In this document: positions 1 to 64,000 of the stretch, in pieces
How positions within the stretch are numbered: position 1 is the stretch's first letter
How the letters are laid out: each line of letters begins with the position of its first letter
IMG/VR virus record: IMGVR_UViG_2893967813_000002
Coordinates: 12,653 to 76,652 of that record
DNA from: a virus
Taxonomy: Duplodnaviria; Caudoviricetes
Reading direction: 5' to 3' (one strand)
Length of the DNA: 64,000 nt
Notes under the pieces: generated by a model
Databases searched by the model: none
Told to the model about the DNA's origin: nothing
The model's input: only the letters and a program-made list of their open reading frames with translations
Made by a program: the position numbers and the translations under genes

Positions 1-1
1 C

Positions 2-1414
2 CTCCGTGTCGAACCTTACGAGTATCAGCGTGAGGGAATCTGCTTCGGGTTGGAGCATAAGCGCATAATCATCGGCGATGAGCCGGGCTTGGGAAAGACA
101 TTGCAGTCTATTGGCATTGTCGATACTGCCAATGCTTATCCCTGCCTTGTCATTTGTCCGTCATCATTGAAAATCAATTGGCAGCGCGAGTTTGAAAAGT
201 TCACGGACAAGTCAGCCATTGTGCTTGATAACAACGTGCGTACCACTTGGGGCTATCTTCTCTCAATGGGAGTTCATCAGGTCGCCATAGTCAATTATGA
301 AAGCCTGCGTAAGTTCTTTGTATGGGACATCCGAGGAGGAAAGCAGTTTCGGTTGAAGGATGTTGTTTTCAATCCGCAGATACAGGCGTTCAAGTCCATA
401 ATCATAGATGAAAGCCATCGTGTCAAAGACCCGTCAGCACAACAGACAATCTTCACAAAAGGGTTGTCCGTAGGTAAGGACTGGTGCATTCTCCTGTCAG
501 GTACTCCTGTGGTTAACCGTCCCGAAGATTTAATCGCGCAGTTGTCCATCATGAACCGTTTGGGCGAGTTTGGTGGGCGTGCCAAGTTCATTGCTGATTA
601 TTGTACCGACCCTAAAGACAAGACTGCCGAACCTGCTGTTCCTCTTTCCGAACTGTCAAGACAGTTATACGATACATGTATGATACGCAGAGAGAAAGCA
701 AAAGTGCTTCCCCAATTGCCTGACAAGACAAGGGTTGATTTGTATGTAGATATTTCAAATGACAAGGAATATAATCTTGCAGCCGAAGACCTTGCCGCTT
801 ACTTGCAGGAATACACAGAATGTACAGATTGGGAGATACGCCGCAAAATGCGCATGGAGGCTCTTGTCAAGTTTATGACTTTGCGCTCCTTGGCTACAAG
901 GGGAAAGATAGCACAGGCGGTTGATTTTATCCGAACATTCCTTGACAGCGGAAAGAAACTCATTGTATTCTGTTCGCTTCACGAGATTGTGGATGAATTG
1001 CAAAAGGTATTCCCCCGTGCCGTCACGGTTACAGGGCGTGACAGCGCAGTAAGCAAACAGGCTTCGGTAGACGCTTTTCAGAACAACCCCAATGTGCAGC
1101 TCATCATCTGTTCCATCAAAGCTGCCGGTGTCGGACTTACGCTGACAGCAGCGTCCGATGTGGCGTTCATCGAACTGGCTTGGACGTATGCCGATTGCTG
1201 TCAATGCGAAGACCGTGCTCACCGTATCGGGCAGAAAGACAATGTAACCTGTTACTATCTGCTTGGTCGTGGCACTATCGACCATACGATATACCGCCTC
1301 ATCCATCGCAAAAAATCCATTGCCAACGAGATTATGAATGCTGACGATGAAATACCAACCGATGAAATGTATTTCAATGAGTTGGTAAAATCATTCTTAA
1401 ACACTTCGGGGTGA
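2..1414 (+). CDS. SNF2/SMARCAL1-like DEAH helicase (5'-truncated by window)
   Basis: Frame open from base 2; motifs GDEPGLGKT, IIDESH, LSGTP, QCEDRAHRIGQ. Confidence 0.9.
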   Translation, partial: LRVEPYEYQREGICFGLEHKRIIIGDEPGLGKTLQSIGIVDTANAYPCLVICPSSLKINWQREFEKFTDKSAIVLDNNVRTTWGYLLSMGVHQVAIVNYESLRKFFVWDIRGGKQFRLKDVVFNPQIQAFKSIIIDESHRVKDPSAQQTIFTKGLSVGKDWCILLSGTPVVNRPEDLIAQLSIMNRLGEFGGRAKFIADYCTDPKDKTAEPAVPLSELSRQLYDTCMIRREKAKVLPQLPDKTRVDLYVDISNDKEYNLAAEDLAAYLQEYTECTDWEIRRKMRMEALVKFMTLRSLATRGKIAQAVDFIRTFLDSGKKLIVFCSLHEIVDELQKVFPRAVTVTGRDSAVSKQASVDAFQNNPNVQLIICSIKAAGVGLTLTAASDVAFIELAWTYADCCQCEDRAHRIGQKDNVTCYYLLGRGTIDHTIYRLIHRKKSIANEIMNADDEIPTDEMYFNELVKSFLNTSG

Positions 1415-1584
1415 TGGGGATTTGTAAAACAGATATGCAGAAGATTATCAAGTATCTCGATGACGCTGCAAAGGTATATGACAGCCTGCCCGGACAACGA
1501 AATAACTGCCGAGCGTGGGTTATTAGACAAATGATAAAGAAGTTAGAAAAGAAATTATTCACCTTTAATCAAAAAGAAAAATGA
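1414..1584 (+). CDS. Small hypothetical phage protein (56 aa, MGICKTDMQKII...)
   Basis: Read manually; start and stop overlap both neighbours (ATGA-type coupling). Confidence 0.6.
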   Translation: MGICKTDMQKIIKYLDDAAKVYDSLPGQRNNCRAWVIRQMIKKLEKKLFTFNQKEK

Positions 1585-1859
1585 TAAAGACTGACATCGT
1601 TGATTACGTAATCAACAACACGACTTTAAGTCGTTCACAGGCAATTAACGCTACCGACAGCGTGATAGAGGCTATAAGCCATTCGCTCATTAAGGGCGAA
1701 AGTGTGTTTATCCGTGGTTTTGCTACCATCAAGGCGGTTATTACAGCCCCTAAAAAGGCTCGTAATATCAACAAAGGAACGGCTGTTACTATTCCGGCAC
1801 AACATTCCGCCAAACTTGTGTTAAGCAAAGAATTAAAAGAACGTATGAATAAAAAATAA
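1581..1859 (+). CDS. HU/IHF-family DNA-binding protein
   Basis: 92 aa; IKGESVFIRGFATIK and KARNINKGTAVTIPA match the HU beta-arm pattern. Confidence 0.88.
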   Translation: MIKTDIVDYVINNTTLSRSQAINATDSVIEAISHSLIKGESVFIRGFATIKAVITAPKKARNINKGTAVTIPAQHSAKLVLSKELKERMNKK

Positions 1860-1867
1860 TTAGTAGT

Positions 1868-2714
1868 ATGGTAGAAACAAGAAAGAATGAAATACGCTAC
1901 GTAACTTCCGACCCATCAAAAATGCTGAATAAATACCTTGCCAAACGAGTTATTAAGACATGGGAGGAGTCTTTTATTGACGAAGGCACTGGCGAAACAG
2001 TCAATATTGAACGGAATGAAGTATTGTTTGAGCGTGGCACACTCATAGACCAGGATATTCTTGCGAAAATACGTTTCAGTATGGAAGCTGACGGTATCAA
2101 GGAAGTGGAGGTCAGCAATCAGAACAGATTGGCTTTTGAACTTGAAAATAATTTTATGCATCCTTTTATATCTCAAGTTGAGATAGGAGACAAGAAACAC
2201 AAATTCCTGTTATATGCAATATGTCTTTATAATGCACTTGATATATTAAAAGACTACATCGAATTGAATTACAAGAACGGATTCAGAATCATAATGGCAA
2301 AAGAATTTGATTCTTGTATTATCATTACTGATAACCTGAAAGAGTTTACAGCCGATGATGCTTCCATTGCATATTTAAAAAATGAAATATCAATGGATGA
2401 ATATGTTGAAAAAGTTGGTACTGAAGAGTGTGAGGAATCCAAGCCGGAAGACAATAAGTTCTACCAAATAGAAACGACCATCACTTTTGATGAAGAACAG
2501 CATGAACAAACATTCGTTGTACATACATTCAACGTTGATAGAGCTATGATGCTTATTTCTCATTATCTCAAAGTTAAGGAGGATGAATGTGAAAAGAATG
2601 CTATCAAACGGGCATGTCTATAATAAAAGGGAAATCCATACAGCAATCGAAGCTGTAAAGGCTATTCCTGTGGGGCGTTTTATTCCACGTGAGTTTTCAA
2701 TGGCATATATGTAA
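1868..2714 (+). CDS. Hypothetical phage protein, frameshift near 2608
   Basis: ORF 1868-2623 continues in another frame as GHVYNKREIHTAIEAVKAIPVGRFIPREFSMAYM* ending at 2714. Confidence 0.6.
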
Positions 2715-2724
2715 AAATACAGCT

Positions 2725-3150
2725 ATGAAGAAAACAACTTTTGATGAAATGATGTCCCGGATGAAAAAGGAATCCGGGCATCGTAAACGACCATCGGATG
2801 AAGAACATCGCATACAATGTACATGTGTACGGTGGTTTTCCCTCCAATATCCACAACTTGACGGCAGGCTGTTCGCTGTTCCCAACGGTGGCAGACGGGA
2901 TGCCGTCACAGCTGCAAAACTCAGAGCAGAGGGTGTTGTGGCAGGGGTGGCAGACCTCATCCTGTTAAAGAGCAACCGTGATTACGGAGCATTGCTCATC
3001 GAAATGAAAACCATCAAAGGCAGACAGAGCGAGAGCCAAAAGAAATGGCAAAAAACTGTATGCTTCAATGAGGAATACAAATATGTGGTGTGTCGCTCCT
3101 TTGACGATTTCAAACGAGAGGTGGACGACTACTTAAAAAACGAATATTAA
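2725..3150 (+). CDS. VRR-NUC domain nuclease/resolvase
   Basis: EHRIQ..., LFAVPNGGRR, GVVAGVADL, LLIEMK (PD-(D/E)xK). Confidence 0.85.
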   Translation: MKKTTFDEMMSRMKKESGHRKRPSDEEHRIQCTCVRWFSLQYPQLDGRLFAVPNGGRRDAVTAAKLRAEGVVAGVADLILLKSNRDYGALLIEMKTIKGRQSESQKKWQKTVCFNEEYKYVVCRSFDDFKREVDDYLKNEY

Positions 3151-3155
3151 TTGAT

Positions 3156-3958
3156 ATGTCGCCTATGGCACGGACTATAAAGAAAGGTCTTGACTATTTC
3201 CCGATGGACATAGATATATTCAACGACCTTAAAATAAGGAAACTAATCAAGTATCAAGGTGGAAAATCCATAACGGTATATGCTCTGCTGCTCTGTAATA
3301 TCTACAAGAATGGGTATTATATGAAGTGGGATAAAGAGTTGCCTTTCATTTGCTCGGAACTGACGGGATTTGAGGAGGCATATATATCGGAAGTAATCAA
3401 AACCTGCCTGACACTGGGGTTGTTTTCAAAAGGACTGTTCGATGCGGATGGAGTGCTTACATCAAAAGGTATTCAAGAACGGTATAGTCGTATCTGTATT
3501 CAATGCCGCAGGGTATGCGACATTTCTGATTATTGTCTGCTTGAATCGAAAGTGAAAAAGACTCTAAGCAGCAAGGCAAAACAACAGAAACCGAAGAATA
3601 CTGCTACTGCCCAACAAGACACACAGCCCCATTATGAACCTTATTCACTCACGCTTGACCAGGAAATTGAAGAACTGAAAGGCGATGAATGTTGGCTTGA
3701 CCAATTACAGGTCATTCATCGCATGGAAATTTCTTTGCTTCGCAACAGATTGGATGATTTTCGGGTGCAATGTCTGGCGGACGGCAAAGAGAGAGGACAC
3801 CAATCATTGCAAGATGCCAAACAGCATTTCAATTCATGGTTACGAATAGTGAATAAAAACAAGACGAAAGATGATAAAGATAGAAGCACAGGACGAAATC
3901 AGCGTAGAGGCAATGTTCTCTCGCTGATGAGCAGAAAACGTACGGCGACTCGTTTTAG
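3156..3958 (+). CDS. Replication initiator, DUF4373/Lin1244-like N-terminus
   Basis: MARTIKKGLDYFPMDIDIF...KIRKLI. Natural end is probably ...ADEQKTYGDSF* (TAG 3956-3958), reached by +1 nt near 3922. Confidence 0.72.
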
Positions 3959-4604
3959 ACTGCCATATACCGCCAAACAGGTTTATGCAATGCTCTATGC
4001 AGCTTGTCAAGTGGAGGTTGTTAATAGGCATCGGGAGTTCGTTGTTACTGACGAATACAAGAAACATCTTTGGGACATTTCCCAATGGCTGACATCAAAA
4101 GATTCAACATTCGGATTGTTCCTTTGCGGTGGAGCCGGTAATGGAAAGACAACCATTCTCCGTGCCTTGCAAAATCTCACAAACTACTTGCGTAGCGATG
4201 AGTCATATACCAGTAGGCAGGATGATTATCCCACACGTGGCTATACCTTCATCACTGCGAAAGACCTTGTACTGCTTGCCAAGGCATACAACAATCCCAC
4301 TCGTGAGAACGAGAGTGAGGTGTACCGGTACAAAAAATTACGCAGCATTGAGATACTGGCGATTGACGACCTTGGTCAAGAACCCAAGGAGAGCATTCAC
4401 TATGGCGACTTCGTTACGGCGGCCATGGATATTATCTCTTTTCGTTATGAGGAACAATTCTGCACTTTGGTGTCATCCAATCTTTCTGCTACCGAGATTG
4501 CTACTTATTACGATGAACGTATTGCCGACCGCTTTCGTGAAATGATGCATATCATCAATTTCAGTACGGAGCAATCATTCAGGAAATTAAAATCAAACAA
4601 ATAG
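3871..4604 (+). CDS. DnaC/IstB-like AAA+ helicase loader
   Basis: Walker A GGAGNGKT, Walker B LAIDDLG, SSNLS, ERIADRFREM. Appears fused to the initiator in this assembly. Confidence 0.82.
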
Positions 4605-4609
4605 GAACT

Positions 4610-4780
4610 ATGAACAAAGATTACAGTTACTGTTCGGGCGTTACCTGCCCCATCCGAAACGAGTGCAAAAGATATTTGCCCGACCCTCCTGATGTACCGC
4701 TATGGTGGATACCACCTGCCTACAAAGAGAATCTTAAACAGTGTCCTCACTTTGAAAAGACTAATAGAAACAACAAATGA
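4610..4780 (+). CDS. Small Cys-rich phage protein (56 aa)
   Basis: Read manually: MNKDYSYCSGVTCPIRNECKRY...CPHF; ATGA overlap with the next gene. Confidence 0.6.
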   Translation: MNKDYSYCSGVTCPIRNECKRYLPDPPDVPLWWIPPAYKENLKQCPHFEKTNRNNK

Positions 4781-5103
4781 AACGAGAAGATATAAAAAAA
4801 ACGGCAACCAGTTATGCAAATGATGTTTGCAAAGGCTCGCGCTATAGATGGGGTCTTGAACAGTATTGCATAGTTGATTTTATGGAGGGTGCGAAATGGC
4901 GCATCAGTAGCGTGTGGCATGATGGAGAAAAAAAGCCTAAACGTGGAGCGGAGGTCTTAATCATGTTGGATAATAATATAATCCTCAAAGCCAAATTCGA
5001 GGGATGGGGATATTCTTATTGCACAAACATAGAGTTTGACAACGTTCCTGAAATCACTCGCTGGGCATACGTAGAAGATTTACTACCTAATATGGAGGAT
5101 TAA
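4777..5103 (+). CDS. Hypothetical phage protein (DUF551-like)
   Basis: WHDGEKKP...VLI and ITRWAYVEDLLP patterns. Confidence 0.6.
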   Translation: MKREDIKKTATSYANDVCKGSRYRWGLEQYCIVDFMEGAKWRISSVWHDGEKKPKRGAEVLIMLDNNIILKAKFEGWGYSYCTNIEFDNVPEITRWAYVEDLLPNMED

Positions 5104-5106
5104 ATC

Positions 5107-5412
5107 ATGAAACCAATATTAAATACTGAAGACATTAGGAAATTAAAGATAGATGAACGCTTAATTGAATGTTCTTGTGGCAAAGTGAATTATTATAGAT
5201 TCCTATGTTTCCATCCACGAAACACCAATTATGTAATTCTATTAAATCATTGCGAAGAACCTGAAAGATTTTACGTTCAATGCCTTATAGACCGATTCTA
5301 TATAGATTACACAACTCGTGATATAATTACTTATCGTAGAGATTATGCCCTTAAGAAACTCAAAGAGTTTGAACAAGCATTATCTGAATTAGGAGATAAA
5401 GCTGAGTTATGA
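5107..5412 (+). CDS. Hypothetical phage protein
   Basis: 101-aa ORF in a tightly packed operon. Confidence 0.6.
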   Translation: MKPILNTEDIRKLKIDERLIECSCGKVNYYRFLCFHPRNTNYVILLNHCEEPERFYVQCLIDRFYIDYTTRDIITYRRDYALKKLKEFEQALSELGDKAEL

Positions 5413-5415
5413 GAT

Positions 5416-5940
5416 ATGCACATAGAAATCAAGACAAGAACAATGGAATTTAAATCACAGATATGTACCACACGTGAGCAGTCAAAAAGATTGCTCGCAT
5501 TGGGACTAAAGCCGGGAACGGCAGATATGGTGTATCATTACACAAAGAGTAAAGTACCTGCATTGGAATGGGAGTTGAAAACTAATCCGCCTACATCAAG
5601 AGGTGAGTTTTGGACACCCCAAAGAATAGCAAAGTTAACATTTCCTTTTCATAAGCATCCAGATGGAACACCGATGACCGGTGAAGAGGTGTTTGATGAA
5701 TTGTGGGGGAAGGATGTTCCTGCATGGAGTTTGTGTAGGCTGTTGGAGTTACTTCCGACCGAAATCAGAATAGGAACCAGTGAGAATGTTTTTAGCTTGC
5801 ATCACGAAACAAGCGATGCTTGGTTACTCTCTTATCCCTATGTGAAATCCTTTGAAACCGCATCACCTGTCGAATCTTGTGTATTGGCTATTGATTGGCT
5901 GATTGACAACGGACACTTTAATAAAGATTATTTATTATGA
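5416..5940 (+). CDS. Hypothetical phage protein
   Basis: ICTTREQSKRLLALGL...PAWSL; overlaps the methylase start. Confidence 0.65.
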   Translation: MHIEIKTRTMEFKSQICTTREQSKRLLALGLKPGTADMVYHYTKSKVPALEWELKTNPPTSRGEFWTPQRIAKLTFPFHKHPDGTPMTGEEVFDELWGKDVPAWSLCRLLELLPTEIRIGTSENVFSLHHETSDAWLLSYPYVKSFETASPVESCVLAIDWLIDNGHFNKDYLL

Positions 5941-7541
5941 ACTTATTATACATTGACTTGTTTTGTGGGGCAGGAGGAACATCTACGGGTGTCAATTCTG
6001 CACGAATATCTGGCGAACAATGTGCTACTGTTATTGCCTGTGTTAATCACGACAAGAACGCTATTGCTTCACACGCCGCCAATCACCCCGAAGCGATGCA
6101 CTTTACGGAGGATATTCGTACTCTCGAACTATCGCCACTTGTAAAGCATCTGCAAAGCTGCCGCCGTCAGTATCCCGATGCATTGGTCGTTCTATGGGCA
6201 TCGTTGGAGTGTACTAATTTCAGTAAGGCGAAGGGAGGTATGCCTCGTGATGCAGATAGTCGCACACTCGCAGAACACCTTTTCCGTTATATCGAGGCTA
6301 TCAATCCCGATTACATTCAGATAGAGAATGTAGAGGAGTTTATGTCGTGGGGCGATGTGGACGAAAACGGCAAGCCTGTTTCAATGGATAAGGGCAAGAG
6401 TTACACACGTTGGGTACGCAATGTGAAGAAGTACGGTTATAACTTTGATTTCCGCATACTCAATGCTGCCGATTATGGTGCGTACACCTCACGCAAACGC
6501 TTCTTTGGTATCTTTGCCAAGAAAGGTTTGCCTATCACGTTCCCCGAAGCCACCCACAGCAAGGAGGGTGCAACATCGCTATTTGGCTCGTTAGAAAAGT
6601 GGAGACCTGTACGTGAGTGCCTTGACTTTGATGATGAGGGAGATAGCATCTTTGGACGTAAGAAACCGCTTGTTGAGGCTACATTGGAGCGTATATATGC
6701 TGGGTTGATAAAGTTTGTTGCAGGTGGCAAAGATGCGTTTCTTGTCAAGTACAATTCCGTTAATAAAAAGACAGGAAAGCATATACCTCCGTCCATTGAT
6801 GAACCTTGCCCTACTGTTGCTACACAAAATCGCCTCGGATTGGCAAAGGTTACGTTCCTGTCAAAACAGTTCAGCGGCGACCCGATGAGCAAGAATGTGT
6901 CTGTTGATGCTCCTGCAGGAACAATTACCTGCAAAGACCACCACGCATTTATATCAGCGTATTATGGTAATGGGCATAACCATTCTGTTGATGATGCTTC
7001 ACCGACGCTAACAACAAAGGACCGCCTTTCGCTTATACAGACAGAACGGTTTATTGATATGCAGTACGGCAACGGCAAAGCCTCATCGTTGGAGGACCCT
7101 GCCAATACAGTAACTACAAATCCGAAGTTCAACCTTGTGTCTGTTAAGAGGCATTATCTTCTAAACCCACAATACAAGTCAGCAGGAGGCTCTGTCGATA
7201 AACCATGCTTCACGCTCATCGCTCGAATGGATAAAATGCCACCATATTTGATTGCTACGGAGAGTGGCGATGTAGATGTGATAGTGTATGACACCGACAG
7301 CCCAATGACGGCTAAAATAAAGGAATTTATGGCACTATACGGCATTATAGACATAAAGATGCGTATGCTCAAAGTTCCCGAACTTAAAAAGATTATGGGA
7401 TTCCCCGAAAATTATGTGTTGGTAGGGACACAAGCGGAGCAAAAGAAATACATCGGCAATGCTGTTGAGGTTACTATCGCACGTCGTTGGTGTGAGTCCC
7501 TTTGTGCAAAGCTCAAAGAACATTTCAAAAAAGCCGCTTGA
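5937..7541 (+). CDS. DNA cytosine-5 methyltransferase
   Basis: Motif I IDLFCGAGG, motif IV SLECTNFS, motif VI IENV, motif VIII RKR, motif X IGNAV. Confidence 0.92.
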   Translation: MNLLYIDLFCGAGGTSTGVNSARISGEQCATVIACVNHDKNAIASHAANHPEAMHFTEDIRTLELSPLVKHLQSCRRQYPDALVVLWASLECTNFSKAKGGMPRDADSRTLAEHLFRYIEAINPDYIQIENVEEFMSWGDVDENGKPVSMDKGKSYTRWVRNVKKYGYNFDFRILNAADYGAYTSRKRFFGIFAKKGLPITFPEATHSKEGATSLFGSLEKWRPVRECLDFDDEGDSIFGRKKPLVEATLERIYAGLIKFVAGGKDAFLVKYNSVNKKTGKHIPPSIDEPCPTVATQNRLGLAKVTFLSKQFSGDPMSKNVSVDAPAGTITCKDHHAFISAYYGNGHNHSVDDASPTLTTKDRLSLIQTERFIDMQYGNGKASSLEDPANTVTTNPKFNLVSVKRHYLLNPQYKSAGGSVDKPCFTLIARMDKMPPYLIATESGDVDVIVYDTDSPMTAKIKEFMALYGIIDIKMRMLKVPELKKIMGFPENYVLVGTQAEQKKYIGNAVEVTIARRWCESLCAKLKEHFKKAA

Positions 7542-7542
7542 T

Positions 7543-7734
7543 ATGGACGCTAAAACATTCTTCACGAAGGTTGCCCTTATGCGTAAGGCTCAAAAGGAGT
7601 ATTTCAAGACACGCAATCAAACAGCCCTACGGAATAGCAAGGCTCTCGAAGCCGAGATTGACAAAGAGATTGAGCGTGTGAATAACATTATTGGTATAAA
7701 ACAGCCCAAGCAGACTAAATTATTCAATGATTAA
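7543..7734 (+). CDS. Small hypothetical protein
   Basis: MDAKTFFTKVALMRKAQKEYFKTR..., 63 aa. Confidence 0.6.
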   Translation: MDAKTFFTKVALMRKAQKEYFKTRNQTALRNSKALEAEIDKEIERVNNIIGIKQPKQTKLFND

Positions 7735-7746
7735 AATCGAAACGTT

Positions 7747-7983
7747 ATGTATTCTACAGTATTAAAAGAAATTATGGCATTTTTACTCGGACGAAAGTAT
7801 TATGCAAATATAATAGCAACAAGAGGTACAACGAAACAAGAAATTTGTTCCTACATCTTCGCTACAAAAGAAGCTGCTGAGCGGCATCGGGATGAAATTG
7901 AAACAACTCTGTCATTCCGGTATATCGAAACTATTTCGTTCCGTTCCCGAAAAGTCAGTTTGGAAGCGACAGTTAAAAGTTAA
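7747..7983 (+). CDS. Hypothetical protein
   Basis: 78-aa ORF. Confidence 0.6.
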   Translation: MYSTVLKEIMAFLLGRKYYANIIATRGTTKQEICSYIFATKEAAERHRDEIETTLSFRYIETISFRSRKVSLEATVKS

Positions 7984-8016
7984 ACCATCCGTGCACCCGT
8001 TCACTATTTATCTTTG
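7973..8016 (+). promoter_or_regulatory. Putative late promoter TTAAAAGTTAAA-N24-TATCTTTG
   Basis: Bacteroidales -7 box at 8009-8016; upstream motif at 7973-7984 with the same 24-nt gap as five other sites. Confidence 0.6.
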
Positions 8017-8020
8017 AGCT

Positions 8021-8446
8021 ATGATTTTCAAGAAAGTAAAAAAATGGTGGCAGTCACTTCGGTACTACGTCATTGCCGACCCTGCCGACAACTCTGTAAC
8101 ACTCTCAAAAGCGTTGTTCAATCATATCAAGAACGAAGCCTTTGGGAGTGATGAGGCTCGCGTGTTTGTGTTTAAAATAACGGATTCAGGATGCTTCGGG
8201 TTCATGACAAACCCAAGCATCGAGCAACCTACGCAAATGTGCAATATTCAGTACAATGGGAAATACCGTTGTATCGGTTTTGAAACACTCTGTCCGTCTG
8301 TTGGGCAAATCTTATATACATACGGATTAAATGCTTCACAGTGTGTCAAATTATCCGTTTCCGTATGCCGTACAGGGCAGGGTAAAGTTTACTATCAAAT
8401 AGAACGACCCCATGCAAAGCATATTAGGAAATACACGAAAGGCTGA
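8021..8446 (+). CDS. Hypothetical protein
   Basis: 141-aa ORF directly behind the promoter. Confidence 0.7.
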   Translation: MIFKKVKKWWQSLRYYVIADPADNSVTLSKALFNHIKNEAFGSDEARVFVFKITDSGCFGFMTNPSIEQPTQMCNIQYNGKYRCIGFETLCPSVGQILYTYGLNASQCVKLSVSVCRTGQGKVYYQIERPHAKHIRKYTKG

Positions 8447-8780
8447 TATTACTTTCCACGACAATGGACGTATCAATATATCTTCCAGAGTGTCCAAGTT
8501 ATTGGAATTGTCACATGGTGATGTGATTGATATAATGGACGGACAGGGTGAAATATATCTGTATGTCAAGCACCGTGTGCCGGTTGTCGGTAGGCACGAG
8601 GGGATGGTATTCCGTTCCAATAAGAACGGAAATCATTGTATAGCCTCATCCGTGATACTCTGCCGTTACATAATTACAAGGTGCGGAGGAAGTGGAAAGG
8701 TACGGTTGTGTTGTGGGACTCCTGTAGAATTGCAACACTACGGGAAAGCATTGCCGATTATAATTAAATACATATTGTGA
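8412..8780 (+). CDS. Hypothetical protein
   Basis: 122-aa ORF overlapping the previous gene. Confidence 0.7.
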   Translation: MQSILGNTRKADITFHDNGRINISSRVSKLLELSHGDVIDIMDGQGEIYLYVKHRVPVVGRHEGMVFRSNKNGNHCIASSVILCRYIITRCGGSGKVRLCCGTPVELQHYGKALPIIIKYIL

Positions 8781-8781
8781 T

Positions 8782-11478
8782 ATGATTAAAGAGATTAAAT
8801 ACAATGGTTATACCGCCAATCCGTCCGACTACGCATGTCCGGACGGAGATTTGGCAACATCAATAGGCTTTATTCCCGAAGATGGTTCACTTAAATCTAT
8901 ATTGCCACCATCTGAGGTGTTCCGGCTTGAAAGTGGGGCATCTGTCATGTATATCCATGAAACGGCAAACATAAAACATTACATCATCTTCAAAAACAAT
9001 GCGATTAGTTGGTGGGACGGCACAGATGAGCATGAACAGGTATCTCTTCGTACATTCAAGGAGATATACCAAATAAATGCCATTGGAAACACACTTCTCG
9101 TTTTGTCGGAAGATGGTATGCATTATTTCCTATGGAAAGGAAATGACGATGGGTATTTGTACCTCGGTACTAAAATTCCCGAATGCCCTTTGTCATTTGG
9201 TTTGCAAGGGGAAATGGTTCGCACGGATGAGTTCTCCATATCATTTGATGCCATTAACGAAGGTAGTATTTGGAATGAATTTTCAGATAGTAATAAAACA
9301 CGAATAACAGACCAAGTACTTGCACATGTAAACAAGTTTATTGCAGAGAGGTCAACCAATAAAGGAAAATTCCTTTTCCCGTTCTTTGTCCGATACGCCT
9401 ATCGCCTATACGATGGAACTTTGACAATGCATTCTGCCCCTATTCTGATGATTGCTTCATCTGACCTCGCACCGCAGGTTTTTTGGACGCACCTAACAGG
9501 AAAGGGGAAATATACGGATGCACAGCTGCGTGTATGCGGAATGCTACACGACCTTGACTATGCAGTCATTCATAATTCACGGCTTGAAATGATTAAGAAT
9601 TGGAGAGATATTGTTCGCTCGGTAGATGTTTTTGTTTCAAAACCGATTTATACATACGACCAAAACGGGAAATGCACACGGTTTGCTCAATCAGAAAGTT
9701 ATAATTCTTATTGCGTATGCAAGCATACCAATCAGGCTGCATCAACTTCAAAATACCCTCTTCGTTATCAGCGTCATACATTCAATAAACTGTATGCTTT
9801 TACTTTTGACCCGAACGGATTGACATATCCTGCCGGACGTTTGATGATTCCTCGTAGGAGCATTGATGATGTCAAAGAGGATATTCGCTCCACATCACAG
9901 TTCTATTTACTTGAGAGTATTCCTGTAGAGCAGCTTACAACGGCACGGACAAAATTGGTTGTTGAGGAAGACTATTTGCAGTCACTTGTCACTCGTGAGG
10001 TTATGACGGACGATTATGATAGCCATGATAAATTGTTGCCTAATTATTCTTTTGTGTATAACTCAAGGCTCAATCTTGCCAATATCAGGAAAGAACTATA
10101 TGACTTATATAATATTGGGGCAATGATACCATATACCAATGGTTATGTCGCACTCTGGAATGGAATGCCACCTACTCACATGGATGGAACGATGGGAGCG
10201 ACCGTTTACTTTTATATAAAACAAGATGGCCGGGATATTGTGGTTAGTGGAGAATCCTATCAGGTTTCATTCTATAGTCCTCCATTCTTATTTTTGTTCT
10301 ATCCCAATATAAACGCATATAAAGCAGTCATTGTAACTCACTATGGCATTCCTATGTATTATGAAGTCACATTGGAACAACATAAATTCCTCAATGGGTC
10401 TTTCTATTTTGCCGGTTGGGAAAATCCGAAAGAAGGTAGTAGCAGCTATCCTACTACAAGCCCATTGGTGGAAAGAATCATTGATTTGCCCAACAAAATA
10501 TATACATCGGAAGTGAACAACCCGTTTCATTTTCCGGTACTCGGCATCAATACGGTTGGAACAGGAACTATTCTCGGCATTTGCGCTGCTGTGAAAGCAT
10601 TGTCTGAAGGTCAGTTTGGACAGTTTCCTCTTTATGCCTTTACTACGGAAGGAGTATGGGCATTGGAAGTGTCTGCTACAGGAACATACTCTGCCAAACA
10701 ACCGATTACTCGTGATGTGGTCATCAATCCCGACAGCATTACCCAGATTGACACTGCCGTCCTGTTTGCTACCGATAGAGGTATTATGCACATCAGCGGC
10801 TCGTCCACACAATGTATATCCGACATCCTGAATACGGAGGATTTGTTCAGCATTGCCGACCTGCCTAAGTCTGATGCGTTGATAAACATCTTCAACGAAA
10901 AATCCGATGAAAGCGAAAAGATTACACTCGCAGACATCACGCTGTTGCCGTTCAACGAATTTCTACGAGGTTGCCGTATGGTGTATGACTATACCCACCA
11001 ACACATCATCGTATATAACAGTGCAGTGCGTTATGCTTATGTTTTCTCTTTGAAGTCAAAATTGTGGGGTATGATGTATTCCGATATTGTGGCTAATGTC
11101 AATTCCTATCCCGAAGCATTTGCCATGGCAGAAGGTTCGAGATTGGTCGATTTCTCCAAGTCTAATGCTGAGAATATAACAGCTCTAATTATTACTCGTC
11201 CGTTCAAGATGGATGCACCCGATTCGTTCAAGACTATAAATACTATCATACAGCGTGGTATGTTCCACTCGACCCATATCCGGCAGGTGCTGTATGGTTC
11301 AAACGACCTCATACATTGGCACGTTGTATGGAGCAGCGTGAATAACATTATGCGAGGCTTCAGGGGTACACCCTATAAATCCTACCGCCTTGCTCTTGTC
11401 TGCCGTTTTGATAAAGCGGAAAGCATATATGGATGTACCGTGGTGTTCGAGCCGCGTTTGACAAACCAAGTACGATAG
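8782..11478 (+). CDS. Virion stabilization/tail nozzle-like protein (P22 gp10/T7 gp12-type, inferred)
   Basis: 898 aa, beta-rich; C-terminal ALSEGQFGQFPLYAFTTEGVWALEV...PITRDV segment resembles podovirus stabilization proteins. Confidence 0.6.
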   Translation: MIKEIKYNGYTANPSDYACPDGDLATSIGFIPEDGSLKSILPPSEVFRLESGASVMYIHETANIKHYIIFKNNAISWWDGTDEHEQVSLRTFKEIYQINAIGNTLLVLSEDGMHYFLWKGNDDGYLYLGTKIPECPLSFGLQGEMVRTDEFSISFDAINEGSIWNEFSDSNKTRITDQVLAHVNKFIAERSTNKGKFLFPFFVRYAYRLYDGTLTMHSAPILMIASSDLAPQVFWTHLTGKGKYTDAQLRVCGMLHDLDYAVIHNSRLEMIKNWRDIVRSVDVFVSKPIYTYDQNGKCTRFAQSESYNSYCVCKHTNQAASTSKYPLRYQRHTFNKLYAFTFDPNGLTYPAGRLMIPRRSIDDVKEDIRSTSQFYLLESIPVEQLTTARTKLVVEEDYLQSLVTREVMTDDYDSHDKLLPNYSFVYNSRLNLANIRKELYDLYNIGAMIPYTNGYVALWNGMPPTHMDGTMGATVYFYIKQDGRDIVVSGESYQVSFYSPPFLFLFYPNINAYKAVIVTHYGIPMYYEVTLEQHKFLNGSFYFAGWENPKEGSSSYPTTSPLVERIIDLPNKIYTSEVNNPFHFPVLGINTVGTGTILGICAAVKALSEGQFGQFPLYAFTTEGVWALEVSATGTYSAKQPITRDVVINPDSITQIDTAVLFATDRGIMHISGSSTQCISDILNTEDLFSIADLPKSDALINIFNEKSDESEKITLADITLLPFNEFLRGCRMVYDYTHQHIIVYNSAVRYAYVFSLKSKLWGMMYSDIVANVNSYPEAFAMAEGSRLVDFSKSNAENITALIITRPFKMDAPDSFKTINTIIQRGMFHSTHIRQVLYGSNDLIHWHVVWSSVNNIMRGFRGTPYKSYRLALVCRFDKAESIYGCTVVFEPRLTNQVR

Positions 11479-11511
11479 TTTTCAGGTAAAACAGATTGTT
11501 TATAAAGAAGA

Positions 11512-11544
11512 AAGAGCCGGAATGCGTGATGCACCTCGGCTCTT
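11512..11544. terminator. Hairpin between convergent operons
   Basis: AAGAGCCG...CGGCTCTT inverted repeat. Confidence 0.65.
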
Positions 11545-11549
11545 GTCAT

Positions 11550-12080
11550 TTAAAACGGCTTGCATTTCCGTCTTATCTTGCCTTTTCTTGATACAAGCGA
11601 TGTCTGTATCTTTCTTTTCAGTTCCTTGAATTTCCCCTCCCAATTCGCTTGACTACCTGGATTGGTGATGCTCATCCAATCGGCAAGAACCCTGCATACA
11701 AGATACTCGTGTATCAGATGCTTCAGCAGCTTCACCGTAGTCATTGAAAAGCCAACCGGCAAATTCAGTACAATATCGTATGCTTCAGGAGCAGTCAGTA
11801 CATTATCGAAATTTTCTTGCGTCTCGCCTATTTCCGTTTTTGTATAGGGAAAAAGCATTTCCACACATTCGGCATGGGCAAGATTCAGTACCCTTGTTAC
11901 CCGGTCAATATTTCCTTTCTGACCGATGTCGAATACCTGATGCCGGGCGTGTACATCGTCTGTTTTCATGATGTCGCCCTCAACAAACGAATAGTTCTCG
12001 GCATCATATATCAGTTCCGACCGTTTGAATGTCAGTGTTACAGATTTAGTCTGTAGCTGATTATCATTACAGCAATACAT
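11550..12080 (-). CDS. Adaptor/tail tubular-like protein, paralog 3
   Basis: IHEYLVCRVLADWMSITN motif shared with neighbours. Confidence 0.55.
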   Translation of the reverse strand: MYCCNDNQLQTKSVTLTFKRSELIYDAENYSFVEGDIMKTDDVHARHQVFDIGQKGNIDRVTRVLNLAHAECVEMLFPYTKTEIGETQENFDNVLTAPEAYDIVLNLPVGFSMTTVKLLKHLIHEYLVCRVLADWMSITNPGSQANWEGKFKELKRKIQTSLVSRKGKIRRKCKPF

Positions 12081-12598
12081 TATTTATTGTATGTCGGTCG
12101 TTCCGGGCGACTGCGTTTATACAAAGCACGCTTCACATTCTCCAACGACACTCCCGAATGGGAAATATAGGTTTCTGCATCCTCCTTGTTGGTAATGGCG
12201 AACCAATCTCCAAGTGCCATGTCCACAAGGTAAGAATGTATGCCGTTTCCCAATGCGTCTGCCGATGAGTTATTGTAGTTGCTTGGCAACTCAAACGAAA
12301 GTTCAAGCACTCCGTCATTGTCAATCTGTTCGGCAATAAGGTTGTCGCTCGTGGTTTTGTCTTCCGACAGATATTCTCCGAGCAGGCTTTTTAGAGCCGA
12401 GAAAGCGTTGGCCAAGGAACGGCGGATTTGGTAGCTGTTCTCATCGTCATCACTTGCTTGCATGTTAGAGGCGGCTTCGTATGTCTTTTTGCCTTCTGCC
12501 TCTCGTGCCTGCCCGGTCAGGTATGCCTTGTTCTGAATGTCATAGATAAGTTCTTTGACTTGTTGCGTGACGGTCAATGTCTTTTTGTTCTCTGCCAT
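12080..12598 (-). CDS. Adaptor/tail tubular-like protein, paralog 2
   Basis: IHSYLVDMALGDWFAITN. Confidence 0.55.
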   Translation of the reverse strand: MAENKKTLTVTQQVKELIYDIQNKAYLTGQAREAEGKKTYEAASNMQASDDDENSYQIRRSLANAFSALKSLLGEYLSEDKTTSDNLIAEQIDNDGVLELSFELPSNYNNSSADALGNGIHSYLVDMALGDWFAITNKEDAETYISHSGVSLENVKRALYKRSRPERPTYNK

Positions 12599-12609
12599 AA
12601 TACATTTAT

Positions 12610-13068
12610 TTAATTGTTACTCGTATCGTATGTAGGGCGCATTGGCTTTTTCTTGAAAAACGCTTTGCGCATGATGTCCTCCAAATAGGTAGCGGCTTCC
12701 GAAGCATATCCGGTTGCTTCATTCTTGTTGGTAAATGTGTACCACTTGGCCGTGATGTTCATCACGAAGAATGAAAATAGGCTGCGTTGCATACTGGCAG
12801 TCAGACTGTCATCGAATGCTGTTGATAAACCTAATGTCAAAGAATACTCACCGTCCGTTTCTTTCTCCGATATAAGTACTTTTTTCAAACTATTGCAAAC
12901 CATATTCTTACACTCGTTCCAAAAGCGTTCAAGGATGGATTTATCCTCTTCGGTGGTCGAAATGGTTTCGTAGGCATGTTCATCATCCATCTTTGCCCCA
13001 GTGTATTCCGTTGTCTTTGCTACTTCCTCATACACGGTTTCTTTATTGATTTTCAATACTATCTCCAT
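12610..13068 (-). CDS. Adaptor/tail tubular-like protein, paralog 1
   Basis: FSFFVMNITAKWYTFTN. Confidence 0.55.
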   Translation of the reverse strand: MEIVLKINKETVYEEVAKTTEYTGAKMDDEHAYETISTTEEDKSILERFWNECKNMVCNSLKKVLISEKETDGEYSLTLGLSTAFDDSLTASMQRSLFSFFVMNITAKWYTFTNKNEATGYASEAATYLEDIMRKAFFKKKPMRPTYDTSNN

Positions 13069-13070
13069 AT

Positions 13071-13637
13071 TTAAAAACTAAATAGGTTATACGATATGCC
13101 CACTCCGAGGTAAGGGGCGAACTGTGGAGTTCCTCTCAATGTCATCCCATAGCCGACCTGTATGCCGATGCTCCATCTCTTGGGCTTTGGGCGTTTGGTT
13201 ATGGTCATGGTTTCATGCGGCATACGCAATATCAGGCTGTCAAGGCTTGTATTGTATCCGCTCACGTATGCTGTATAGGTGCTATCCTCATACACTTTCT
13301 GCGTAATCGGTATAAACACGTCCGCACTATCTGGAACGCTTTTGTCGAAATTCCCTAAACTATCCTGCGTATTGGGTACAAAATCGGGCGTTTTTGGGGG
13401 CGTTTCGGGTAATTTGGGAACGCTTACCGGCAATTTTGCGATTATATTTCCCAATGGCAAGGCCGCTTTGGGAACAGGCTTATAGTAAGGAATCGTGTCA
13501 TACACCGTCACCCTGACCGTGTCCGGCACCGCTGATTTCTCCTTGTGTCCGTTCAACCCCTTACCCCCATTCCACAGAACAGAGCCGATAAGCAGCATCA
13601 ACAGCACGCACAACAATATGTTTTTAGTCCTTTCCAT
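13071..13637 (-). CDS. Lysis-cassette membrane protein (spanin-like, inferred)
   Basis: N-terminal TM helix, Pro-rich linker, C-terminal WSIGIQVGYG...YLGVGISYNLF beta hairpin; follows the amidase. Confidence 0.55.
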   Translation of the reverse strand: MERTKNILLCVLLMLLIGSVLWNGGKGLNGHKEKSAVPDTVRVTVYDTIPYYKPVPKAALPLGNIIAKLPVSVPKLPETPPKTPDFVPNTQDSLGNFDKSVPDSADVFIPITQKVYEDSTYTAYVSGYNTSLDSLILRMPHETMTITKRPKPKRWSIGIQVGYGMTLRGTPQFAPYLGVGISYNLFSF

Positions 13638-14221
13638 ACTTGTAATCCCAATCCGTCAATGCTGTAACATGAGTTCGCACAATGGCATCACGCCCTTTAT
13701 CTGAAGTAAGGTAAGCTACATCCTGCTCATTGTCCATGAAAAAGTTTTCCGTAAGGACTGCAGGGCATTTTGTTTTGCGCAGGATATAGAAAGCTTCTTC
13801 CCAGTCAGGGTCACCGTCCGATAAACCTTACGGATTGTAAGTCCGGCAAAATTCTTTTCCGCTTCGGCATACAGCATGGTGGCAAGTTCATCGCTCTTGG
13901 TTTTGCCTTTGCTTGTATAGGCACTCCAACCACGGGCCTTGCCCCATTCACCGTTTTTCGATGCGTTGCAATGAATGGAAACAAGTACCACATTCTCAGC
14001 ACCAAAACGCCCACAAATCTCATTCACACGTCTTACTCGTTCTTCAAGGGGTATGTCTTCGCTTTCGGTTACAATGCGCTCCGCATCAATGCCCAAAAAT
14101 TTCAACTCTCCCTCGATGCTTTTTGCTATTTCTCGTGCGTAGCTGTATTCTCTGAACTTACCGTCAGGCTACGTTTTCCCGGAGTATTCTCGCCATGTCC
14201 GTTGTCAATCAATATTTTCAT
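13624..14221 (-). CDS. N-acetylmuramoyl-L-alanine amidase endolysin (Amidase_3), two frameshifts
   Basis: MKILIDNGHG, LVSIHCNA, FYILRKTKCPAVLTENFFMDN; restored by +1 nt near 14168 and near 13825. Confidence 0.85.
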
Positions 14222-14239
14222 GCTTGGTAATTTATTGGG

Positions 14240-14599
14240 TTAGTATTCGCTTGGCGGAATTCGGTCTGCACAACCGTGTTTGTTACATTTTCGGAATTCC
14301 AGTGCCTGATTTTGAACGGCAAGTTCGCTGTTCTTTTCACTTAGTTCGCGGATAGTGTCGCGATATTGGGTTATCTCAGTATAAAGGTGGTCAATCTTTG
14401 CGTCCAGTTCGGCAACCCGCTTTTCTTTCTTCTCGTACAATTCTTTCCACTCCGCAGCATAAGCTGTGATGTTGTCCGCCTCAGCTTTCTCAGCCTCGGA
14501 ATCTGCTTTTTTTGTCTTGCTTTTAATCAATAGTAAGGGTAATATCACCAATGTGATGAGAGAACCGATAACTTGGATAATCGTGCTTAATTGCTCCAT
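14240..14599 (-). CDS. Holin-like/coiled-coil membrane protein
   Basis: N-terminal TM helix plus coiled coil, upstream of the endolysin. Confidence 0.55.
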   Translation of the reverse strand: MEQLSTIIQVIGSLITLVILPLLLIKSKTKKADSEAEKAEADNITAYAAEWKELYEKKEKRVAELDAKIDHLYTEITQYRDTIRELSEKNSELAVQNQALEFRKCNKHGCADRIPPSEY

Positions 14600-14832
14600 A
14601 TCAAAGTTCCTCCAATTAAACATCCCAAACAAACTCCGGCTATCGTTAAACCGAAATCAATCCAATCCCATTTGCCGCCATGCGCCTTGTCCTTATATTC
14701 CAATGCACCTGCCGTCAATACTCCGGCATACACCCCGGTAAACCAACCGAGTGCAAAAATGCCGATAATCAGTCCTCCAATGAGGTGTTTCCACCTGTTG
14801 CTCATTCCGAGCCAATCAATAAACTTTTTCAT
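14587..14832 (-). CDS. Small multi-TM membrane protein (possible holin)
   Basis: RWKHLIGG...LEYKD...WDWIDFGLT, three hydrophobic segments. Confidence 0.55.
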   Translation of the reverse strand: MKKFIDWLGMSNRWKHLIGGLIIGIFALGWFTGVYAGVLTAGALEYKDKAHGGKWDWIDFGLTIAGVCLGCLIGGTLIWSN

Positions 14833-14840
14833 TGTCATCG

Positions 14841-15323
14841 CTATTTTAAATTAAACATAGTCCAATCCACACTGTCTTTTTCCCTCCATCCGTCCTGAAC
14901 GGTCTTTATCACATAGGCACACACCGATTGGGAGAACGCAATAAAATCATCTGCATTCTCGAAAGTATGATAGATGGGCGTACCATCTTCCTGTTCGTTG
15001 ATTTTTAGGGTAAGCGGATAAGGGATGTTTTCACTTCGCTCTATGGCGGAAAAGTTCAGTTGGTTCTCGGTAGAAAGGTATATCTGCTTCTTGTTCCAGA
15101 CAAAACCGTTTATAATCTTCTCCTCCGTTGTCTTGTTTATAGCGGACACGACAATCTCTTTGACCTCGGAAAGTGTAGGCTTGCGGTTGAATGTATGCCT
15201 GTATTCCCAACCGCTTTCACTCTTTTCATCGTCTTTCCAAAAGCCAAAAAACAATATCCACTTGGAGCGTCCTGTACGCACAAGACAATCCTGCCGCTGC
15301 TTTGTGCCGTAAATCTTTTCCAT
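14841..15323 (-). CDS. Hypothetical protein (DUF4376-like, tail fibre assembly-like)
   Basis: INGFVWN..IYLSTENQLNF...W..KDSVDW pattern. Confidence 0.5.
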   Translation of the reverse strand: MEKIYGTKQRQDCLVRTGRSKWILFFGFWKDDEKSESGWEYRHTFNRKPTLSEVKEIVVSAINKTTEEKIINGFVWNKKQIYLSTENQLNFSAIERSENIPYPLTLKINEQEDGTPIYHTFENADDFIAFSQSVCAYVIKTVQDGWREKDSVDWTMFNLK

Positions 15324-15345
15324 TTTTGTGAGTTTTGATTTCAGG

Positions 15346-15389
15346 CAAAAATAGCGGAATCCAAGTGGATTAATATGTTATCCTTTTAC
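15346..15389 (-). promoter_or_regulatory. Putative late promoter GTAAAAGGATAA-N24-TATTTTTG for the lysis cassette
   Basis: Plus-strand TTATCCTTTTAC 15378-15389 and CAAAAATA 15346-15353. Confidence 0.7.
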
Positions 15390-15391
15390 CA

Positions 15392-16879
15392 TCAGGTAAA
15401 ATTGTATTTTCTCTTTCCTCCGTCAAATACCTCGCATTTGAGAACCGTTTCAAATGGGAAACCATCTTCAATGTCGCTGATTTGGTCAAGAATGCCTTTC
15501 ATCTCAACAGAAGCTGTAAAGAACTTTCCCCATTCTTGGGTTGTAGGATTGCGGAAAGATACAAGATAACGGTCTTCTCCTTCTTTGGTATCTATACCCG
15601 TTTCAAAATCATGTATCTCAATTGGTATATTTACGATGTCACTCAATCTCATTACTTTTCCGGGAAAGCGTTTCTTTCCGTCAGCAGGAGTATATGTAAC
15701 TCCCATTTCTGAAAATTTCTTCATTTTCTTGTTTGTAAGTATGTAAAACAAATGTTTGCAATCAGCATGGCAAGCCATTCCTTTGAATGAACCTATGATT
15801 TCCTGCCTTCTTTTGCGTGATTTGACTTTGGCAAGATTTCTGGCTGCATTCTGTTTCGTCCGTTTCCTTAGCAAGGAATACTCCCCGAAATTCACATAAC
15901 CCAAAGCATCCATGCCGGATGAAATGGGGGCGACTTTCTCGCTGGGCTTGATGGTCAGTCCAAGTTTGGCACTTTCTTCATGTAGGCAATTCCTTAGTCT
16001 CCACAACTCCTTTTTGCTTTCGCCGAGGATAAAGGTGTCATCACAAAAACGGAAATAATATGACGCACCGTGCTGTTCTATCATCGCATGGTCAAGGTCA
16101 TTTAGATACAGGTTGCCGAAAAACTGGGAGGAACGAAGTCCCTTGCTGATACCGGCATCCGCATCGGGATATAACACTTTGACAAAATTCTCCAATATCG
16201 GCAGCAAAATCGGGTCGGCGATGTATTTCCTGATTTTGTCTATCAATATGCTATGAACGATATGGTCATAGTAGCCTTGATAGTCTGATTGATAGAAGTA
16301 TTTCAGGTTTGGATTTGCTTTCATTGCGGCTTGAATGGCATGAAACAAACCTTGCGGCCCTCTTCCCTTGATGGAAGCTGCAGTTGTCTCTATCAGAATG
16401 GGAGTAAGTTTTTCCTCTATGATTTCCATAATGGCATTACTGCCCATCCTTTCAAAGACAGCAGGGGCTTGGACTGTCCGTATTTTAGGACCGTCTTTCG
16501 TTTCAAAGGATTTTAGCGTGTTGACTCGGAAAATTCCATTTCCTATCTGTTCTTTCATTTTTGCAAGTATGGTATCTCGATTGAGTACATATCGTACTTG
16601 GCGTGCTGTGTACTTCTTTCCATCAATTAAGACAGAGTTCCTTTTTTCTGCTTCGGTAGAGGATTGGCTGAGGTTTGACAGCACACGCTTGAATGACGAC
16701 AATAGGTTTTCTTCCGTTATTATTTCGGGGATGAGGTTGTATAAAGGATAACTGACCGAAGGTGTTCCCCCGGTCAGTCCTATAAAATTGTCCGTATCAT
16801 CATAGACCGCCTTCCGGTCCCGTGAGGAGGATATGAAACCCTCCTCACTTGTGGTTAAAGATATGTTCCGGCTTTCCAT
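15392..16879 (-). CDS. DGR reverse transcriptase with C-terminal extension
   Basis: ASIKGRG, YQSDYQGYY, GISKGLRSSQ (DGR-type GxxxSQ), YFRFCDD, LGY; adjacent TR. Confidence 0.95.
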   Translation of the reverse strand: MESRNISLTTSEEGFISSSRDRKAVYDDTDNFIGLTGGTPSVSYPLYNLIPEIITEENLLSSFKRVLSNLSQSSTEAEKRNSVLIDGKKYTARQVRYVLNRDTILAKMKEQIGNGIFRVNTLKSFETKDGPKIRTVQAPAVFERMGSNAIMEIIEEKLTPILIETTAASIKGRGPQGLFHAIQAAMKANPNLKYFYQSDYQGYYDHIVHSILIDKIRKYIADPILLPILENFVKVLYPDADAGISKGLRSSQFFGNLYLNDLDHAMIEQHGASYYFRFCDDTFILGESKKELWRLRNCLHEESAKLGLTIKPSEKVAPISSGMDALGYVNFGEYSLLRKRTKQNAARNLAKVKSRKRRQEIIGSFKGMACHADCKHLFYILTNKKMKKFSEMGVTYTPADGKKRFPGKVMRLSDIVNIPIEIHDFETGIDTKEGEDRYLVSFRNPTTQEWGKFFTASVEMKGILDQISDIEDGFPFETVLKCEVFDGGKRKYNFT

Positions 16880-16984
16880 AAATAATATATTATAATGCTT
16901 TTGCCGAGGCGCGAACCCCTCGGAGAATATAATTGCCCAACTCGTAGGCGTATAGGGTCTCCGATTAGTTAACCATCAGAATTT

Positions 16985-17094
16985 GAGCCGACCACCGTAG
17001 TTCGTGTTCGAGTTCGAAGATGCGTTGTTCGCGTTCGCATAAGCGAGACCGGAGTTCGCATTCGAGTTGTTGCCAGACCGAAGAACACAGCGGC
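16985..17094 (-). ncRNA. DGR template repeat (TR)
   Basis: 110-bp copy of 17969-18078 with 10 AAY codons; all differences at adenines. Confidence 0.96.
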
Positions 17095-17119
17095 GCGCGG
17101 GGTTGTCTGCCTTTATGTA

Positions 17120-17422
17120 TCAAATGGCGAATTTTCCTAAACCTACTATTTCAAGGTTGATACTCATTCCCATTGCACGAAATACTTTTCTGATTGTCTG
17201 TATGGTAAGATTGCTTCCTTTCTCAATGCGAGAAATCTGCGCTTTCTTAACTCCAATCATTTCGCCAAGCTGTTCCTGAGTGATGTTTCTTGATTCACGG
17301 GCTTGTTTGATTGCCTCACCAATCAAGAACGCATCAACCTTTGCTTCATATTCGTCACGTCTTGGAGTTCCTTTAACCCCAATTACGCTGTCCAGCATTT
17401 CTTCGTGAGTGTAAAGTTTCAT
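17120..17422 (-). CDS. higA: HigA-like XRE HTH antitoxin
   Basis: IKQARESRNITQEQLGEMIGVKKAQISRIEKG; ATGA overlap with the upstream toxin. Confidence 0.85.
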   Translation of the reverse strand: MKLYTHEEMLDSVIGVKGTPRRDEYEAKVDAFLIGEAIKQARESRNITQEQLGEMIGVKKAQISRIEKGSNLTIQTIRKVFRAMGMSINLEIVGLGKFAI

Positions 17423-17763
17423 ATCTTCTGCTTTTTATCGTTAAAATACTGTTTTCTAATATTCTCTGCCTTATCAATTTCTTTTGATGGGGTCTTCTGC
17501 GTTTTCTTTATAAAGCCGTGAGTGGCAATTACCAAAGTGTCCTCTTCTGTATCCCAAAATGCCAAAAGCCGATAACAGATGCCATTGTAAAGCGTTCTGA
17601 ACTCCCAAATATCCGTACCTTCCAATTTCTTAAAAAGTTCTTTGTCTATGACAACTCTACTTTTGAAGATATTATAAGCGATTTTATCTTGTACCTTCTC
17701 CGGCAAAGAATGGATAAATTCATAAGCTTCTTCTGTATAAACTATTTTGAATCTCGTTTCCAT
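17419..17763 (-). CDS. higB: HigB/RelE-family (Gp49-like) toxin
   Basis: KKLEGTDIWEFR...YRLLAF...THGFIKKTQKTP; toxin-first gene order. Confidence 0.85.
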   Translation of the reverse strand: METRFKIVYTEEAYEFIHSLPEKVQDKIAYNIFKSRVVIDKELFKKLEGTDIWEFRTLYNGICYRLLAFWDTEEDTLVIATHGFIKKTQKTPSKEIDKAENIRKQYFNDKKQKI

Positions 17764-17784
17764 TATTAACTTGATTTCCTTTTG

Positions 17785-17818
17785 CAAAGGTAATAAACAG
17801 TTTACATATAAAGAAACT
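17785..17818 (-). promoter_or_regulatory. higBA promoter (-7 TACCTTTG) with candidate operator AGTTT-N10-AAACT
   Basis: CAAAGGTA 17785-17792; inverted repeat 17799-17818; no late-promoter motif. Confidence 0.55.
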
Positions 17819-17876
17819 TTTCGCTGTCTTTTTACATGAATGATTTATAATCGACTCGCTTCGCGAGAATAAAGAA

Positions 17877-17905
17877 AGAGGGAGCAGCCTTACGGCTCTC
17901 CCTCT
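17877..17905 (-). terminator. GC-rich hairpin with GTAA loop after the target gene (terminator and/or DGR target-recognition hairpin)
   Basis: Minus strand AGAGGGAGAGCC-GTAA-GGCTGCTCCCTCT followed by TTCTTTATT. Confidence 0.7.
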
Positions 17906-17935
17906 GACGTTTTTTACGAACTCACGAGTTCCGCT

Positions 17936-20900
17936 CTATTCTATAATAACGAATTTTCCGCGGAAGGCGAGCCGACCACCGTAGTACGTGCTCGAGTACG
18001 AAGATGCGTAGTTCGCGCTCGCATAAGCGAGACCGGAGCTCGCATTCGAGTTGTAGCCAGACCGAAGAACACAGCGGCCTCTACTACCACTCATCCAGAA
18101 ACCGGCAGCATAATGGGTCACATACATGCTTGTGTCTGTCTTGTGAACTCGACTCGGAAGGACATCACATTTCGCTCCATGTACGATACGCACAACACAA
18201 TTCCCGTTGGATGATTCAACCGTTTTGACTGTGCGCTCCGTTTTTGTAACAGGGTCGTAAATATGAGCGGTGTAATCAATCGGATATGAACTGTCATTCT
18301 CCGTACATTTGGCTTTATAAAAATCTTCATAAGTCGGGACATTGAACGCAATGTAGTCCATCCATTCGGAATCACAGCCTACATAGTGCTTTAATCCCAA
18401 AATGGAGTTAAGGTTGTTCCCTACATTATAGGAATCTCCCATACCAACGTTATCCTGTTTGTTCAGGATAGCGTCATGCACACCGTTGCCGACTACCGAC
18501 TGTTCATTGGTCGTTCCGTTCAACGCCCACCACAAGTTACTGACTTCTTTGTGCTGCTCGTAGTCCTGCAACTGGTAGCCCGGTCCTCTCATGCGGCAGA
18601 TATTCTGAAAGTCCTTGGCAGTGTAGTTCAATGTGCCGATTGGCATTTCAAGCGGATTGCCCTCACTGTCATATTTCCATTCATTTGAGGTTACGGATGT
18701 TCCGTTACCTTTCTTTGAACGTACATCGCCGGATAGGCTTCTCGGCATCTTCAAGCCGTCTATGGTGATTGGATAGACACCGATAAGGCTGTCATTGTCG
18801 CCTACGGTATGCTCTGTCCATTCAGGTTCTATGGCTTCGATGTTGTCACTGTCCACAGTCAGACACTCAATGTCCCCGATGTCACGGAAAGAGGTGAAGT
18901 AAAACCACTTTGCACCGCTTGGCACATCGCAGAAGATGTAATCTCCAATGGAGAAGTCAAAATAAGTGTGGCTGACAGACATGATGAATATGCTTATCGC
19001 TCGGTTGTTCTCGTCCGTGAAGACACCTCCGAGGCGCGCATGATTCAATCCCGGCCATCTTACCTGCTTCATGCCTTTCACATCCATCCTGTAACTGTTG
19101 GTGTTGGATGCGGTGGCTATCACATCCTCGCTCAGAATTTCACCGATAACGGCATCATTCGCATAAACACCGGTATTTTCCCGGTATAGCAGCTCTGACA
19201 GCTTCGCCTTTTTGCTATGCAACGCAGTTGAAAGCGGTTCGGATTCAGTAACGGACGGAATGTAATATTTCGCCTGGTTCTTGTAGTCATTCACTCCCTT
19301 GTACCAATGATGAGGGGCGTGCCAAAATATGTCAAAGCCCTCTCCTGCAGAATCGGACACATCAAAACTGCTTCCATCTTTCAGGTAGTTGAAATCCGTA
19401 TCGCTTACCTGTACGCCTTCCATTTGGTTCTTCTTGGTGTTGTAAGAACATTTATAGGCATGGCATCCTTTCTGTATGGCAAGCATATGTCCGCTCGGAA
19501 TGTAGGTATTCCCATAATCCGCCCCGGTCTTGTTTTCCGGATTGCTGTACCTTTCACAAGAATCACTCTCCACAACATCGCTGATTTTTACGATGGAAAA
19601 TTGAGAGTTGTGAAGTTCAAGTTGGGGAAAATAGGCAGCAAACGCATTTATTTCGTCTGTTTCCACAAGTTCGCTCAATATCCAACGGCCGGTAATACCG
19701 CTACACTGTTCCTTTTCATCATAAGCATTTCCGTTTGCGTCAAGCCCGATTGCGCCGCTTTCCTTAATGGAACGCAACAGTCCGACACTGGCGGTTGCAT
19801 TCACATTGGGAATCCGGACGGTCTTTAGCGCACTCGCATTGACTATCTGTTCCAATAGCGTCATGGCATCTACATACGGACACTCATTGACAAATATCTT
19901 TGTTATCTTGGCTACACCACCGAGCGTCAGTCCGCCGGGATAGGTAAGGTTGGGCAGGTTGTTCAGCACGAGTTCCGTTATTGTTTCCGGAAGCGTAAGT
20001 TTGTCTATCGGCGATGTTTCAGCCAGTGTGATGGCAGAAAGTCCAGTATTGTCGGCATATACGGAAACCAGACGAGGACACTTCGATGCGTTGACGGTCT
20101 GCACTTCTGTGTTGCGCACATCAAGAATGCGCAAGAACGGCATATCACCCAAATCAAGGTTGGTCATATAGCCTGTGTTACCGGGCGACATCGTCCAGTT
20201 ACCATGCGATTCTCCGCCCACATACAATTCCTGCAACAACGACATCTTGGGCAATGTGTTTCCAAATTGGGGGTCGATACTGATTTCACTCAAATCAAGC
20301 ATACTCATGCGGTCTGCCTGATAGATGTATAGCATAATGTTTTCTCCGTGTTGAAAGTTTGTGAAAACACCTTCTTCTCCGGCTTTCAGGTAAATGCCTT
20401 CCGTGATATTTCCGCTGTCATTACCAATGCCAAAATATCCGCTCTTTGCTGCCTTGAAACGGATGACGGCACCTTCTTTTGCACCGATACGTCCACCGAT
20501 ATAACCACTCTCCGCCTTGAAGTCGCCGCAGCGGTAGTAGCCGTCACGGATGCGCCAACGTTGTTCAATAAATGCCGGTAGTGAGGTTAGACCCAAGCCT
20601 TGCAGGGCATAGAAATAAAGGTCGCTGTACCCTGTATATTTAATATACTTGCGTTCTCCGTCATAGCTTGATACCACTTTCTGCCATTTCTTCAAGCGTT
20701 CTGTCACGAAATAGTGCATAGCCCCTTTAGGTGAGAAAGGACCCGCGCCTATACCGAGCGTGTCAGGCAGGGAGCGCATGGTGTCGGCTATGGCCGACAA
20801 GGTAATGGTATTGCCGTTTTGGTCAACTTCCATAGTCTGCTGTCCTCTTATATCGTTCCACAGCACAGAACCTCGTCCTGCGTATGCACTGTTTGTCAAA

Positions 20901-23900
20901 TCGCCGGGGTCAACTTCCGGGTCAATGGTCTGCCCTCCGTCATTGTCCTTTCCGTTGCAGGTGTCGCAGTCATATACCTTGTTGCAGTACATCCGTCTTG
21001 CCTCCATACCGTTTACACCGCTATATATACCGTCTTTCACGCTGCATCCGTCCTCCAAGAAGAACATGGGCTGCATATTCTTCGCCTGTTGGTCAACGGC
21101 GGCAAGGTAGTCGGTAAACAGGTAGTACGATACCAACGAATAAGGACTGATGTATTTCCACATCTTCGTCTTCCATATCTCCTGCCATTTTCCTGCAAGT
21201 TCTTCCTTGGCATAGTCGCAGCTGTCGCAGAATTTCAGCACCTGATACAGGTCGAACGGCACTTTCCGTCCCATGGCCAGGTCTATCTGCAACTGCTCAT
21301 CGTCAATCATACACTCGAAGTAACGTGTCCACATCGGGTAGGTTTCCTGTCCAAGTTTCAGTTTGGTAACCCAAGAGGCCTCGGCGGTGGTCGGCTCCAT
21401 CATGTCGGCAACACTTCCCACTCCCTGCCACCAGTTCATGGCATCATAGGTCAGAAGTTCGTAACCGCTCACGGGGTTAAGTACTTTCCCGGTAATCTGC
21501 CATTTGCCACCAACCTGTTTCATTTCTCCGGTTTGTGCAGTCCATTCACCTCTCTCATATGCCATAAAGCGATAATCCTGTCCGCAATACAATGATAAAA
21601 GATATAGTTTATCCTTATTTGTTGTTCCATCATTCTTGAAACGAGTTTCTATCTGGTCAAGATTCTCTCCTTCTTTACCGAAGTATTCTACAAAGTCTCC
21701 ATAATTGATGCAACCTTTATTGTATCCGGGAGTATCTTTAAAACCAAGCGCAACCTGTTCTCCTTTGTCTTCTTTCCAGTTTCCTTTGGCGTGAAACCAT
21801 GCATCGGTAAGGCTTTCTTGTGTCGCACGGAATGCGGCAATGGGATGATTGGCTGTCGAATGGTTCATCTGCAATCCTTTCAACGAGACATCGCTTTTGG
21901 TCCAAGTGCCGTCAAATGCACGCTGTGCCGGAGTAAGGTAATCACTGCCAAGAGCACGGAAAGTGGCATTCATCAGGTCGCATACACCGCAGTCGTTTGC
22001 CCCGGAACTGTCAGAATAGTCCACCTTTACTGTGATAATCTTCACAGGAATAGTATTTTCTCCTACACGCACATAGCCTATTTTCATAAGTTCGTATGAA
22101 ATTCGGGCATCTTCGTTGTCATAGTCCGGGTAGATAGGTGTAACTTCCCAACCTTCATTTTTCTGAAGATAGAAGCGGTCGTTCTTGATAGGTCGCTTTG
22201 CCGATGTTGTTCCCTGTCTTCTCCATTGTACATTGATTGCCTTGAAACTTCTCCATGGTCGTTTCGGGTCGTAGTAGAATAGTGTACATTTGAATTTCTT
22301 GCTCGTATCTATGTCACCGTCAAATGTGTCAAAGGTCTGCTGGTCTGCCACCACCACATAATAAGGCATTCCCTTGGCAGAAAGGGCTTCTATGGTGGGG
22401 CGGTTTTGCGTGTCAAGCACGTTCTCTTTCTCGTATTCCACAACCATGGCAGTGGTGTCTGTCAGTTTGCACAAGTAGTTTTGGAACGCCTGTGCCCATT
22501 CATAATGACTCTCGTAGGCAAGCATATAGTACAGGTATAGGTCTCCTTCCGTACCGTTGAACGTAACGGTTCTGTTGTTAAGGATTGCACCACTGTCACT
22601 GATATAACCGATACAGCCCACTTCTTCTCCGTTCAAATACAACTTCATGCAGGAGTAATTGCTTCCACCCCGTGATACATAAATGGTGGACGGTTCGACA
22701 ACTACTGCCATCGTGATTTTCTCGCCAGAGCGAAAGCTGCGCTCAACTAAGGCAGGCTGTCCTGTTTTACAGTAGATAGCAGCTTTGTTGCCGCATACAT
22801 AGAAACCTGCACCGCTATCAGGGTCATAACACTCTATGAGTTTTGAATCTGCTTCCTTGATGTTCTTGGTGGCAAATGCGAATTGGACGGCACAACCTGT
22901 AGTCCGTTCGGTGGCAGAGTTCCCGAAAGGGTAGTAATCCAATATCTCCGCTTTCACATTCTCTGCTATGCGAAGGCATCGTTCGCCCAAGTAGTCCACG
23001 AATCCGTTGCTTGACCAGTTTGCGCCCCTTACATCCATAGTTATGCCGTTGTTTTCTATGGTATGGTCGCTCTCGCTGTTGCTGCGCGCGGAAAAATCAT
23101 ATCCGAACAAAGCTCCGTCCTTGATGGCCATGTCAATGGCACTCCCTTTTACAATTACCTTGATTTCATTGGTGGACACATTTCCGCTCTTGGCATGTAC
23201 GGTAATGCTCTGGCTTCCGTCCGTGCTGTATCCGCTTATCTGCTTGTTCACGGTAAGCGTTTCGGCAATCATGGCTTCCACGGATGTCACTTTCTCATCG
23301 TCATAGAAGACATCCACGTGCGTTTCCGTTTTACCCGATGTGTATGCTGCGACCTCTATGGTAAGGTTATCATACAGGCGGAGCGTACCGTTGTTGGTGT
23401 CGTTGAACCGGATTGCCACGATAGGAGTGGTGTCCTCGGCATCAATACACATGATAGCAGAGTAAATGGTATTGCCCCTTACTCCTGATTTGTTTTCCGT
23501 TCCGTAAATGCGTACCGGGTATGCCCCATGTGTCATCCGTTCGCCGCCGCCGAATACATTACTCGGATTGATGGATATGCTCTTGGTGTAACTGTCATTG
23601 ACTGTTGCCTCTCCCAGTTTCTTCCATTCCCCGTTGTAGAGCATTTCCACTGTGGCACGTATGGATGAGGTGTTGTTTGGGAATTTGTAGAACTGTCCTA
23701 TATTTTTTGCTGTGCCTCCTACGGTCAATGCGGTGCTGCTTGTGTAGTTGAGCGGCATAGGCTGTTCAACTGTAATATCCACAGCAACAATGGTAATGGC
23801 TTTCTTCTTGGTGTTCCCGTCCGCATCGGTAGCCTGAACAAAGAAACTCTTGGATGCGGCACTGCTGAAGTACTCAGTAAAGTCAAGTTCAAACTTGTAG

Positions 23901-25876
23901 TCCGTTGCACTTGCTGAGCCGGTTTCGTTCATTGCCTCGCTATACAGGGTAAGTCCTGTGCTTGCATCAATGATTGAAACATTACGGATAACGCCAAGCA
24001 CTTCGTTACCGTCCGGGTAACTGACACTACGCAAAGCTACATTAATTTTTATCTCGGAACCGAACGCCACAATGGGGGCGGCTTCCTCAAAGTAGATGGA
24101 CAGGGTGCTGTCCTCGCTCGAACCTCCGCCTCCTCCATTTTTCGGAATCTTAAGTACTACATCTTCTATCTGTCCCCCGTTCAGGTTCACGGCTTTGTAG
24201 TAGATATATTCCTCATCGCTTTCTTCGTCAAATCCTCCGATTGATTTTTCCTGCATGGCGTATGCGCCTCCTGTGGAAAGGGCATCTTTCCCTCCTTCTT
24301 CCGGTTTATCGGATGTTTCCACGTTGCTTCCTCCGCCACCGAATGCTACCCATGGTTTCAAGTCCTCCGGTGTTATGTCGCTCGCTTCACGTGTAAATTG
24401 GTAGGTGAGCCACACGGGTGCACCGTTCTTGTCGCTTTCTGCAGTCTTGAACGTAAGGATGATACCGCTTTTAAGATAAACTTCCCCATTCTCCTTTTCA
24501 AAGTCTGACACGGCTTTGATGGCTGTTGACAAAGTGTATTCCACATTTCCGCACAGAGCATTTACATTGATTATATCGCCTATGCCCTTGCCACCACCTG
24601 CTCCGAAATCGCTCCAGTTGTTTTCTTTAAACCAGTCCGATGTATCAGTCCATTGTTTGGAAACCCATCCGGATTCCGTCAGGAAGGTCAATACAACACC
24701 TGGTATTTTCAATACCGGGGAATATTCGGGGGCGGAACACCGGTCAAGGGCAACGGAGAATGTTATCTCCCTGTCCGCAAGGTCAAACAGTTGGTTGACA
24801 TTCACAATGCTACGCGCCACGATTTGCTTGTTTTGCGAAAGTATGGTTTTCCTGTTTTCTTCCACCTGCTTGATGTCTTCCTGTAACTTCGCACCTTCAT
24901 CGCCGGGAAATGCCGTTGAACTTGTATGTCCGAGAGCGAGGTCTGAACCGATGACGGTCAGTTGCGTGCCGCTCCAACGGTAACTCTTTCCATCCTCTTT
25001 GCAGAGGAAAACTTTTCCTGAATAAGGAATCCGCCCATTCATGCTTACCGAACCGAAATTGTCGGCATCCAGCCAGTTGTTGTAATAGGTGGGGGCAGAA
25101 ACGGTTTCCCCTGTATTGGGAGCATACGAGATGACAAAGCAACCGTTGGTCTTGTCATAAACGACATTGCATCCCTCATCGGTGGAACTCTTGTCAAGGC
25201 TTGCCGTTTGGGTGGTAATACCGGTAACGATTTCCTGAAACTCAACCGCATCATCCACGTATGCGGGCAGGTGTCGGCTCGGTATCTTGCCCAGTTCGTC
25301 CAAAGGGGCAAGCCCGCCGTTTTCCCCCTTTGAGTTCTTGAATGTATTCAGCTGACCGCTGACTTCATTGGCTTTGTCACTTGCTTTTTTTGCTGTGTCT
25401 TTGACAGTATTGACTTGTCCTTGCAGTGAGTTGACGCTGTTTCCGAGAGTGGTCAGTTGTGTATCCTGTGCCTTGTCTTTTCCCTCAATGTCGGTCACAT
25501 CGTCTTGCAACTTGGTAATATCCTCCTGCAATTTTTCAATGGCTTCGTTATACTCTCCGCTGTCAATGGTCGGATTGCCGCCGCTATGCCCGGTCGGCAC
25601 CCATTCTCCGCCGTCGGCGACATATATCGGTGCAGGAAGAGAAGTTCCGACAAGTGCCCACCAGCCGTCATGCGGAAAAGGATAAGCTGCTTTTAACTTT
25701 TCAATGGTAGTGTACAGACCTTTTCCTGCTCCTTTGATATTTTTGGCTTCAAGCCAACCATCTACGACAACATTTCCTTTCAGATGGGTTTTCCCTTGGA
25801 CAGTGGCATCGCCTCCTATTGCCGTATTGCGACCTACTGATACATCACCATCTATATGCTTTGATTCGTAACTCAT
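17936..25876 (-). CDS. DGR target: 2646-aa tail adhesin/receptor-binding protein with C-terminal CLec-type VR
   Basis: VR in the last ~50 aa (RCVLRSG...GGRLAF); coiled coil, LamG-like, CotH-like and LRR segments recognised by motif. Confidence 0.88.
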   Translation of the reverse strand: MSYESKHIDGDVSVGRNTAIGGDATVQGKTHLKGNVVVDGWLEAKNIKGAGKGLYTTIEKLKAAYPFPHDGWWALVGTSLPAPIYVADGGEWVPTGHSGGNPTIDSGEYNEAIEKLQEDITKLQDDVTDIEGKDKAQDTQLTTLGNSVNSLQGQVNTVKDTAKKASDKANEVSGQLNTFKNSKGENGGLAPLDELGKIPSRHLPAYVDDAVEFQEIVTGITTQTASLDKSSTDEGCNVVYDKTNGCFVISYAPNTGETVSAPTYYNNWLDADNFGSVSMNGRIPYSGKVFLCKEDGKSYRWSGTQLTVIGSDLALGHTSSTAFPGDEGAKLQEDIKQVEENRKTILSQNKQIVARSIVNVNQLFDLADREITFSVALDRCSAPEYSPVLKIPGVVLTFLTESGWVSKQWTDTSDWFKENNWSDFGAGGGKGIGDIINVNALCGNVEYTLSTAIKAVSDFEKENGEVYLKSGIILTFKTAESDKNGAPVWLTYQFTREASDITPEDLKPWVAFGGGGSNVETSDKPEEGGKDALSTGGAYAMQEKSIGGFDEESDEEYIYYKAVNLNGGQIEDVVLKIPKNGGGGGSSEDSTLSIYFEEAAPIVAFGSEIKINVALRSVSYPDGNEVLGVIRNVSIIDASTGLTLYSEAMNETGSASATDYKFELDFTEYFSSAASKSFFVQATDADGNTKKKAITIVAVDITVEQPMPLNYTSSTALTVGGTAKNIGQFYKFPNNTSSIRATVEMLYNGEWKKLGEATVNDSYTKSISINPSNVFGGGERMTHGAYPVRIYGTENKSGVRGNTIYSAIMCIDAEDTTPIVAIRFNDTNNGTLRLYDNLTIEVAAYTSGKTETHVDVFYDDEKVTSVEAMIAETLTVNKQISGYSTDGSQSITVHAKSGNVSTNEIKVIVKGSAIDMAIKDGALFGYDFSARSNSESDHTIENNGITMDVRGANWSSNGFVDYLGERCLRIAENVKAEILDYYPFGNSATERTTGCAVQFAFATKNIKEADSKLIECYDPDSGAGFYVCGNKAAIYCKTGQPALVERSFRSGEKITMAVVVEPSTIYVSRGGSNYSCMKLYLNGEEVGCIGYISDSGAILNNRTVTFNGTEGDLYLYYMLAYESHYEWAQAFQNYLCKLTDTTAMVVEYEKENVLDTQNRPTIEALSAKGMPYYVVVADQQTFDTFDGDIDTSKKFKCTLFYYDPKRPWRSFKAINVQWRRQGTTSAKRPIKNDRFYLQKNEGWEVTPIYPDYDNEDARISYELMKIGYVRVGENTIPVKIITVKVDYSDSSGANDCGVCDLMNATFRALGSDYLTPAQRAFDGTWTKSDVSLKGLQMNHSTANHPIAAFRATQESLTDAWFHAKGNWKEDKGEQVALGFKDTPGYNKGCINYGDFVEYFGKEGENLDQIETRFKNDGTTNKDKLYLLSLYCGQDYRFMAYERGEWTAQTGEMKQVGGKWQITGKVLNPVSGYELLTYDAMNWWQGVGSVADMMEPTTAEASWVTKLKLGQETYPMWTRYFECMIDDEQLQIDLAMGRKVPFDLYQVLKFCDSCDYAKEELAGKWQEIWKTKMWKYISPYSLVSYYLFTDYLAAVDQQAKNMQPMFFLEDGCSVKDGIYSGVNGMEARRMYCNKVYDCDTCNGKDNDGGQTIDPEVDPGDLTNSAYAGRGSVLWNDIRGQQTMEVDQNGNTITLSAIADTMRSLPDTLGIGAGPFSPKGAMHYFVTERLKKWQKVVSSYDGERKYIKYTGYSDLYFYALQGLGLTSLPAFIEQRWRIRDGYYRCGDFKAESGYIGGRIGAKEGAVIRFKAAKSGYFGIGNDSGNITEGIYLKAGEEGVFTNFQHGENIMLYIYQADRMSMLDLSEISIDPQFGNTLPKMSLLQELYVGGESHGNWTMSPGNTGYMTNLDLGDMPFLRILDVRNTEVQTVNASKCPRLVSVYADNTGLSAITLAETSPIDKLTLPETITELVLNNLPNLTYPGGLTLGGVAKITKIFVNECPYVDAMTLLEQIVNASALKTVRIPNVNATASVGLLRSIKESGAIGLDANGNAYDEKEQCSGITGRWILSELVETDEINAFAAYFPQLELHNSQFSIVKISDVVESDSCERYSNPENKTGADYGNTYIPSGHMLAIQKGCHAYKCSYNTKKNQMEGVQVSDTDFNYLKDGSSFDVSDSAGEGFDIFWHAPHHWYKGVNDYKNQAKYYIPSVTESEPLSTALHSKKAKLSELLYRENTGVYANDAVIGEILSEDVIATASNTNSYRMDVKGMKQVRWPGLNHARLGGVFTDENNRAISIFIMSVSHTYFDFSIGDYIFCDVPSGAKWFYFTSFRDIGDIECLTVDSDNIEAIEPEWTEHTVGDNDSLIGVYPITIDGLKMPRSLSGDVRSKKGNGTSVTSNEWKYDSEGNPLEMPIGTLNYTAKDFQNICRMRGPGYQLQDYEQHKEVSNLWWALNGTTNEQSVVGNGVHDAILNKQDNVGMGDSYNVGNNLNSILGLKHYVGCDSEWMDYIAFNVPTYEDFYKAKCTENDSSYPIDYTAHIYDPVTKTERTVKTVESSNGNCVVRIVHGAKCDVLPSRVHKTDTSMYVTHYAAGFWMSGSRGRCVLRSGYNSNASSGLAYASANYASSYSSTYYGGRLAFRGKFVIIE
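17969..18078 (-). repeat. DGR variable repeat (VR)
   Basis: 103/110 identical to TR; the 7 mismatches are all TR-adenine positions. Confidence 0.96.
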
Positions 25877-26511
25877 ATTAATACAGATTTTGCCAATTCG
25901 TTCAATGCGGAACTTTTCTCCGCATCACCGAATGTCGTTAATACTAATGCAGCTATGGTATATACCACAGCGTTGTAACATCGTCCGCAAATTTCTATCG
26001 CACCGTATTTGTCAATCTTCGGATAAGGTAGATATACGGCACGGCTTACTTTTGCTTCTGTTGTTTTGCATGAATAAAATTCCATCACTCTTCCTTCCGG
26101 GCGTATGGATATGGCACAGACAGGGCGTTGGTACGTTCCCCTGATACCTTTGAATCGGGAAGATTGTCTTGCATATTCCGGGTCATCGGTATTTATGGGA
26201 TAAAATACTGCACGTTTCCAGTCATCCATTTGGAAAACGACAAAACGCATGAAATCCTCCGGAAGCAGTATCCATCCGCTTTCATGCTCTTTCCAAAATA
26301 TAGCATCACCGAAGTTGTGTCCGCCGTCAAGCAGATAGGGAGGTGCGGAACTGTGTACACGCTTCACGGCTTCCACAATCTTGGACTTGATGATGTCGTT
26401 GAGTGCAAGCGTGTCCACATCACCGATTGCTGCCAATGTGTCACTTACCATGTTTTGGTCAAGTGCGATACGGACATCTTTCGCTATGTCGTCAAGTTGA
26501 TAGACTGTCAT
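25873..26511 (-). CDS. Head-tail connector-like virion protein (inferred)
   Basis: 212 aa between capsid and adhesin genes; LPEDFMRFV...W pattern. Confidence 0.5.
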   Translation of the reverse strand: MTVYQLDDIAKDVRIALDQNMVSDTLAAIGDVDTLALNDIIKSKIVEAVKRVHSSAPPYLLDGGHNFGDAIFWKEHESGWILLPEDFMRFVVFQMDDWKRAVFYPINTDDPEYARQSSRFKGIRGTYQRPVCAISIRPEGRVMEFYSCKTTEAKVSRAVYLPYPKIDKYGAIEICGRCYNAVVYTIAALVLTTFGDAEKSSALNELAKSVLI

Positions 26512-26525
26512 ACTCTTTTATCCGG

Positions 26526-26993
26526 TTATGACAATCCCTCAAACTCAATTCCGTTTGCGGCTGCCTGTTCAGTAATTGCTTTCATGCTGCGCATGGCTGT
26601 TCGGCTGATGCCGAATGTATCGGCAAGATAATCTTTTGCTGCGGACAGGTCGCTCACTTTCACTTTTTTCAGGGTTGGGTCATTTCCATCTGTGGTTTCT
26701 CCGTCCTGACTGTCTTCTCCTGTTACTTGGTTATCGACAGTTGGAATTTCTTTATCTTGCAGATTTTCTTCTGTTTTTGCATTTATCTTTTCACTTTCAT
26801 CCTGCATACTGTGTAGCCGGAACAACTTTCCAAAATTGTAATGTTTTTCGATGGCACGCATTATGTCCTCGTTGTCTGTTGTAAACAGGCTGCTACCGTT
26901 AGACAGAGGTGTGAACGAAATATGCAGGTTCTTCTTACTTGGAAGCACTACGTTGATACTCACGTTGGTGTTCGCTTTATAGGTTTTAATCAT
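26526..26993 (-). CDS. Hypothetical protein downstream of capsid
   Basis: MIKTYKANTNVSINV...AAANGIEFEGLS. Confidence 0.6.
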   Translation of the reverse strand: MIKTYKANTNVSINVVLPSKKNLHISFTPLSNGSSLFTTDNEDIMRAIEKHYNFGKLFRLHSMQDESEKINAKTEENLQDKEIPTVDNQVTGEDSQDGETTDGNDPTLKKVKVSDLSAAKDYLADTFGISRTAMRSMKAITEQAAANGIEFEGLS

Positions 26994-27011
26994 ATACTTG
27001 TAAATTAAAAA

Positions 27012-27036
27012 GGGATGGGACTCCTTATCCCATCCC
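27012..27036 (-). terminator. Intrinsic terminator after capsid gene
   Basis: GGGATGGGA-7nt-TCCCATCCC then TTTTAATT on the minus strand. Confidence 0.75.
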
Positions 27037-27063
27037 CGGTTATTGATTTCTTTTTGTGGATTA

Positions 27064-28497
27064 TTAAGGCTCTTCAACAGGAGCTTTGGCAAGACGCATT
27101 CTTGCATGTGCTTTTGCATAGCGCAAGTACAAGCAGCTTACTTCTTGGATTACTACCGCATCGGTACGGCGGATACCGGCTTTCTGCAAGTCAAGTACGT
27201 TTCTTGCCCAAGAGATATGTGTTTTCTTCGACAGGTATTCCGGGTCCATTGCAAAGCCGCAGTCGCTCATGCCATTCACGTCAAATAGTTCGTGATGAAT
27301 GGTCAGTACCTCTCCGAAATCGGTATCCCAAGATTTGAATTTCAAATTCCAAACCTCAACAGTGTCTTTCAGGCGGAACTTCTCACTCTTGATTTTCGAG
27401 AATGCAGACAGCATATCGCTACCGCAGAAAAGGATTTTGCGTTTGTTGCCGATACCTGTACCCACAAAGAGGTCTTTGGTAATATCCACAAGGTTTTCAT
27501 CGGTAATGACGGCGCACTGCTTGTCCGCATTCCATTCGCCCACTTCGATGTCTTTGCCAGCCATCCACCATATGCCGCCTGTAAACCAAGTGTTCATACC
27601 GTCCTTGGCAATATGCTTGATGACATTCTTGACACCGAACAGATAGGTATTCTCCATGGCGAGGCGCATATCATATACACCGTCCTCCTCAATGTCCGAG
27701 AAATTCCAGTTCACTTCCTTGGCGGCAATCTTGTCAAAGGTGGACTGCTCTACCTGAATCATGAAGTTCTGACAATACTGGGTTTCAGGCATCGGGATAT
27801 TGTTGAAGCGTCCTGTCTGTACATCCAACTCACCACAAGCCTTACCCATACGAACAAGTGTTGTTCCTGAAGGAATCTCCGGTACAAGGATTGGTTGTTT
27901 ACTCGAACTGTCCATGTCACCGTTAACAGCATACACGGTTGGTAAGTTTGTTGAGCTATCTTTACCGCATACACATAATACAAGGTCGGGAACATTGCTG
28001 TCTTCCAGCCCATATTTTGTTCCATCCGGCTTCGTAATGGCTTTCACACCTACTACTCGAATGGTATCATCCAGAGTAAACATGTTCAGGTCATCTACCG
28101 GAAGGGAGGTGCTGGCTCCGTTCAGCATCTTTTCTACTTTCTTGTTGGTACTGCACTTGATTTCTCTTGTGCCTACGCTGTAATACTTAACTTCGAAAGA
28201 GCTTGTACTACTTGATTTTGCATAACGGCTGATTTGGTCGATAGGAGTTGCCATCGGACGTATCTTCACGATACGTTTGTCCACATCGCTCAAATAAAAA
28301 TTTGAGTCACCATCCGTTCTGCCTGCGGTTTCCGTTGCGATACCGTCTGTTCCGCCCGTACCGTCAGCTCCGGCTGTTGTTTTACCTGCATCAGGGAGTT
28401 CGGAGGCGTTGGCCATGAACACACCGCTTGATGCGCCTGTCACAAATGCCAATACCATCAGCATGATGCGACACAGAAAACTTGTTGCTTTCTTCAT
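27064..28497 (-). CDS. Major capsid protein (DUF5309/SU10-like, inferred)
   Basis: 477 aa from MKKATS; QYCQNFMIQVEQS, MRLAMENTYLFG pattern; follows scaffold. Confidence 0.7.
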   Translation of the reverse strand: MKKATSFLCRIMLMVLAFVTGASSGVFMANASELPDAGKTTAGADGTGGTDGIATETAGRTDGDSNFYLSDVDKRIVKIRPMATPIDQISRYAKSSSTSSFEVKYYSVGTREIKCSTNKKVEKMLNGASTSLPVDDLNMFTLDDTIRVVGVKAITKPDGTKYGLEDSNVPDLVLCVCGKDSSTNLPTVYAVNGDMDSSSKQPILVPEIPSGTTLVRMGKACGELDVQTGRFNNIPMPETQYCQNFMIQVEQSTFDKIAAKEVNWNFSDIEEDGVYDMRLAMENTYLFGVKNVIKHIAKDGMNTWFTGGIWWMAGKDIEVGEWNADKQCAVITDENLVDITKDLFVGTGIGNKRKILFCGSDMLSAFSKIKSEKFRLKDTVEVWNLKFKSWDTDFGEVLTIHHELFDVNGMSDCGFAMDPEYLSKKTHISWARNVLDLQKAGIRRTDAVVIQEVSCLYLRYAKAHARMRLAKAPVEEP

Positions 28498-28538
28498 TGC
28501 TCTTTTAATTTTTGAAAAGTGAATAAATAGAATTGATT

Positions 28539-29327
28539 TTACTTGTTTGTCCTGCGTTTTTCTCCGCCACGTTCCCAAATGTTCTGAGTTCCGTAGTTTT
28601 GGTCAATGACACCCAAATCTGGCATTTCTCGTGAGCCGCCTTTGCCTCCGCCGTTCTTGCTGCCGAGGTTGGCTGTACCGTCATTCTTGCTGCCCTTGCG
28701 CAACTTTTCTTCAATCTTGGTGTTGCGGCCTCTTACTTCGCCTTCTCGGTCTGCCTGTTCCACATCGCTGTCATGCCGGATGGCTTTGAGTGCCATTGCC
28801 ACGCTCTCACGTGTGAACTTGCCCATGATTCCGTCACGCACAATGCCGACAAGGAAATCCATTGCACTGTCAATGTCCTCATCAGATAGTCCTTCATCTT
28901 GCTGCATGGTTTCAAGGGTGGTCAAAGTCTCGTTGAGGTTCTTCTGATACTCTCCCTCGTACTCTTTCTCTTGGGCGATGCGTTCTGCAAACTCCTTATT
29001 GGCGGCTGCAAGTGCCTCCTGCTTTTCGGGGTCTTCAAGTGCGGCCTTGAAATCATCCCCGAATTTACGCACCATACCGATGATAGGGTCTTCGCCCTTT
29101 CTCCAGTCGGTAAGAAAAGCGGCACTGCGCGGGTTGCTTGCAAATAAGTCCGAGAGAGCTTTTTCTCGCTCACGGTATCCAGACAATTCGTTGTCGTAAC
29201 TGTCGTAATCGTCATTGGTTTGACCAAATAACGCTTCATCATCGGCAAACTCCTTGTCGGGATACTTTGTTTTCAACCGTTCCATGTATCTGTCCCGGTT
29301 GCTTTTAACTTCCGTATTCTTAGGCAT
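28539..29327 (-). CDS. Capsid scaffolding protein (inferred)
   Basis: Acidic, helical, directly upstream of capsid. Confidence 0.6.
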   Translation of the reverse strand: MPKNTEVKSNRDRYMERLKTKYPDKEFADDEALFGQTNDDYDSYDNELSGYREREKALSDLFASNPRSAAFLTDWRKGEDPIIGMVRKFGDDFKAALEDPEKQEALAAANKEFAERIAQEKEYEGEYQKNLNETLTTLETMQQDEGLSDEDIDSAMDFLVGIVRDGIMGKFTRESVAMALKAIRHDSDVEQADREGEVRGRNTKIEEKLRKGSKNDGTANLGSKNGGGKGGSREMPDLGVIDQNYGTQNIWERGGEKRRTNK

Positions 29328-29364
29328 ATACTGTAAATAATTAATGTTGTCTGAAACTTTGAAG

Positions 29365-29408
29365 CAAAAATAAGCTAAGATACACGCATTCTATGTTTAT
29401 CTTTTTAC
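29365..29408 (-). promoter_or_regulatory. Putative late promoter GTAAAAAGATAA-N24-TATTTTTG for scaffold/capsid operon
   Basis: TTATCTTTTTAC 29397-29408 and CAAAAATA 29365-29372. Confidence 0.7.
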
Positions 29409-29419
29409 GCTCCAATAGG

Positions 29420-29427
29420 TAACTTTG
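29420..29427 (+). promoter_or_regulatory. -7 box TAACTTTG for the terminase operon
   Basis: Matches TAnnTTTG about 30 nt upstream of the 29460 ATG; lacks the late motif. Confidence 0.5.
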
Positions 29428-29459
29428 GTACACGGTTAAAGCTGTAATTTGTTGTAGGA

Positions 29460-29894
29460 ATGAAACATAAAGGGGCATTGATGGAGTACTTTCAAGAACG
29501 TTCAGACGACTTGATGAGGGCGTACGATGAATATATTGAATCGTGCGACTACATCCGTATGCCTGATGTGTACAACAACATTGTCAATATGCCTTCACGC
29601 CGTTTTTGGGTAAGCGATATTCGGGCAGCTCTTGTGGTATCAGCGATGATGAAGGGCAAGGCGCATTTGGAGAAGATGTGTCCGTCCAAACGTGAAATGT
29701 ACGAAGAAATCTATAGCCGTGTCATGGTAATGTACACCGATTATCCCGATAAGACTATTTCTGAACTATGTTCTATGGTTGTCATGCAGCCCGCCCCTAA
29801 ATTCTACCTCACGCCTGGTAGTGCAAAGATTATGGTTTGTAAAGCAAGGAAAGAATGGGTAAGACGAAAACAACAAAGGCTGTTTCGCTTTTAA
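29460..29894 (+). CDS. Hypothetical helical protein, first gene of terminase operon
   Basis: 144 aa with internal PSRRFWVS / PAPKFYLT repeat. Confidence 0.7.
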   Translation: MKHKGALMEYFQERSDDLMRAYDEYIESCDYIRMPDVYNNIVNMPSRRFWVSDIRAALVVSAMMKGKAHLEKMCPSKREMYEEIYSRVMVMYTDYPDKTISELCSMVVMQPAPKFYLTPGSAKIMVCKARKEWVRRKQQRLFRF

Positions 29895-30346
29895 TTTCAA
29901 TCATTGTATGCTGCTTGGCTTTGCAGGATATTCAAGATTGGTCAGAAGTCGGTATCTTCAAAGATTGCGGACCGGGGTGTCGTATGTCATATCCATTTTA
30001 TCATGTGAATATAATTCACGCCGCACTTAATGCGTGGTGTCTGCTTTCGGTCGTATTCATATACAATGTGTCATTATGGCGCTTGGTATTCGCATACATT
30101 TCCGCCGTATCTGTTCCAGTACTCTGTCTATCCAATATTCCTACGGTTGGACTTTCAGGGTTAGTATTTGTACTGTTCGGTTCCGTTTCTTTCGAGGTAG
30201 AAAGAAAGGTCTATTATCAATTATGGATGGTTGTCTATCTCGTCATCGGTTTTCTTTTTCCCGGCACCAATGCGTGGGTACACTTGTACTGCTATCTCGT
30301 AGGGTGTTTGGCGGCATTGTTGAACAAACCTGTAAAAATCGGTTAA
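29855..30346 (+). CDS. Rhomboid-family intramembrane serine protease
   Basis: YPFYHVNIIHAALN, VGLSG (GxSG), VHLYC (His); multiple TM helices. Confidence 0.75.
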   Translation: MGKTKTTKAVSLLISIIVCCLALQDIQDWSEVGIFKDCGPGCRMSYPFYHVNIIHAALNAWCLLSVVFIYNVSLWRLVFAYISAVSVPVLCLSNIPTVGLSGLVFVLFGSVSFEVERKVYYQLWMVVYLVIGFLFPGTNAWVHLYCYLVGCLAALLNKPVKIG

Positions 30347-30347
30347 T

Positions 30348-32437
30348 ATGCAGGAGGAAATCAGACTTATCATCGAAGAAAACAACCGCCGAAACGCAGA
30401 GGTGTATGCACGCTTTGACCCAATTGGCGGTTTCGGTTCGGTTGGGGAACGTGTAAAGGTCTGTATAGAGGACTTCCCGATACGCACCCAATACCTGCCT
30501 GTCGAAATGATGGATGTACCGCTTGTTCGGCAACTTGTCGAATGTGGCTCTGTCAAGGCATTCTTGCAGGAACTTGGAAATGCTAAAGAGGAAGATTATG
30601 AAAGCGACCGGCTCAAAGTAATAAGCCAGTTTGTGCGCATACGTAACAAATATGACTTCCCATTTTGGGCGGCAACATTCGTCTATATCAAGAACAAGGG
30701 GGGCGGCGAAGATGTGTTATTTCGCCTTACTCGACCGCAACGCCGTTTCGTTGAAAGGTTGGAACGATTGCGAAAAGCAGGTAAGCCTATACGCCTTGTC
30801 TTGCTGAAAGCACGGCAATGGGGAGGTTCTACCACCTCGCAAATATATATGGCATGGTTACAGTTGGTTCATAAAGTAGGACTGAACTCACTTATCATCG
30901 CCCATCAAGGTGCTGGTTCGGATGAAATCAAGGATATGTTCGACCGTATGATAAAGAACTATCCGGTGGATATGCTGCACAAACTGGGTGAAACATACAG
31001 CGAGAATGAGCCTAAAATGGTCGGGGTCGGTAAGTCGGGCAGTATTCATCGTGTACCGCAACGCAACTGTAAGATTAAGATTGGTACTGCCGAACGACCT
31101 GACTCCTGCCGTGGTGGAGACTACAACCTTGTGCATCTGTCCGAGGTCGGACTATGGAAAGCGACAGATGGGAAGAAGCCCGAAGACATTGTGCGCTCTG
31201 CCTGTTCGGGAGTGCTGCTGCGTCCATATACAATGATTGTATATGAAAGTACAGCTAATGGTACAGGTAATTTCTTTCAAAAAGAGTATGACGATGCTAA
31301 GAACGGAAAATCCCAGTTCGAGGCAATGTTCGTGTCGTGGTTTGACATAGAACAGTATTCGTTGCCTCTTGACGATGTGGAAGCTTTTGCACAAATGCTG
31401 TATGCAAACCGTGAGAATGACGGCATACCTTCATCCCGTGAGGAAAACGGCAAATATCTGTGGTGGCTGTGGGAGAAGGGCGCAACGCTTGAAGCTATCA
31501 ATTGGTACATACAGGAACGTGCCAAATATACCGAACACGGATTGATGGCGGCAGAGTTCCTTCCGATGATGTTGAGGCGTTCGTTCATTCCGGCGCACGT
31601 GTGTTCGACAAATACAAGGTCGAGAAACTTAAAGCATCATGCAAGCCTCCACGATATGTAGGAGAAGTATATGCCGATGGTGATGAGGGGAAGAAAGCAT
31701 TGCAAAACCTCCGTTTTGTTGGTGACAGCCAAGGCTTGCTACATATTTGGGAAATGCCTGAGATTTACGATGACGAAGTGGTAACCGACAGATATTTGAC
31801 GGTGGTCGATGTCGGTGGGCGTTCCAATAAGGCTGACTGGTCTGTCATTGTCGTGTTCGACCGTCTCTTCATGACTGACGGAGGAAAACCCACCGTTGTG
31901 GCGCAATGGTACGGACATATAGATATTGACCTTTTGGCGTGGAAAGCGGCACAGATAGCGGCTTTCTATGACAATTCCATGCTTGTGATTGAGAGCAACA
32001 CACTTGAAACACATGACAAGGAAAGGCAGGTGGACGGAGACCAATCCCAATTCATTCTCAATCAGATTAAGGATGTTTATCCCAACCTGTACGCACGCAA
32101 GCAGTCGGAGGAGGCTATTCGGGAGGGATTGCCAGTGAACTACGGTTTCCACACCAATATAGCCACAAAGCCGATGGTAATCTCAACCCTTGTGAAAGTC
32201 ATCCGTGAGAGCCTGTATGTTGAGCGTGATGCCCGTTGTCTGGACGAATATCTGTGTTATGAGAAGAAACCGAACGGGGCGTTCGGGGCGATTATCGGTA
32301 AACACGATGACTTGTTGATGACCCGTGCCATTGGTCTGCACATCTGTTTCTTTGAAATGGATATGCCTAAATTCGTACCTCGTGTGGGAAGATATATCAG
32401 CAGGAAGAAAAAAGCGGTATCTGCCGCAACAATATAG
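30348..32437 (+). CDS. terL: Terminase large subunit, frameshift near 31560
   Basis: LLKARQWGGST, HLSEVG, VYESTANG, VVDVGG, HDDLLM; one missing C joins EF-PSDDVEAF. Confidence 0.88.
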
Positions 32438-32461
32438 TTTAACAATTTAACAATAGGAAAG

Positions 32462-32815
32462 ATGAACATCTTTAAGAAAATCCGTGCTTCACTCCGTTTG
32501 CGTGAGGCAGTAAGACAAGCCGACAAGGCACATCGTGAGAATGGACAACGCTACTATGTAATGCCGACAAGTGGCGTGAGTGGACAACTTGTAATTATGG
32601 ATAGGAACAATTTCCGTAAACTCAAGCAGAAGCACTATATCAACCATAATACATTCGTCAGAGACCTCGAATTTGAGTGTTTCTATTGCACTCCGTACAA
32701 TAACGGTGCAGGTAAATTATCTTCGGCTGTAATGGCGAAAAAACGTAATCAGTATTACTCATGGTTGGAAGCAATCGGCAAATCAAGAAAAAATGGGAAA
32801 GTACGGAAATATTGA
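32462..32815 (+). CDS. Hypothetical protein
   Basis: 117-aa ORF. Confidence 0.65.
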   Translation: MNIFKKIRASLRLREAVRQADKAHRENGQRYYVMPTSGVSGQLVIMDRNNFRKLKQKHYINHNTFVRDLEFECFYCTPYNNGAGKLSSAVMAKKRNQYYSWLEAIGKSRKNGKVRKY

Positions 32816-33017
32816 CGGTATAGCAACACTTACCAACGACCCGCTCGCACTTGACAATATCAATAAGTTTAAAGTCGGGGACCGGGTGATGTGCAACGAT
32901 AATGGTGTCATTGGTACGGTCAAGGAATTGGATATTCCGAACGAAGCCTGTATTGTTGATTTCGACAATGGAGAGGAAGATGTCTGGATAGAGAAATTCC
33001 AACTGTCCAAAGAATAA
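32793..33017 (+). CDS. Small SH3/YorP-like beta-barrel protein (inferred)
   Basis: FKVGDRVMC...GTVKEL...IVDFDNG. Confidence 0.5.
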   Translation: MGKYGNIDGIATLTNDPLALDNINKFKVGDRVMCNDNGVIGTVKELDIPNEACIVDFDNGEEDVWIEKFQLSKE

Positions 33018-33026
33018 TAAATAGAC

Positions 33027-33067
33027 ATGAGGGTGTATCAAATTGAATATATTTGGTACACCCTCAT
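33027..33067. terminator. Long hairpin between convergent genes
   Basis: ATGAGGGTGTATCAAAT...ATTTGGTACACCCTCAT. Confidence 0.75.
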
Positions 33068-33077
33068 TCTTTATCCG

Positions 33078-33542
33078 CTAAGCATGGGCTAATTTGATTC
33101 TTTTCTCGTTGCCTCTTGACCAAATGTCATCTTCGCTTTGTCCATATGTCGCAAGCTGTTCTATTTCTTTCTTTTGTTGTTCCTGCCAAGGCTCAAACTC
33201 TATAATATCTCTCATAAGCCATGAATCCCACCGTCCTCTGAAACAGATACCCCGGTCATCAAGGTACACATCGGCTATGATTTTTCCGCTTGTATGTTCC
33301 GGTTGATTCGGGTTTTCGTTTATATGGTCGTATGAAATATTGTTTTCTGCCAACCACTTTTCCAATTTTTCAGTTTTCTTGCGTGTCGTGAAGATGATGA
33401 TAGTCCATCCGTTTTTCTTTAGGGTGGCTGTACCTGTATCTGCGTTCGGTATCATCTGCCCAAACACATCCTCGCCTTGCCAACCTTTACTGTAGTCATG
33501 AATGACACCGTCAAAGTCTATACAAATAGTTTTCTGTTCCAT
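33078..33542 (-). CDS. HAD-superfamily phosphatase-like protein
   Basis: ICIDFDGVI (DxD), IIFTTR, KIIADVYLDDR. Confidence 0.78.
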   Translation of the reverse strand: MEQKTICIDFDGVIHDYSKGWQGEDVFGQMIPNADTGTATLKKNGWTIIIFTTRKKTEKLEKWLAENNISYDHINENPNQPEHTSGKIIADVYLDDRGICFRGRWDSWLMRDIIEFEPWQEQQKKEIEQLATYGQSEDDIWSRGNEKRIKLAHA

Positions 33543-33560
33543 GATGTCGTTAAATTAAAA

Positions 33561-35537
33561 TTATTGCCTTATTGCATTATTCAGTTTGTTCACGGCCTGC
33601 ATGTTCGCACCTTGTTGCGCTTGCGCCATCAGTTCGGGAGAAAGACCGTCAGGCATTTTACCCTGTTCCAATTGCTCTTTCTGCGACTTGATGCTCTGTA
33701 ATAGTTCATCGGCAAACGGGAAGTCGCCATGTTCAAGTAGTTGTTCCACGCTGATAGCTTGTGCTTGCCACAACTGCATGAGTATGTCGTTGGCAAGATG
33801 CCTGTATGCAGGGGTAGTTGTACTTTCTGTGATGCTCAAGTCAAACTCCACGTCTCGTATCTTTTTCGGGTCGTATTCAATTTGCGCACCGCTCCGTCCG
33901 GCAATGTTGAACACGCGCTTACTGTCATAGAACTGCTGTATATTTTTTACATCCTTGTATGCACCATCTACCACAAAACCGCTGAAACATTCCAACAGGT
34001 CAAGCAAAGTGGTAGTGGCATTCTGCGTCTGTTGTTGGAAATGGGCGGCACTTTCACCCGAAAACCCAGGCTTGCCTTGTAATGCTCCTGTTACACCTGA
34101 AATGTCTTCAAAGAACTTCAATTGAATATTCAGCAGTTCAGCAATGCCGATGTTGGTCGAATTGTTGGCCACTTGTTCCGGCACACGTCCGCTCTTGCTC
34201 GGTCTATAGACAATCACACCGTTGAACTCAGCCCAGCTTTCCGCAATGTCGTCAATGCTCACTCCGTCCGGCAGACAATCATCGGGCATCATCAGTACCC
34301 CTTTGGCACTCGCACGCATTATCCAGTCATAGAGGGTTATCAGTCGGTTGGTATATCGTTGTTGGTCGATGACATCGGCCACGAACGAATGGATTTCACC
34401 GTCAATGAACGGATAAGCCTTGAATACGTATGGGTGGCTGTCATGTTCGTATGGCGTTTCTCCCTCTTTCAGAATATCTCCGAATGGCGACAGATAGTAG
34501 AAATACCAATAGTCGTCAATAAACCACGTGGCTTTAACGAGCGGTACTTCTTCTTCGGGCATACCGACTGACTTTGCCATTTCGATGCGTTCATCATTGA
34601 CGGCGACCACACACTTTTGGTAATCCTCCACGTCAATCTTGAAGATGTCCCCGTTTTGGTAGTCATGGCACCGGTATCTTGGCTTTTGCTCCTTGCGCCA
34701 CACCTCGATAACTCTGCATCGTCCCGGCTCACTCGTAAACAGAAAATCGTAGTTTTCCAAACGACTGTAGCCGAAACGCTCTGCATACGAGGCGATGTAT
34801 TCTTTCTTTGCCGCCCACTTGTAGATGTCCCTAAGTCTGCGGTAATCTTCGGGTGAAGAGGCAAACTGTTCGCAAAGCTGTCCGAATGAAATGTCGTGTA
34901 TCTCGCCAAGAACCGACACATCCCACCCTCGAAAATCTCTCATATTATTATCTATGAAGAAATTGTTTGGCTGTACATAGTCCGTCCAACAATCTTCTTT
35001 TCCGTTACGCCAACCGTATGATTTGCGATGTACAATGAATCCGCTGATAAGAAACTCCTCCATTGTCCGGGCATATACCTCCGTCATCCGGTTCAGTTGC
35101 ATATTGCATTGCAGAATTGTACTCATCGTTTCGCCCAATTTCTGCTCGTCTCGGTCACGTGCTGTACAGGTCGGTTCTTTGCTCTGGCTTCGATACACGC
35201 CGAGTACGCTTTTTACCAATCTGCGGATAAGGTTGTTCTTCAATGGCACATTGCCCTGCCTTTTGATATACTCTTCTTCCGTCATGGTCTCACCGTCCAC
35301 ACATATTTTGTCATCCCACTGAAAACCGTAGGTATATCGCTTGTTGCGCTCTCTGTCCTTTCGGAAATCCTCCATCTGATTCCAATAGTGCTGTGCCTCC
35401 ATCAATATATCAAACGCCCTGCGGTCGCCCGACTGCCGTGAAGACATTACTACGGTATCCATTTCCTCCGTATCACGTTTGGGTGCGACACGGCTCATGA
35501 ACAGCAGTCTTTTATTTCCATTTTTTGTATTATGCAT
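33561..35537 (-). CDS. Portal protein (P22 gp1/SU10-like)
   Basis: 658 aa; NNLIRRLVKSVLG, VIDQQRYTN, ISGVTGALQG...SA, FDLSI. Confidence 0.82.
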   Translation of the reverse strand: MHNTKNGNKRLLFMSRVAPKRDTEEMDTVVMSSRQSGDRRAFDILMEAQHYWNQMEDFRKDRERNKRYTYGFQWDDKICVDGETMTEEEYIKRQGNVPLKNNLIRRLVKSVLGVYRSQSKEPTCTARDRDEQKLGETMSTILQCNMQLNRMTEVYARTMEEFLISGFIVHRKSYGWRNGKEDCWTDYVQPNNFFIDNNMRDFRGWDVSVLGEIHDISFGQLCEQFASSPEDYRRLRDIYKWAAKKEYIASYAERFGYSRLENYDFLFTSEPGRCRVIEVWRKEQKPRYRCHDYQNGDIFKIDVEDYQKCVVAVNDERIEMAKSVGMPEEEVPLVKATWFIDDYWYFYYLSPFGDILKEGETPYEHDSHPYVFKAYPFIDGEIHSFVADVIDQQRYTNRLITLYDWIMRASAKGVLMMPDDCLPDGVSIDDIAESWAEFNGVIVYRPSKSGRVPEQVANNSTNIGIAELLNIQLKFFEDISGVTGALQGKPGFSGESAAHFQQQTQNATTTLLDLLECFSGFVVDGAYKDVKNIQQFYDSKRVFNIAGRSGAQIEYDPKKIRDVEFDLSITESTTTPAYRHLANDILMQLWQAQAISVEQLLEHGDFPFADELLQSIKSQKEQLEQGKMPDGLSPELMAQAQQGANMQAVNKLNNAIRQ

Positions 35538-35573
35538 AATCGTTAAATATTATCAGAATGCTTAGGATAGACA

Positions 35574-35617
35574 CAAAGGTACTATCCAAAGCATTCCTTT
35601 CAAGTATAACTATTTAC
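35574..35617 (-). promoter_or_regulatory. Putative late promoter GTAAATAGTTAT-N24-TACCTTTG for portal
   Basis: ATAACTATTTAC 35606-35617 and CAAAGGTA 35574-35581. Confidence 0.65.
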
Positions 35618-38600
35618 GTTTACGGGTGAGGTTTATTTCATCTATCATTTCTTTTTTGACTTCGTTCAACTCGGCTTCGATGTCCTTGCGTTCCTCGTCA
35701 CTGATTGCTTCTTTCAATTCATTGTAGAGGTCGTCAATGTCTTCACGATAATCCTCGAAAATTTCGTAACGCTCGTATTCGGGTGAGTTGTAGAGGAAAT
35801 CAATTTTTTCCGCATAGTCAAATATGCCGTTGTCGGTATCTTCCTCATAGTGCTTCAACCGGGATTTCAATCGGTCATGTTCCTCTTTCAACCGGAAATA
35901 CTCATTGTTCACAGCCCTGTATTCGGTTCGTTCGTCCCCGGCTTTCACAAGTCGGTTTACCAACAGGATGCTGCGAGGGTCATACTCTCGGTCTCCTGCA
36001 ATGGTTTCTGCAGTCTTGCTCAACTTGTCGATTGTTCCGAACACACCTCCGAAATAACCGTTCAACATATATTCTATCTTTGCCGGGTTAAGGTCGATTG
36101 CTCCTTTTGTGTATGGGTCTCCGCCTGTTGCTTCGTTCATTACATTTGCAAGCCCAACAATGTATTTGTTGGCACTCTTGTATGCTTTTGTCCATTCGGG
36201 CATATCCTTATTCCAAGGTGTGTTCTTATACAAAGGCATACCTGTCCAACTCTTTTCCGCTACGTAGGCTTCCCACAAAGGTTTGTAGGCACTCGGCACA
36301 AAGGCGTTCAGTCCTCCACCGCCCTCCAAGAAATCAATCGGCAATATCTGTGTCGCCTGTCCTGCAATGGATTCTGCTATTTCTCCGCCTGTAAGATGTT
36401 CCTTCCCGTTAAGCAGAAATCATCAGTTCTCCCATACCGTAAACAGCCCTGTATTCTACCGGAAGAGGAATGGATACCCAACTATTTCCTGCCCTGAAAA
36501 GAATATTGCTGCGCCTTACATATTCGGGAAGATTGTAGTATGCGTTCTTGTCATCATCGTCATCATCATCGCCACCTAAGTAGGCCACAATGGCACCAAG
36601 AAGGAATATCGCTGCAATACCTGTAAAAGCTTTGGCAGGGTGGCGTTTCATCTGCCGTCCGAAGTTTGCCGTACCTTGAATGGCGGCATTCCAAAAGACA
36701 TAGCCGCTACGACCAAGTCCCGATACCAATGCACTGGCATTACCAGTCTTTGTCTGCCCTGTACTGTCATAGAATTTTGCTCCGCTGCCTTTCTTGTTGA
36801 AGTTTACGCTTATCTCCTTTGCATCATAGATGGCTCTGTCTATGCTTCTGCCCATTTCACGTGATGTCATGAAAGCGGCAAAACGGGCGCTGTTCTCGAC
36901 TGCCCGGTTGTATTCATCAAAGCGTTCACCCAACAAGTCCCATGCTTTTTTTACAGGAATCTTGCCGTTCGATTTTTTCAGTTCCCTGCGTATGTCGTTT
37001 TTATGCTGTTCAATGTCCCGGATATTGGCATAGCCTGTTTCTCCTCCGTTCATCATGAACTGATGAAACATCGCTTCCGTCTTGTTACCCATGTCAAGTG
37101 TCCCTTTTCGGTGCTTTGCCAAAAGTTGCTTTATCCTTACAGGGTTGGCATACATATAATTTCGATGAAAACGCAGTGCGTAGTTCGGGCTTTCCCTTAT
37201 CCAAGTCATGGTGTTGGTGTATAGCATATCTCGCATGAAGTTCGATACGATGAAGTCCGGGTTGCGTGTGGTATAGAACGCACTCAACTGTCGGTTGATG
37301 TTTTCTCCGGCACGGAGAATAGCCCCGATTGCTCCCGACATATCGTTATCGGGATTTGTCTGTCCGTTCAATGCCTGTGCCGCACGAGGATTGCCGTTTA
37401 TGGTAATCACATAATCCCTGCCGCCACGTTTCACTACAATTTGGTGCTGCCTCATATCCCGGCTTTCCACAATACGATAAGGAATATTCACGGTATCCTT
37501 GCCGTGCTTGTACCGGTCAGGATATTGCTGCGCCAATGACTCCATTTTAGTTTCAAAGTCCAGCATCTTCCGGTCCACCACTTCGGGAGTATCTGTACTG
37601 TCTATGTTGTCAGGAAACACTGGCTTCCATTCGTTGGCCACCGCATCGTATTCTACCCAAATGTCGCTCACACTGGCAAGGTCGCTCGGATGGTTGAGGG
37701 CGAAATTAAGGAAACGCTGTTTTACCAATTTGTTTCGGTTGCCCTGCATGATAGCACCTTCAGCCATTGATTGCAGATTGGCAAACGGGTCATCAGCTTT
37801 CGACCTACGTCCTTCCGCTTTCTTGATAGGAGCATTGAATGCACTTTGCTTGTGCGTCAGATATGCGTATGCTTCAGAGCTGGTCTTTTCGTCAAAACCT
37901 CGTAACGGAATGTAAAAATCATACATACCTGAAATCTTGTCAAATGTCGATTTGCTCATCATGCCACATTCGTATGACTTTGAAAGTATTGCTTTGCTCA
38001 CTGCATTGACTTTTTCCCAAAGGTCGGCAGTGTCGTGTGCCTGTTCGTAATCATCAATCATCAGCTGCGCTTCCGCTTCTGCATCAGCGACATTATCCAT
38101 ACCTGTAAGGGCTGTAAGTCCGGCATAGTCGGTTTGGTCTGCATTGGTTGCCCCATTATTGATTGCTTCATTACGCATATATGTATTGCGTTCAAGTCCG
38201 TGTTTCGCCATCATGTAATCGGTCAATTCCTCACGCTCTGCCTCAGTCCGGGCGAGTTTGGCAACTTCATCAAGCATTGGCTTGAACAGGGTGTGGGCAA
38301 AGGCATCTGCTTCGGCTTTGTTCACACTTGACAGACGGTTTTCTCCCAAGTATGCGTTTTCAAATCCGTCCACATCCTCAATGTTTGTTTCCTTGCCAAG
38401 GATTGCAGTCATGGCTTCTTTCAAGCCGAGCATACTGTCCTGTAATGCTTCCTGTGATTGGAACATGCCGCTTTTCACACGCCTTTCATAACGGTCACGG
38501 GCCAACTCCCTTTCATGTCTTTCCGGGTCGCCGTCACGGTACAGGGCATCATCGTTTTCGGCAACTGTCTGACGATGTGGGTCGGCAACCGCATAATTGC

Positions 38601-41600
38601 CTACTTTCAGTTCATACTGCTTTGCCACATCGGAGGCTTCTCCCAATATGCTTCTATATCTGCCCGGCTCTGCAAGGTTCTCGTAGCTTCGCCACAAGAT
38701 GTAGCGAAGTTCGTTATCCGATAGAGTAACCCCTCTGAAATCTTCAAAGCCTATCTTATGGAGCATATTCAGGAAGAAATCCTTTATCTGCCGCCACCAA
38801 CCTGCATTGATATTTTCAAATTCGGTATCTTCGGCAAGCGAAGCCAGATATTCTTCGGTAGCCTTACGGAAATCCCAACCGTTTTTTGCAGCCATATCTA
38901 CAATGCGTCTGCGAATGCTTTCTTCTGCATTGTTGAATACATTATCGAGGAATGTATCAAAATGTTCGCCGAACAACTGGCGCAAACCATAATGCGCCAC
39001 AGCCTCATGCAGCAGTGTCTGTTCTACATCAAACGTACTTGTATGGTTGGGAATGACAATGGTTATCTTCCCTGTACTCTTCGAGTAGAAGCCTTTTGCA
39101 CGCTGTTTCTTGCCCTCCAAAGTGCTTGCATCAGTAACGACCTCAACATTGTCAAGATGCAGCTTCTTTGCAAATTTCTCGACACGTTCAGCCATTCTCC
39201 TACGCTCACGCTCGGCAAACTCTCTGCGCTGTTTTCTCGTTCCTCTCGGTTTGCCAAGAGCCTTTGAAACAGGGTCGCTCTCCATTGCCAACTCATCATC
39301 AGTATATGTTCCTACACCATCACGATAGTCGTTGGCAATCTCTGCATTGAGAGCGTTAATCTGCTCGTCTGTAATAGCACCGTCCTGTCTGCGTTGAGGC
39401 TCACGACCTGCTGCCTTTACCAATTTGTCCACTTCCGTAGGAGTGAGCAGACGGTTTACACGCATTGCGCCTGTGATTATCCACGGGTCTGTCTCGGGGT
39501 TTGGATTGGTACGATAGGTATATGCACCATTTTCCGGCACTCTCGCAAACCTGCATAGCTATGTTGGAACTTGCCATTCTGATTGTAGCCATAACTCATA
39601 GCCTCCTCTTGGTAGTCCACATCGTTAGCATATTCTACCTCTGCCCATACAAAGTTTGCAGGGAACAATGTGCGCTCGCCGTTCTCATCATTGCGGTTGA
39701 ACTGCAAAGCGTATGGAATTTCACCCAAGTGCCAACCGGGGCGATAGGCAAGTTTGCCACTTCCGCCCTGTGTACCTTTGCCGCCGGCCTTAACCTGTGA
39801 ACGTCCTGTCTTGCTCTGTCCTGCAATAGGAGCTGCATCTGCATCAAGCCATACGCCAACAGGTGTAGCCTCGCCATTAGGGTTGGCTACCATTGGTGGA
39901 TAAAGTTCGCCGTTCTTCAACACGAATACCTTGTAACCGATACCTGTGTTGATTGGTGCTGCTTCCTCACGGATACGATACATAGTATCATCACTGCGAT
40001 ACAAAGTGTCGTCATCCTCATCGGTCTTTTCAAGATTATCAGCAGCCTCAACAGAAGCATCCATTTCTGCGTACTTGGCTTCTTTTTCCTCCAACTCTTT
40101 CTTCATCTTCTCGGCATAGTCATCGTATTGCTCACGAGCCTGTGCCAATTCTGCCTCATACTCAAAAGGCTTGCCCTCTCTTGACAACAACTGCTCCAAC
40201 TCTGCTTCGTTGTGTTTCTTGTTGCGGTGTGCCGCCTCTAAACGCTCAGCAAAGTCTCTGCCTGTAATCACGTTCTTGGTAATATCCTCAATCGCATTAC
40301 GAAGCAGGTTTTGACGTACAGGAATATCCTCTATGCCAAGTTCCGGGCAAGAGTAGTGCATTTTGCGCTCTACATCATTGAACAGGGTCGCACCGTCACG
40401 AACAGTCTGCCTTGTCAATTTGGTGGTAACAACAAATGAGAAGTCGCCAATCTTTATAGTCAGCTCTCGTTTCTGCTCGCCTGCAATCTCGCCGTCTTTC
40501 ATCTGCTTCATTTCGGCAAGGACACTCTTGTTGTGTTCCTTGAAGAAATCTTCCATTGCCTCAACAGAAGCAAAACGATGTTTGCCAATGATGATTTCGG
40601 TAAACTTGCCATCGGGGAATGCTGATTGTACGGCTTCCAAATATCGGCTATTATCCTCTATTCGTTTCTCGGCATCCTTGATAAAGGCTTTAATCCTCGG
40701 CTTCGCATTGTGGATATAGGTTTGGTCTGCCTCCCATTGCTTTTTACGGCTTGCATACTTGCGGACATTCTTTTCTGCATTGTTTTTCAACATTGCATAC
40801 TCGCTGCCGGAGAGCTGCGCCACGGTATCGCCGAACACATCTTCTTCCTCCTCAAGCACACGATTTGTCATACTGTTCGCCATCATCTGCTTGCCGTTCA
40901 TAATGCTGTCAGCAATAGCACCCTTTGTTTTCAGTCGTTGGTATGCTGTAACGTCCAAGCTATCCTCAACACCGAAACGCAACACACGAACAGGCTTGCC
41001 CATTGCTTTATGCAGGTTGCCCTGTCGCAAGATACGTCCATTGCGCTGTGTGTAGTCCATTGGGCGGTTAGGTGCGTCCAAGTGTATCAATGTGTGCAGA
41101 CGCTCCTGTATGTTCACACCTGTACCAAGAGTAAAGGTAGAGCCAAGTATCACACGAACTTCACCACGGTTTACCTTCTCGAAGATTTCAAGTTTCTTCT
41201 TGACGGTCATTCCCGACTTCATTACAACAATCTCATCGGCAGGAACACCCTCGGCAATCAGTTTGGCACGAATATCCTCATACAGATTGAAACCACTCTC
41301 TTTGTTCTGATAGTTATCAGCAAAGATGGCAACTGTTCCCTTGTAGTCGGCAGTTTCTTTCAGTGAACGCAGTGTTTGCCTTACCGCCTCATTGGTCTTG
41401 CTGTGTGCATCGTCCTCTGCATCGGATTGTACCAAGCGAGCATCAACGGCTGCGGCTTTGGCAATACCATACATAGTGAGTGGAATATGGCTGTTCTCTT
41501 TCTTCTCCTTGCCGCTCATCTTGTCGTATTCTTCAAGTTGAGCCTTGACGAACTTCATAATGCTACGCAAAGCACGTGTCTGTGGCAGGTAGAGGTCTTG

Positions 41601-44600
41601 CGCCTTGCTTTCTTCCATCTCGGGTATCTTATCGCTTACGCCTCCTGCTTCCCTTGTGAGAACGGTATCAGATACGCCCGACCATATACGCACCAACTCG
41701 GGGAGGTTTACATAACCTGCAAAGCGGTTGTTCTCCTTGAACTTTCCGCTTGTGGTGAACTCCAACATCTGCTGAATGTTTCCGAAGTTGCGTACAAAAT
41801 CATCGAAATAGTAGATACCGTATTCCTCCATAGTGTCGGCAGGCATCAGATAGCGCATAAACGTCCATATCTCGGCTGCTGTGTTGCTTATAGGTGTACC
41901 TGTGGCGAAGATTACGTTTCGTCCGTTGTTCTTCTCCAATACAGCCTGTGTCTTCAAGTACACGCCTTGCGACTTCTTGCTGTATGACGGGTCCACACCC
42001 TTAACACCACGCTGCATAGCGGTGGCAAATCCGAGGTGCTTGTATTCGTGTGCCTCATCAATGAGCAGGGCATCAATACCCATATCATCGAAGTTCTCGA
42101 CATCATCAGTCCTGCGGTCGAGCATTTCCATTGCCTTGACTTCTGCGTTCTGCAATGCAACAGCACGTTTCTTCTCATCTGCGGCAGTACGTTTCTTTGC
42201 ACTCTCATCACTCAACCCTGCAAGTTGTTCCTCCAACAGTTCGATTTCTCTTTCAGCCTGTCGGGTAATCATACTCTTGCCGTTAGGGTCTGCCTCTTTC
42301 ATCTTCTCAAGCACAAGCATTTTCTCCTCAATCTTCGACTGAACGAATGCCATTTGTCGCTCCTCGCTGTCTGGGATAAACTCAAATGTAGATTGAGGCA
42401 CTACAATCATATCCCAATCATTGTAGCGTATCTTGGCATAGAAGTTCTTTCTTCCCTCTGCGCTGCGGTCTGCTTCTTCGAGGGTCAAAATCTTTGCATT
42501 GGGGTAGAGTTCCTTTGCACTTGCAACAAACTGTCCTACGGTGGCATTCTGCACCACAATCATAGGTTTGCGTGCAGTACCCAAGCGGCGCATCTCCATT
42601 GCAGTTGATATAAGAGTGAATGTCTTACCTGTACCAACCTCGTGAGCAAGCAACAACGGCTGCATCGTTCCCCTTACAATGGCTCTGCCTTGATGTGGGC
42701 GCATCTTGAACTTGTGCGATGCACCGCCGAAGTATTCCGGCACAAAGTCATCGGGTATGCTCATAGGCACATAGTTGTTGAACGTGTCGTTATAGATACG
42801 CTCCATACGCTCGCTCATTTCCGCATCACTCTGCATCTTCTGCCTTGCCCACTCCTTGAAGTCCTGACGTATCTCGTCAATCTTGGCAGCACAAGCCTGT
42901 GTCGCCTCCTTGTCGGTAATGGTCTCGGTAGAACCGTCCCAATTCTTCTTAACGGTAGAAACGGTGATGCTTCTGTTCTGAATGGCTGCTTCAATAAGGG
43001 TGTGTCCCATAACGGTACGACCGAGCATTTCGCTTGTAACGCCCATAGCACGGTTCTTCTCGTAGTTGGTAAAATATGGTTCATTCATAAACCAAGTACC
43101 GCCTACGGCTGTGAATTGCACGCCTACCTCGGTGCGCTCTTTCACATATTCCTCGTACATCTTCGGCTCTATCCAAGAACTACCCAGAGTGAAGTCAATC
43201 AAGTGGGCAGGAATATCCATAGGAACAACCTCCTGCAATGCCTTGATATTGCTGTCATACTCGCCGTTCTCGTTGTTCTCCTGTGCTTGGCGCAGTTTCT
43301 CACGCACATTGCCGCTCAAATACTGATAAGAAACCTCTATCTGTCGGGTAGTAGGGTCTTCAAATCCGTAACCGCTCTCGATGATTTCTTTCTTAACGGC
43401 TTCCTCGCTCTGTCCGAGCTGCTCTGCAATGTATGGAACATCAACACGACCGAACTTGAAGATACTTGCGATGATACCGTCCTTTACATTGGTTGGGGTC
43501 GGCTCTTTCTCTTTCTCGACAACACGTTTGCTGAATACATCGGTCTTGCCGAACTTCTGTACCTTGTTGCCCTTTGCATCGGCTGTTTCTTCAAACTTTT
43601 CAAGAGCAAACACGTTGGCATAGTCCACATCGTTGCGGAGGAACGCAATAGCGGTGTTCTTGTTGAAATGTCCGTAAGTGGCTACAAAATCATCATAAGC
43701 CTTGTTGAGTTTGGCAAGCAAAGGCTTCAAACCCTTGTCATCATCATTGTTGGTTTGGTAATCGAGAACTTCTGCAAGTGCTTCCTTGATGGCGGTGTAT
43801 GCCTCAAAGCATTCAACCTTTGTGTGTCCCTTTACCTTGTTGGCATTCACTTCGAGGGGCTGTGCAGCACCGATGGCGTTGATATACAACTTTCCGTCAC
43901 TAATGAACACCTCACCAATCTTCTTGCCGGGTATTGCATCAATAACCTCAATCTCATCAGTAGCCTTGTCGCCAAATTCCTCTGCGGTGAACGACTGAAC
44001 GAACTCTGCCAACATCTGCTCCTGCTTCTTATCCTGTTTAGGATACAAGCCCTTGCTTGTCGGACGGAATGTGTCGCCCTTTTCAAAGGCGAAGTGCATT
44101 TCACCTGCCATATTCTCGGGGTGTTCAATGAAATACTGATTGTAGTCCATTGAAAGCTGCTTCACAACAGGAACAATTTGCCCATTTTTCTTGCGTGTTT
44201 CGCCTGTGTTGTACTCTGCCATACGCTCACCCGAAACGTTGCTTACATCAATAGCGTGGGCAGACTTCTTGCCGTTCACACGCTTGCGAATGACAATGAT
44301 GTCCGAGGTTACACCTGTACCGCCGAAAGTCTTGTTGTGCATACGGAACGCACCAACAAAGTCTGCGCCTCCCTCATTCACAATCCAATCACGTAGTTTC
44401 TTGCTACTGTCAAGCGTACCATTGGACGTGATGAAGATACCCAAACCACCCTCACGCAGTTTGCGCACATTCTTCGCTATACAGAAATCGTGTATGTTGT
44501 GGAATTTCTTTGACAGGTCTTTGTCGCCTGTGGTATCGTTCACACGCAAACCTGTTACAAACGGAACATTGGTAATAGCCAAGTCCACGCTACCATTGGC

Positions 44601-47600
44601 AATGCGTGTCTGCTCAAAACCCTGTATCTCCACCTTTGCATCGGGATACAAGAGAGAGAGAATGCCGCCCGATGTACCGTCAATCTCAATGGCGTGAATA
44701 TCGCTTTGCTCGCTGATGTGAGTAGGCATCTGTCCCAAGATGTTACCGATACCTGCCGAGCCTTCAAGAATGTTGCCGCCCTTGAAGCCCATTTGCTCTG
44801 CAATATCCCAAAGAGTATCTACAACGTATGCAGGGGTGTAATATGCACTATTGGCACTCATCACCGCCTCCTGGTATGCAGCCTCTCCAAGCAATTCACG
44901 AAGTCGCTTTGCGATATTGTTGGGGGCGTAGTATGTTCCCTCGCTGAAAACCTTACCTAAACCGCCCCAACCGCTGAACTTGCGGAGGGTCTGCATCTGC
45001 TTCTTGGTAGCCTGTTCGCCGCTCTCAATGAGTTGCTGCGCCAACTCGATAGCCTTTATATTAGCTTCGATACGTGCATCTACGGAAGTAGGGGCGTGGT
45101 CTTTGCCTCGCTCTGAATGGTTGTTGCGAGTGTTCTTTGGCTCGGTTACGGTGTCTGAAAGTCGAGGTCGCACAGTCCTATCGACTGCATCGCCTGTTCT
45201 TTTTCCTCCGAGGTCAGTTCCTCGACTGTCTTGTTGATTGTTTTCGCTACTTGTTTCAGTGCCTCTTGATAATCCTTGCTCGTGTCGATTACCGTTGGCT
45301 GACACTCCTTCGGAGCGTTCTGCATCAGTTCTCTGTAATCCATTTTCGTTGTTCGTTTCGTTATCAAATAAGCTGTCAAACAAACCCAACTCGCTTGACT
45401 GCTGTGAATTTACTGCTTTTTTCTCGTTCTTTTTACGTGCAGGGCGGCTTTTTTTGATGCGTTCCTGTGCAATCTCTGCCTCTTGTTCCACCTCCGCCTC
45501 TCTCGTTACGGTTTCGGCAGTGGCAAGTGCATCAATGCTTGTCTTGCCGAAATTCGCCACGTCAAACTTCTGTACCTCATCGTATGGAGTCATGTCGGCA
45601 TCCAGTCCGTTTTCTGCCACCTCCGGCAAATCCCTCGCACCATTATAGAACGCTTTGAGGTATGGGCGTATGGCATCGCCCAAGTCTGCAATCATGGCTG
45701 TTGCATACTCGGCAAATTTGCGTGTGCCTTTCTCGATATGATAGACAGCCATTTCCGTACCGATGGCAAGTGTTTCCGGGTCTATTCCCATATTCATTTG
45801 ACCGAGCAACTTCTTGCGCATACGCTCACGGAGTTCTGCATAACGTTCATCGGTAACAAGACGATTGCCACTCGGATTATTTTCCGACTTAGATTCTTGC
45901 TCTGTGGCTTCCGCTTTTTCTGTACGTACAATCTCCCTAATCTTAACCTTGTTTCAAGAATGGTTTCAACAGCGTCACGCAGTTCCTGATTAAAATTCTT
46001 GGGATTACGTACAATCTCCAACATTTCTTCAGGACTGTTTGCAGTATAATTGAAACGTCCATCCCCGATAGGGATAGGTCCGCTCACATCATCACGCTTC
46101 AATGTGGTTAATCCCGTTTTCTTATCAACAGAAACAGAATATTGCCATACAGGGGTGTATTCCTGTCTTTCTTCCGGCTTTGATGTTTCCGAAAGTTGAG
46201 GTTCTGCAAACTGCACATTACCGTCATTGACAGCCTGCATATCAGACATTGAGACAGGCGGTTGTGATTGTGCATCAGTTGCATATTCTGCCAAGCGTTC
46301 AGCATCTTCCTTGCTCCGCATCATGAAGCCTTGCTTTTCCTTATCCCACCAGCCTTTCAGTTGTTTGGCAAACATTGTGGTGTGCTTCCGAACAGTATCT
46401 CTTAATTCATCATTAAACTTCACAAGGTGCATATCCAACACCTTACCTCTTTTGGTGGTGTATTGTGCCTGAGTAATGGTGTATGCAGCATCAGTCGGTG
46501 TTGTCGTTTCTTCATTGAAATTGTTTTGTTCCAATTTCCGCTGTTCAGTAAAGAGGTCGTTTATTTCGGAAATAATGCGGGCTTCCTCAAATATATCACT
46601 CTGACCATGTGCGGCTTCTTGTTCCTTGTGCAGTTCTTCAATGCGTGATTTGATTTCAGAAAGTCTGTTGACTTGTGTACTTGAACTCTGTTCCTCAACA
46701 CTTTTAACTGATTTGTATTCAGCAAACGCTTTAGTCTTACGGTGGCTACTATCTATCCACTTCTCGAAATCCTCTAAGTTGACACCGGTCACCACTGTCT
46801 TGTGTTTCTTCGCCCAGTCGTTGTCATAATTCGCAAAGTAAGCTGCTTCGGCATCGTCAGTCTCATTGAAACCAAGCATTACCTTATGCTCATCAAAGCT
46901 GCCGTCCTCATTATACTGGTCCACCACGAACACCCTGCGTCCGTTCCAAGCGTCAATATCATCAGAGAGGAACACGTCTATGTGGTCTCCATCCACGCCC
47001 TCCGTGCCACGAATGTAGCCGTAGGTGTTCTGCATGGTTGTTTCCCACTTATTGCCGTTGGCATCCACACCGCTGCGCACACTGCCTTTAGGTTGCTCGA
47101 TAGTAATATCGAACACCCCGACCTGCACATGACCTTTCTTATAATTTCCGGCTTCTTTCTGCGCTTCGGTCGGATTTACATCAACTTCCGCTTCTGCCGC
47201 TGCAATTTTTTCTCCTAACTCACTGCTTTTAACAGAATTATTTGTACCTTTGCTATCAGAAAGCATAGTGGTTTGAGGCGCATCCGTGCCCTCGGTAGCG
47301 AGGTCAGACACATTCCCTTGCGGCGAGTATAAGCCTTGTTCCATGTCTGAGGCATCAGAAACATTATCGGCGTGTTTCCAAACCATTTTTCCTTTAGTAA
47401 GGAGGTTCGCAATGGCGTTCCTCCTTTTTTCTTGGTTGGAAACAACTACCTCTTTACCGTCTTTGCTGACTGTGATTGAAGTGAAATAATAATACCGAGA
47501 ACCGTCAGCTTTTTTAAATGAACGTATGAATACATAGGAAGATGGACGTTCTGTAGTATCTCCCTCTTTGGCTTCACTAACATCTTCTATGATAGCATGA

Positions 47601-50600
47601 GGATGTTCAAGTGTAGGTTTAATCATACCCAATTTACCATTTCTGCCTTGTCGCATCAATTTTGTAAATTGGTTTTCACCCATTTTTACATTGCCTATCG
47701 GTGTTGTGACGATACCATCTTCACCGAATAGGGCATCCCAGTTTTCAATAGTGAGGTCTATTTCAGGAGCAATTTCAGCACTCAATTCCATATCTGCAAT
47801 GAAGTCTTGTGCTTCATCCGCAGTCATGGAACGGCCAATTACTTCCGTTGCATCATTTTCCTCTTCTTTATTTCCTCTATCTTCGCTCTCAACTCCGCTT
47901 CTTCCACCATCTCTTTCAATTCTTCCTCCACTGTCGGCTGTCCCATTTCCGTCCTCAACTCGTTCTCCTGCCGGAGCATCTCCCCAGCTTCCTTGCTGCC
48001 CTCGTTGGCCTGTTGCAGTATCGCCAACCAATACATTGCTTCGCTGTTGTCCATCGTAGATAATGTTTAATGTTTCGTAAATAGCCTGTGCAAGCGTCCG
48101 GGGAGTGTTGTCCGGCTGCTCGAACAGGGTTGCTTCCTGTGTGCCTTGAATAAGGTCATAGATTCTGTTAAATGTATTTTGGATAATGCCTTGGGTTTCT
48201 CCCTTGTACATCGTTGCCAAAAGCAATGCGAAGTTACTGAAATTATCGGCAGGGAGATAACTTTCGCCCGTTGCATCATCAATCTGGTATTGGTGTTTCC
48301 AACTTTCAACGGCTATCCGTGCCTCTTTGAAATTTTTCGCATCGGTAAATTGTTTGTCCTGCGACAAGGCATAATAAGCCCGGATTGAGTTCTGTATCTC
48401 CTCAACCATACGCTCTGCATTCGGACTGTCATAATCCCGGAATGCCGTTGCGAGAATAGCCTTTTGAGCCTTTACAGGCAACGCGTTGAACATTTCTTCA
48501 AGACGGACACTGCCACCCTTGAAAATGCTCTGATACATGATTCCACGCAAATCATTCTTGGCTTCGGCGGTCAGGTTACCCTTGCTGTCAAATGCGCTGC
48601 TGTATTGGGTCGGTGTGATGTAGCCTTTCTGCATCATCCATTTCAATACATTTGTACCGTTGGCATCCACGAGTCCTGCAAATGAAGTCTCCTCATCGCT
48701 CGAAGCAAGCAATAGGTTGGCGAACGAACGCATATCATTGCCCATCTTCTGCATGATGTTCTTGGGCTTTATACGTTCTATACCTCCGCTTTCTGTGTCC
48801 TGTGCGACAAACTGACCGAGATTGATAGCCTCGGTATCGTCCACTTCAAGCATATTAACGAGGACAGGACGTTCCACAGAATCAATATCCTCGGCACGCA
48901 ATCCAAATTCGTCTGCGTGGTCTTTCAGATACTGCTTGTACTGCTCTGCCTGGTCTTTGTGACCATACCACATCTGACGGAGTGCGTCACTTCGGTTGTT
49001 GCCCTGTATGACTTCCCCTCGTGCATTTATGGTAGGTGCGCCTGTATATGCAGTGACAGAAGATGTGATTTCTTCAGGACGAATGTTTCCGGCAATCTTT
49101 CGGGCAGACAATACGCTTGCTTCATCATTACGCTCCTTTGGCTGTGCCTCATCAATGAAGTGAAGCGGATTTCGCACACCTTGAACGTGACTCGGTTGCA
49201 ACAAGTTTGCATCAATCACGGATATACGACCGCCTACAATAGCATCATCACTGAATTTTACGGATACCTCCTTTCCCATCAATGCCTGTACAGGCTCTTG
49301 TCTGTCTATCTTATGACCGTTCATGCGTCTGTAACCTCTTGCCCGTGCATCCTGCGGCTTGTCGTCCACCATGTCCGGCACTCCGTTTAGGGCTTCACGC
49401 TCGATGCGTTCTACCTCCTCACGTTCGGCACGCAACTTTTCTTCTTCCGCCTTTCTCAATGCGGCTGCTTCATCGGCAATGCGTCTGCGTTCAGCATCCG
49501 CTTCCATTTTTCTGCGATTGGCGGTACCGGCTATCTTCTGCCAAACGAGCAATTCCTGTTTGGCCGCATCAATCGCCGCCTTGCGTTCTTTCTCGGAAGC
49601 AATTTTTTCGGCAATAGAATTACCGCCTTTCGATTTGGCTTTCTCCTGTTTCTTCAAGGCTTCTTCCTTGTCGGCAACCATTCCATCGGCTACAGTCTGT
49701 GCCATAGCCTCATCACCCTCGGTCTGTTCCACAATGGCATCCCAAGCTGTGTCGCTGTCGGCCTGCTCATATAATGGATTTCCCTGCTCATCCTTTGGTA
49801 TTCTCTGCATTGCAGGAATATTTTGATGGGCATTGTTATCATTTTCGGGAATATTTTCCGCACCATTGTTGCTCTCATTTTCGGCAGGATGTTCAAATGT
49901 CACTCCGTTATGCTCCAACAGCATATTGTCAAGTTCATCACGAGTGAACAGGTTCACACGCTTGCCGTTGATAGGAGCTTCGGTAAATACCTCATACTTG
50001 CCGTCCGCATCGGCATCTGCTGTGATATTGCCACGGACGGTAACACCGTTCTCATCGGTAAGCGAAACAATGTCATTGAGGGCGTATTGTGGTCTTTCAG
50101 CCTCTTGCATTTCCTGTTTCCGTTCGGTATTCTCAATGGTTCTCTGCTGCTCGAACTGCGCCACACGTGCCAAATTTGCCGCATCAGCCTGTTGCTGTAT
50201 GGTTTCTTTTGCCAACGGGAAGATATTCACGCCGTCACTCACGTTAACTGTGCCGTCCCCATTATCCACAATACCGTCTTCGTTGGCTACAATCTGAACC
50301 TGTATCTGTGCGTCATCTCCTGTAATGGTGTATGTATCGCCGGGGTTGAATGTAACCACACCGTCAATCTTGTCGGATGCTTCTTGTGCGAACTGTTGAA
50401 TGATAGCCTCCTCCGCTGTCATTTTCTCATCGGATGGGTTCAACGGTTCATCAATGTTCAATACGGCATCGGGCGACACCTGTTCGAGTGCGCCTGTTTC
50501 CGCATCACGGACAATGATGCTACCGTCCGAAGCCTGATTGTCAATGCTGCTGCCGTCTGCATATGGCACAAGGTTTCCACTCACGACATACACGCGGCGG

Positions 50601-53056
50601 TCGTCCTGTTTCATCGTTGCCCCCTGTATCATGCCATTGGTGCGGTTGGTACGTGCATCGACCATTGCATTGCTTTGCTCCACACGTGCATCTATGTCAT
50701 CACGCACACGTTGAATCATACCGTCATATACCTGCTTGGCATTTAGGTAGTCCAATATGATGTCTGCACGCTCATGTCCTTGTTCGTTGCCGCTGCTCGA
50801 TGCGTTCCGTGCCTCGTTCAGCCAGTCCACAGCATCATTCACAAGGGCTTCATCGTTCACTCCCAGCTCGCGTTTCATCCTCTCCCTCTGGTACTCGTAC
50901 ATATTCTTGGCATCGGTCATTTCCTGTGGGTCTGCGATATTGTAACCATCAATGTAGCTTTCATCCATTGACTGCACATCCTCGTCCTGTTCGCCGCCCC
51001 GTTTCTGTACGAGAGTACCGAGGTTAAAGCCCCTCATCATCAACGAACGCTCCATGTAGGTAAGGATTGCGGCTCTCTCATCGTCAGAGAAATTCTTGTC
51101 GTTTACAATTCCATCTGCCACGCTGCCAATGTCATCATTGGTCGTAAGGTCGATAGTCGTCCTTAACGGTTCCCATATTTCTTTGCCAAGCAATTCTGTT
51201 GCACGGGCATCAGCCTTGTTTACTCCGTGCTTCATTGAAGCATACTGCGCTCCTGACAATGTAGCCTTACCTGCGCCCATCAATCCCATAGAAAGAGCCA
51301 TGCCGCCCCAAATGTCGCCGTGGAATTGTCCTGTTGCAAGCAAGTTGGTGCGTGTGCCATCCGGGTTATGCTGGTACGCATCGTCCAGATTGAGCATGGT
51401 GCGCCACAATTGCCCATAGTATTCTTCCGTTACCTCTCCAAAATAGTCACTCACACCCATTTTGTTGAATAACTGATGTGTCTGTCCCATGATACCGTTC
51501 AACGCACCTGCATCAGCCTTTGAAAGCACTGCACCGATACGCTTTGCACCCACCACATTGGCGAGCTTACTCATATTTCCAAGAGTAACTACAGGGTCAA
51601 GGTGCGAACCGAACATTTCCGAATAATTTTCAACGATGGCATTGGCTTCTCCTTGCCAAATGGCATTTCCCCAAGTCTTGTCGTTGGAAAAATCATAGTT
51701 TCCGTTCTCATCGACAACCACATCACCGAGTTTTCTGTCAATAATGTCGGCTGTGGTTTTCCCTGCCTGTACCGTATTGGTCATAAGCGGAGCACGGAGA
51801 AGCAGGTCATCAGCGGTCGTACCGAGAGCCTTAATGGTCCAATTGGTTGCATATTGTCCCAAACCTTTCACGCCGTTGTTTTTCAGGTATGTCTTGAAGC
51901 CCTGTTCCGCCAGTTTCTCTACTACTTCTTTGCCCACCACCTTTGTGGCAGCTTTCGTTCCGGCTTTGGAAAGAACATTGATACCGTTGAATCCACCTCC
52001 TGTAATACCAAAGTCAAGCATGAATGCAGGCATATGGCCGGTCATCATACCGGCTCTGTTCCAAAAGCCAGCGTTCCCACCATACATCTGCTCCGCCTGT
52101 CCTTTGTTGTAGAGTGCGCCCATCATTTCATTGTAGGCTTCACGCTCTCCATCCGTGGCATTCTCACCTTTCAGGTCATCGGCGTTCATCATCGTCAAAG
52201 CGTCACGCATATCGCTCATGCCGAAATCCCAAGTGCGGAAATCGCCTGCCACACGACCGAAACCACGCCAAAAGCCTACATCTACACCTTGTTCACGGTC
52301 TTTCTGTTCTTCAAGGTCTTTGATAAGTTCCTCTGTTTGACGAATGGCGACATCCAAGGTACTGTTTTCCCTGTCGCTCATCTGACGAGGAACATAGGTA
52401 TCTGCTGCAAGCAAGAATCCAAGAGGAGCTGTATTCTTTTTTGTATCTTCTTCCCATTGTTCATGCACTCTATTGGCACTTGCATCTCGTTTTTCTTGCA
52501 GTTCTGCAAGTTTCAGCCTTGCACGGCGTAGTTGTCCGCTTACAGACATATCAGCCGCCTGTCGGTATCTGAAACTCTCCATGTCTGCAAGTCCCTTACT
52601 GGTGTATCTGTTGCCAAGAGGGGTAATGTAGGTTTTCTCCAACTTTCCGCTCTCTGGGTTGAACTGTATTTTCCCTTCTGCGGTCTGTCCTCCACCCAAT
52701 GGTGCATTTTCTTGGTACTCACGCATGGTCTCCATTTGTTCGCTGAAACCGTCCAACATTTGCTCCGTGCGGCGTTTCATTTGCCCCATATTTGCACTGA
52801 AGCGTATTTTGTCCTGTTCCGTCAGCGGCTTTTCTTTTGCTGTAGAGATTACAGGAGTTTCGGGTGTAGAGTCCGGGGCAGTCTGTTCAGGCTGTTGCTG
52901 TTCCGACATGAAAGTCTTGTAGTCTGCCGACTTTACACGATATTTCTTTCCCTCACGCTCCATGATTGTAGAAGCATCGGGAAAATCTTTCATAAAACTG
53001 TCAATGTGTTCATCACGCACATTGTATTTCTTTCCGTTGTATTCAAATATTGGCAT
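35610..53056 (-). CDS. Giant polyvalent DarB-like virion protein (~5,816 aa after repairing three frameshifts)
   Basis: ORFs 45794-53056, 39477-45821, 36409-39540 and 35610-36344 join near 45955, 39545 and 36412. Contains N6-MTase (EGSAGIG, NVPF), SNF2 helicase (HEVGTGKT, DEAH), iPPase-like and HExxH domains. Confidence 0.82.
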
Positions 53057-53058
53057 AG

Positions 53059-54200
53059 TTATTTGTTTTTACCGGGTGTATAATCAATCACATCGTCATC
53101 GCCGCCACCGGGAACATAGTCCACAACCTCATTATTCAGTTCTGAGGTCATGGCGGCAGGGTCAAGTTTGGAGAGAGAAAGCATGATTGCAGAGGCTTTC
53201 GGCGATTTGTGCCAATTCTGTTTCACAAAATCGTCTTTATCTCTTGCCGACATCTTGTTGATTTTATTCTTGTACCTTGTATCGCTCAGGTCTCCTTTTT
53301 CCACTCCATCCGTTATCATCGCATCAAACACTTGCTGCATCGACCTTTCCAAACATTCTCGTAAATGGCTACTTGGTTTCCGTCACCGTCAGAAAAACCG
53401 AGTTGTTTGCCACGGACACCACGTGCGGCTGTCGCTCTCGCTTTATCACGCTCTACAGCCACATTGTCATTATGCCTCTTTACTTGGAAATTGTAGGAAC
53501 GGTCAGCTTGACGTTTGTTTTCGTCAAATGTCGTTTGCCAACGCTTATCGGCTTCTTTATCTCGACCTTTCTTGTATTCTTGTTCTGCATCATATCGGTC
53601 ATCGGCGATTTTCTCCCGCTCGTTACGATGCTGAATGCTCTCATTGTATCGGTCATCATTCTTTTGGTCAAGACCGAGTTGCCTTTGCCAAGAACGTTCA
53701 CGGTGTGCTTCTTCTGCATCCGCCTGTTTCGCCCTAATCAAGCCATTGAAATATGCGTTGTTCTTTTCCTCTCGGTCTTTCATCAACTTGTCATATCGGA
53801 TTTTTGTACGCTCCGACATGGTGTTCTTGCCTGTGTACATGTTCGGTGCGCCCTGTGTCGTAAAAAAGAGATTGGAGAGAGCCATAACGCCATCCCCAAT
53901 TGCAGCAAAGATTTCATTTCTTCGCTGTTTCTTCTTTTCTTTTTCAATTTCCTCCGCTGTTGGTGGGGTATAAGGGTTAAGTTGCCGGAACAATGCTTCA
54001 TAGCCACCTCCACCTGCCGGAGTTCCTCCGTCTGTCGGCGGTGTGCCATTCTGCTTTGCCGGAGCCGGTGGTGCAGTCGGGGGAGAGGAAGCCGGTGCAT
54101 TATTCTCTGAATGTTGTTCCGTCCATTCCTTTGTGCCTTTTGGTGCATATCCTCCGTTACCTGAAGAAGTGCCACCCAATATCTCGTCTAATGTTGCCAT
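53059..54200 (-). CDS. Internal virion/ejection protein (inferred), frameshift near 53345
   Basis: 53316-54200 joins 53059-53352 as VWKG-SMQQVF with +1 T. Confidence 0.6.
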
Positions 54201-54211
54201 AGTCGTAGAAT

Positions 54212-54691
54212 TTAGAAAGGCATGGATGAAGCGGCATTGGCGACACCTTGCACAGCCTGACCGATTGCCTGTGCTTTCCCTTGTTCAAGTTGGTTAAGCT
54301 GCTCCACGAAAGCATTGTCGTTCGCCATGTAGGTAGCCTCTATGTTGTCTTTCCGTGCCTCTGCATTGGCTGCAATCTGCGATGTCGCATCGGCGAGTGC
54401 CTGGTTGTTTGCCGCTTTTGCAGCCGCCACACTCTCATCCGTGCCGCCCATCACAGCCGCCGAACCTGCCGCCTGTTTGTTTCGCTGTTTGATACTCTCT
54501 TCGGTCTGTGTCAGAATACGCTGTGCATCGGCACGCTGGGTAGCGTCCTCATTATAGCGTCTGTCATACCAGTCTTGGTTTTTCTGCCGCTGCGCCTCTA
54601 CATTCTTCTTTGCCCTTTTCATTGCCTTTGATGCAGAGATACCGCCGAAGATACTGCCCGCTGCACCTATTGCACTTCCAATAAGTCCCAT
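54212..54691 (-). CDS. Internal virion/DNA-transfer pilot protein (inferred)
   Basis: Gly/Ala-rich N-terminus MGLIGSAIGAAGSIFGG followed by Ala/Gln coiled coil. Confidence 0.6.
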   Translation of the reverse strand: MGLIGSAIGAAGSIFGGISASKAMKRAKKNVEAQRQKNQDWYDRRYNEDATQRADAQRILTQTEESIKQRNKQAAGSAAVMGGTDESVAAAKAANNQALADATSQIAANAEARKDNIEATYMANDNAFVEQLNQLEQGKAQAIGQAVQGVANAASSMPF

Positions 54692-54704
54692 ATGTATGTG
54701 AATT

Positions 54705-54770
54705 GTTAATAGTTATACTTCTAATGCAAAACTAACCACATACCTTTGAGCCATTGTTTTATCCTTTTAC
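54705..54770. promoter_or_regulatory. Overlapping divergent putative late promoters
   Basis: Plus: GTTAATAGTTAT 54705-54716, N24, TACCTTTG 54741-54748. Minus: motif 54759-54770, N24, CAAAACTA 54727-54734. Confidence 0.72.
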
Positions 54771-54830
54771 GGTCGGATATACGGCAAGTATGTAAGGATT
54801 CATAAAATCACTACTTCAAACTATTTTAGT

Positions 54831-55136
54831 ATGGCAAGACAGAAGAATGACGGTCGAGGACGGCTTGGTGGAAGACAGAAAGGCACACCCAATAAATCCA
54901 CATCATCTTTGCGTGAGATAATTTCAGAACATTGGCAGCACTATCAAGATAGCGGACAATTCAAGAAAGACCTTGATGCGCTCGACCCACAAACGCGTGC
55001 AGTGGTTATGGAGCGGTATGCACAGTACATAGCACCAAAAATGAAATCGGTAGATATGGAGGTTACGGCAAAGGTTACGCATACCATTGAGGACAAGTTA
55101 CTTGAACTCAGTGAAGAACCTGACGAGGATGATTAA
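54831..55136 (+). CDS. Small DNA-binding protein, candidate terminase small subunit
   Basis: GGRQKGTPNK basic motif, ~100 aa, behind a late-type promoter. Confidence 0.5.
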   Translation: MARQKNDGRGRLGGRQKGTPNKSTSSLREIISEHWQHYQDSGQFKKDLDALDPQTRAVVMERYAQYIAPKMKSVDMEVTAKVTHTIEDKLLELSEEPDEDD

Positions 55137-55208
55137 CAACCCCTCATGATGGGTAAATACATACAGTTTGTTTGTAACGGTGTTCATTGCTGACACCGCT
55201 ATTTTTAT

Positions 55209-55555
55209 TGTACATTTATTGCTATTTCTTCCGAAGAAATAAGGATTAATGTACATTTAAGTGATATAAATGTACAAGAATGGGCATTTCTTCTGAGGAA
55301 ATCCGAAGAAATAGGGTATAACTGTACATTTATGCTTATTTCCTCCGCAAAAATGCCCATTTCTTCGGAAAACACACGAAAATAGGGTAAAAACACCCCA
55401 AAAATGCCCTATTTTAGCACTTTATTTCTTCTGAAGAAATGGGGTATAATTGTACATTTATTGCTATTTCTTCCGAAGAAAAGAGCATTTCTTCTGAATA
55501 AATCCGAAGAAAAGGGTCATAATTGCACATTTATCGCCATTTCTTCGGAAACCTT
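55209..55555. repeat. Iteron-like array of two interleaved motifs
   Basis: 8 copies of the ATTTCTTCnGAAGAAAT-like palindrome and 6 of TGTACATTTAT-like (one inverted). Confidence 0.85.
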
Positions 55556-55781
55556 TTCTTTTATTACGTATATACTATGTATATACTCCATAAAAGAATA
55601 TATCTACTACTACATCAACTGCGCGCATACGCGCGTGAGAGAAAAAGATTTTTTGATTTTTTGTAAGGTAGGTAGAAGTCTAAAGAGAAAAAGAAAAAGT
55701 TGCGCCAAAAAGAAAAAGAGAAAGCCCACAAAGAGAAAACTTCCTTGCAGGCTTATCATATTGCCGGTATCAGCAAAAAGT

Positions 55782-57263
55782 TCAGAAACCTTTCCCTTTC
55801 TGTCGCTGATAGACCACAGTCTGGTCTTTGTCGAGATTGACGATTTTGAACATCACCATTGAGCGGTTCGGAATATCGTTGGGCAGCATAGTTACGAGCC
55901 GGGCAATCACCTCGTCCACATTATTGAAGCCAACATCCGTCAGTTCTGCCACCTTATGCCCGTTGTGGTATGCAGCCGCATTCACCATGTAGCGATACGA
56001 CAACCGGAAATGCACTTCTTCCTGTTTCTGCTCACGCACGGAAGCCTTGCCGGAGAAGAATATGAAATCAATCACTTTCTCGTTCAGTTCCCAAGCAGGG
56101 GAGAAGTCAATCTTGATATACCCCCGTGTCACCTTGTGACCGTTGCTGTGGTTCATCCCGAACGCCACTTCGTCAATCGTTGCCCCACAATCATTCTGAG
56201 CCACCGTACCCCATGTATGCCGGAACGTATAGACCGAGTACCATTCGTCCTTGGGCATACCCATTGCCTTGCACAGCTGCTTGATTCCACTGTTGGCATT
56301 GGCACAGAAGCTGTCGGATGTACTCATGCGCTGATAGAAATTGAACAGCCGTTCATCGTCCGTTGCAATATTCATGTATTTCTCGAATAGCGGTTGTATG
56401 ATTGCCGGTACCCTCATTTCCATGTATGCACCGTCCGCACGGAACTTTTTCGTCTTGGCACGTTGGTAATGGATGATTCCGTTCTCGTAGTCCTGCTTCT
56501 TCAGTTCAAACAGGTCAACGGTGTTGATTCCTGCAAGGCAAAGCACCATCATAGCCACATCACGTCCGAATTCCGTCAGCGGAAGTTTCAGTTTGCTGTC
56601 GGGAATGGGGAACGAGAAGAACTCCCGGCACGCTTCTGGGGTGATGGCAAGTTTTTCCGTCCTGTCCGCAGACGGTATCTCCACTTTTACCCAAGGGTTC
56701 GTTTTTATTCTGATGATGCCGTTGTCATAGTCGTTGTATTCCAAAATGGCAGCTTTGAACACCTGACGCATACAGATTGGGTACATTTCTTTTGCCCTGT
56801 GGGTCTGTTCAAGAGATTTTATCCACCTATTCACCGTTGCTGAGGTGAGTTGGGAGAACATGACCTTGTCAGTACCCGTGAAACGCTCCAGATGTTGTAG
56901 GGCAAGTTTATAGTTTTTGGCATTCCTTTCCTGCCCCCGGTCAATCATCCTGTCGATATGCATCCTCGCATATTCGGAGAAGCAGATGTCGTTGTCTCCG
57001 TTTGTCAGGAACTCAACCACCTCCTTGACCGTCCAATGCTCAATGTCCTTTTTGTTGAGCCGCTCCGTGTATTCTACAATCTTCTGTGCGCAATATTGCA
57101 GGACATAGGGGTCTTTTATCTCGTTCGTTTTGGTCAGTTCCTTTTTTGAAACCATCTTGTCCGTCTTGATGAACGATGTATTACGCTTGTGAGTCACCCG
57201 TATGTACACAGGGTAGAATCCATCTGACCGTTCTGTTCTTACCACTGCTTTCAATGTTGCCAT
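55782..57263 (-). CDS. int: Tyrosine recombinase/integrase
   Basis: Arm-binding-like N-terminus, SAM-like domain, YTFRH, MNHS, TRGY. Confidence 0.9.
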   Translation of the reverse strand: MATLKAVVRTERSDGFYPVYIRVTHKRNTSFIKTDKMVSKKELTKTNEIKDPYVLQYCAQKIVEYTERLNKKDIEHWTVKEVVEFLTNGDNDICFSEYARMHIDRMIDRGQERNAKNYKLALQHLERFTGTDKVMFSQLTSATVNRWIKSLEQTHRAKEMYPICMRQVFKAAILEYNDYDNGIIRIKTNPWVKVEIPSADRTEKLAITPEACREFFSFPIPDSKLKLPLTEFGRDVAMMVLCLAGINTVDLFELKKQDYENGIIHYQRAKTKKFRADGAYMEMRVPAIIQPLFEKYMNIATDDERLFNFYQRMSTSDSFCANANSGIKQLCKAMGMPKDEWYSVYTFRHTWGTVAQNDCGATIDEVAFGMNHSNGHKVTRGYIKIDFSPAWELNEKVIDFIFFSGKASVREQKQEEVHFRLSYRYMVNAAAYHNGHKVAELTDVGFNNVDEVIARLVTMLPNDIPNRSMVMFKIVNLDKDQTVVYQRQKGKGF

Positions 57264-57302
57264 ATCATGTCATTTTTATAGTTAAACTTTCTGTTTTTCC
57301 AT

Positions 57303-57441
57303 TCCGTGTACCAATGAGCCTAATCCGTGTTCCAATAAAGTTCCGGCCGTTTATCCGCAACTCGCTGACTGTGCAGGAGAAACGTTTGTACAACATTGGT
57401 ACAACACCGTTGTCAAAACTGTCCAACTATTGTACAACATT
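57303..57441. repeat. Candidate integrase arm-type/regulatory repeats
   Basis: TCCGTGT(A/T)CCAAT at 57303 and 57324; GTACAAC-core repeats at 57386, 57397, 57419, 57430 in two 11-bp-period pairs. Confidence 0.65.
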
Positions 57442-57497
57442 TGCGTGCGTTCTGCTCAAAAAGCGTGCAAAATGCACGCAAATTTCCTCAAAAGCAA

Positions 57498-57535
57498 TAG
57501 GCGACAAGCCTTTATAAACAAGTACTTGCCGCCTA
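57498..57535 (-). terminator. Hairpin downstream of ppdK near the prophage boundary
   Basis: TAGGCGACAAG-N16-CTTGCCGCCTA. Confidence 0.6.
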
Positions 57536-57566
57536 ACTATCTGATAATTAGCTTTTATTTCGCTTG

Positions 57567-60292
57567 CTATTTATCGTCCTCTATGGCAGCTTGCGCCGCG
57601 GCCAGTCTGGCAATAGGCACGCGGAACGGAGAACAAGACACATAGTTCAAACCAACTTTGTGACAGAATTTCACTGATGAAGGCTCACCACCATGCTCAC
57701 CGCAGATACCGCATTTCAAATCAGGACGAACTGAACGGCCTTTATCTACAGCCATTTCAATCAGCTGGCCCACACCATTTTGGTCGAGTACTTGGAACGG
57801 GTCTACTTTCAGAATCTTCTTTTCCAGATATACCGGCAAGAAAGAAGCAATATCGTCACGGGAATAACCGAAGGTCATCTGGGTCAAGTCATTGGTACCG
57901 AATGAGAAGTATTCTGCACGGCTGGCAATGCGGTTGGCTGTCAGCGCAGCACGCGGAATTTCAATCATGGTACCTACCTTGAACGGAATTTCCATACCTT
58001 CTTTTTCAAATAATGCTGCTGCTGCATCACGGATCACCTTTTCCTGAGCTTCGAATTCATACAGGATACCGGTCAAGGGAACCATAATTTCGGGATGCGG
58101 ATCATATCCTTCTTTCTTCAGTTCAATTGCAGCACCTAGAATCGCTTGAGTCTGCATCTCTGTGATTTCGGGATAGGTGTTACCCAAACGACAGCCGCGG
58201 TGACCTAACATCGGATTGTGTTCACACAGCTTTCCACACGTTTTTTGATTTCCTGTACGGTTACGCCCATTGCCTTAGCCATTTCTTCCTGACCTTTTGC
58301 ATCATGGGGAACGAACTCATGCAAAGGAGGATCGAGCAGACGAACATTTACCGGACATCCGTCCATAGCCTTGAAGATACCTTTGAAGTCGGCTTTTTGG
58401 AAGGGGAGCAATTTAGCCAATGCTTTTCTACGTCCTTCTACATCCGGTGACAGGATCATCTCACGCATAGCGACAATCTTTTCAGCATCAAAGAACATGT
58501 GTTCCGTACGGCAAAGACCGATACCTGAAGCACCAAAAGCGCGGGCCACTTCCGCATCATGCGGAGTATCAGCGTTAGTGCGGACATTCAGCTTGGTGTA
58601 TTTGTTGCAAAGATCCATCAATGCAGCGAAATCGCCTGAAACTTCGGCTGCTTTGGTTTCCACTTTACCTTTATATACTTCACCGGTAGTACCGTTCAGA
58701 GAGATGAAGTCACCTTCTTTTAAAGTAATACCTTCAATTTCTACGGTACGTGTCTTATAATCTACATTGATAGCACCAGCACCCGATACGCAGCACTTAC
58801 CCATACCACGGGCCACAACCGCAGCGTGAGATGTCATACCGCCACGTGCAGTCAGGATACCTTCGGCAACGGCCATACCTGCCAAGTCTTCCGGCGAAGT
58901 TTCGATACGTACCATGACCACCTTTTTGCCATCGGCAGCCCATTTAGCAGCATCATCGGCGAAGAACACAATCTGACCGGTAGCGGCACCCGGAGAAGCG
59001 GGCAAACCACGAGTCAAAACTTTCGCTTCTTTCAACGCTTTCTTGTCGAACACAGGGTGAAGCAGTTCGTCTAATTTATTAGGTTCGCAACGCTCCAATG
59101 CTGTTTTTTCATCAATCATTCCCTGGCGCAACAAGTCCATGGCGATTTTTACCATAGCAGCTCCGGTACGTTTACCGTTACGGGTCTGCAAGAACCATAA
59201 TTTACCTTCCTGTACGGTAAATTCCATATCCTGCATGTCGCGATAGTGGTTTTCCAGTTTGGTTTGCAGGGCATCCAGTTCTTTGTAGATTTCCGGCATA
59301 GCTTCTTCCATAGAGGGATATTTGGCTACGCGTTCTTCTTCAGAAATACCTGCACGTTCTGCCCAACGCTGAGAACCGATTTTTGTGATTTGTTGCGGAG
59401 TACGGATACCGGCTACAACATCTTCACCTTGTGCGTTGATCAAATATTCGCCATTAAACAAATCCTCACCGTTACCTGCGTCACGAGAGAAGCAAACACC
59501 AGTAGCCGAAGTATCACCCATGTTACCGAATACCATGGCTTGTACGCTTACAGCAGTACCCCATTCGGCAGGAATACCTTCCATTTTGCGGTAAAGAATG
59601 GCGCGTTCGTTCATCCAACTGCGGAATACAGCACAAATGGCACCCCAAAGTTGTTCGTATGCACAGGTCGGAAAATCTTGTCCGGTTTGTTCTTTTACAG
59701 CAACTTTAAAGCGTTTAACCAGTTCTTTAAGGTCTTCCACTTCCAATTCGTTGTCGAGCTTCACACCTTTTTCTTCCTTTACTTTTTCGATAATTTCCTC
59801 GAAAGGATCGATGTCTTCCTTGTTCACCGGTTTCATACCCAATACCACGTCACCATACATTTGTACGAAACGACGGTAAGAATCCCATGCGAAACGGGGG
59901 CGTCCGGTCTTGCGGCTTAAGCCTTCCACCACTTCGTCATTTAAACCTAAATTAAGGATGGTATCCATCATACCCGGCATAGAAGCGCGGGCACCCGAAC
60001 GTACAGAAACCAGTAACGGGTTCTCTACATCTCCAAACTTGGAATTCATCAGATTTTCGATGTTGGCGATAGCTTTCTCAACATCCGCTTTCAGTAGTTC
60101 TACTACTTTATCTTTACCTAACTCATAATATTCGCTACAAACTTCTGTGGTGATTGTAAATCCCGGAGGTACGGGAACACCGATTAGATTCATTTCAGCC
60201 AGGTTAGCGCCTTTTCCACCAAGCAGATTTCTCATGTCTGCTTTTCCTTCAGCTTGTCCATTACCAAAGGTGTAAACTCTTTTTTTATCCAT
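57567..60292 (-). CDS. ppdK: Pyruvate, phosphate dikinase (frameshift near 58228)
   Basis: [42 protein letters not shown]; +1 C restores [14 protein letters not shown]. Confidence 0.95.
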
Positions 60293-60490
60293 AATAAATG
60301 TATTTAAAGTTAACTCGCTCAAAAAATGTAATCGCAAAACTATACATATTTTAGTTATCTCCAAACCTTTTACTGAAAAAAAATAGTGGAAATTGCAATT
60401 TCTACTTTGCAATTTTAATATCTTACGATTTATGAGGCAATATTCAGGGAAAATGCTTAAATTTGTCCCCAAATTAACTTATTCAGAAAA

Positions 60491-61912
60491 GTGGCTAGAA
60501 AGAAGAAAGAACTTCCATTATTAGAGAAGATAACCATAACAGATGTAGCTGCCGAAGGAAAAGCTTTGGCGAAAGTGAATGACCTGGTAGTATTTGTGCC
60601 TTATGTAGTGCCCGGTGATGTGGTGGATTTACAAGTGAAGCGTAAGAAAAATCATTATGCAGAAGCTGTGGCTGTGAAATTCCATGAGTATTCTCCTGTG
60701 CGTGCAGTACCCTTCTGCCAGCATTATGGTATATGTGGTGGTTGTAAGTGGCAGTGTCTGCCATATACAGAACAAATAAAGTATAAGCAAAAGCAGGTGA
60801 CGGATAATCTGACCCGTATCGGCAAGATCGAATTGCCGGAAATTTCACCTATCATAGGGTCGGAAAAAACGGAGTTTTACCGTAATAAGTTGGAATTTAC
60901 GTTTTCTAACAAACGTTGGCTGACAGAGGAAGAGGTAAAGGAAGATGTGAAGTACGATCAGATGAACGCCGTAGGTTTCCACATTCCCGGTGCATTTGAC
61001 AAGGTACTGGCTATAGAAAAGTGCTGGTTACAGGATGATATCAGCAACCAGATACGCAATGCGATTCGTGACTATGCATACGAACACAATTATTCTTTCT
61101 TTAATCTGCGTTCTCAAGAAGGAATGCTTCGCAACTTGATGATCCGTACTTCGAGTACGGGTGAGCTTATGGTGTTGCTGCAATGCAAGATTGTGGAAGA
61201 GAGCGAAATGGATCTGATGAAGCAACTGCTGGCTTTCGTGGCAGAACGTTTTCCGCAGATTACTTCCTTATTATATGTAGTCAATAACAAATGCAATGAT
61301 ACCATTAACGATCTGGAGGTAATGGTGTTCAAAGGCAACGATCATATTTTCGAGGAAATGGAGGGGTTGCGCTTCAAGATAGGAGCAAAATCATTTTATC
61401 AGACTAATTCCGGACAGGCGTATAATCTTTATAAGGTGGCCCGTAATTTTGCCGGATTGACCGGTAAAGAATTGGTGTATGATCTTTATACAGGGACTGG
61501 AACCATAGCCAACTTTGTTTCACGCCAGGCAAAGAAAGTGATTGGTATCGAATATGTGCCTGAAGCAATAGAAGATGCTAAAGTGAATTCGGCAATTAAT
61601 GGCATTGACAATACCTTATTTTATGCCGGTGACATGAAGGATATCCTCACTCAGGAGTTTATCAACCAACATGGTCGTCCTGATGTTATTATCACTGATC
61701 CTCCGCGTGCCGGAATGCACGATGATGTGATTAATACAATTCTTTTTGCTGAACCTCAGCGGATTGTGTATGTTAGCTGTAATCCTGCCACCCAGGCACG
61801 TGATTTGTCTTTGTTAGATGCCAAATACAAGGTGATGGCCGTGCAACCCGTAGATATGTTCCCTCATACGCATCATGTGGAAAATGTGGTGTTGCTGGAA
61901 AAAAGAGGATAA
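60491..61912 (+). CDS. rlmD: 23S rRNA m5U1939 methyltransferase
   Basis: TRAM domain, CQHYGICGGC, FYQTN, DLYTGTG, DPPRAG, YVSCNP, DMFPHT. Confidence 0.93.
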   Translation: MARKKKELPLLEKITITDVAAEGKALAKVNDLVVFVPYVVPGDVVDLQVKRKKNHYAEAVAVKFHEYSPVRAVPFCQHYGICGGCKWQCLPYTEQIKYKQKQVTDNLTRIGKIELPEISPIIGSEKTEFYRNKLEFTFSNKRWLTEEEVKEDVKYDQMNAVGFHIPGAFDKVLAIEKCWLQDDISNQIRNAIRDYAYEHNYSFFNLRSQEGMLRNLMIRTSSTGELMVLLQCKIVEESEMDLMKQLLAFVAERFPQITSLLYVVNNKCNDTINDLEVMVFKGNDHIFEEMEGLRFKIGAKSFYQTNSGQAYNLYKVARNFAGLTGKELVYDLYTGTGTIANFVSRQAKKVIGIEYVPEAIEDAKVNSAINGIDNTLFYAGDMKDILTQEFINQHGRPDVIITDPPRAGMHDDVINTILFAEPQRIVYVSCNPATQARDLSLLDAKYKVMAVQPVDMFPHTHHVENVVLLEKRG

Positions 61913-61956
61913 TCCGGATAGTTCAATTATAAATTGTTTAAACAGTAAATAGAATT

Positions 61957-62883
61957 ATGTCAAGAGGTAAGAATAGTGATTCCGGCAGGCCAAAGGCGAG
62001 AAGTGTTGCCCGATATACTATATATAATGTGACGGAGCCCGCTGAGCTGATGGATTTTCTGATGCGGAAAATGGCGGGAATCAGTCGTAGCAAGGTAAAG
62101 GCGTTGCTTGCCAACCGCGTGATTTTGGTAGATAATGTGATTACTACCCAATATAATTTCGCATTGAAACCAGGTATGAAAGTGCAGATATCCAAGGTGA
62201 AGAATAATCGTGAGTTTAAACATCCGATGCTGAAACTGGTATACGAGGATGCTTATATCTTGGTGGTGGAAAAGAAGGAGGGACTGCTTTCTGTCAGCAC
62301 AGAACATCAGAAGGAGCGTACTGCACAACATATTTTGAATGAGTATGTAAAACGTTCACATCGTTTCAACCGCGTATTTGTAGTACATCGTCTGGACCGT
62401 GAAACTTCGGGGTTGATGATGTATGCCAAAGATGAAAAAACCCAGAATACTTTACGTGATAATTGGCATGATATTGTGACGGACCGCCGTTATGTGTCTA
62501 TCGTTTCTGGTGATATGGAGAAAGATTACGGTACTGTAGAGTCTTGGTTGACCGACCGGAAATTGTATGTCTATTCCAGTCCTGTAGATAATGGGGAAGG
62601 TAAGTTTGCGGTCACTCATTATAAAACAATAAAGCGGGCCAATGGATATTCATTGGTGGAGTTGGATTTGGAAACAGGACGTAAGAATCAGATTCGTGTG
62701 CATATGTTGGATTTAGGTCACCCTGTTGTTGGTGACCGGCGCTATGGCAGTGAGTGTGATCCTTTAGGACGATTGGCGTTACATGCCTTCAAGTTATGTT
62801 TCTATCATCCGGTAACAAAAGAGTTGATGGAGTTTGAAACTCCTTATCCTACGGCATTTAAAGGATTAATGCAGAAAAAATAG
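61957..62883 (+). CDS. RluA/RluD-family pseudouridine synthase
   Basis: S4-like N-terminus, VHRLDRETSG, TGRKNQIRVH, GDRRYG. Confidence 0.93.
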   Translation: MSRGKNSDSGRPKARSVARYTIYNVTEPAELMDFLMRKMAGISRSKVKALLANRVILVDNVITTQYNFALKPGMKVQISKVKNNREFKHPMLKLVYEDAYILVVEKKEGLLSVSTEHQKERTAQHILNEYVKRSHRFNRVFVVHRLDRETSGLMMYAKDEKTQNTLRDNWHDIVTDRRYVSIVSGDMEKDYGTVESWLTDRKLYVYSSPVDNGEGKFAVTHYKTIKRANGYSLVELDLETGRKNQIRVHMLDLGHPVVGDRRYGSECDPLGRLALHAFKLCFYHPVTKELMEFETPYPTAFKGLMQKK

Positions 62884-62956
62884 AAAGTTTCTTCTGTTAA
62901 AATTAAATATAAGGCTTCTTTGCTTTTATTTTGGGCAGAGATTAAGAATAAAAAAG

Positions 62957-62998
62957 CAATATCCATCCACTTACCAAACTGTAGACGGATGGATATTG
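62957..62998. terminator. Hairpin with A/T tracts on both sides
   Basis: CAATATCCATCC-N18-GGATGGATATTG perfect 12-bp stem. Confidence 0.7.
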
Positions 62999-63096
62999 TT
63001 GTTTTAGAGATTTGGCAGTTTCATTATTAAATTGCCTTTCTTAATGCAAGAATGGTCATGTAGCCCGATTTCCCAATGTTGTATTGATGAATAAAA

Positions 63097-63129
63097 AGGC
63101 TGAAATTCAAGATAAATTTGATTCAGCCT
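63097..63129. terminator. Second intergenic hairpin
   Basis: AGGCTGAA...TTCAGCCT followed by CTTT. Confidence 0.5.
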
Positions 63130-63770
63130 CTTTATTATTGTATCGGCGAAGTGATATTGAATAAAAGAGTTTTTTCAATAGATGTGATCATATAAAATCC
63201 CTATCACAGAGTAGGAAGATTGATTTATTTGTAAAAATATGGGGAGTGTTGCCTGATTGTGTTTTATACTATGCCAAGAAGTATGTTTATGCACGTATGT
63301 CTACATGAAGCTACGCATATGTATGTACGGGTTTGTGCGTATGTATGTGAGTGTGAATCATATAAATCCCCCAAATATAAGGACGTTTTTAAAAAAGATC
63401 AAGAGCTTTTCAAATAACAACAGGAACTTTTTGGAAAAGATAACGAGCTTTTTTAAAAACGTTTTGATCTTTTTTATCGATATCGGAACTCTGTAAACTG
63501 CTATTTCGTGGAAGTACATCTCTTTCATATGCATTTTTGAAATGAAAAAGTCTGAAAGTACCCTGCTTTATATCAAACAGGAATACTTTATAAAAAAGAA
63601 TATATAGTTGACAGCAAGCGTATTATGCGAAAATCTGCTTTAAAATATAGTGAGGGTATGAGGGCATAAGTGAGAGCAAATATTTTTACTATAATCATGT
63701 AAGATGTTTATAATTAGATTGTTATATGTAAAATGAGAGCATGAGGGCATAAGCATTCCAGAATAATAAT

Positions 63771-64000
63771 GGCTCAGCGGAAATTTCTGGTTGGTAAGTT
63801 TTAAAATTAGCTATCTTTGCTTACCTTTGTTTTATGAAACCCGAACGACTCCTTCGTGCCATCCTTCCGGATGTGCTTATAGACAACTTTGATATTGTCA
63901 ATTTCGACAAGAGTGCTGACCGTTTTGATATTTATCTTGATGAAAAAAAAGTTCAGCTAAAAGAAGATAAGACCAACCCGGATATCATATCCTATGGTTT
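63771..64000 (+). mobile_element. Left end of ISL3/ISAon1-like insertion sequence
   Basis: Begins GGCTC after AT-rich ATAATAAT; ORF from 63834 MKPERLLRAILPDVLIDNFD...IYLDEK...ISYGF resembles ISAon1 transposase N-terminal proteins; truncated. Confidence 0.6.

Follow-up and report, generated by a model that had tools for sequence, protein, structure and literature searches.

The middle promoters of phage T4 combine a MotA box near −30 with the sigma-70 −10 element and are served by MotA/AsiA sigma appropriation. The late promoters of phage Mu are activated by protein C and its Pm promoter by Mor, and class II activator sites are centred at −41.5. The promoters P_BfP1-5 of phage B124-14, engineered as P_BfP1E6, were reportedly presented by Whitaker, Shepherd & Sonnenburg (Cell, 2017) and, according to papers that cite it, work constitutively in uninfected cells. 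The canonical primary-sigma promoter of Bacteroidota consists of a −33 TTTG and a −7 TAnnTTTG box (PMC7366714). Very little is known about the timing of gene expression in Bacteroidota phages or about activation at atypical primary-sigma promoters, and we found no description of the element reported below in the literature on Bacteroides phage late promoters and motifs.

The phage studied here is a very common temperate phage of gut Bacteroides, and its family is among the most prevalent temperate phages of the human gut. Of 930 gut viromes, 31% contained BS-TP4, a relative available in culture (PMC12694917). Relatives reside in Bacteroides, Phocaeicola, Segatella, Muribaculaceae and Rikenellaceae genomes. 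In the window, i.e. the whole 64-kb stretch of DNA that was analysed, the degenerate 12-mer GTWAAWRGWTAW is found in six copies when both strands are counted (expected 0.28; maximum of 2 in 100 shuffles). All six copies precede a TAnnTTTG −7 box. These promoters, a neighbouring promoter and two genes considered further below are the following:

7747..7983, plus strand: gene of a 78-aa protein (phrog_30965), last gene of the early/replication operon; first candidate reader
7972..8016, plus strand: promoter 1 ('nozzle' operon); element GTTAAAAGTTAAAC at 7972-7985, 23-nt spacer, box TATCTTTG at 8009-8016
8412..8780, plus strand: gene of a 122-aa protein, second gene behind promoter 1; second candidate reader
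15346..15389, minus strand: promoter 2 (lysis operon, first gene 160 aa); element GTAAAAGGATAACA at 15389-15376, 22-nt spacer, box TATTTTTG at 15353-15346
29365..29408, minus strand: promoter 3 (scaffold-like 262-aa gene and major capsid gene); element GTAAAAAGATAAAC at 29408-29395, box TATTTTTG at 29372-29365
29420..29427, plus strand: −7 box TAACTTTG of the terminase-operon promoter, divergent from the capsid promoter
35574..35617, minus strand: promoter 4 (portal operon); element GTAAATAGTTATAC at 35617-35604, box TACCTTTG at 35581-35574
54705..54748, plus strand: promoter 6 (101-aa gene); element GTTAATAGTTATAC at 54705-54718, box TACCTTTG at 54741-54748
54727..54770, minus strand: promoter 5 (ejection operon); element GTAAAAGGATAAAA at 54770-54757, box TAGTTTTG at 54734-54727

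All six promoter sites of the original prediction could be located in the sequence, and its assignment of operons to ejection, portal, capsid and lysis functions was supported: the ejection operon starts with a 159-aa gene of the T7 gp14 family followed by giant internal proteins, and the BS-TP4 counterpart of the promoter 2 operon includes an endolysin. The labels 'nozzle' (promoter 1) and 'terS-like' (promoter 6) are provisional. Some details had to be corrected. A gap of exactly 24 nt between the 12-mer and the box, claimed for all six sites, holds for five of them (expected 0.00), while it is 25 nt at the 'nozzle' copy; that copy had been read as TTAAAAGTTAAA at 7973, one base off from the actual GTTAAAAGTTAA at 7972-7983. 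The 12-bp element is real, but the conserved unit is the 14-mer GTWAAWAGWTAWAC, in which the 12-mer is followed by two further conserved bases (A and C/A), so that the true gap to the −7 box is 22 nt (23 nt at the 'nozzle' site). In most relatives, the 'nozzle' site has a gap of 24 nt from 12-mer to box. The terminase promoter, described as devoid of the element, is not entirely so, as the word of the capsid promoter sits inverted 11 nt upstream of the terminase −7 box in a conserved arrangement.

A weight matrix derived from the relatives ranked the six sites as its top six matches in the whole 76.6-kb contig, and the next-ranked matches lie in coding DNA and lack a −7 box. The six promoters share the −7 box of the canonical Bacteroidota promoter. 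They differ from it in having no −33 TTTG about 19–20 nt upstream of the box; instead, a private 14-mer is present, with 22 nt between its end and the box. The contig also contains promoters of the usual kind: TTTG-N19 is found at the early promoter, approximately 4.7 kb before the window, and at promoter 60342 (minus strand). The missing −33 does not prove a need for an activator, because many Bacteroidota promoters have no clear −33 (PMC7366714). As judged from the sequence, the word and the ordinary primary-sigma −7 box are probably the upstream and the downstream half of a phage-private late promoter.

This architecture is conserved across the phage family. In related prophages and phages down to approximately 60% capsid identity, the word and its spacing are kept and the spacer sequence is free. 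In 39 non-redundant capsid-operon promoters picked by position only (60–100% capsid identity), the −7 box and positions −36 to −23 have a high information content, which drops to approximately zero over the 22-nt spacer, including the −33 position. At −22 to −19, the place of the −33 TTTG, it is approximately zero both in 108 promoters and in the 39 non-redundant ones. Conserved positions of the word include G1, T2, G8, T10 and A11, and some relatives have TAnnTTCG instead of TAnnTTTG as −7 box. Phage BF1-TP2 has neither the N22 layout nor the 78-aa gene.

The word could in principle be a relic of duplicated promoter modules without a function of its own, and the portal and 101-aa-gene copies do share 13 identical bases. 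The spacers are unrelated, however, and yet word and gap are kept throughout the family, which makes this reading very hard to credit. The units are also portable, as the ejection intergenic region illustrates: the two divergent promoters overlap and face each other in this phage but are arranged back to back in S. copri, with word-N22-box intact in each.

We then searched the 20.6 Mb of five carrier genomes, allowing no more than one mismatch. Each of the 15 matches is situated less than about 25 kb away from a prophage capsid gene; judged by these coordinates relative to the capsid gene, the strict pattern appears to be confined to prophages. The concern that the motif might be equally frequent in host DNA was not borne out for the strict pattern in these genomes. 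With a relaxed core in the 22-nt register, we obtained nine prophage matches and four host matches versus three for the reversed control, and host DNA showed no enrichment of the core in this register.

Furthermore, the sites of each lineage change their word together. The version GTTAAYGGATAAGA is found at six sites of the Segatella copri prophage, GTTAAAAGATAAAA at four sites of another lineage and GCGTAGWTAT in locus L329. Word identity averages 11.5/14 within a genome versus 10.0/14 between genomes, a difference matched by 0 of 10,000 permutations. Conservation, apparent absence from the host and concerted change within genomes together point to a phage-encoded reader of the word. The proposal of a phage activator or sigma appropriation is supported in part: conserved word and spacing, the lack of strict host matches and concerted change favour a phage-private promoter class at the head of virion and lysis operons; no activator or appropriation factor could be identified among the proteins scanned.

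The host itself might read the word, as an UP-like element contacted by the alpha C-terminal domain of RNA polymerase at the A-rich proximal position, giving strong promoters without any phage factor. The word is A-rich, and in an assumed numbering AAAAAGATA would coincide with the proximal UP subsite of E. coli, AAAAAARNR. Like the promoters described here, those of B124-14 belong to a phage and pair a TAnnTTTG box with an A-rich word, GTTAAAACTTAAA(G/C); in four of these P_BfP-type promoters the word agrees with the consensus at 12 to 14 of its 14 positions. In uninfected Bacteroides, the engineered P_BfP1E6 acts as a strong constitutive promoter, the upstream part of which has been termed an UP element (10.1101/2025.03.18.644028; 10.64898/2026.10.27.762397). 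Host promoters contain a similar A-rich core in a 28-nt register (eight matches versus three in the control), with the canonical TTTG directly after the core in three. However, B124-14 and these host matches have 28 nt between word and box, and this interval includes a −33-like TTG, whereas here the distance is 22 nt (23 nt at the 'nozzle' site) and there is no −33; the 22-nt register is not enriched in host DNA, and a single match has an intermediate gap. The B124-14 copies also precede non-structural gene blocks of a lytic siphophage, and that phage has no member of the 78-aa or the 122-aa family. Moreover, the conserved G1, T2, G8, T10 and A11, together with the variants GTTAAYGGATAAGA and GCGTAGATATAC that are not A-tracts, do not fit recognition by the alpha C-terminal domain, and a lysogen would hardly tolerate constitutive lysis and virion promoters. 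We regard a host-read UP-like element as unlikely.

Sigma factors typically recognise two boxes at a fixed distance from each other, and the word might serve an alternative sigma factor (an ECF sigma of the host, or a phage sigma that escaped recognition) as its −35-type element. The downstream box, though, is the housekeeping TAnnTTTG, and no Sigma70_r2 or Sigma70_r4_2 match at E<=1 was obtained in the phage contig, so that a phage sigma factor was dropped as a candidate. A host sigma should have host targets, and none were seen in the five carrier genomes. We consider an alternative sigma improbable.

It is also conceivable that the word is an operator through which a phage repressor silences the six virion and lysis promoters in the lysogen. 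A repressor would account equally well for phage exclusivity, fixed position and concerted variation. Against it, the word is located upstream of the core promoter and not over it, it has no dyad symmetry evident by eye, and no high-scoring copy was found in the immunity/early control region beside the CI-like repressor gene. We consider such an operator improbable, and would read the word as serving activation rather than repression.

The reading that we favour, and hold to be likely on the strength of the sequence comparisons, is that the word is the binding site of a phage-encoded late activator that uses the host sigma-A polymerase. If the TA of the box is placed at −12, the word would span about −48 to −35 with its centre near −41, which by analogy would be the position of an activator abutting sigma region 4 (class II type). 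A phage protein from the early operon, made after induction, would bind the word and recruit or stabilise host sigma-A RNA polymerase at six intrinsically poor promoters. This would switch on, at the same time, the operons for tail/nozzle, lysis, capsid, portal and ejection as well as one small gene. In line with promoter control, only 23 nt separate the −7 box of promoter 2 from the start of the lysis operon and by eye they contain no obvious hairpin, so that a lysogen must exert its control of this operon at the promoter.

Such a late activator would have parallels in other phages. As in T4 middle promoters, a host −10-type element is kept, a −35-type element is replaced by a phage box at a fixed distance, and the box marks a (here putative) temporal gene class. 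Unlike in T4, the inferred centre lies near −41 and not at −30, and the class comprises the putative late genes of a temperate phage. The likeness to the Mu C promoters would consist in several late promoters that are dispersed, have a poor −35 region and share an upstream, putative activator site, which abuts the −35 position if the TA of the box is at −12. The differences from Mu are the lack of a dyad evident by eye, the different type of host sigma and the fact that no Mor/C-type helix-turn-helix protein was recognised. More generally, no helix-turn-helix activator and no relative of MotA or AsiA was recognised among the phage proteins scanned, which represent a part of the proteome.

Two small proteins are candidates for the reader, alone or together. 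The 78-aa gene is present as a single copy in 31 of 35 carrier genomes and directly precedes an element-type promoter in most loci inspected, although this co-occurrence with the element is confounded by shared ancestry. A scan with its distant family member P0206 led to one locus, L329, where the variant word has the same 22-nt gap; a scan with another distant member, P0243, gave no match. Pfam, PHROGs and NCBIfam returned nothing informative for the 78-aa protein, a sequence profile search of the PDB gave no match, and its protein atlas matches are unnamed viral clusters only. The predicted model (pLDDT 84) has an alpha-beta-beta-alpha-beta order. It had no Foldseek match at E<=0.001, and the best hits of a wide VIA search (Z up to 5.3) are scattered over unrelated folds, with no known fold matched. 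The 122-aa protein is modelled as two tandem beta-beta-alpha-beta-beta repeats resembling AbrB/MraZ/B3 domains. Foldseek found no match for this model, and VIA gave weak matches only, the best (Z 3.9) to MraZ, followed by plant B3 domains. Neither the S. copri prophage nor L329 yielded a member of its family. Our tentative suggestion is that the reader of the word may belong to a new family of small phage proteins, namely the 78-aa protein, perhaps together with the 122-aa protein as a single-chain AbrB/MraZ-like factor, which would replace the sigma region 4/−33 contact of the unusual primary sigma of Bacteroidota. The HU-like protein of the phage (1581-1859) was set aside as reader; tblastn at 1e-3 missed it in two distant prophages.

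If a novel small protein is indeed the reader, phages of Bacteroidota would have their first defined system of late-gene activation or sigma appropriation. The compact and portable unit of 14-mer, 22 nt and −7 box offers a direct test for a phage activator. It also provides a means to annotate late regulons in gut prophages. Should the promoters prove activator-dependent, Bacteroides engineering would gain an orthogonal switch to complement the constitutive B124-14 promoter that it already employs.

Finally, some details concern the surroundings of promoters 1 and 4. The stop codon of the 78-aa gene lies inside the element of promoter 1, which leads into genes of 141, 122 and 898 aa, and many of the 30-odd loci inspected in relatives repeat the layout of this promoter behind the 78-aa gene. 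The 141-aa protein, like the 101-aa protein behind promoter 6, has no relatives with a solved structure. The promoter 1 transcript is probably leaderless, since the ATG at 8021 follows only 4 nt past the box. Promoter 4 overlaps a hairpin (35555-35597) that has the −7 box at its top.

Six operon-start promoters of this phage, namely those of the putative nozzle, lysis, scaffold/capsid, portal and ejection operons and of a 101-aa gene divergent from the ejection genes, carry a common word upstream of the -7 box TAnnTTTG, and all six sites read as the original prediction had reported them. The word, GTWAAWRGWTAW, is present in 6 copies in the window (bases 12653-76652 of the 76.6-kb IMG/VR virus record), compared to 0.28 expected. 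The proposed 24-nt gap to the box is exact at five copies (0.00 expected) but not at the nozzle copy, GTTAAAAGTTAA at 7972-7983, where the register had been set one base off and the gap is 25 nt; in most relatives, the nozzle promoter has a 24-nt gap. Two further bases are conserved beyond the 12-mer, so that the unit is a 14-mer, GTWAAWAGWTAWAC, followed by 22 nt and the box. With a weight matrix built from relatives, the top six hits of the whole contig are these six sites, while lower-ranked hits lie within coding sequence and lack a box. In the contig, genes are preceded by only about ten intergenic -7 boxes. The canonical TTTG-N19 layout is found at two others, an early promoter about 4.7 kb before the window and a promoter at 60342 on the minus strand. 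We consider the word-N22-box arrangement a solidly supported feature.

The phage is temperate, with an integrase, a CI-like repressor and a DGR reverse transcriptase, and it also encodes a T7 gp14-family internal protein and giant internal proteins. Its DNA is about 79% identical to that of the cultured Bacteroides phage BS-TP4 (10-kb head-module probe). Relatives of the capsid gene number more than 400 in IMG/VR and occur in 68 loci from Bacteroidales genomes and MAGs, with hosts that include Phocaeicola massiliensis, Bacteroides congonensis and Segatella copri. In BS-TP4 the large terminase is a single 698-aa gene; here, terL (30348-32437) is divided between two frames, with residues 6-406 in the first, 407-698 in the second and the switch at about 31559. 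A frameshift, an error in assembly or a defective copy could each account for this. On the minus strand, Rfam RT-3 RNA is matched at 16806-16966 (61 bits, E 6e-12), over the 5' end of the DGR reverse transcriptase gene (15392-16879) and further upstream. The early operon encodes an HU/IHF-type DNA-binding protein (1581-1859, plus strand; Pfam Bac_DNA_binding, E 2e-19).

Scaffold/capsid upstream promoters were picked by position alone from 98 loci. After removal of redundancy, 39 sequences remained, the most distant from relatives with about 60% capsid identity. Counted from the TA of the box, positions -36 to -23 have high information content, as does the box itself; it falls to approximately zero in the 22-nt spacer, including the position expected for a -33 TTTG. 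Relatives show the same behavior at the portal, lysis, ejection, 101-aa-gene and nozzle promoters. Apart from these parts, the capsid-promoter set has a single conserved block, the -7 box of the terminase promoter, which is divergent and lies on the other strand 11 nt beyond the element. This arrangement with the terminase box (TAACTTTG; window 29395-29427) is kept, and the inverted element provides that box with a near -33 (TTTA, 20-nt gap), so one bound protein could influence both divergent promoters.

Each lineage has its own version of the word at all of its sites:

Word versions by lineage
This phage and BS-TP4: GTAAAAAGnTAAAC, 6 sites each
Segatella copri prophage: GTTAAYGGATAAGA, 6 sites
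G004 (related genome): GTTAAAAGATAAAA, 4 sites
G005 (related genome): nTTAAnAnATAAAA, 4 sites
L329 (related locus): GCGTAGWTAT, 2 sites

Word identity is higher within genomes (11.5/14) than between them (10.0/14), a difference reached in 0 of 10,000 permutations. The mutual arrangement of the divergent promoter pair varies by lineage, with word-N22-box kept at each promoter. Such concerted variation would be expected if a phage-encoded trans-acting reader co-evolved with its sites. A search of five carrier genomes (20.6 Mb in total) with the strict pattern gave 8 perfect matches and 15 with at most one mismatch, all 15 within roughly 25 kb of a prophage capsid gene (judged from coordinates alone). 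Relaxing the search to a 10-base core, with the register unchanged, gave 9 prophage and 4 host matches, compared to 3 for the reversed control. The element appears to be private to the phage.

The main rival explanation, which we regard as improbable, is that the word is a UP-like element read by the host polymerase without a phage factor. The lytic Bacteroides phage B124-14 indeed has four repeated promoters with GTTAAAACTTAAA(G/C)-type words that agree at 12 to 14 of the 14 consensus positions. In uninfected Bacteroides, an engineered B124-14 derivative acts as a strong constitutive promoter, whose upstream part is termed a UP element (10.1101/2025.03.18.644028; 10.64898/2026.10.27.762397). 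Host genomes hold A-rich cores in the 28-nt register of the B124-14 words (8 matches versus 3 for the control, three directly followed by a canonical TTTG); the intermediate gap between the two registers has only 1 match. An A-rich word of this type can therefore work with host polymerase alone when it lies upstream of a -33. However, the B124-14 word is 28 nt from its box with a -33-like TTG in between, whereas the word of the present family is 6 bp nearer and replaces the -33. Some of its conserved positions are also other than A, and certain lineages have a version that is not A-rich. These differences would fit a sequence-specific reader better than a host UP-like element.

If the TA of the box is assumed to be at -12, the word would span about -48 to -35, centered near -41, and would abut the spot where sigma region 4 would touch a -33 element, which is absent at the word-bearing promoters. 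The contig gave no match to a sigma-70 domain (region 2 or 4_2, E<=1). The lysis operon starts 23 nt past its box with no obvious hairpin in between (by eye), so it is the promoter at which a lysogen must exert control. The simplest reading would be a phage activator working on host sigma-A polymerase, either class II-like or as a sigma-appropriation analogue. A private upstream box that defines the late class jointly with a host -10-type box is a familiar concept from T4, Mu and P2. We found no published description of the element in the literature on Bacteroides phage late promoters and motifs, and the paper reporting BS-TP4 (PMC12694917) does not mention promoters.

Two phage proteins are candidate readers, and we treat each as a lead. 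A 78-aa protein (7747-7983) is encoded at the end of the long early/replication operon by a gene whose stop codon falls inside the nozzle-promoter element. Of 35 carrier genomes, 31 have this gene in single copy, and in most related loci inspected it directly precedes an element-type promoter. A profile search found the family in BS-TP4, G004, the S. copri prophage and L329, but not in BF1-TP2 (L330/L331, PQ571263), a 45%-capsid relative with no word-N22-box promoters and a different repeated word, TTTTATYGTTATGG. The model of the 78-aa protein is confident (pLDDT 84) and matched no known fold. In the S. copri prophage, the 78-aa family gene is separated from the nozzle promoter by an additional 80-aa ORF that is cysteine-rich and zinc-ribbon-like (L319:12082-12324, plus strand). 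The second candidate, a 122-aa protein (8412-8780), has sub-threshold AbrB hits in two libraries. Its model (pLDDT 88) shows two tandem beta-beta-alpha-beta-beta repeats, with MraZ (Z 3.9) and plant B3 DNA-binding domains as best, though weak, structural matches; the family was not detected in the relatives that are most distant.

Several neighboring signals were also observed. The first nozzle-operon gene starts 4-5 nt past the -7 box (window 8009-8023, plus strand; most relatives inspected, loci L333-L362), implying an mRNA that is probably leaderless, and in many relatives this box is TAnnTTCG. A strong terminator-like hairpin with a T-run directly follows the major capsid gene (window 27011-27037, minus strand). 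For the genes after capsid (212 aa and the 2646-aa DGR target), no upstream -7 box was seen, so these may depend on read-through. The -7 box of the portal promoter sits atop a strong hairpin (window 35555-35597, minus strand; dG -21.1 kcal/mol, z -6.2), whose arm sequences differ in relatives while pairing is kept; the hairpin may terminate the ejection operon upstream of it, the next promoter then lying within its loop. In BF1-TP2, both -7 boxes of the ejection intergenic pair have TTTTATYGTTATGG 16 nt upstream. This word also spans the start codon of the scaffold-like gene upstream of the capsid gene and precedes the portal gene, and may be a different late signal.

What the first reader, a model, noticed from the sequence alone, without database searches (positions are those of the whole stretch)
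17095..17818. HigBA toxin-antitoxin operon sits in the avd slot and appears to drive TR+RT transcription
Seen: order is target gene, hairpin/terminator (17877-17905), promoter with palindromic operator, higB, higA, 25 nt, TR, spacer, RT, all on one strand, with no terminator visible between higA and TR and no avd anywhere nearby. Known: HigA antitoxins autorepress their operon, and in BPP-1 the DGR RNA starts in the upstream avd gene. Inference: DGR RNA and RT would be under TA control, so receptor hypermutation could be switched on by stress or antitoxin loss, independently of the late regulon and possibly in the lysogen. The TA may also enforce DGR retention, or the RelE-fold RNase may process the DGR RNA. 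This is the best candidate for an undescribed system.
Basis: partly seen in the sequence, partly recalled or inferred. Interest (0 to 1): 0.88.

Follow-up and report, generated by a model that had tools for sequence, protein, structure and literature searches.

The report
Toxin-antitoxin cassette heading a phage retroelement
An ordinary, swappable toxin-antitoxin gene pair has replaced the promoter of a gut Bacteroides phage's receptor-hypermutation cassette, so the hypermutation RNA and enzyme are probably made from the toxin-antitoxin promoter, although related phages hypermutate just as well without the pair.

Summary
On the minus strand the order is: 2646-aa target gene with VR, conserved terminator hairpin, imperfect palindrome, Bacteroides -7 box, higB (Gp49/RelE-fold), higA (Xre-HTH), 25 nt, TR, spacer, RT. 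No Avd is present in the 76.6-kb phage record.

This RT belongs to the Hankyphage-type Bacteroidales DGR lineage, which has no avd. In 61 TA-less relatives the VR-TR gap is 94-260 nt, and 46 of them carry a single consensus promoter box 23-48 nt upstream of TR. In 54 TA-bearing relatives that promoter is gone. The only consensus box there precedes higB, and no terminator follows before TR. Co-transcription of TR and RT from the higBA promoter is therefore well supported by comparison, but it has not been shown by RNA data.

The pair is not a DGR component. Three divergent alleles swap independently of the RT, TA-less forms nest among TA-bearing ones, and VR mismatches fall at TR adenines equally with and without it.

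The arrangement is very common in gut assemblies and annotated in GenBank (BS-TP4) without comment. Earlier notes of this scan record TA pairs inside Patescibacteria DGRs, likewise judged passengers.

The parts
17936..25876 (-). DGR target gene (2646 aa), C-terminal variable tip
   Evidence: ORF; orthologues annotated in BS-TP4 and BKO1-TP3
17969..18078 (-). Variable repeat (VR)
   Evidence: 110-nt direct repeat of TR; 7 mismatches, all at TR adenines
17877..17905 (-). GC-rich hairpin with T-rich tail: terminator of the target gene, possibly also a DGR target-site hairpin
   Evidence: Sequence; conserved in position with compensatory stem changes across clades
17855..17867 (-). Second small hairpin CTCGCGAAGCGAG followed by TCGA; left boundary of the exchangeable segment
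   Evidence: Conserved in TA-bearing and TA-less loci; scored terminator-like in L021
17799..17818 (-). Imperfect palindrome AGTTTCTTTATATGTAAACT, candidate HigA operator over the -33 region
   Evidence: Identical in L088; allele-specific palindromes at the same position in alleles B and C and in the chromosomal homologue
17785..17792 (-). Bacteroides-type -7 promoter box TACCTTTG; predicted transcription start near 17780
   Evidence: Only exact TAnnTTTG on this strand between 17800 and 15353; present before higB in all 54 TA-bearing loci
17419..17763 (-). higB, RelE/ParE-fold toxin (Gp49 family), 114 aa
   Evidence: PF05973 E 2.5e-17; PDB 6AF3_A HigB; dN/dS 0.06 against L088
17120..17422 (-). 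higA, Xre-type HTH antitoxin, 100 aa; start overlaps the higB stop (ATGA)
   Evidence: HTH_3 E 5e-15; PDB 6AF3_B HigA; dN/dS 0.01 against L088
17138..17145 (-). Near-consensus -7 box TAGGTTTA inside higA, 51 nt upstream of TR: candidate internal promoter (rival reading)
   Evidence: 7 of 8 here, 8 of 8 in L088, absent from alleles B and C
17095..17119 (-). Junction between higA and TR; holds the conserved element AAAGGCAGACAACCCC; right boundary of the exchangeable segment
   Evidence: Shared by TA-bearing and TA-less loci of all clades
16985..17094 (-). Template repeat (TR)
16880..16984 (-). TR-RT spacer with conserved hairpin CCGAGG...CCTCGG
   Evidence: Sequence
15392..16879 (-). DGR reverse transcriptase, 495 aa, Hankyphage-type
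   Evidence: RVT_1; 40% identity to the Hankyphage p00 RT
14841..15323 (-). Conserved post-RT gene (160 aa, DUF4376-like); not Avd-like
   Evidence: Homologous to the Hankyphage post-RT ORF, E 2e-17; present in all clades; alpha/beta model with pLDDT 93 and no PDB fold match

Best explanation
The pair is a functional HigBA-type (Gp49 toxin, Xre antitoxin) type II toxin-antitoxin cassette. It arrived with its own operator and promoter in the short VR-TR gap of an Avd-less, Hankyphage-type DGR in a widespread group of temperate Bacteroides phages (BS-TP4-like). It replaced the DGR's native promoter, which in TA-less relatives sits 23-48 nt upstream of TR.

As a result, TR, the spacer and the RT gene now form the 3' part of the higBA transcription unit. 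DGR RNA and RT are most likely made by read-through from the HigA-regulated promoter.

The cassette is accessory cargo. It is exchanged by recombination between conserved flanks: the small hairpin plus TCGA on the left, and the element AAAGGCRGAYAAYCCC on the right. It is not needed for adenine mutagenesis and does not stand in for Avd. Its primary role is probably the usual one for prophage TA modules (maintenance, or exclusion of other phages). The coupling to the DGR is a by-product that may or may not be used.

Shown: the anatomy, the family assignments, the replacement of the promoter, the patchy and exchangeable distribution, purifying selection, and VR diversification with and without the cassette.

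Inferred: co-transcription, HigA autorepression, and any effect on hypermutation rate.
For: TA identity:
- PF05973 and HTH_3 are both above their cut-offs.
- Both proteins match the two chains of the solved HigBA complex 6AF3.
- Toxin-first order with an ATGA overlap.
- dN/dS is 0.01-0.12 within allele lineages.
- A 77%-identical toxin, with its antitoxin, lies among housekeeping genes in a 3.1-Mb chromosome contig.

Promoter replacement:
- 61 TA-less loci have gaps of 94-260 nt. Of these, 46 have exactly one TAnnTTTG, 23-48 nt upstream of TR, and no other box in the gap.
- 54 TA-bearing loci have gaps of 831-947 nt, with the box(es) just upstream of higB. Only one of them (L088) has an exact box next to TR.
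- Direct comparison of L044 and L042 shows homology resuming at the element GGCAGAAAATCCC.

No terminator-like site on the coding strand between the higB start and TR in three alleles.

Allele-specific palindromes abut the -7 box in every allele.

Accessory status:
- The RT tree needs at least 6 changes of TA state.
- TA-less loci nest within the allele-C clade at branch lengths of about 0.002.
- L141 has a remote RT (50% identity) but an allele-C-like TA.
- L088 has a B-clade RT with an allele-A TA.
- L112 and L131 have 99% identical RTs but only 67% identical HigB.

DGR diversification in both forms:
- Mismatches at TR adenines are 498 of 520 in TA-bearing loci and 717 of 743 in TA-less loci.
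- Every near-identical genome carries a different VR.

Avd-less lineage:
- No PF05635 match in the record.
- Hankyphage has the same VR-gap-TR-RT-DUF4376 layout.
- Avd-less Architecture A and Lineage 3 are described in PMC5758913.

Weak hint of co-transcription: in two wastewater libraries labelled RNA-Seq (one study), single contigs bridge higB-higA-TR-RT and end at 17753 and 17764. That is within about 30 nt of the predicted start.
Against: - No strand-specific RNA evidence exists. The contigs may be DNA, come from one study, and cannot show a 5' end.
- The window's allele has a 7-of-8 -7-like box inside higA at the distance typical of the native promoter, and it is exact in L088. An internal promoter is therefore not excluded for this allele.
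- Real Bacteroides promoters can deviate from consensus: 15 TA-less loci lack an exact box.
- Read-through from the target gene past the hairpins is not excluded.
- Repeated occupation of exactly this slot by at least three divergent alleles, under strong purifying selection and in a very abundant phage group, could mean the coupling is selected rather than incidental.
Confidence: 0.65

Rival explanations
1. Adaptive coupling. The TA cassette is retained in this slot because HigA or HigBA autorepression gates DGR expression. Antitoxin loss (stress, induction, superinfection) would derepress the operon and raise TR RNA and RT. Receptor hypermutation would then be switched on conditionally, including in the lysogen.
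For: - The anatomy is the same as for the best explanation.
- The slot was occupied repeatedly by divergent alleles and in a remote RT clade.
- Both genes are under strong purifying selection.
- One allele-B toxin variant is indexed in more than 17,000 blocks of the assembly collection. All 24 contigs read there, including chromosome contigs over 1 Mb, show the same arrangement.
- DGR activity in Bacteroides is known to track avd-TR-rt transcript levels (bioRxiv 10.1101/2024.11.15.621889).
Against: - TA-less forms with near-identical RTs exist and are equally diversified.
- Most of the RT lineage never had the cassette.
- There are no expression or mutation-rate data.
- TA pairs also sit inside unrelated Patescibacteria DGRs according to earlier notes of this scan, where they were judged passengers.
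Confidence: 0.2
2. Independent units. TR-RT has its own promoter inside the 3' end of higA (TAGGTTTA, 17145-17138) or another non-consensus start. The TA cassette is then a self-contained moron with no influence on the DGR.
For: - The box matches 7 of 8 positions here and 8 of 8 in L088. It lies 51-52 nt upstream of TR, similar to the 23-48 nt of native promoters.
- 15 TA-less loci work without an exact consensus box.
Against: - Alleles B and C and their variants have no box with 7 or more of 8 matches in the last 130 nt before TR.
- There is no TTTG -33 element at the expected spacing in the window.
- There is no terminator after higA that would insulate the two units.
- Contigs from RNA-labelled libraries run from the higB start through the RT (weak).
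Confidence: 0.15
3. Mechanistic accessory. HigB (a basic RelE-fold RNase) or HigA replaces Avd, or processes the DGR RNA, and is part of the retrohoming machinery.
For: - In position the pair sits like avd in BPP-1 (target-avd-TR-RT).
- Both proteins are basic (pI 8.6 and 9.3).
- No Avd is present.
Against: - The cassette is absent from 61 of 115 resolved relatives, which diversify their VRs equally.
- Alleles as low as 25-38% identical occupy the slot next to 68%-identical RTs. That is not the pattern of a co-evolving partner.
- The window's HigB is 77% identical to the toxin of a chromosomal pair with no DGR nearby.
- HigB-type toxins cleave mRNA on the ribosome (established knowledge), and TR is not known to be translated.
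Confidence: 0.03
4. Guard against collapse. Because the cassette lies between the 110-nt direct repeats VR and TR, recombination between them deletes it. In a lysogen that would trigger post-segregational killing, purging prophages whose DGR has collapsed. This reading does not exclude the others.
For: - VR/TR fusions that remove everything in between do occur: BKO1-TP3, L007, L038 and L080.
- The Gp49-Xre family includes plasmid and prophage addiction modules (established knowledge: N15 gp49/gp48 and Tad-Ata).
Against: - Fusions are found at similar frequency in TA-bearing clades (4 loci) and TA-less clades (3 loci: L064, L115, L116).
- The fusions may be assembly artefacts.
- Killing cannot act during lytic growth.
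Confidence: 0.07

Closest known systems
Hankyphage (Bacteroides phage p00) DGR and the Avd-less Bacteroidales DGRs (Architecture A1, Lineage 3/3A of Wu et al. 2018, PMC5758913)
   Same: The RT is 40% identical over residues 49-495. The order is target-VR-short gap-TR-RT-DUF4376-like gene. The target is a giant C-terminally variable protein. There is no Pfam Avd. Hankyphage has a -7 box 35 nt upstream of its TR.
   Different: The Hankyphage gap is 260 nt and holds no TA. Here a 0.7-kb higBA cassette with its own operator-promoter fills the gap. Assignment to Wu's numbered lineage was not tested.
Bordetella phage BPP-1 DGR (mtd-avd-TR-brt)
   Same: A translated gene lies upstream of TR on the same strand and presumably on the same RNA. 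Mutagenesis is adenine-specific. A GC-rich hairpin lies downstream of VR (PMC3240598).
   Different: The upstream genes are a TA pair, not the essential Avd. They are dispensable in relatives. The hairpin lies about 64 nt beyond VR, and its loop length varies among relatives, unlike the 4-34 bp distance and GRNA loops reported for BPP-1-like elements.
HigBA / Gp49-Xre type II toxin-antitoxin modules (S. pneumoniae HigBA, PDB 6AF3; Bacteroidales chromosomal RelE/ParE-family pairs)
   Same: Toxin-first overlapping genes, a Gp49 domain, an Xre HTH antitoxin and a palindrome at the promoter. The toxin is 77% identical to that of a chromosomal pair.
   Different: There is no terminator of its own. 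The operon continues into a retroelement's template and RT.
Bacteroides phage BS-TP4 (PQ571277.1; Gut Microbes 2025, PMC12694917)
   Same: The same phage group and the same arrangement. The genes are annotated 'Addiction module toxin RelE' and 'transcriptional regulator' between the target and the RT. The phage is temperate and encodes an integrase and a repressor.
   Different: The TA allele differs (HigB 63%, HigA 55% identical). The paper's main text does not mention a toxin at all (0 occurrences), so the coupling has not been discussed.
TA pairs inside Patescibacteria DGRs
   Same: A TA cassette lodged inside a working DGR and judged a lineage-specific passenger.
   Different: The TA family (HicAB), the position (between TR and RT) and the hosts all differ. 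Those claims were not re-tested here.

Membership tests
Type II toxin-antitoxin, HigBA / Gp49-Xre kind | Toxin with a RelE/ParE-superfamily (Gp49/HigB) domain | tested here: met
   PF05973 scores 63.1 bits against a cut-off of 23.9. PDB 6AF3_A HigB, E 7.8e-4. Thousands of homologues are named RelE/ParE family toxin.
Type II toxin-antitoxin, HigBA / Gp49-Xre kind | Adjacent small antitoxin with an Xre-type HTH, toxin gene first, coupled or overlapping ORFs | tested here: met
   HTH_3 scores 55.7 bits. 6AF3_B HigA, E 3.4e-4. ATGA overlap at 17422-17419.
Type II toxin-antitoxin, HigBA / Gp49-Xre kind | Palindromic operator at its own promoter (autoregulation) | tested here: inconclusive
   Allele-specific palindromes abut the -7 box in all alleles. 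The window's copy is imperfect, with 7 of 10 pairs. Binding was not testable.
Type II toxin-antitoxin, HigBA / Gp49-Xre kind | Toxicity of the toxin and its neutralisation by the antitoxin | not testable with these tools
   Only indirect evidence: dN/dS of 0.01-0.12 for both genes.
Diversity-generating retroelement | RT next to a TR/VR pair whose differences lie at TR adenines | tested here: met
   7 of 7 mismatches here. 498 of 520 and 717 of 743 across relatives.
Diversity-generating retroelement | VR at the 3' end of a target gene, followed by a GC-rich inverted repeat | tested here: met
   The distance and loop do not fit the BPP-1-type consensus.
Canonical avd-containing DGR (Architecture B) | Avd gene (PF05635, basic four-helix bundle) in the cassette | tested here: not met
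   No PF05635 match at E<=1 in the 76.6-kb record. The only conserved small neighbour is acidic (pI 5.8), alpha/beta, and has no PDB fold match at E<=0.001.
DGR accessory gene (core component of this DGR lineage) | Conserved with the RT across the lineage and co-diverging with it | tested here: not met
   The TA is absent from 61 of 115 resolved loci. At least 6 state changes are needed on the RT tree. Alleles are discordant with the RT.

The most novel reading that the evidence does not exclude
In a very abundant group of temperate Bacteroides phages, receptor hypermutation has been placed under toxin-antitoxin control. The HigA-repressed promoter is the only promoter for the DGR RNA and RT. 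Antitoxin depletion (stress, induction, superinfection) would then switch diversification on, also in the lysogen. In addition, the cassette's position between the VR and TR direct repeats would penalise recombinational loss of the DGR. Recurrent capture of divergent TA alleles at exactly this slot would then reflect selection for the coupling.
Probability: 0.2. Interest if true: 0.8.

Novelty: new variant of a known kind. Interest (0 to 1): 0.5.

Why it matters
How DGRs are regulated is largely unknown. Work on Bacteroides DGRs shows that activity follows avd-TR-rt transcript levels but names no regulator.

Here nature offers matched pairs of near-identical phages. In one form the DGR sits behind its own promoter. 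In the other it sits behind a TA operator-promoter. Cultured lysogens and isolates are available: BS-TP4 in B. salyersiae, and prophages in Phocaeicola massiliensis DSM 17679 and B. congonensis. This makes the question of whether a TA module gates hypermutation directly testable.

It also cautions annotators. Genes sandwiched in a DGR cassette, even at the position avd occupies in BPP-1, need not be DGR components.

Tried and rejected
- Sigma-70 promoter scan. It does not apply to Bacteroides. I used the TAnnTTTG consensus instead.
- Read laying. All four runs are contigs. X9 (metatranscriptome) and X1 are covered along the whole stretch and look like DNA. In X6 and X7 the target gene has little or no cover.
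- Tyrosine integrase PF00589 in the window's own record: no match. Relatives are nevertheless integrated in chromosomes, and BS-TP4 has an annotated integrase.
- Literature searches for a TA inside a DGR found no description. The term 'RelE' matched unrelated words.
- NCBIfam gave nothing above its cut-offs.
- A Foldseek search of the post-RT ORF against the PDB found no significant match.
- Comparison of VR/TR fusion frequency between TA-bearing and TA-less clades showed no difference, and the fusions may be assembly artefacts.
- The count of VR mismatches was considered as a proxy for DGR rate. I rejected it because it reflects the last retrohoming event and selection, not frequency.
- No complex prediction was run. 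HigB-HigA is a textbook pair, and this report does not claim that either protein binds the RT.

Full report
**Anatomy**

All features lie on the minus strand.
- The 2646-aa target ORF (25876..17936) ends in a 110-nt VR (18078-17969). VR differs from the TR (17094-16985) at seven positions, all TR adenines.
- After the stop codon comes a GC-rich hairpin (17905-17877) with a T-rich tail, then a small hairpin CTCGCGAAGCGAG followed by TCGA (17867-17855).
- Next come an imperfect palindrome (17818-17799) and an exact Bacteroides -7 box TACCTTTG (17792-17785). This is the only exact TAnnTTTG on this strand between 17800 and 15353.
- higB starts at ATG 17763, because the TTG at 17787 overlaps the -7 box. 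It encodes a 114-aa Gp49/RelE-fold protein (PF05973, E 2.5e-17).
- higA (17422..17120) overlaps higB by ATGA and encodes an Xre HTH protein (HTH_3, E 5e-15).
- The two proteins match chains A and B of the solved HigBA complex 6AF3. For the toxin this is the only match in the PDB sequence search.
- Twenty-five nucleotides later the TR begins, followed by a 105-nt spacer and the 495-aa RT (16879..15392).
- No terminator-like site lies on the coding strand between the higB start and TR, here or in two other alleles. One weak 5-bp stem lies in the TR-RT spacer.

**No avd, but also no 'avd slot'**

- PF05635 finds nothing in the complete 76.6-kb virus record.
- The RT is 40% identical to the Hankyphage p00 RT. 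Hankyphage's annotated DGR has the same layout: VR, 260 nt, TR, RT, then a 161-aa ORF.
- That ORF is homologous to window ORF 14841..15323 (E 2e-17), and an equivalent ORF follows the RT in every clade examined.
- The window ORF is acidic (pI 5.8). It folds with high confidence (pLDDT 93) into an alpha/beta domain with no PDB match at E<=0.001. It is not Avd-like.
- Wu et al. 2018 (PMC5758913) already describe accessory-less DGRs (Architecture A, 29% of DGRs) and an Avd-less Lineage 3, whose branch 3A is confined to Bacteroides and relatives.
- The absence of avd is thus a known property of such DGRs, not a vacancy filled by the TA.

**Survey of relatives**

- I fetched 80 IMG/VR loci and 58 loci from species-representative genomes with the RT. 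I added the GenBank phages BS-TP4, BKO1-TP3 and Hankyphage p00, and one B. acidifaciens contig (L088).
- In 115 loci a VR/TR pair could be resolved.
- Sixty-one loci have no TA. Their VR-TR gap is 94-260 nt. In 46 of these the gap contains exactly one TAnnTTTG, always 23-48 nt upstream of TR. The other 15 are mostly distant clades and have no exact match.
- The motif occurs about once per 2.4 kb per strand in the window. Its presence at this position is far beyond chance, although the loci are related.
- Fifty-four loci carry a higBA pair. Their gap is 831-947 nt, and the box or boxes lie just upstream of higB, 656-803 nt from TR. Only one locus (L088) has an exact box near TR.
- Direct comparison of a TA-less and a TA-bearing locus with near-identical RTs (L044 and L042) shows common sequence up to the small hairpin and again from GGCAGAAAATCCC, 20 nt before TR. 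Between these points there is either a promoter alone or a palindrome, promoter, higB and higA.
- The TA cassette has thus taken the place of the DGR's own promoter.

**Operators**

- In every allele a palindrome with a TATA-rich centre ends a few nucleotides before the -7 box, and its arms differ by allele:
  - allele B, AAAACGTTC/GAACATTTT
  - allele C, AAAAGTTG/CAACTTTT
  - the chromosomal homologue, ACTTTCCTAT/ATAGGAAAGT
  - the window, AGTTT...AAACT, imperfect but identical in L088 although its flanks differ
- This fits antitoxin-specific operators over the -33 region. Binding remains untested.

**The cassette is exchangeable cargo**

- On an RT tree rooted on Hankyphage, most clades lack the TA. 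It occurs in one derived clade and in one remote branch (L141). At least six changes of state are needed.
- TA-less loci nest inside the allele-C clade at branch lengths of about 0.002.
- Pairwise identities are discordant:

| Comparison | RT identity | TA identity |
|---|---|---|
| L088 vs allele B | 86-87% | carries allele A instead (HigB 91%, HigA 96% to the window) |
| L112 vs L131 | 99% | HigB 67% |
| L141 vs all others | 50% | allele-C-like, 78% |
| Window vs allele B | 74% | HigB 64%, HigA 56% |
| Window vs allele C | 68% | HigB 38%, HigA 25% |

- The window's HigB is 77% identical to the toxin of a Gp49-HTH pair lying between a DUF5686 gene and sufCD in a 3.1-Mb chromosome contig with no DGR nearby.
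- Both genes are under strong purifying selection within allele lineages (dN/dS 0.01-0.12), so both proteins are in use.

**The DGR works with and without the cassette**

- Mismatches fall at TR adenines in 498 of 520 cases (TA-bearing) and 717 of 743 cases (TA-less).
- Among near-identical genomes every VR is different. In eight allele-B loci the 110 nt upstream of VR are invariant, while 25 of the 30 variable VR columns are TR-adenine positions.
- The TA is therefore neither required for mutagenic retrohoming nor does it silence it.

**Prevalence and lifestyle**

- One allele-B toxin variant is indexed in more than 17,000 blocks of the assembly collection. All 24 contigs read there, including Bacteroides chromosome contigs over 1 Mb, show target-HigB-HigA-RT. 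The allele-C variant looked up shows the same.
- BS-TP4 was isolated as a temperate phage found in 31% of 930 viromes (PMC12694917). It encodes an integrase and a CI-like repressor.
- Its GenBank record annotates the pair as 'Addiction module toxin RelE' and 'transcriptional regulator'. The paper's main text never mentions a toxin.
- I found no paper that discusses a TA in a DGR leader.
- Earlier notes of this scan record TA pairs inside Patescibacteria DGRs, judged passengers. I did not re-test them.

**Transcription evidence**

- Only assembled contigs could be laid.
- In two wastewater libraries labelled RNA-Seq (one study), single contigs bridge higB-higA-TR-RT (15007-17753 and 16266-17764). 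They end within about 30 nt of the start predicted from the -7 box (near 17780).
- The other two runs are covered along the whole stretch and look like DNA.
- This is a weak hint at best.
- A rival specific to this allele remains: TAGGTTTA inside higA (17145-17138), 51 nt upstream of TR. It is exact in L088 and absent from alleles B and C.

**Verdict**

- This is a real and well-conserved arrangement, but not a new system.
- A standard HigBA-type cassette replaced the promoter of an Avd-less Hankyphage-type DGR. It very probably heads the TR-RT transcript.
- It is a patchy, recombining passenger. Whether the coupling has been put to use (TA-gated hypermutation, or protection against VR-TR collapse) is open.
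- VR/TR fusions that delete the cassette occur in TA-bearing clades (4 loci) about as often as fusions in TA-less clades (3 loci).

Noticed in passing
L002:5990-6135 (BKO1-TP3); also L007, L038, L080, L064, L115, L116: The target gene reads straight into a single VR/TR hybrid repeat followed by the TR 3' flank. Everything between VR and TR is missing. This is either recombinational collapse of the DGR or repeat collapse in assembly. It is seen in both TA-bearing and TA-less clades.
   Followed up: partly
window 15392-15724 (RT residues ~386-495): The C-terminal ~110 residues beyond the RT core are the most conserved part of the protein across eight clade representatives, with many invariant columns. 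The segment is acidic (pI 5.2). It may be a built-in accessory domain of this Avd-less lineage.
   Followed up: partly
window 14841-15323 (-): A 160-aa acidic ORF (phrog_19239, DUF4376-like) follows the RT in every clade, Hankyphage included. The AF2 model has pLDDT 93 and is alpha/beta, with no PDB fold match. It is a conserved DGR-linked gene of unknown role and is not Avd-like.
   Followed up: partly
window 17855-17867 and 17095-17119: Two short conserved elements bound the exchangeable promoter/TA segment in all clades. One is a small hairpin CTCGCG(T)AAGCGAG followed by TCGA. The other is AAAGGCRGAYAAYCCC directly 5' of TR. Their function is unknown (recombination flanks, or part of the DGR RNA).
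   Followed up: no
L042:4124-4138, L141, L112, L131: In allele C the -7 box ends 4 nt before the higB ATG. That higB mRNA is therefore probably leaderless.
   Followed up: no
L112 vs L131: The RTs are 99% identical, but HigB is only 67% and HigA 88% identical. This indicates recent replacement within the TA cassette, mostly of the toxin.
   Followed up: no
L112, L131, L132, L143, L153: Contigs with this Bacteroidales-type phage DGR sit in genome bins named Eggerthellaceae, Sphaerochaetaceae, Anaerovoracaceae, Eubacteriales and Oscillibacter. They are probably mis-binned phage contigs.
   Followed up: no
window 17593-17631: In three runs, contigs share only 33-39 nt of higB here and then continue into unrelated sequence (the same loose end in X6, X7 and X9). 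A higB relative therefore sits in another genomic context.
   Followed up: no

Follow-up and report, generated by a model that had tools for sequence, protein, structure and literature searches.

By comparison with intact relatives, the four ORFs on the minus strand between positions 35610 and 53056 of the window (the whole 64,000-nt stretch of viral DNA analyzed here) are one gene of ~5,816 codons, carried by a temperate Bacteroides prophage, and the four-ORF appearance arises from homopolymer under-calls in the assembly. Judged from its sequence, the product is a polyvalent protein. Taken as a whole, the locus is in our view likely best explained as one assembly-split gene for a polyvalent DarB-like protein that is packed into the virion and ejected. 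The gene, its pieces and its breaks are as follows.

35610..53056 (-), giant gene, ~5,816 aa allowing for 4 missing bases
45794-53056 (-), ORF piece 1, frame 1
39477-45821 (-), ORF piece 2, open from 45953, frame 2
36409-39540 (-), ORF piece 3, open from 39558, frame 0
35610-36344 (-), ORF piece 4, open from 36419, frame 2
45952..45954 (-), break 1, 1 base missing, A3 for the A4 of relatives
39544..39544 (-), break 2, 1 base missing, C for the CC of a 99.7%-identical relative
36412..36412 (-), break 3, 2 bases missing, C for the CCC of the same relative

An earlier note on this DNA had joined the four ORFs into a single gene of 5,817 codons. We reproduced this length by restoring 1, 1 and 2 bases at the breaks, which gives 17,451 nt including the stop codon, and the start at 53056 and the stop at 35610 match the ends of single ORFs in relatives. 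The single-gene claim itself is upheld by the presence of the same sequence as one ORF in Bacteroides phages BS-TP4 (gp3, 5,391 aa, GenBank PQ571277) and BKO1-TP3 (gp55, 5,553 aa, GenBank PQ571269), in the near-identical metagenomic prophage L006 (4,042 aa) and in P0124, where a single 5,948-aa protein is collinear with all four pieces. At junction 1 the window reads GAAAC as against GAAAAC in 21 of 21 IMG/VR contigs with exact shared flanks, in each of which the frame is open through the site, and local alignment to BS-TP4 gives the same result. At junction 2 (39544) the window reads TTGC-GAGAG and the 99.70%-identical relative TTGCCGAGAG, while at junction 3 (36412) the window reads TCTGC--TTAAC and the relative TCTGCCCTTAAC; these comparisons show that all three joins had been proposed correctly. 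Each of the three breaks shortens a homopolymer (AAAA>AAA, CC>C and CCC>C). Over the 10.6 kb compared with L006 at 99.70% identity, the only length differences are three deletions on the window side, each in a run of C or A; breaks 2 and 3 are the only ones inside the giant gene. Pfam and PHROG profiles are collinear across every junction, with phrog_30118 split by break 2 (positions 6-129 in piece 2, 131-182 in piece 3) and Pfam LPD38 by break 3 (positions 2-47 in piece 3, 53-184 in piece 4). The gene lies in the head gene block of a temperate, integrase-bearing Bacteroides prophage of the BS-TP4/BKO1-TP3 type, whose insertion site adjoins the host pyruvate phosphate dikinase (PPDK) gene.

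The window contains five further frame-breaking 1-nt deletions, located in the terminase (phrog_2), the endolysin (two), the gene upstream of the giant gene (GGG>GG at ~53343) and the host PPDK, and because deletions of this kind also affect these genes we ascribe the breaks to assembly error. Broken terminase, endolysin and upstream structural genes are also expected of a defective prophage, in which case the frameshifts would be real and the giant gene a pseudogene decaying in four pieces. We find this improbable, as the adjacent host PPDK, unbroken in L006 (908 aa), is broken in the same way and an intact copy 99.7% identical to the giant gene exists. Furthermore, all eight events are deletions of 1-2 nt with no nonsense change, and five of the eight, including all three in the giant gene, are homopolymer contractions relative to close relatives, which bears out the earlier advice that the sequence needs polishing. 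Once the frame is restored, synonymous substitutions also predominate 3' of the breaks (17 synonymous and 7 non-synonymous among the 24 relative to L006). The raw ORF pattern, and nothing else, would favor four separate genes or four ORFs joined by programmed ribosomal frameshifting. To this we assign a negligible probability: the shifts needed are -1, -1 and -2, the breaks fall within domain folds, lesions of the same sort occur in unrelated genes, and the relatives that carry the same sequence in one frame refute it.

The restored protein contains the following regions, given from N- to C-terminus.

49247..53056 (-), N-terminal region, ~1,270 aa, no recognisable family, kept in three close relatives
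48851..49246 (-), DdrB-like ParB domain (Pfam PF18763, 85.7 bits, cut-off 27.6)
47375..47725 (-), PBECR2 predicted RNase, Barnase/EndoU/colicin E5-D/RelE-like (Pfam PF18810, 49.3 bits, cut-off 27.1)
46754..47167 (-), InPase, polyvalent-type inorganic-pyrophosphatase-like domain (Pfam PF18823, 179.5 bits)
40212..45422 (-), methylase-helicase ("DarB-like") cassette, 1,737 aa (phrog_10089 and tblastn)
44226..45101 (-), candidate N6-adenine methyltransferase domain of the gamma class (LEGSAGIG as motif I, NVPF as motif IV)
41019..42710 (-), SF2 helicase of the SNF2 type (GTGKT as Walker A, and DEAH)
39385..39938 (-), phrog_30118 domain, function unknown, cut by break 2
38554..39351 (-), zincin-like domain in which HExxxH (HEAVAH, 38992-39009) and a TEEYL downstream of it are both invariant
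36571..36630 (-), one hydrophobic helix resembling a transmembrane segment, then seven Asp in a row (hydropathy scan and sequence)
35973..36546 (-), C-terminal LPD38 domain (Pfam PF18857, two collinear halves around break 3)

Polyvalent proteins carry at least two effector domains per polypeptide and are encoded beside packaging or virion genes of a phage or conjugative element. Their definition also includes entry into the host along with the DNA, which the presence of homologues in virions supports indirectly for the window protein. In this case one chain carries ddrB-ParB, PBECR2, InPase, SNF2/Helicase_C and LPD38, and its gene lies beside a T7_gp14-family gene and a P22-type portal gene. 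The domain list of the earlier note holds for these five domains, all of which score above Pfam thresholds where it had placed them; its methyltransferase stands on motifs and a sub-threshold Eco57I match, and its "HExxH" is in fact HExxxH. The N-terminal ~1,270 aa are 70-89% conserved in three close relatives, match nothing in Pfam, PHROG or PDB, and in the Atlas fall with viral clusters only, none of which has a family. The InPase domain also occurs fused to a solved phage portal, 9b41_L, whose C-terminal domain it matches with E 3e-22.

The central cassette scores 2,023 bits against phrog_10089 "DarB-like antirestriction", and in tblastn 99% of the query is covered by Bcep22 gp75 and 27% by P1 DarB (E 1e-13). 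Its helicase is placed C-terminal to the methylase, as in DarB-like proteins, and passes the Pfam cut-offs for Helicase_C (42.1 bits) and SNF2-rel_dom (29.5 bits). The methylase of P1 DarB-like proteins is an N6-adenine methyltransferase of EcoKI/TaqI type. The region at 44226..45101 is probably a gamma-class N6-adenine methyltransferase domain: an alignment with the BS-TP4 methylase (E 0.005) brings motifs I, II and IV together, and the region scores 19.2 bits against Pfam Eco57I, under the 25.3 cut-off, with the homologous Bcep22 region likewise sub-threshold at 23.9 bits. A single-sequence fold of the region has low confidence (pLDDT 34). Whether the domain would be active is uncertain because motif IV reads NVPF instead of the usual NPPF/Y and every Pfam methylase model stays under its cut-off in this region.

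In the C-terminal module the HExxxH zincin-like domain is followed by a long stretch without assignment, then by one hydrophobic helix and LPD38. The module is found in 335 phage records and is common to giant proteins of other short-tailed phages, including Bcep22 gp75/JC1 gp69, Ralstonia GP4 and Stx phages. H115, E116 and H120 of the motif, as well as E166/E167 of TEEYL, are invariant in alignment A2 and reach 95% conservation or more among 136 representatives, and the third ligand may lie among E166/E167. In an AF2 model of the domain (pLDDT 76.8) the motif sits on helix 106-141. The top structural matches of this model are nearly all zincins and all weak (Z <6, Foldseek E >=0.14): VIA-align returned ArdC (Z 5.7, rmsd 5.0, 127 aligned), lethal factor (5.6), PprI (5.1) and MATCAP (4.8), all below the level that excludes chance, and the top Foldseek match was MATCAP (E 0.14). 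No Pfam peptidase model matches the domain. The model weakly suggests a zincin-like fold. An HExxxH plus EE motif has been described in MATCAP/TMCP (PMC10499314), and HExxxH on a helix with a downstream Glu is common to gluzincin metallopeptidases (M49/MATCAP type) and the window domain.

Enzyme cassettes inside the protein appear to be swapped between otherwise near-identical phages. BS-TP4 gp3 and BKO1-TP3 gp55 occupy the same genome position and are 70-95% identical to the window protein in shared parts, but both are without PBECR2 (a gap in both alignments). The methylase-SNF2 cassette is present in the window and BKO1-TP3, missing in L006, and replaced in BS-TP4 by a methylase with a Strawberry-notch helicase. 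The phrog_30118 domain is 99.6% identical in L006 and missing in BKO1-TP3. Such exchange is consistent with an arms race against host defences.

The neighbouring genes place the giant gene, co-oriented, in a virion context.

54212..54691 (-), upstream 159-aa gene, T7 gp14 internal virion protein family (Pfam PF24072)
53062..54200 (-), upstream gene, ~380-390 aa, no recognised family, frame-broken at ~53343
33561..35537 (-), portal gene directly downstream (Pfam P22_portal, 134 bits; phrog_156 portal)

The two upstream genes had earlier been called pilot-type. This is sustained, at the borderline, for the 159-aa gene, whose PF24072 T7_gp14 match of 27.4 bits (E 3.8e-6) lies just over the cut-off of 27 and spans positions 5-163 of the 187 in the profile; for the second gene, Pfam and PHROG searches gave no family. 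The portal gene directly downstream had been missed. Pfam and PHROG detected no T7 gp15/gp16 homology in the 381-aa gene or any giant-gene piece, and Pfam detected no lytic transglycosylase like that of T7 gp16 or Bcep22 gp75 in any giant-gene piece. An Atlas search gave just a weak lead (0.81), to a P22 injectosome family. P1 darB likewise directly precedes a portal gene. Among homologues, mass spectrometry of virions purified on CsCl identified JC1 gp69 by 51 unique peptides (PMC9144972), and it likewise detected the LPD38-bearing phi24B gp47 in virions, for which an ejection role has been proposed (bioRxiv 10.64898/2026.04.10.717836). By analogy with these systems, the giant protein may be packaged in the virion and ejected, as the earlier note had it, and may act in anti-restriction.

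An intact gene could also encode a protein that is not packaged, namely one that is produced after infection or induction and works in the cytoplasm, against host defences or in replication. The paper on BS-TP4 and BKO1-TP3 does not discuss the giant gene and reports no virion proteomics, and we found neither a peptidoglycan-degrading domain nor a recognised capsid-targeting signal in the protein. We nevertheless hold this to be unlikely given the position of the gene inside the head block, between the T7_gp14-family gene and the portal, and the abundance in virions, by mass spectrometry, of homologues with the same C-terminal module; moreover, by analogy with P1 DarB biology, an anti-restriction enzyme made only after entry would come too late. 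A further proposal, possible but somewhat doubtful, is that the conserved N-terminal ~1,270 aa and the C-terminal module form a delivery chassis for anti-defence cassettes that recombine freely among gut phages otherwise 99% identical (those seen are methylase-SNF2, methylase-Strawberry-notch, PBECR2 and phrog_30118), with a MATCAP-like HExxxH peptidase cutting the chain into its effectors after ejection. If this were true, the giant protein would be a phage counterpart of polymorphic toxins.

For the packed and ejected DarB-like protein that we favor, we envisage that a few copies would reside inside the capsid near the portal and leave it along with the DNA or before it, accompanied by the two small upstream proteins. 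After entry, the methylase-helicase dyad would shield incoming DNA from restriction, like DarB, and the ParB, RNase and pyrophosphatase-like domains might target nucleic acids or nucleotide signals of the host. Cleavage of the chain into individual effectors may fall to the zincin-like domain.

Giant relatives of the same kind were already deposited and annotated, and the window protein is a large but ordinary giant DarB-like protein of short-tailed phages; a representative search yielded 6,362 relatives, and 63 of the best 149 exceed 5,000 aa. Among the closest known types is that of Bcep22 gp75, JC1 gp69 and CSP3 orf43, the 4,515-4,602-aa "DarB-like antirestriction protein" of Lessievirus-type podoviruses, which like the window protein is a giant single polypeptide taking up >20% of a ~60-kb genome. 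Methylase, SNF2 helicase, C-terminal module and LPD38 are collinear in the two proteins. Blastp matches with gp75 (E 9e-166, 2e-33 and 6e-5) follow the same order along both and include ORF2 aa 5-1936 with gp75 1315-3159 (E 9e-166) and ORF3 369-1049 with gp75 3712-4327, so that collinearity runs from gp75 residue ~1,315 to the C-terminal LPD38 (~4,460 of 4,602). Identity, however, is only ~23-27%, the host phylum differs, and the window protein is ~1,200 aa longer. Where gp75 has an N-terminal SLT transglycosylase and LPD3, the window protein has its 1,270-aa orphan region at the N-terminus, along with ParB, PBECR2 and InPase, and its gene precedes the portal whereas that of gp75 is at the end of the structural block.

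P1 DarB (2,255 aa, ~250 kDa) shares the dyad of methylase and SF2 helicase, and P1 DdrB gives its name to the ParB domain type found in the window protein. P1, however, is a myovirus with Dar proteins as separate polypeptides rather than one chain, and the DarB similarity is limited to 27% of the window cassette; type I anti-restriction and head packaging are properties demonstrated by experiment for P1 only and predicted for the window protein. The phi24B gp47/933W-type "LPD5 domain-containing protein" (2,811 aa) is half the size of the window protein and has LPD38 at its C-terminus as well. The C-terminal 719 aa align over 90-95% of their length with this type and with the Ralstonia GP4 DarB-like protein at ~25% identity (E 1e-26 to 1e-32), but the Pfam domains of gp47 are LPD5, LPD1, LPD38 and a MuF-C peptidase, without methylase-helicase, ParB or InPase. 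The methylase-helicase dyad, DdrB-ParB, PBECR and InPase were all described in the polyvalent protein survey of Iyer, Burroughs, Anand, de Souza and Aravind in 2017 (PMC5512222). Several of these defining domains share one chain beside virion genes there as in the window, while the window's domain combination and this Bacteroides phage clade are not discussed in that survey.

The giant-gene region, from 53056 down to 35610, holds four long minus-strand ORFs in succession (frames 1, 2, 0 and 2, the frame number being the first codon base modulo 3), with small overlaps or small gaps between consecutive ORFs. The IMG/VR source record is a 76.7-kb provirus, of which the window covers bases 12653–76652, and the genomes of two isolated temperate Bacteroides phages, BS-TP4 (PQ571277) and BKO1-TP3 (PQ571269), are collinear with the window in reversed orientation. 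The counterpart of the giant gene is one annotated ORF of 5,391 aa in BS-TP4 (gp3) and one ORF of 5,553 aa in BKO1-TP3 (gp55, annotated 'DarB-like antirestriction'), each with the portal gene directly after it. When these proteins were aligned with the window by tblastn, their matches traversed all four ORFs in order. A near-identical metagenomic scaffold, L006, carries the same prophage adjoining the same host gene and has a single 4,042-aa ORF as counterpart. P0124, a 5,948-aa protein of the representative library, is collinear with pieces 1–4 (the ORFs numbered from the N-terminus) and contiguous at junctions 2 and 3. Family profiles also run through the breaks: positions 2–47 and 53–184 of Pfam LPD38 flank junction 3 without a jump, as do positions 6–129 and 131–182 of PHROG profile phrog_30118 at junction 2, and phrog_10089 and phrog_14770 are collinear across all pieces.

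Such a layout could be read as four separate genes or as one product made by programmed frameshifting. Both readings are ruled out because relatives encode the same sequence in one frame. The proposal of the earlier note that the four ORFs are a single gene is thus borne out by the single ORF in BS-TP4, BKO1-TP3, L006 and P0124, and the restored gene has 5,817 codons, stop included, exactly as that note had calculated.

We then considered the nature of the breaks. Over 10.6 kb (window 40208–29611), identity between L006 and the window is 99.70%, and the only indels in this stretch are three, all of them deletions in the window. The frame-breaking deletions are as follows.

45952–45954, giant gene, junction 1: GAAAC, versus GAAAAC in 21 of 21 IMG/VR contigs sharing its 31-nt flanks
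39544, giant gene, junction 2: CC to C relative to L006
36412, giant gene, junction 3: CCC to C relative to L006
31558, large terminase gene: AAA to AA, 1 nt, relative to L006
53343, gene upstream of the giant gene: GGG to GG, 1 nt
~14175 and ~13824, endolysin: two 1-nt deletions
~58223, host pyruvate phosphate dikinase (PPDK) gene: 1-nt deletion just ahead of the conserved NPMLGHRG region

The frame is open through the junction 1 site in all 21 of those contigs, and PPDK is intact in L006 (908 aa). The eight frame-breaking events in 64 kb are all deletions of 1–2 nt, with no nonsense substitution among them, and homopolymer contraction accounts for each of the five for which a close relative was available, the giant gene's three among them. 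Once the frame is restored, the giant gene differs from L006 in its last 4.6 kb by 24 substitutions, 17 synonymous and 7 non-synonymous. We regard assembly error as the very probable source of the breaks, which makes the four-ORF appearance an artefact. The record has roughly one homopolymer deletion error per 8 kb, and an apparent 'split gene' or 'pseudogene' in it is not to be trusted.

In the restored protein, matches above Pfam cut-offs give the following domain map.

48851–49246, minus strand: ddrB-ParB
47375–47725, minus strand: PBECR2
46754–47167, minus strand: InPase
41019–42710, minus strand: SNF2-rel_dom and Helicase_C
35973–36546, minus strand: LPD38

The InPase domain has a match in the C-terminal domain of a phage portal of solved structure (9b41, E 3e-22). 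Against PDB sequences, piece 2 matched solely through its helicase motifs and piece 3 had no match, and an NCBIfam search returned only generic helicase matches far under the cut-offs. No family was found for the first ~1,270 aa in Pfam, PHROG and PDB searches; in the ESM Atlas the N-terminus falls in viral clusters that lack a family assignment, LPD14 and LPD22 being no more than leads. Immediately N-terminal to LPD38 come one hydrophobic helix and then seven Asp. A 503-aa antisense ORF within the gene (42642–44153, plus strand) was rejected as spurious because it is not kept as an open frame: in BKO1-TP3 it has 4 stops and 56% identity, versus 83–89% for the sense frame.

Two enzymatic assignments of the earlier note stand in part. 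The methyltransferase proposed at 44200–45100 shows motif I (LEGSAGIG), an acidic motif II and a motif IV, but the latter reads NVPF and the best Pfam match, Eco57I, is below threshold. A motif scan found no canonical [DNS]PP[YFW]. The motifs align with those of the NPPF methylase of BS-TP4 (E 0.005), and the homologous part of gp75 of Burkholderia phage Bcep22 likewise has a sub-threshold Eco57I match. An AlphaFold model from the single sequence was unusable (pLDDT 34). The region is probably an adenine methylase of uncertain activity. Similarly, the 'HExxH' peptidase motif placed near 39000 reads HEAVAH, i.e. HExxxH, and a motif scan found no canonical HExxH. Among 136 representatives, with identities down to 28%, each of H, E and H is conserved in at least 95%, and in an alignment of the domain (A2) they are invariant together with a TEEYL motif ~50 residues downstream. 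The AlphaFold model from A2 (pLDDT 76.8) places HExxxH on a long helix following a small sheet. Its structural matches are weak and nearly all zincins (Z scores: ArdC 5.7, anthrax lethal factor 5.6, PprI 5.1, PPEP-2 4.9, MATCAP 4.8); the best Foldseek match, also weak, is MATCAP (E 0.14), and a profile of the domain retrieved nothing meaningful from PDB sequences. Among peptidases known to be active, MATCAP/TMCP and M49 combine HExxxH with an EE motif (PMC10499314). Since the motif is conserved, the model is zincin-like if weakly so, and HExxxH enzymes are known to be active, the domain is a plausible candidate peptidase, not an established one.

The aspect most worth following up is cassette exchange. 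Nearly the whole difference between the giant gene and its L006 counterpart is an insertion of 1,737 aa that holds the methylase and SNF2 helicase; on either side of it, protein identity is 74–99.6%. BS-TP4 has a different cassette at the same place, with a methylase and a Strawberry-notch helicase. PBECR2 occurs in the giant gene and L006 but in neither BS-TP4 nor BKO1-TP3, the phrog_30118 domain is missing in BKO1-TP3, and proteins with a 92–95% identical C-terminal module differ in their Pfam sets. This exchange fits the variability already described for polyvalent proteins (PMC5512222). Protein self-comparison revealed no internal repeats able to explain it. Natural variants that carry the methylase–helicase dyad, lack it or carry a different one offer a ready-made series for learning which host defences each module would defeat.

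Of the 'two pilot-type genes' that the earlier note saw upstream, half is supported, because the 159-aa gene scores barely above the Pfam threshold for the internal virion protein T7_gp14 (27.4 bits versus 27), while the other, of ~380–390 aa, has no family in Pfam and PHROG searches. In the ESM Atlas this 381-aa protein gives a lead, at only 0.81, to a P22 injectosome family. Directly after the giant gene lies a P22-type portal gene, a point missing from the earlier reading. Following the portal gene is a 154-aa gene (33078–33542), an unexpected enzyme in the head block, whose L006 orthologue matches phrog_1238 'phosphoheptose isomerase' (E 3.5e-24) and which has weak HAD-like Pfam matches. 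BS-TP4 gp7 (record 20340–22436; window 30348–32437) is the large terminase, although its annotation reads 'tail spike protein'; the L006 orthologue matches phrog_2 at E 5e-19.

Elsewhere (55782–58211), the prophage sits integrated next to PPDK of the host, at the 3' end of that gene, with a 493-aa integrase at 55782–57263, and the same insertion site occurs in an independent metagenome scaffold (L006 1–3054). A diversity-generating retroelement (DGR) spans 15392–25876, with its reverse transcriptase at 15392–16879. The C-terminal end of a 2,646-aa ORF (17936–25876) is repeated at ~16979–17092 as a variable/template repeat pair, and its BS-TP4 homologue, gp14, has been named a DGR target (PMC12694917). 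Between target gene and template repeat, 17123–17763 holds homologues of BS-TP4 gp15 and gp16, annotated as RelE toxin and XRE regulator. Contig bases 1628–3709, lying past the prophage's left part, encode a MobA/VirD2-type relaxase and a NikA-like mobilisation protein, which may belong to a separate adjacent mobilisable element.

Overall the earlier interpretation was largely right, and by its sequence relatives the giant protein is of a known, already annotated kind. A search with a 1,049-aa piece matched 6,362 cluster representatives at E ≤1e-3 and 1,485 at E ≤1e-30. Of the 149 top-ranking ones among the 6,362, 63 have at least 5,000 aa and 27 at least 5,800 aa, the largest having 6,927 aa; by these lengths, 5,816 residues is typical of this mostly metagenomic clade and no exception. 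BS-TP4 was found in 31% of 930 Chinese metaviromes by the paper that isolated it. The phage group is common in the human gut and devotes a quarter of its genome to one protein, unstudied in Bacteroides.

Packaging and ejection are the most likely fate of the protein, given virion data for two relatives. One is JC1 gp69 (4,515 aa), which takes up 22% of its genome and, with 51 unique peptides, ranked second in strength among the proteins that proteomics detected in virions (PMC9144972). For the C-terminal 719 aa of the giant protein, 335 phage records match in all, among them the large protein of Stx phages and that of Ralstonia GP4. One such protein, the LPD38-containing phi24B gp47 (2,811 aa), was detected in virions but is not in the cryo-EM map, and has been proposed as an ejection protein carried inside the capsid (bioRxiv 10.64898/2026.04.10.717836). 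If the giant protein is packaged and injected, one may ask, as already asked for phi24B gp47, how the capsid stores a chain of ~650 kDa expected mass and how a short tail lets it through.

The methylase–helicase cassette aligns over 98–99% of its length, at ~28–31% identity, with giant 'DarB-like' proteins of podoviruses infecting Burkholderia (Bcep22, BcepIL02, CSP3), Ralstonia, Erwinia (PEp14), Vibrio, Sinorhizobium and Klebsiella. P1 DarB itself aligns with it over 27% (E 1e-13). In P1, darB also directly precedes the portal gene, as the giant gene does here. Bcep22 gp75 (4,602 aa) combines SLT, an Eco57I-like methylase, SNF2, LPD3 and LPD38, and is collinear with the giant protein from gp75 residue ~1,315 to the C-terminal LPD38 of gp75.
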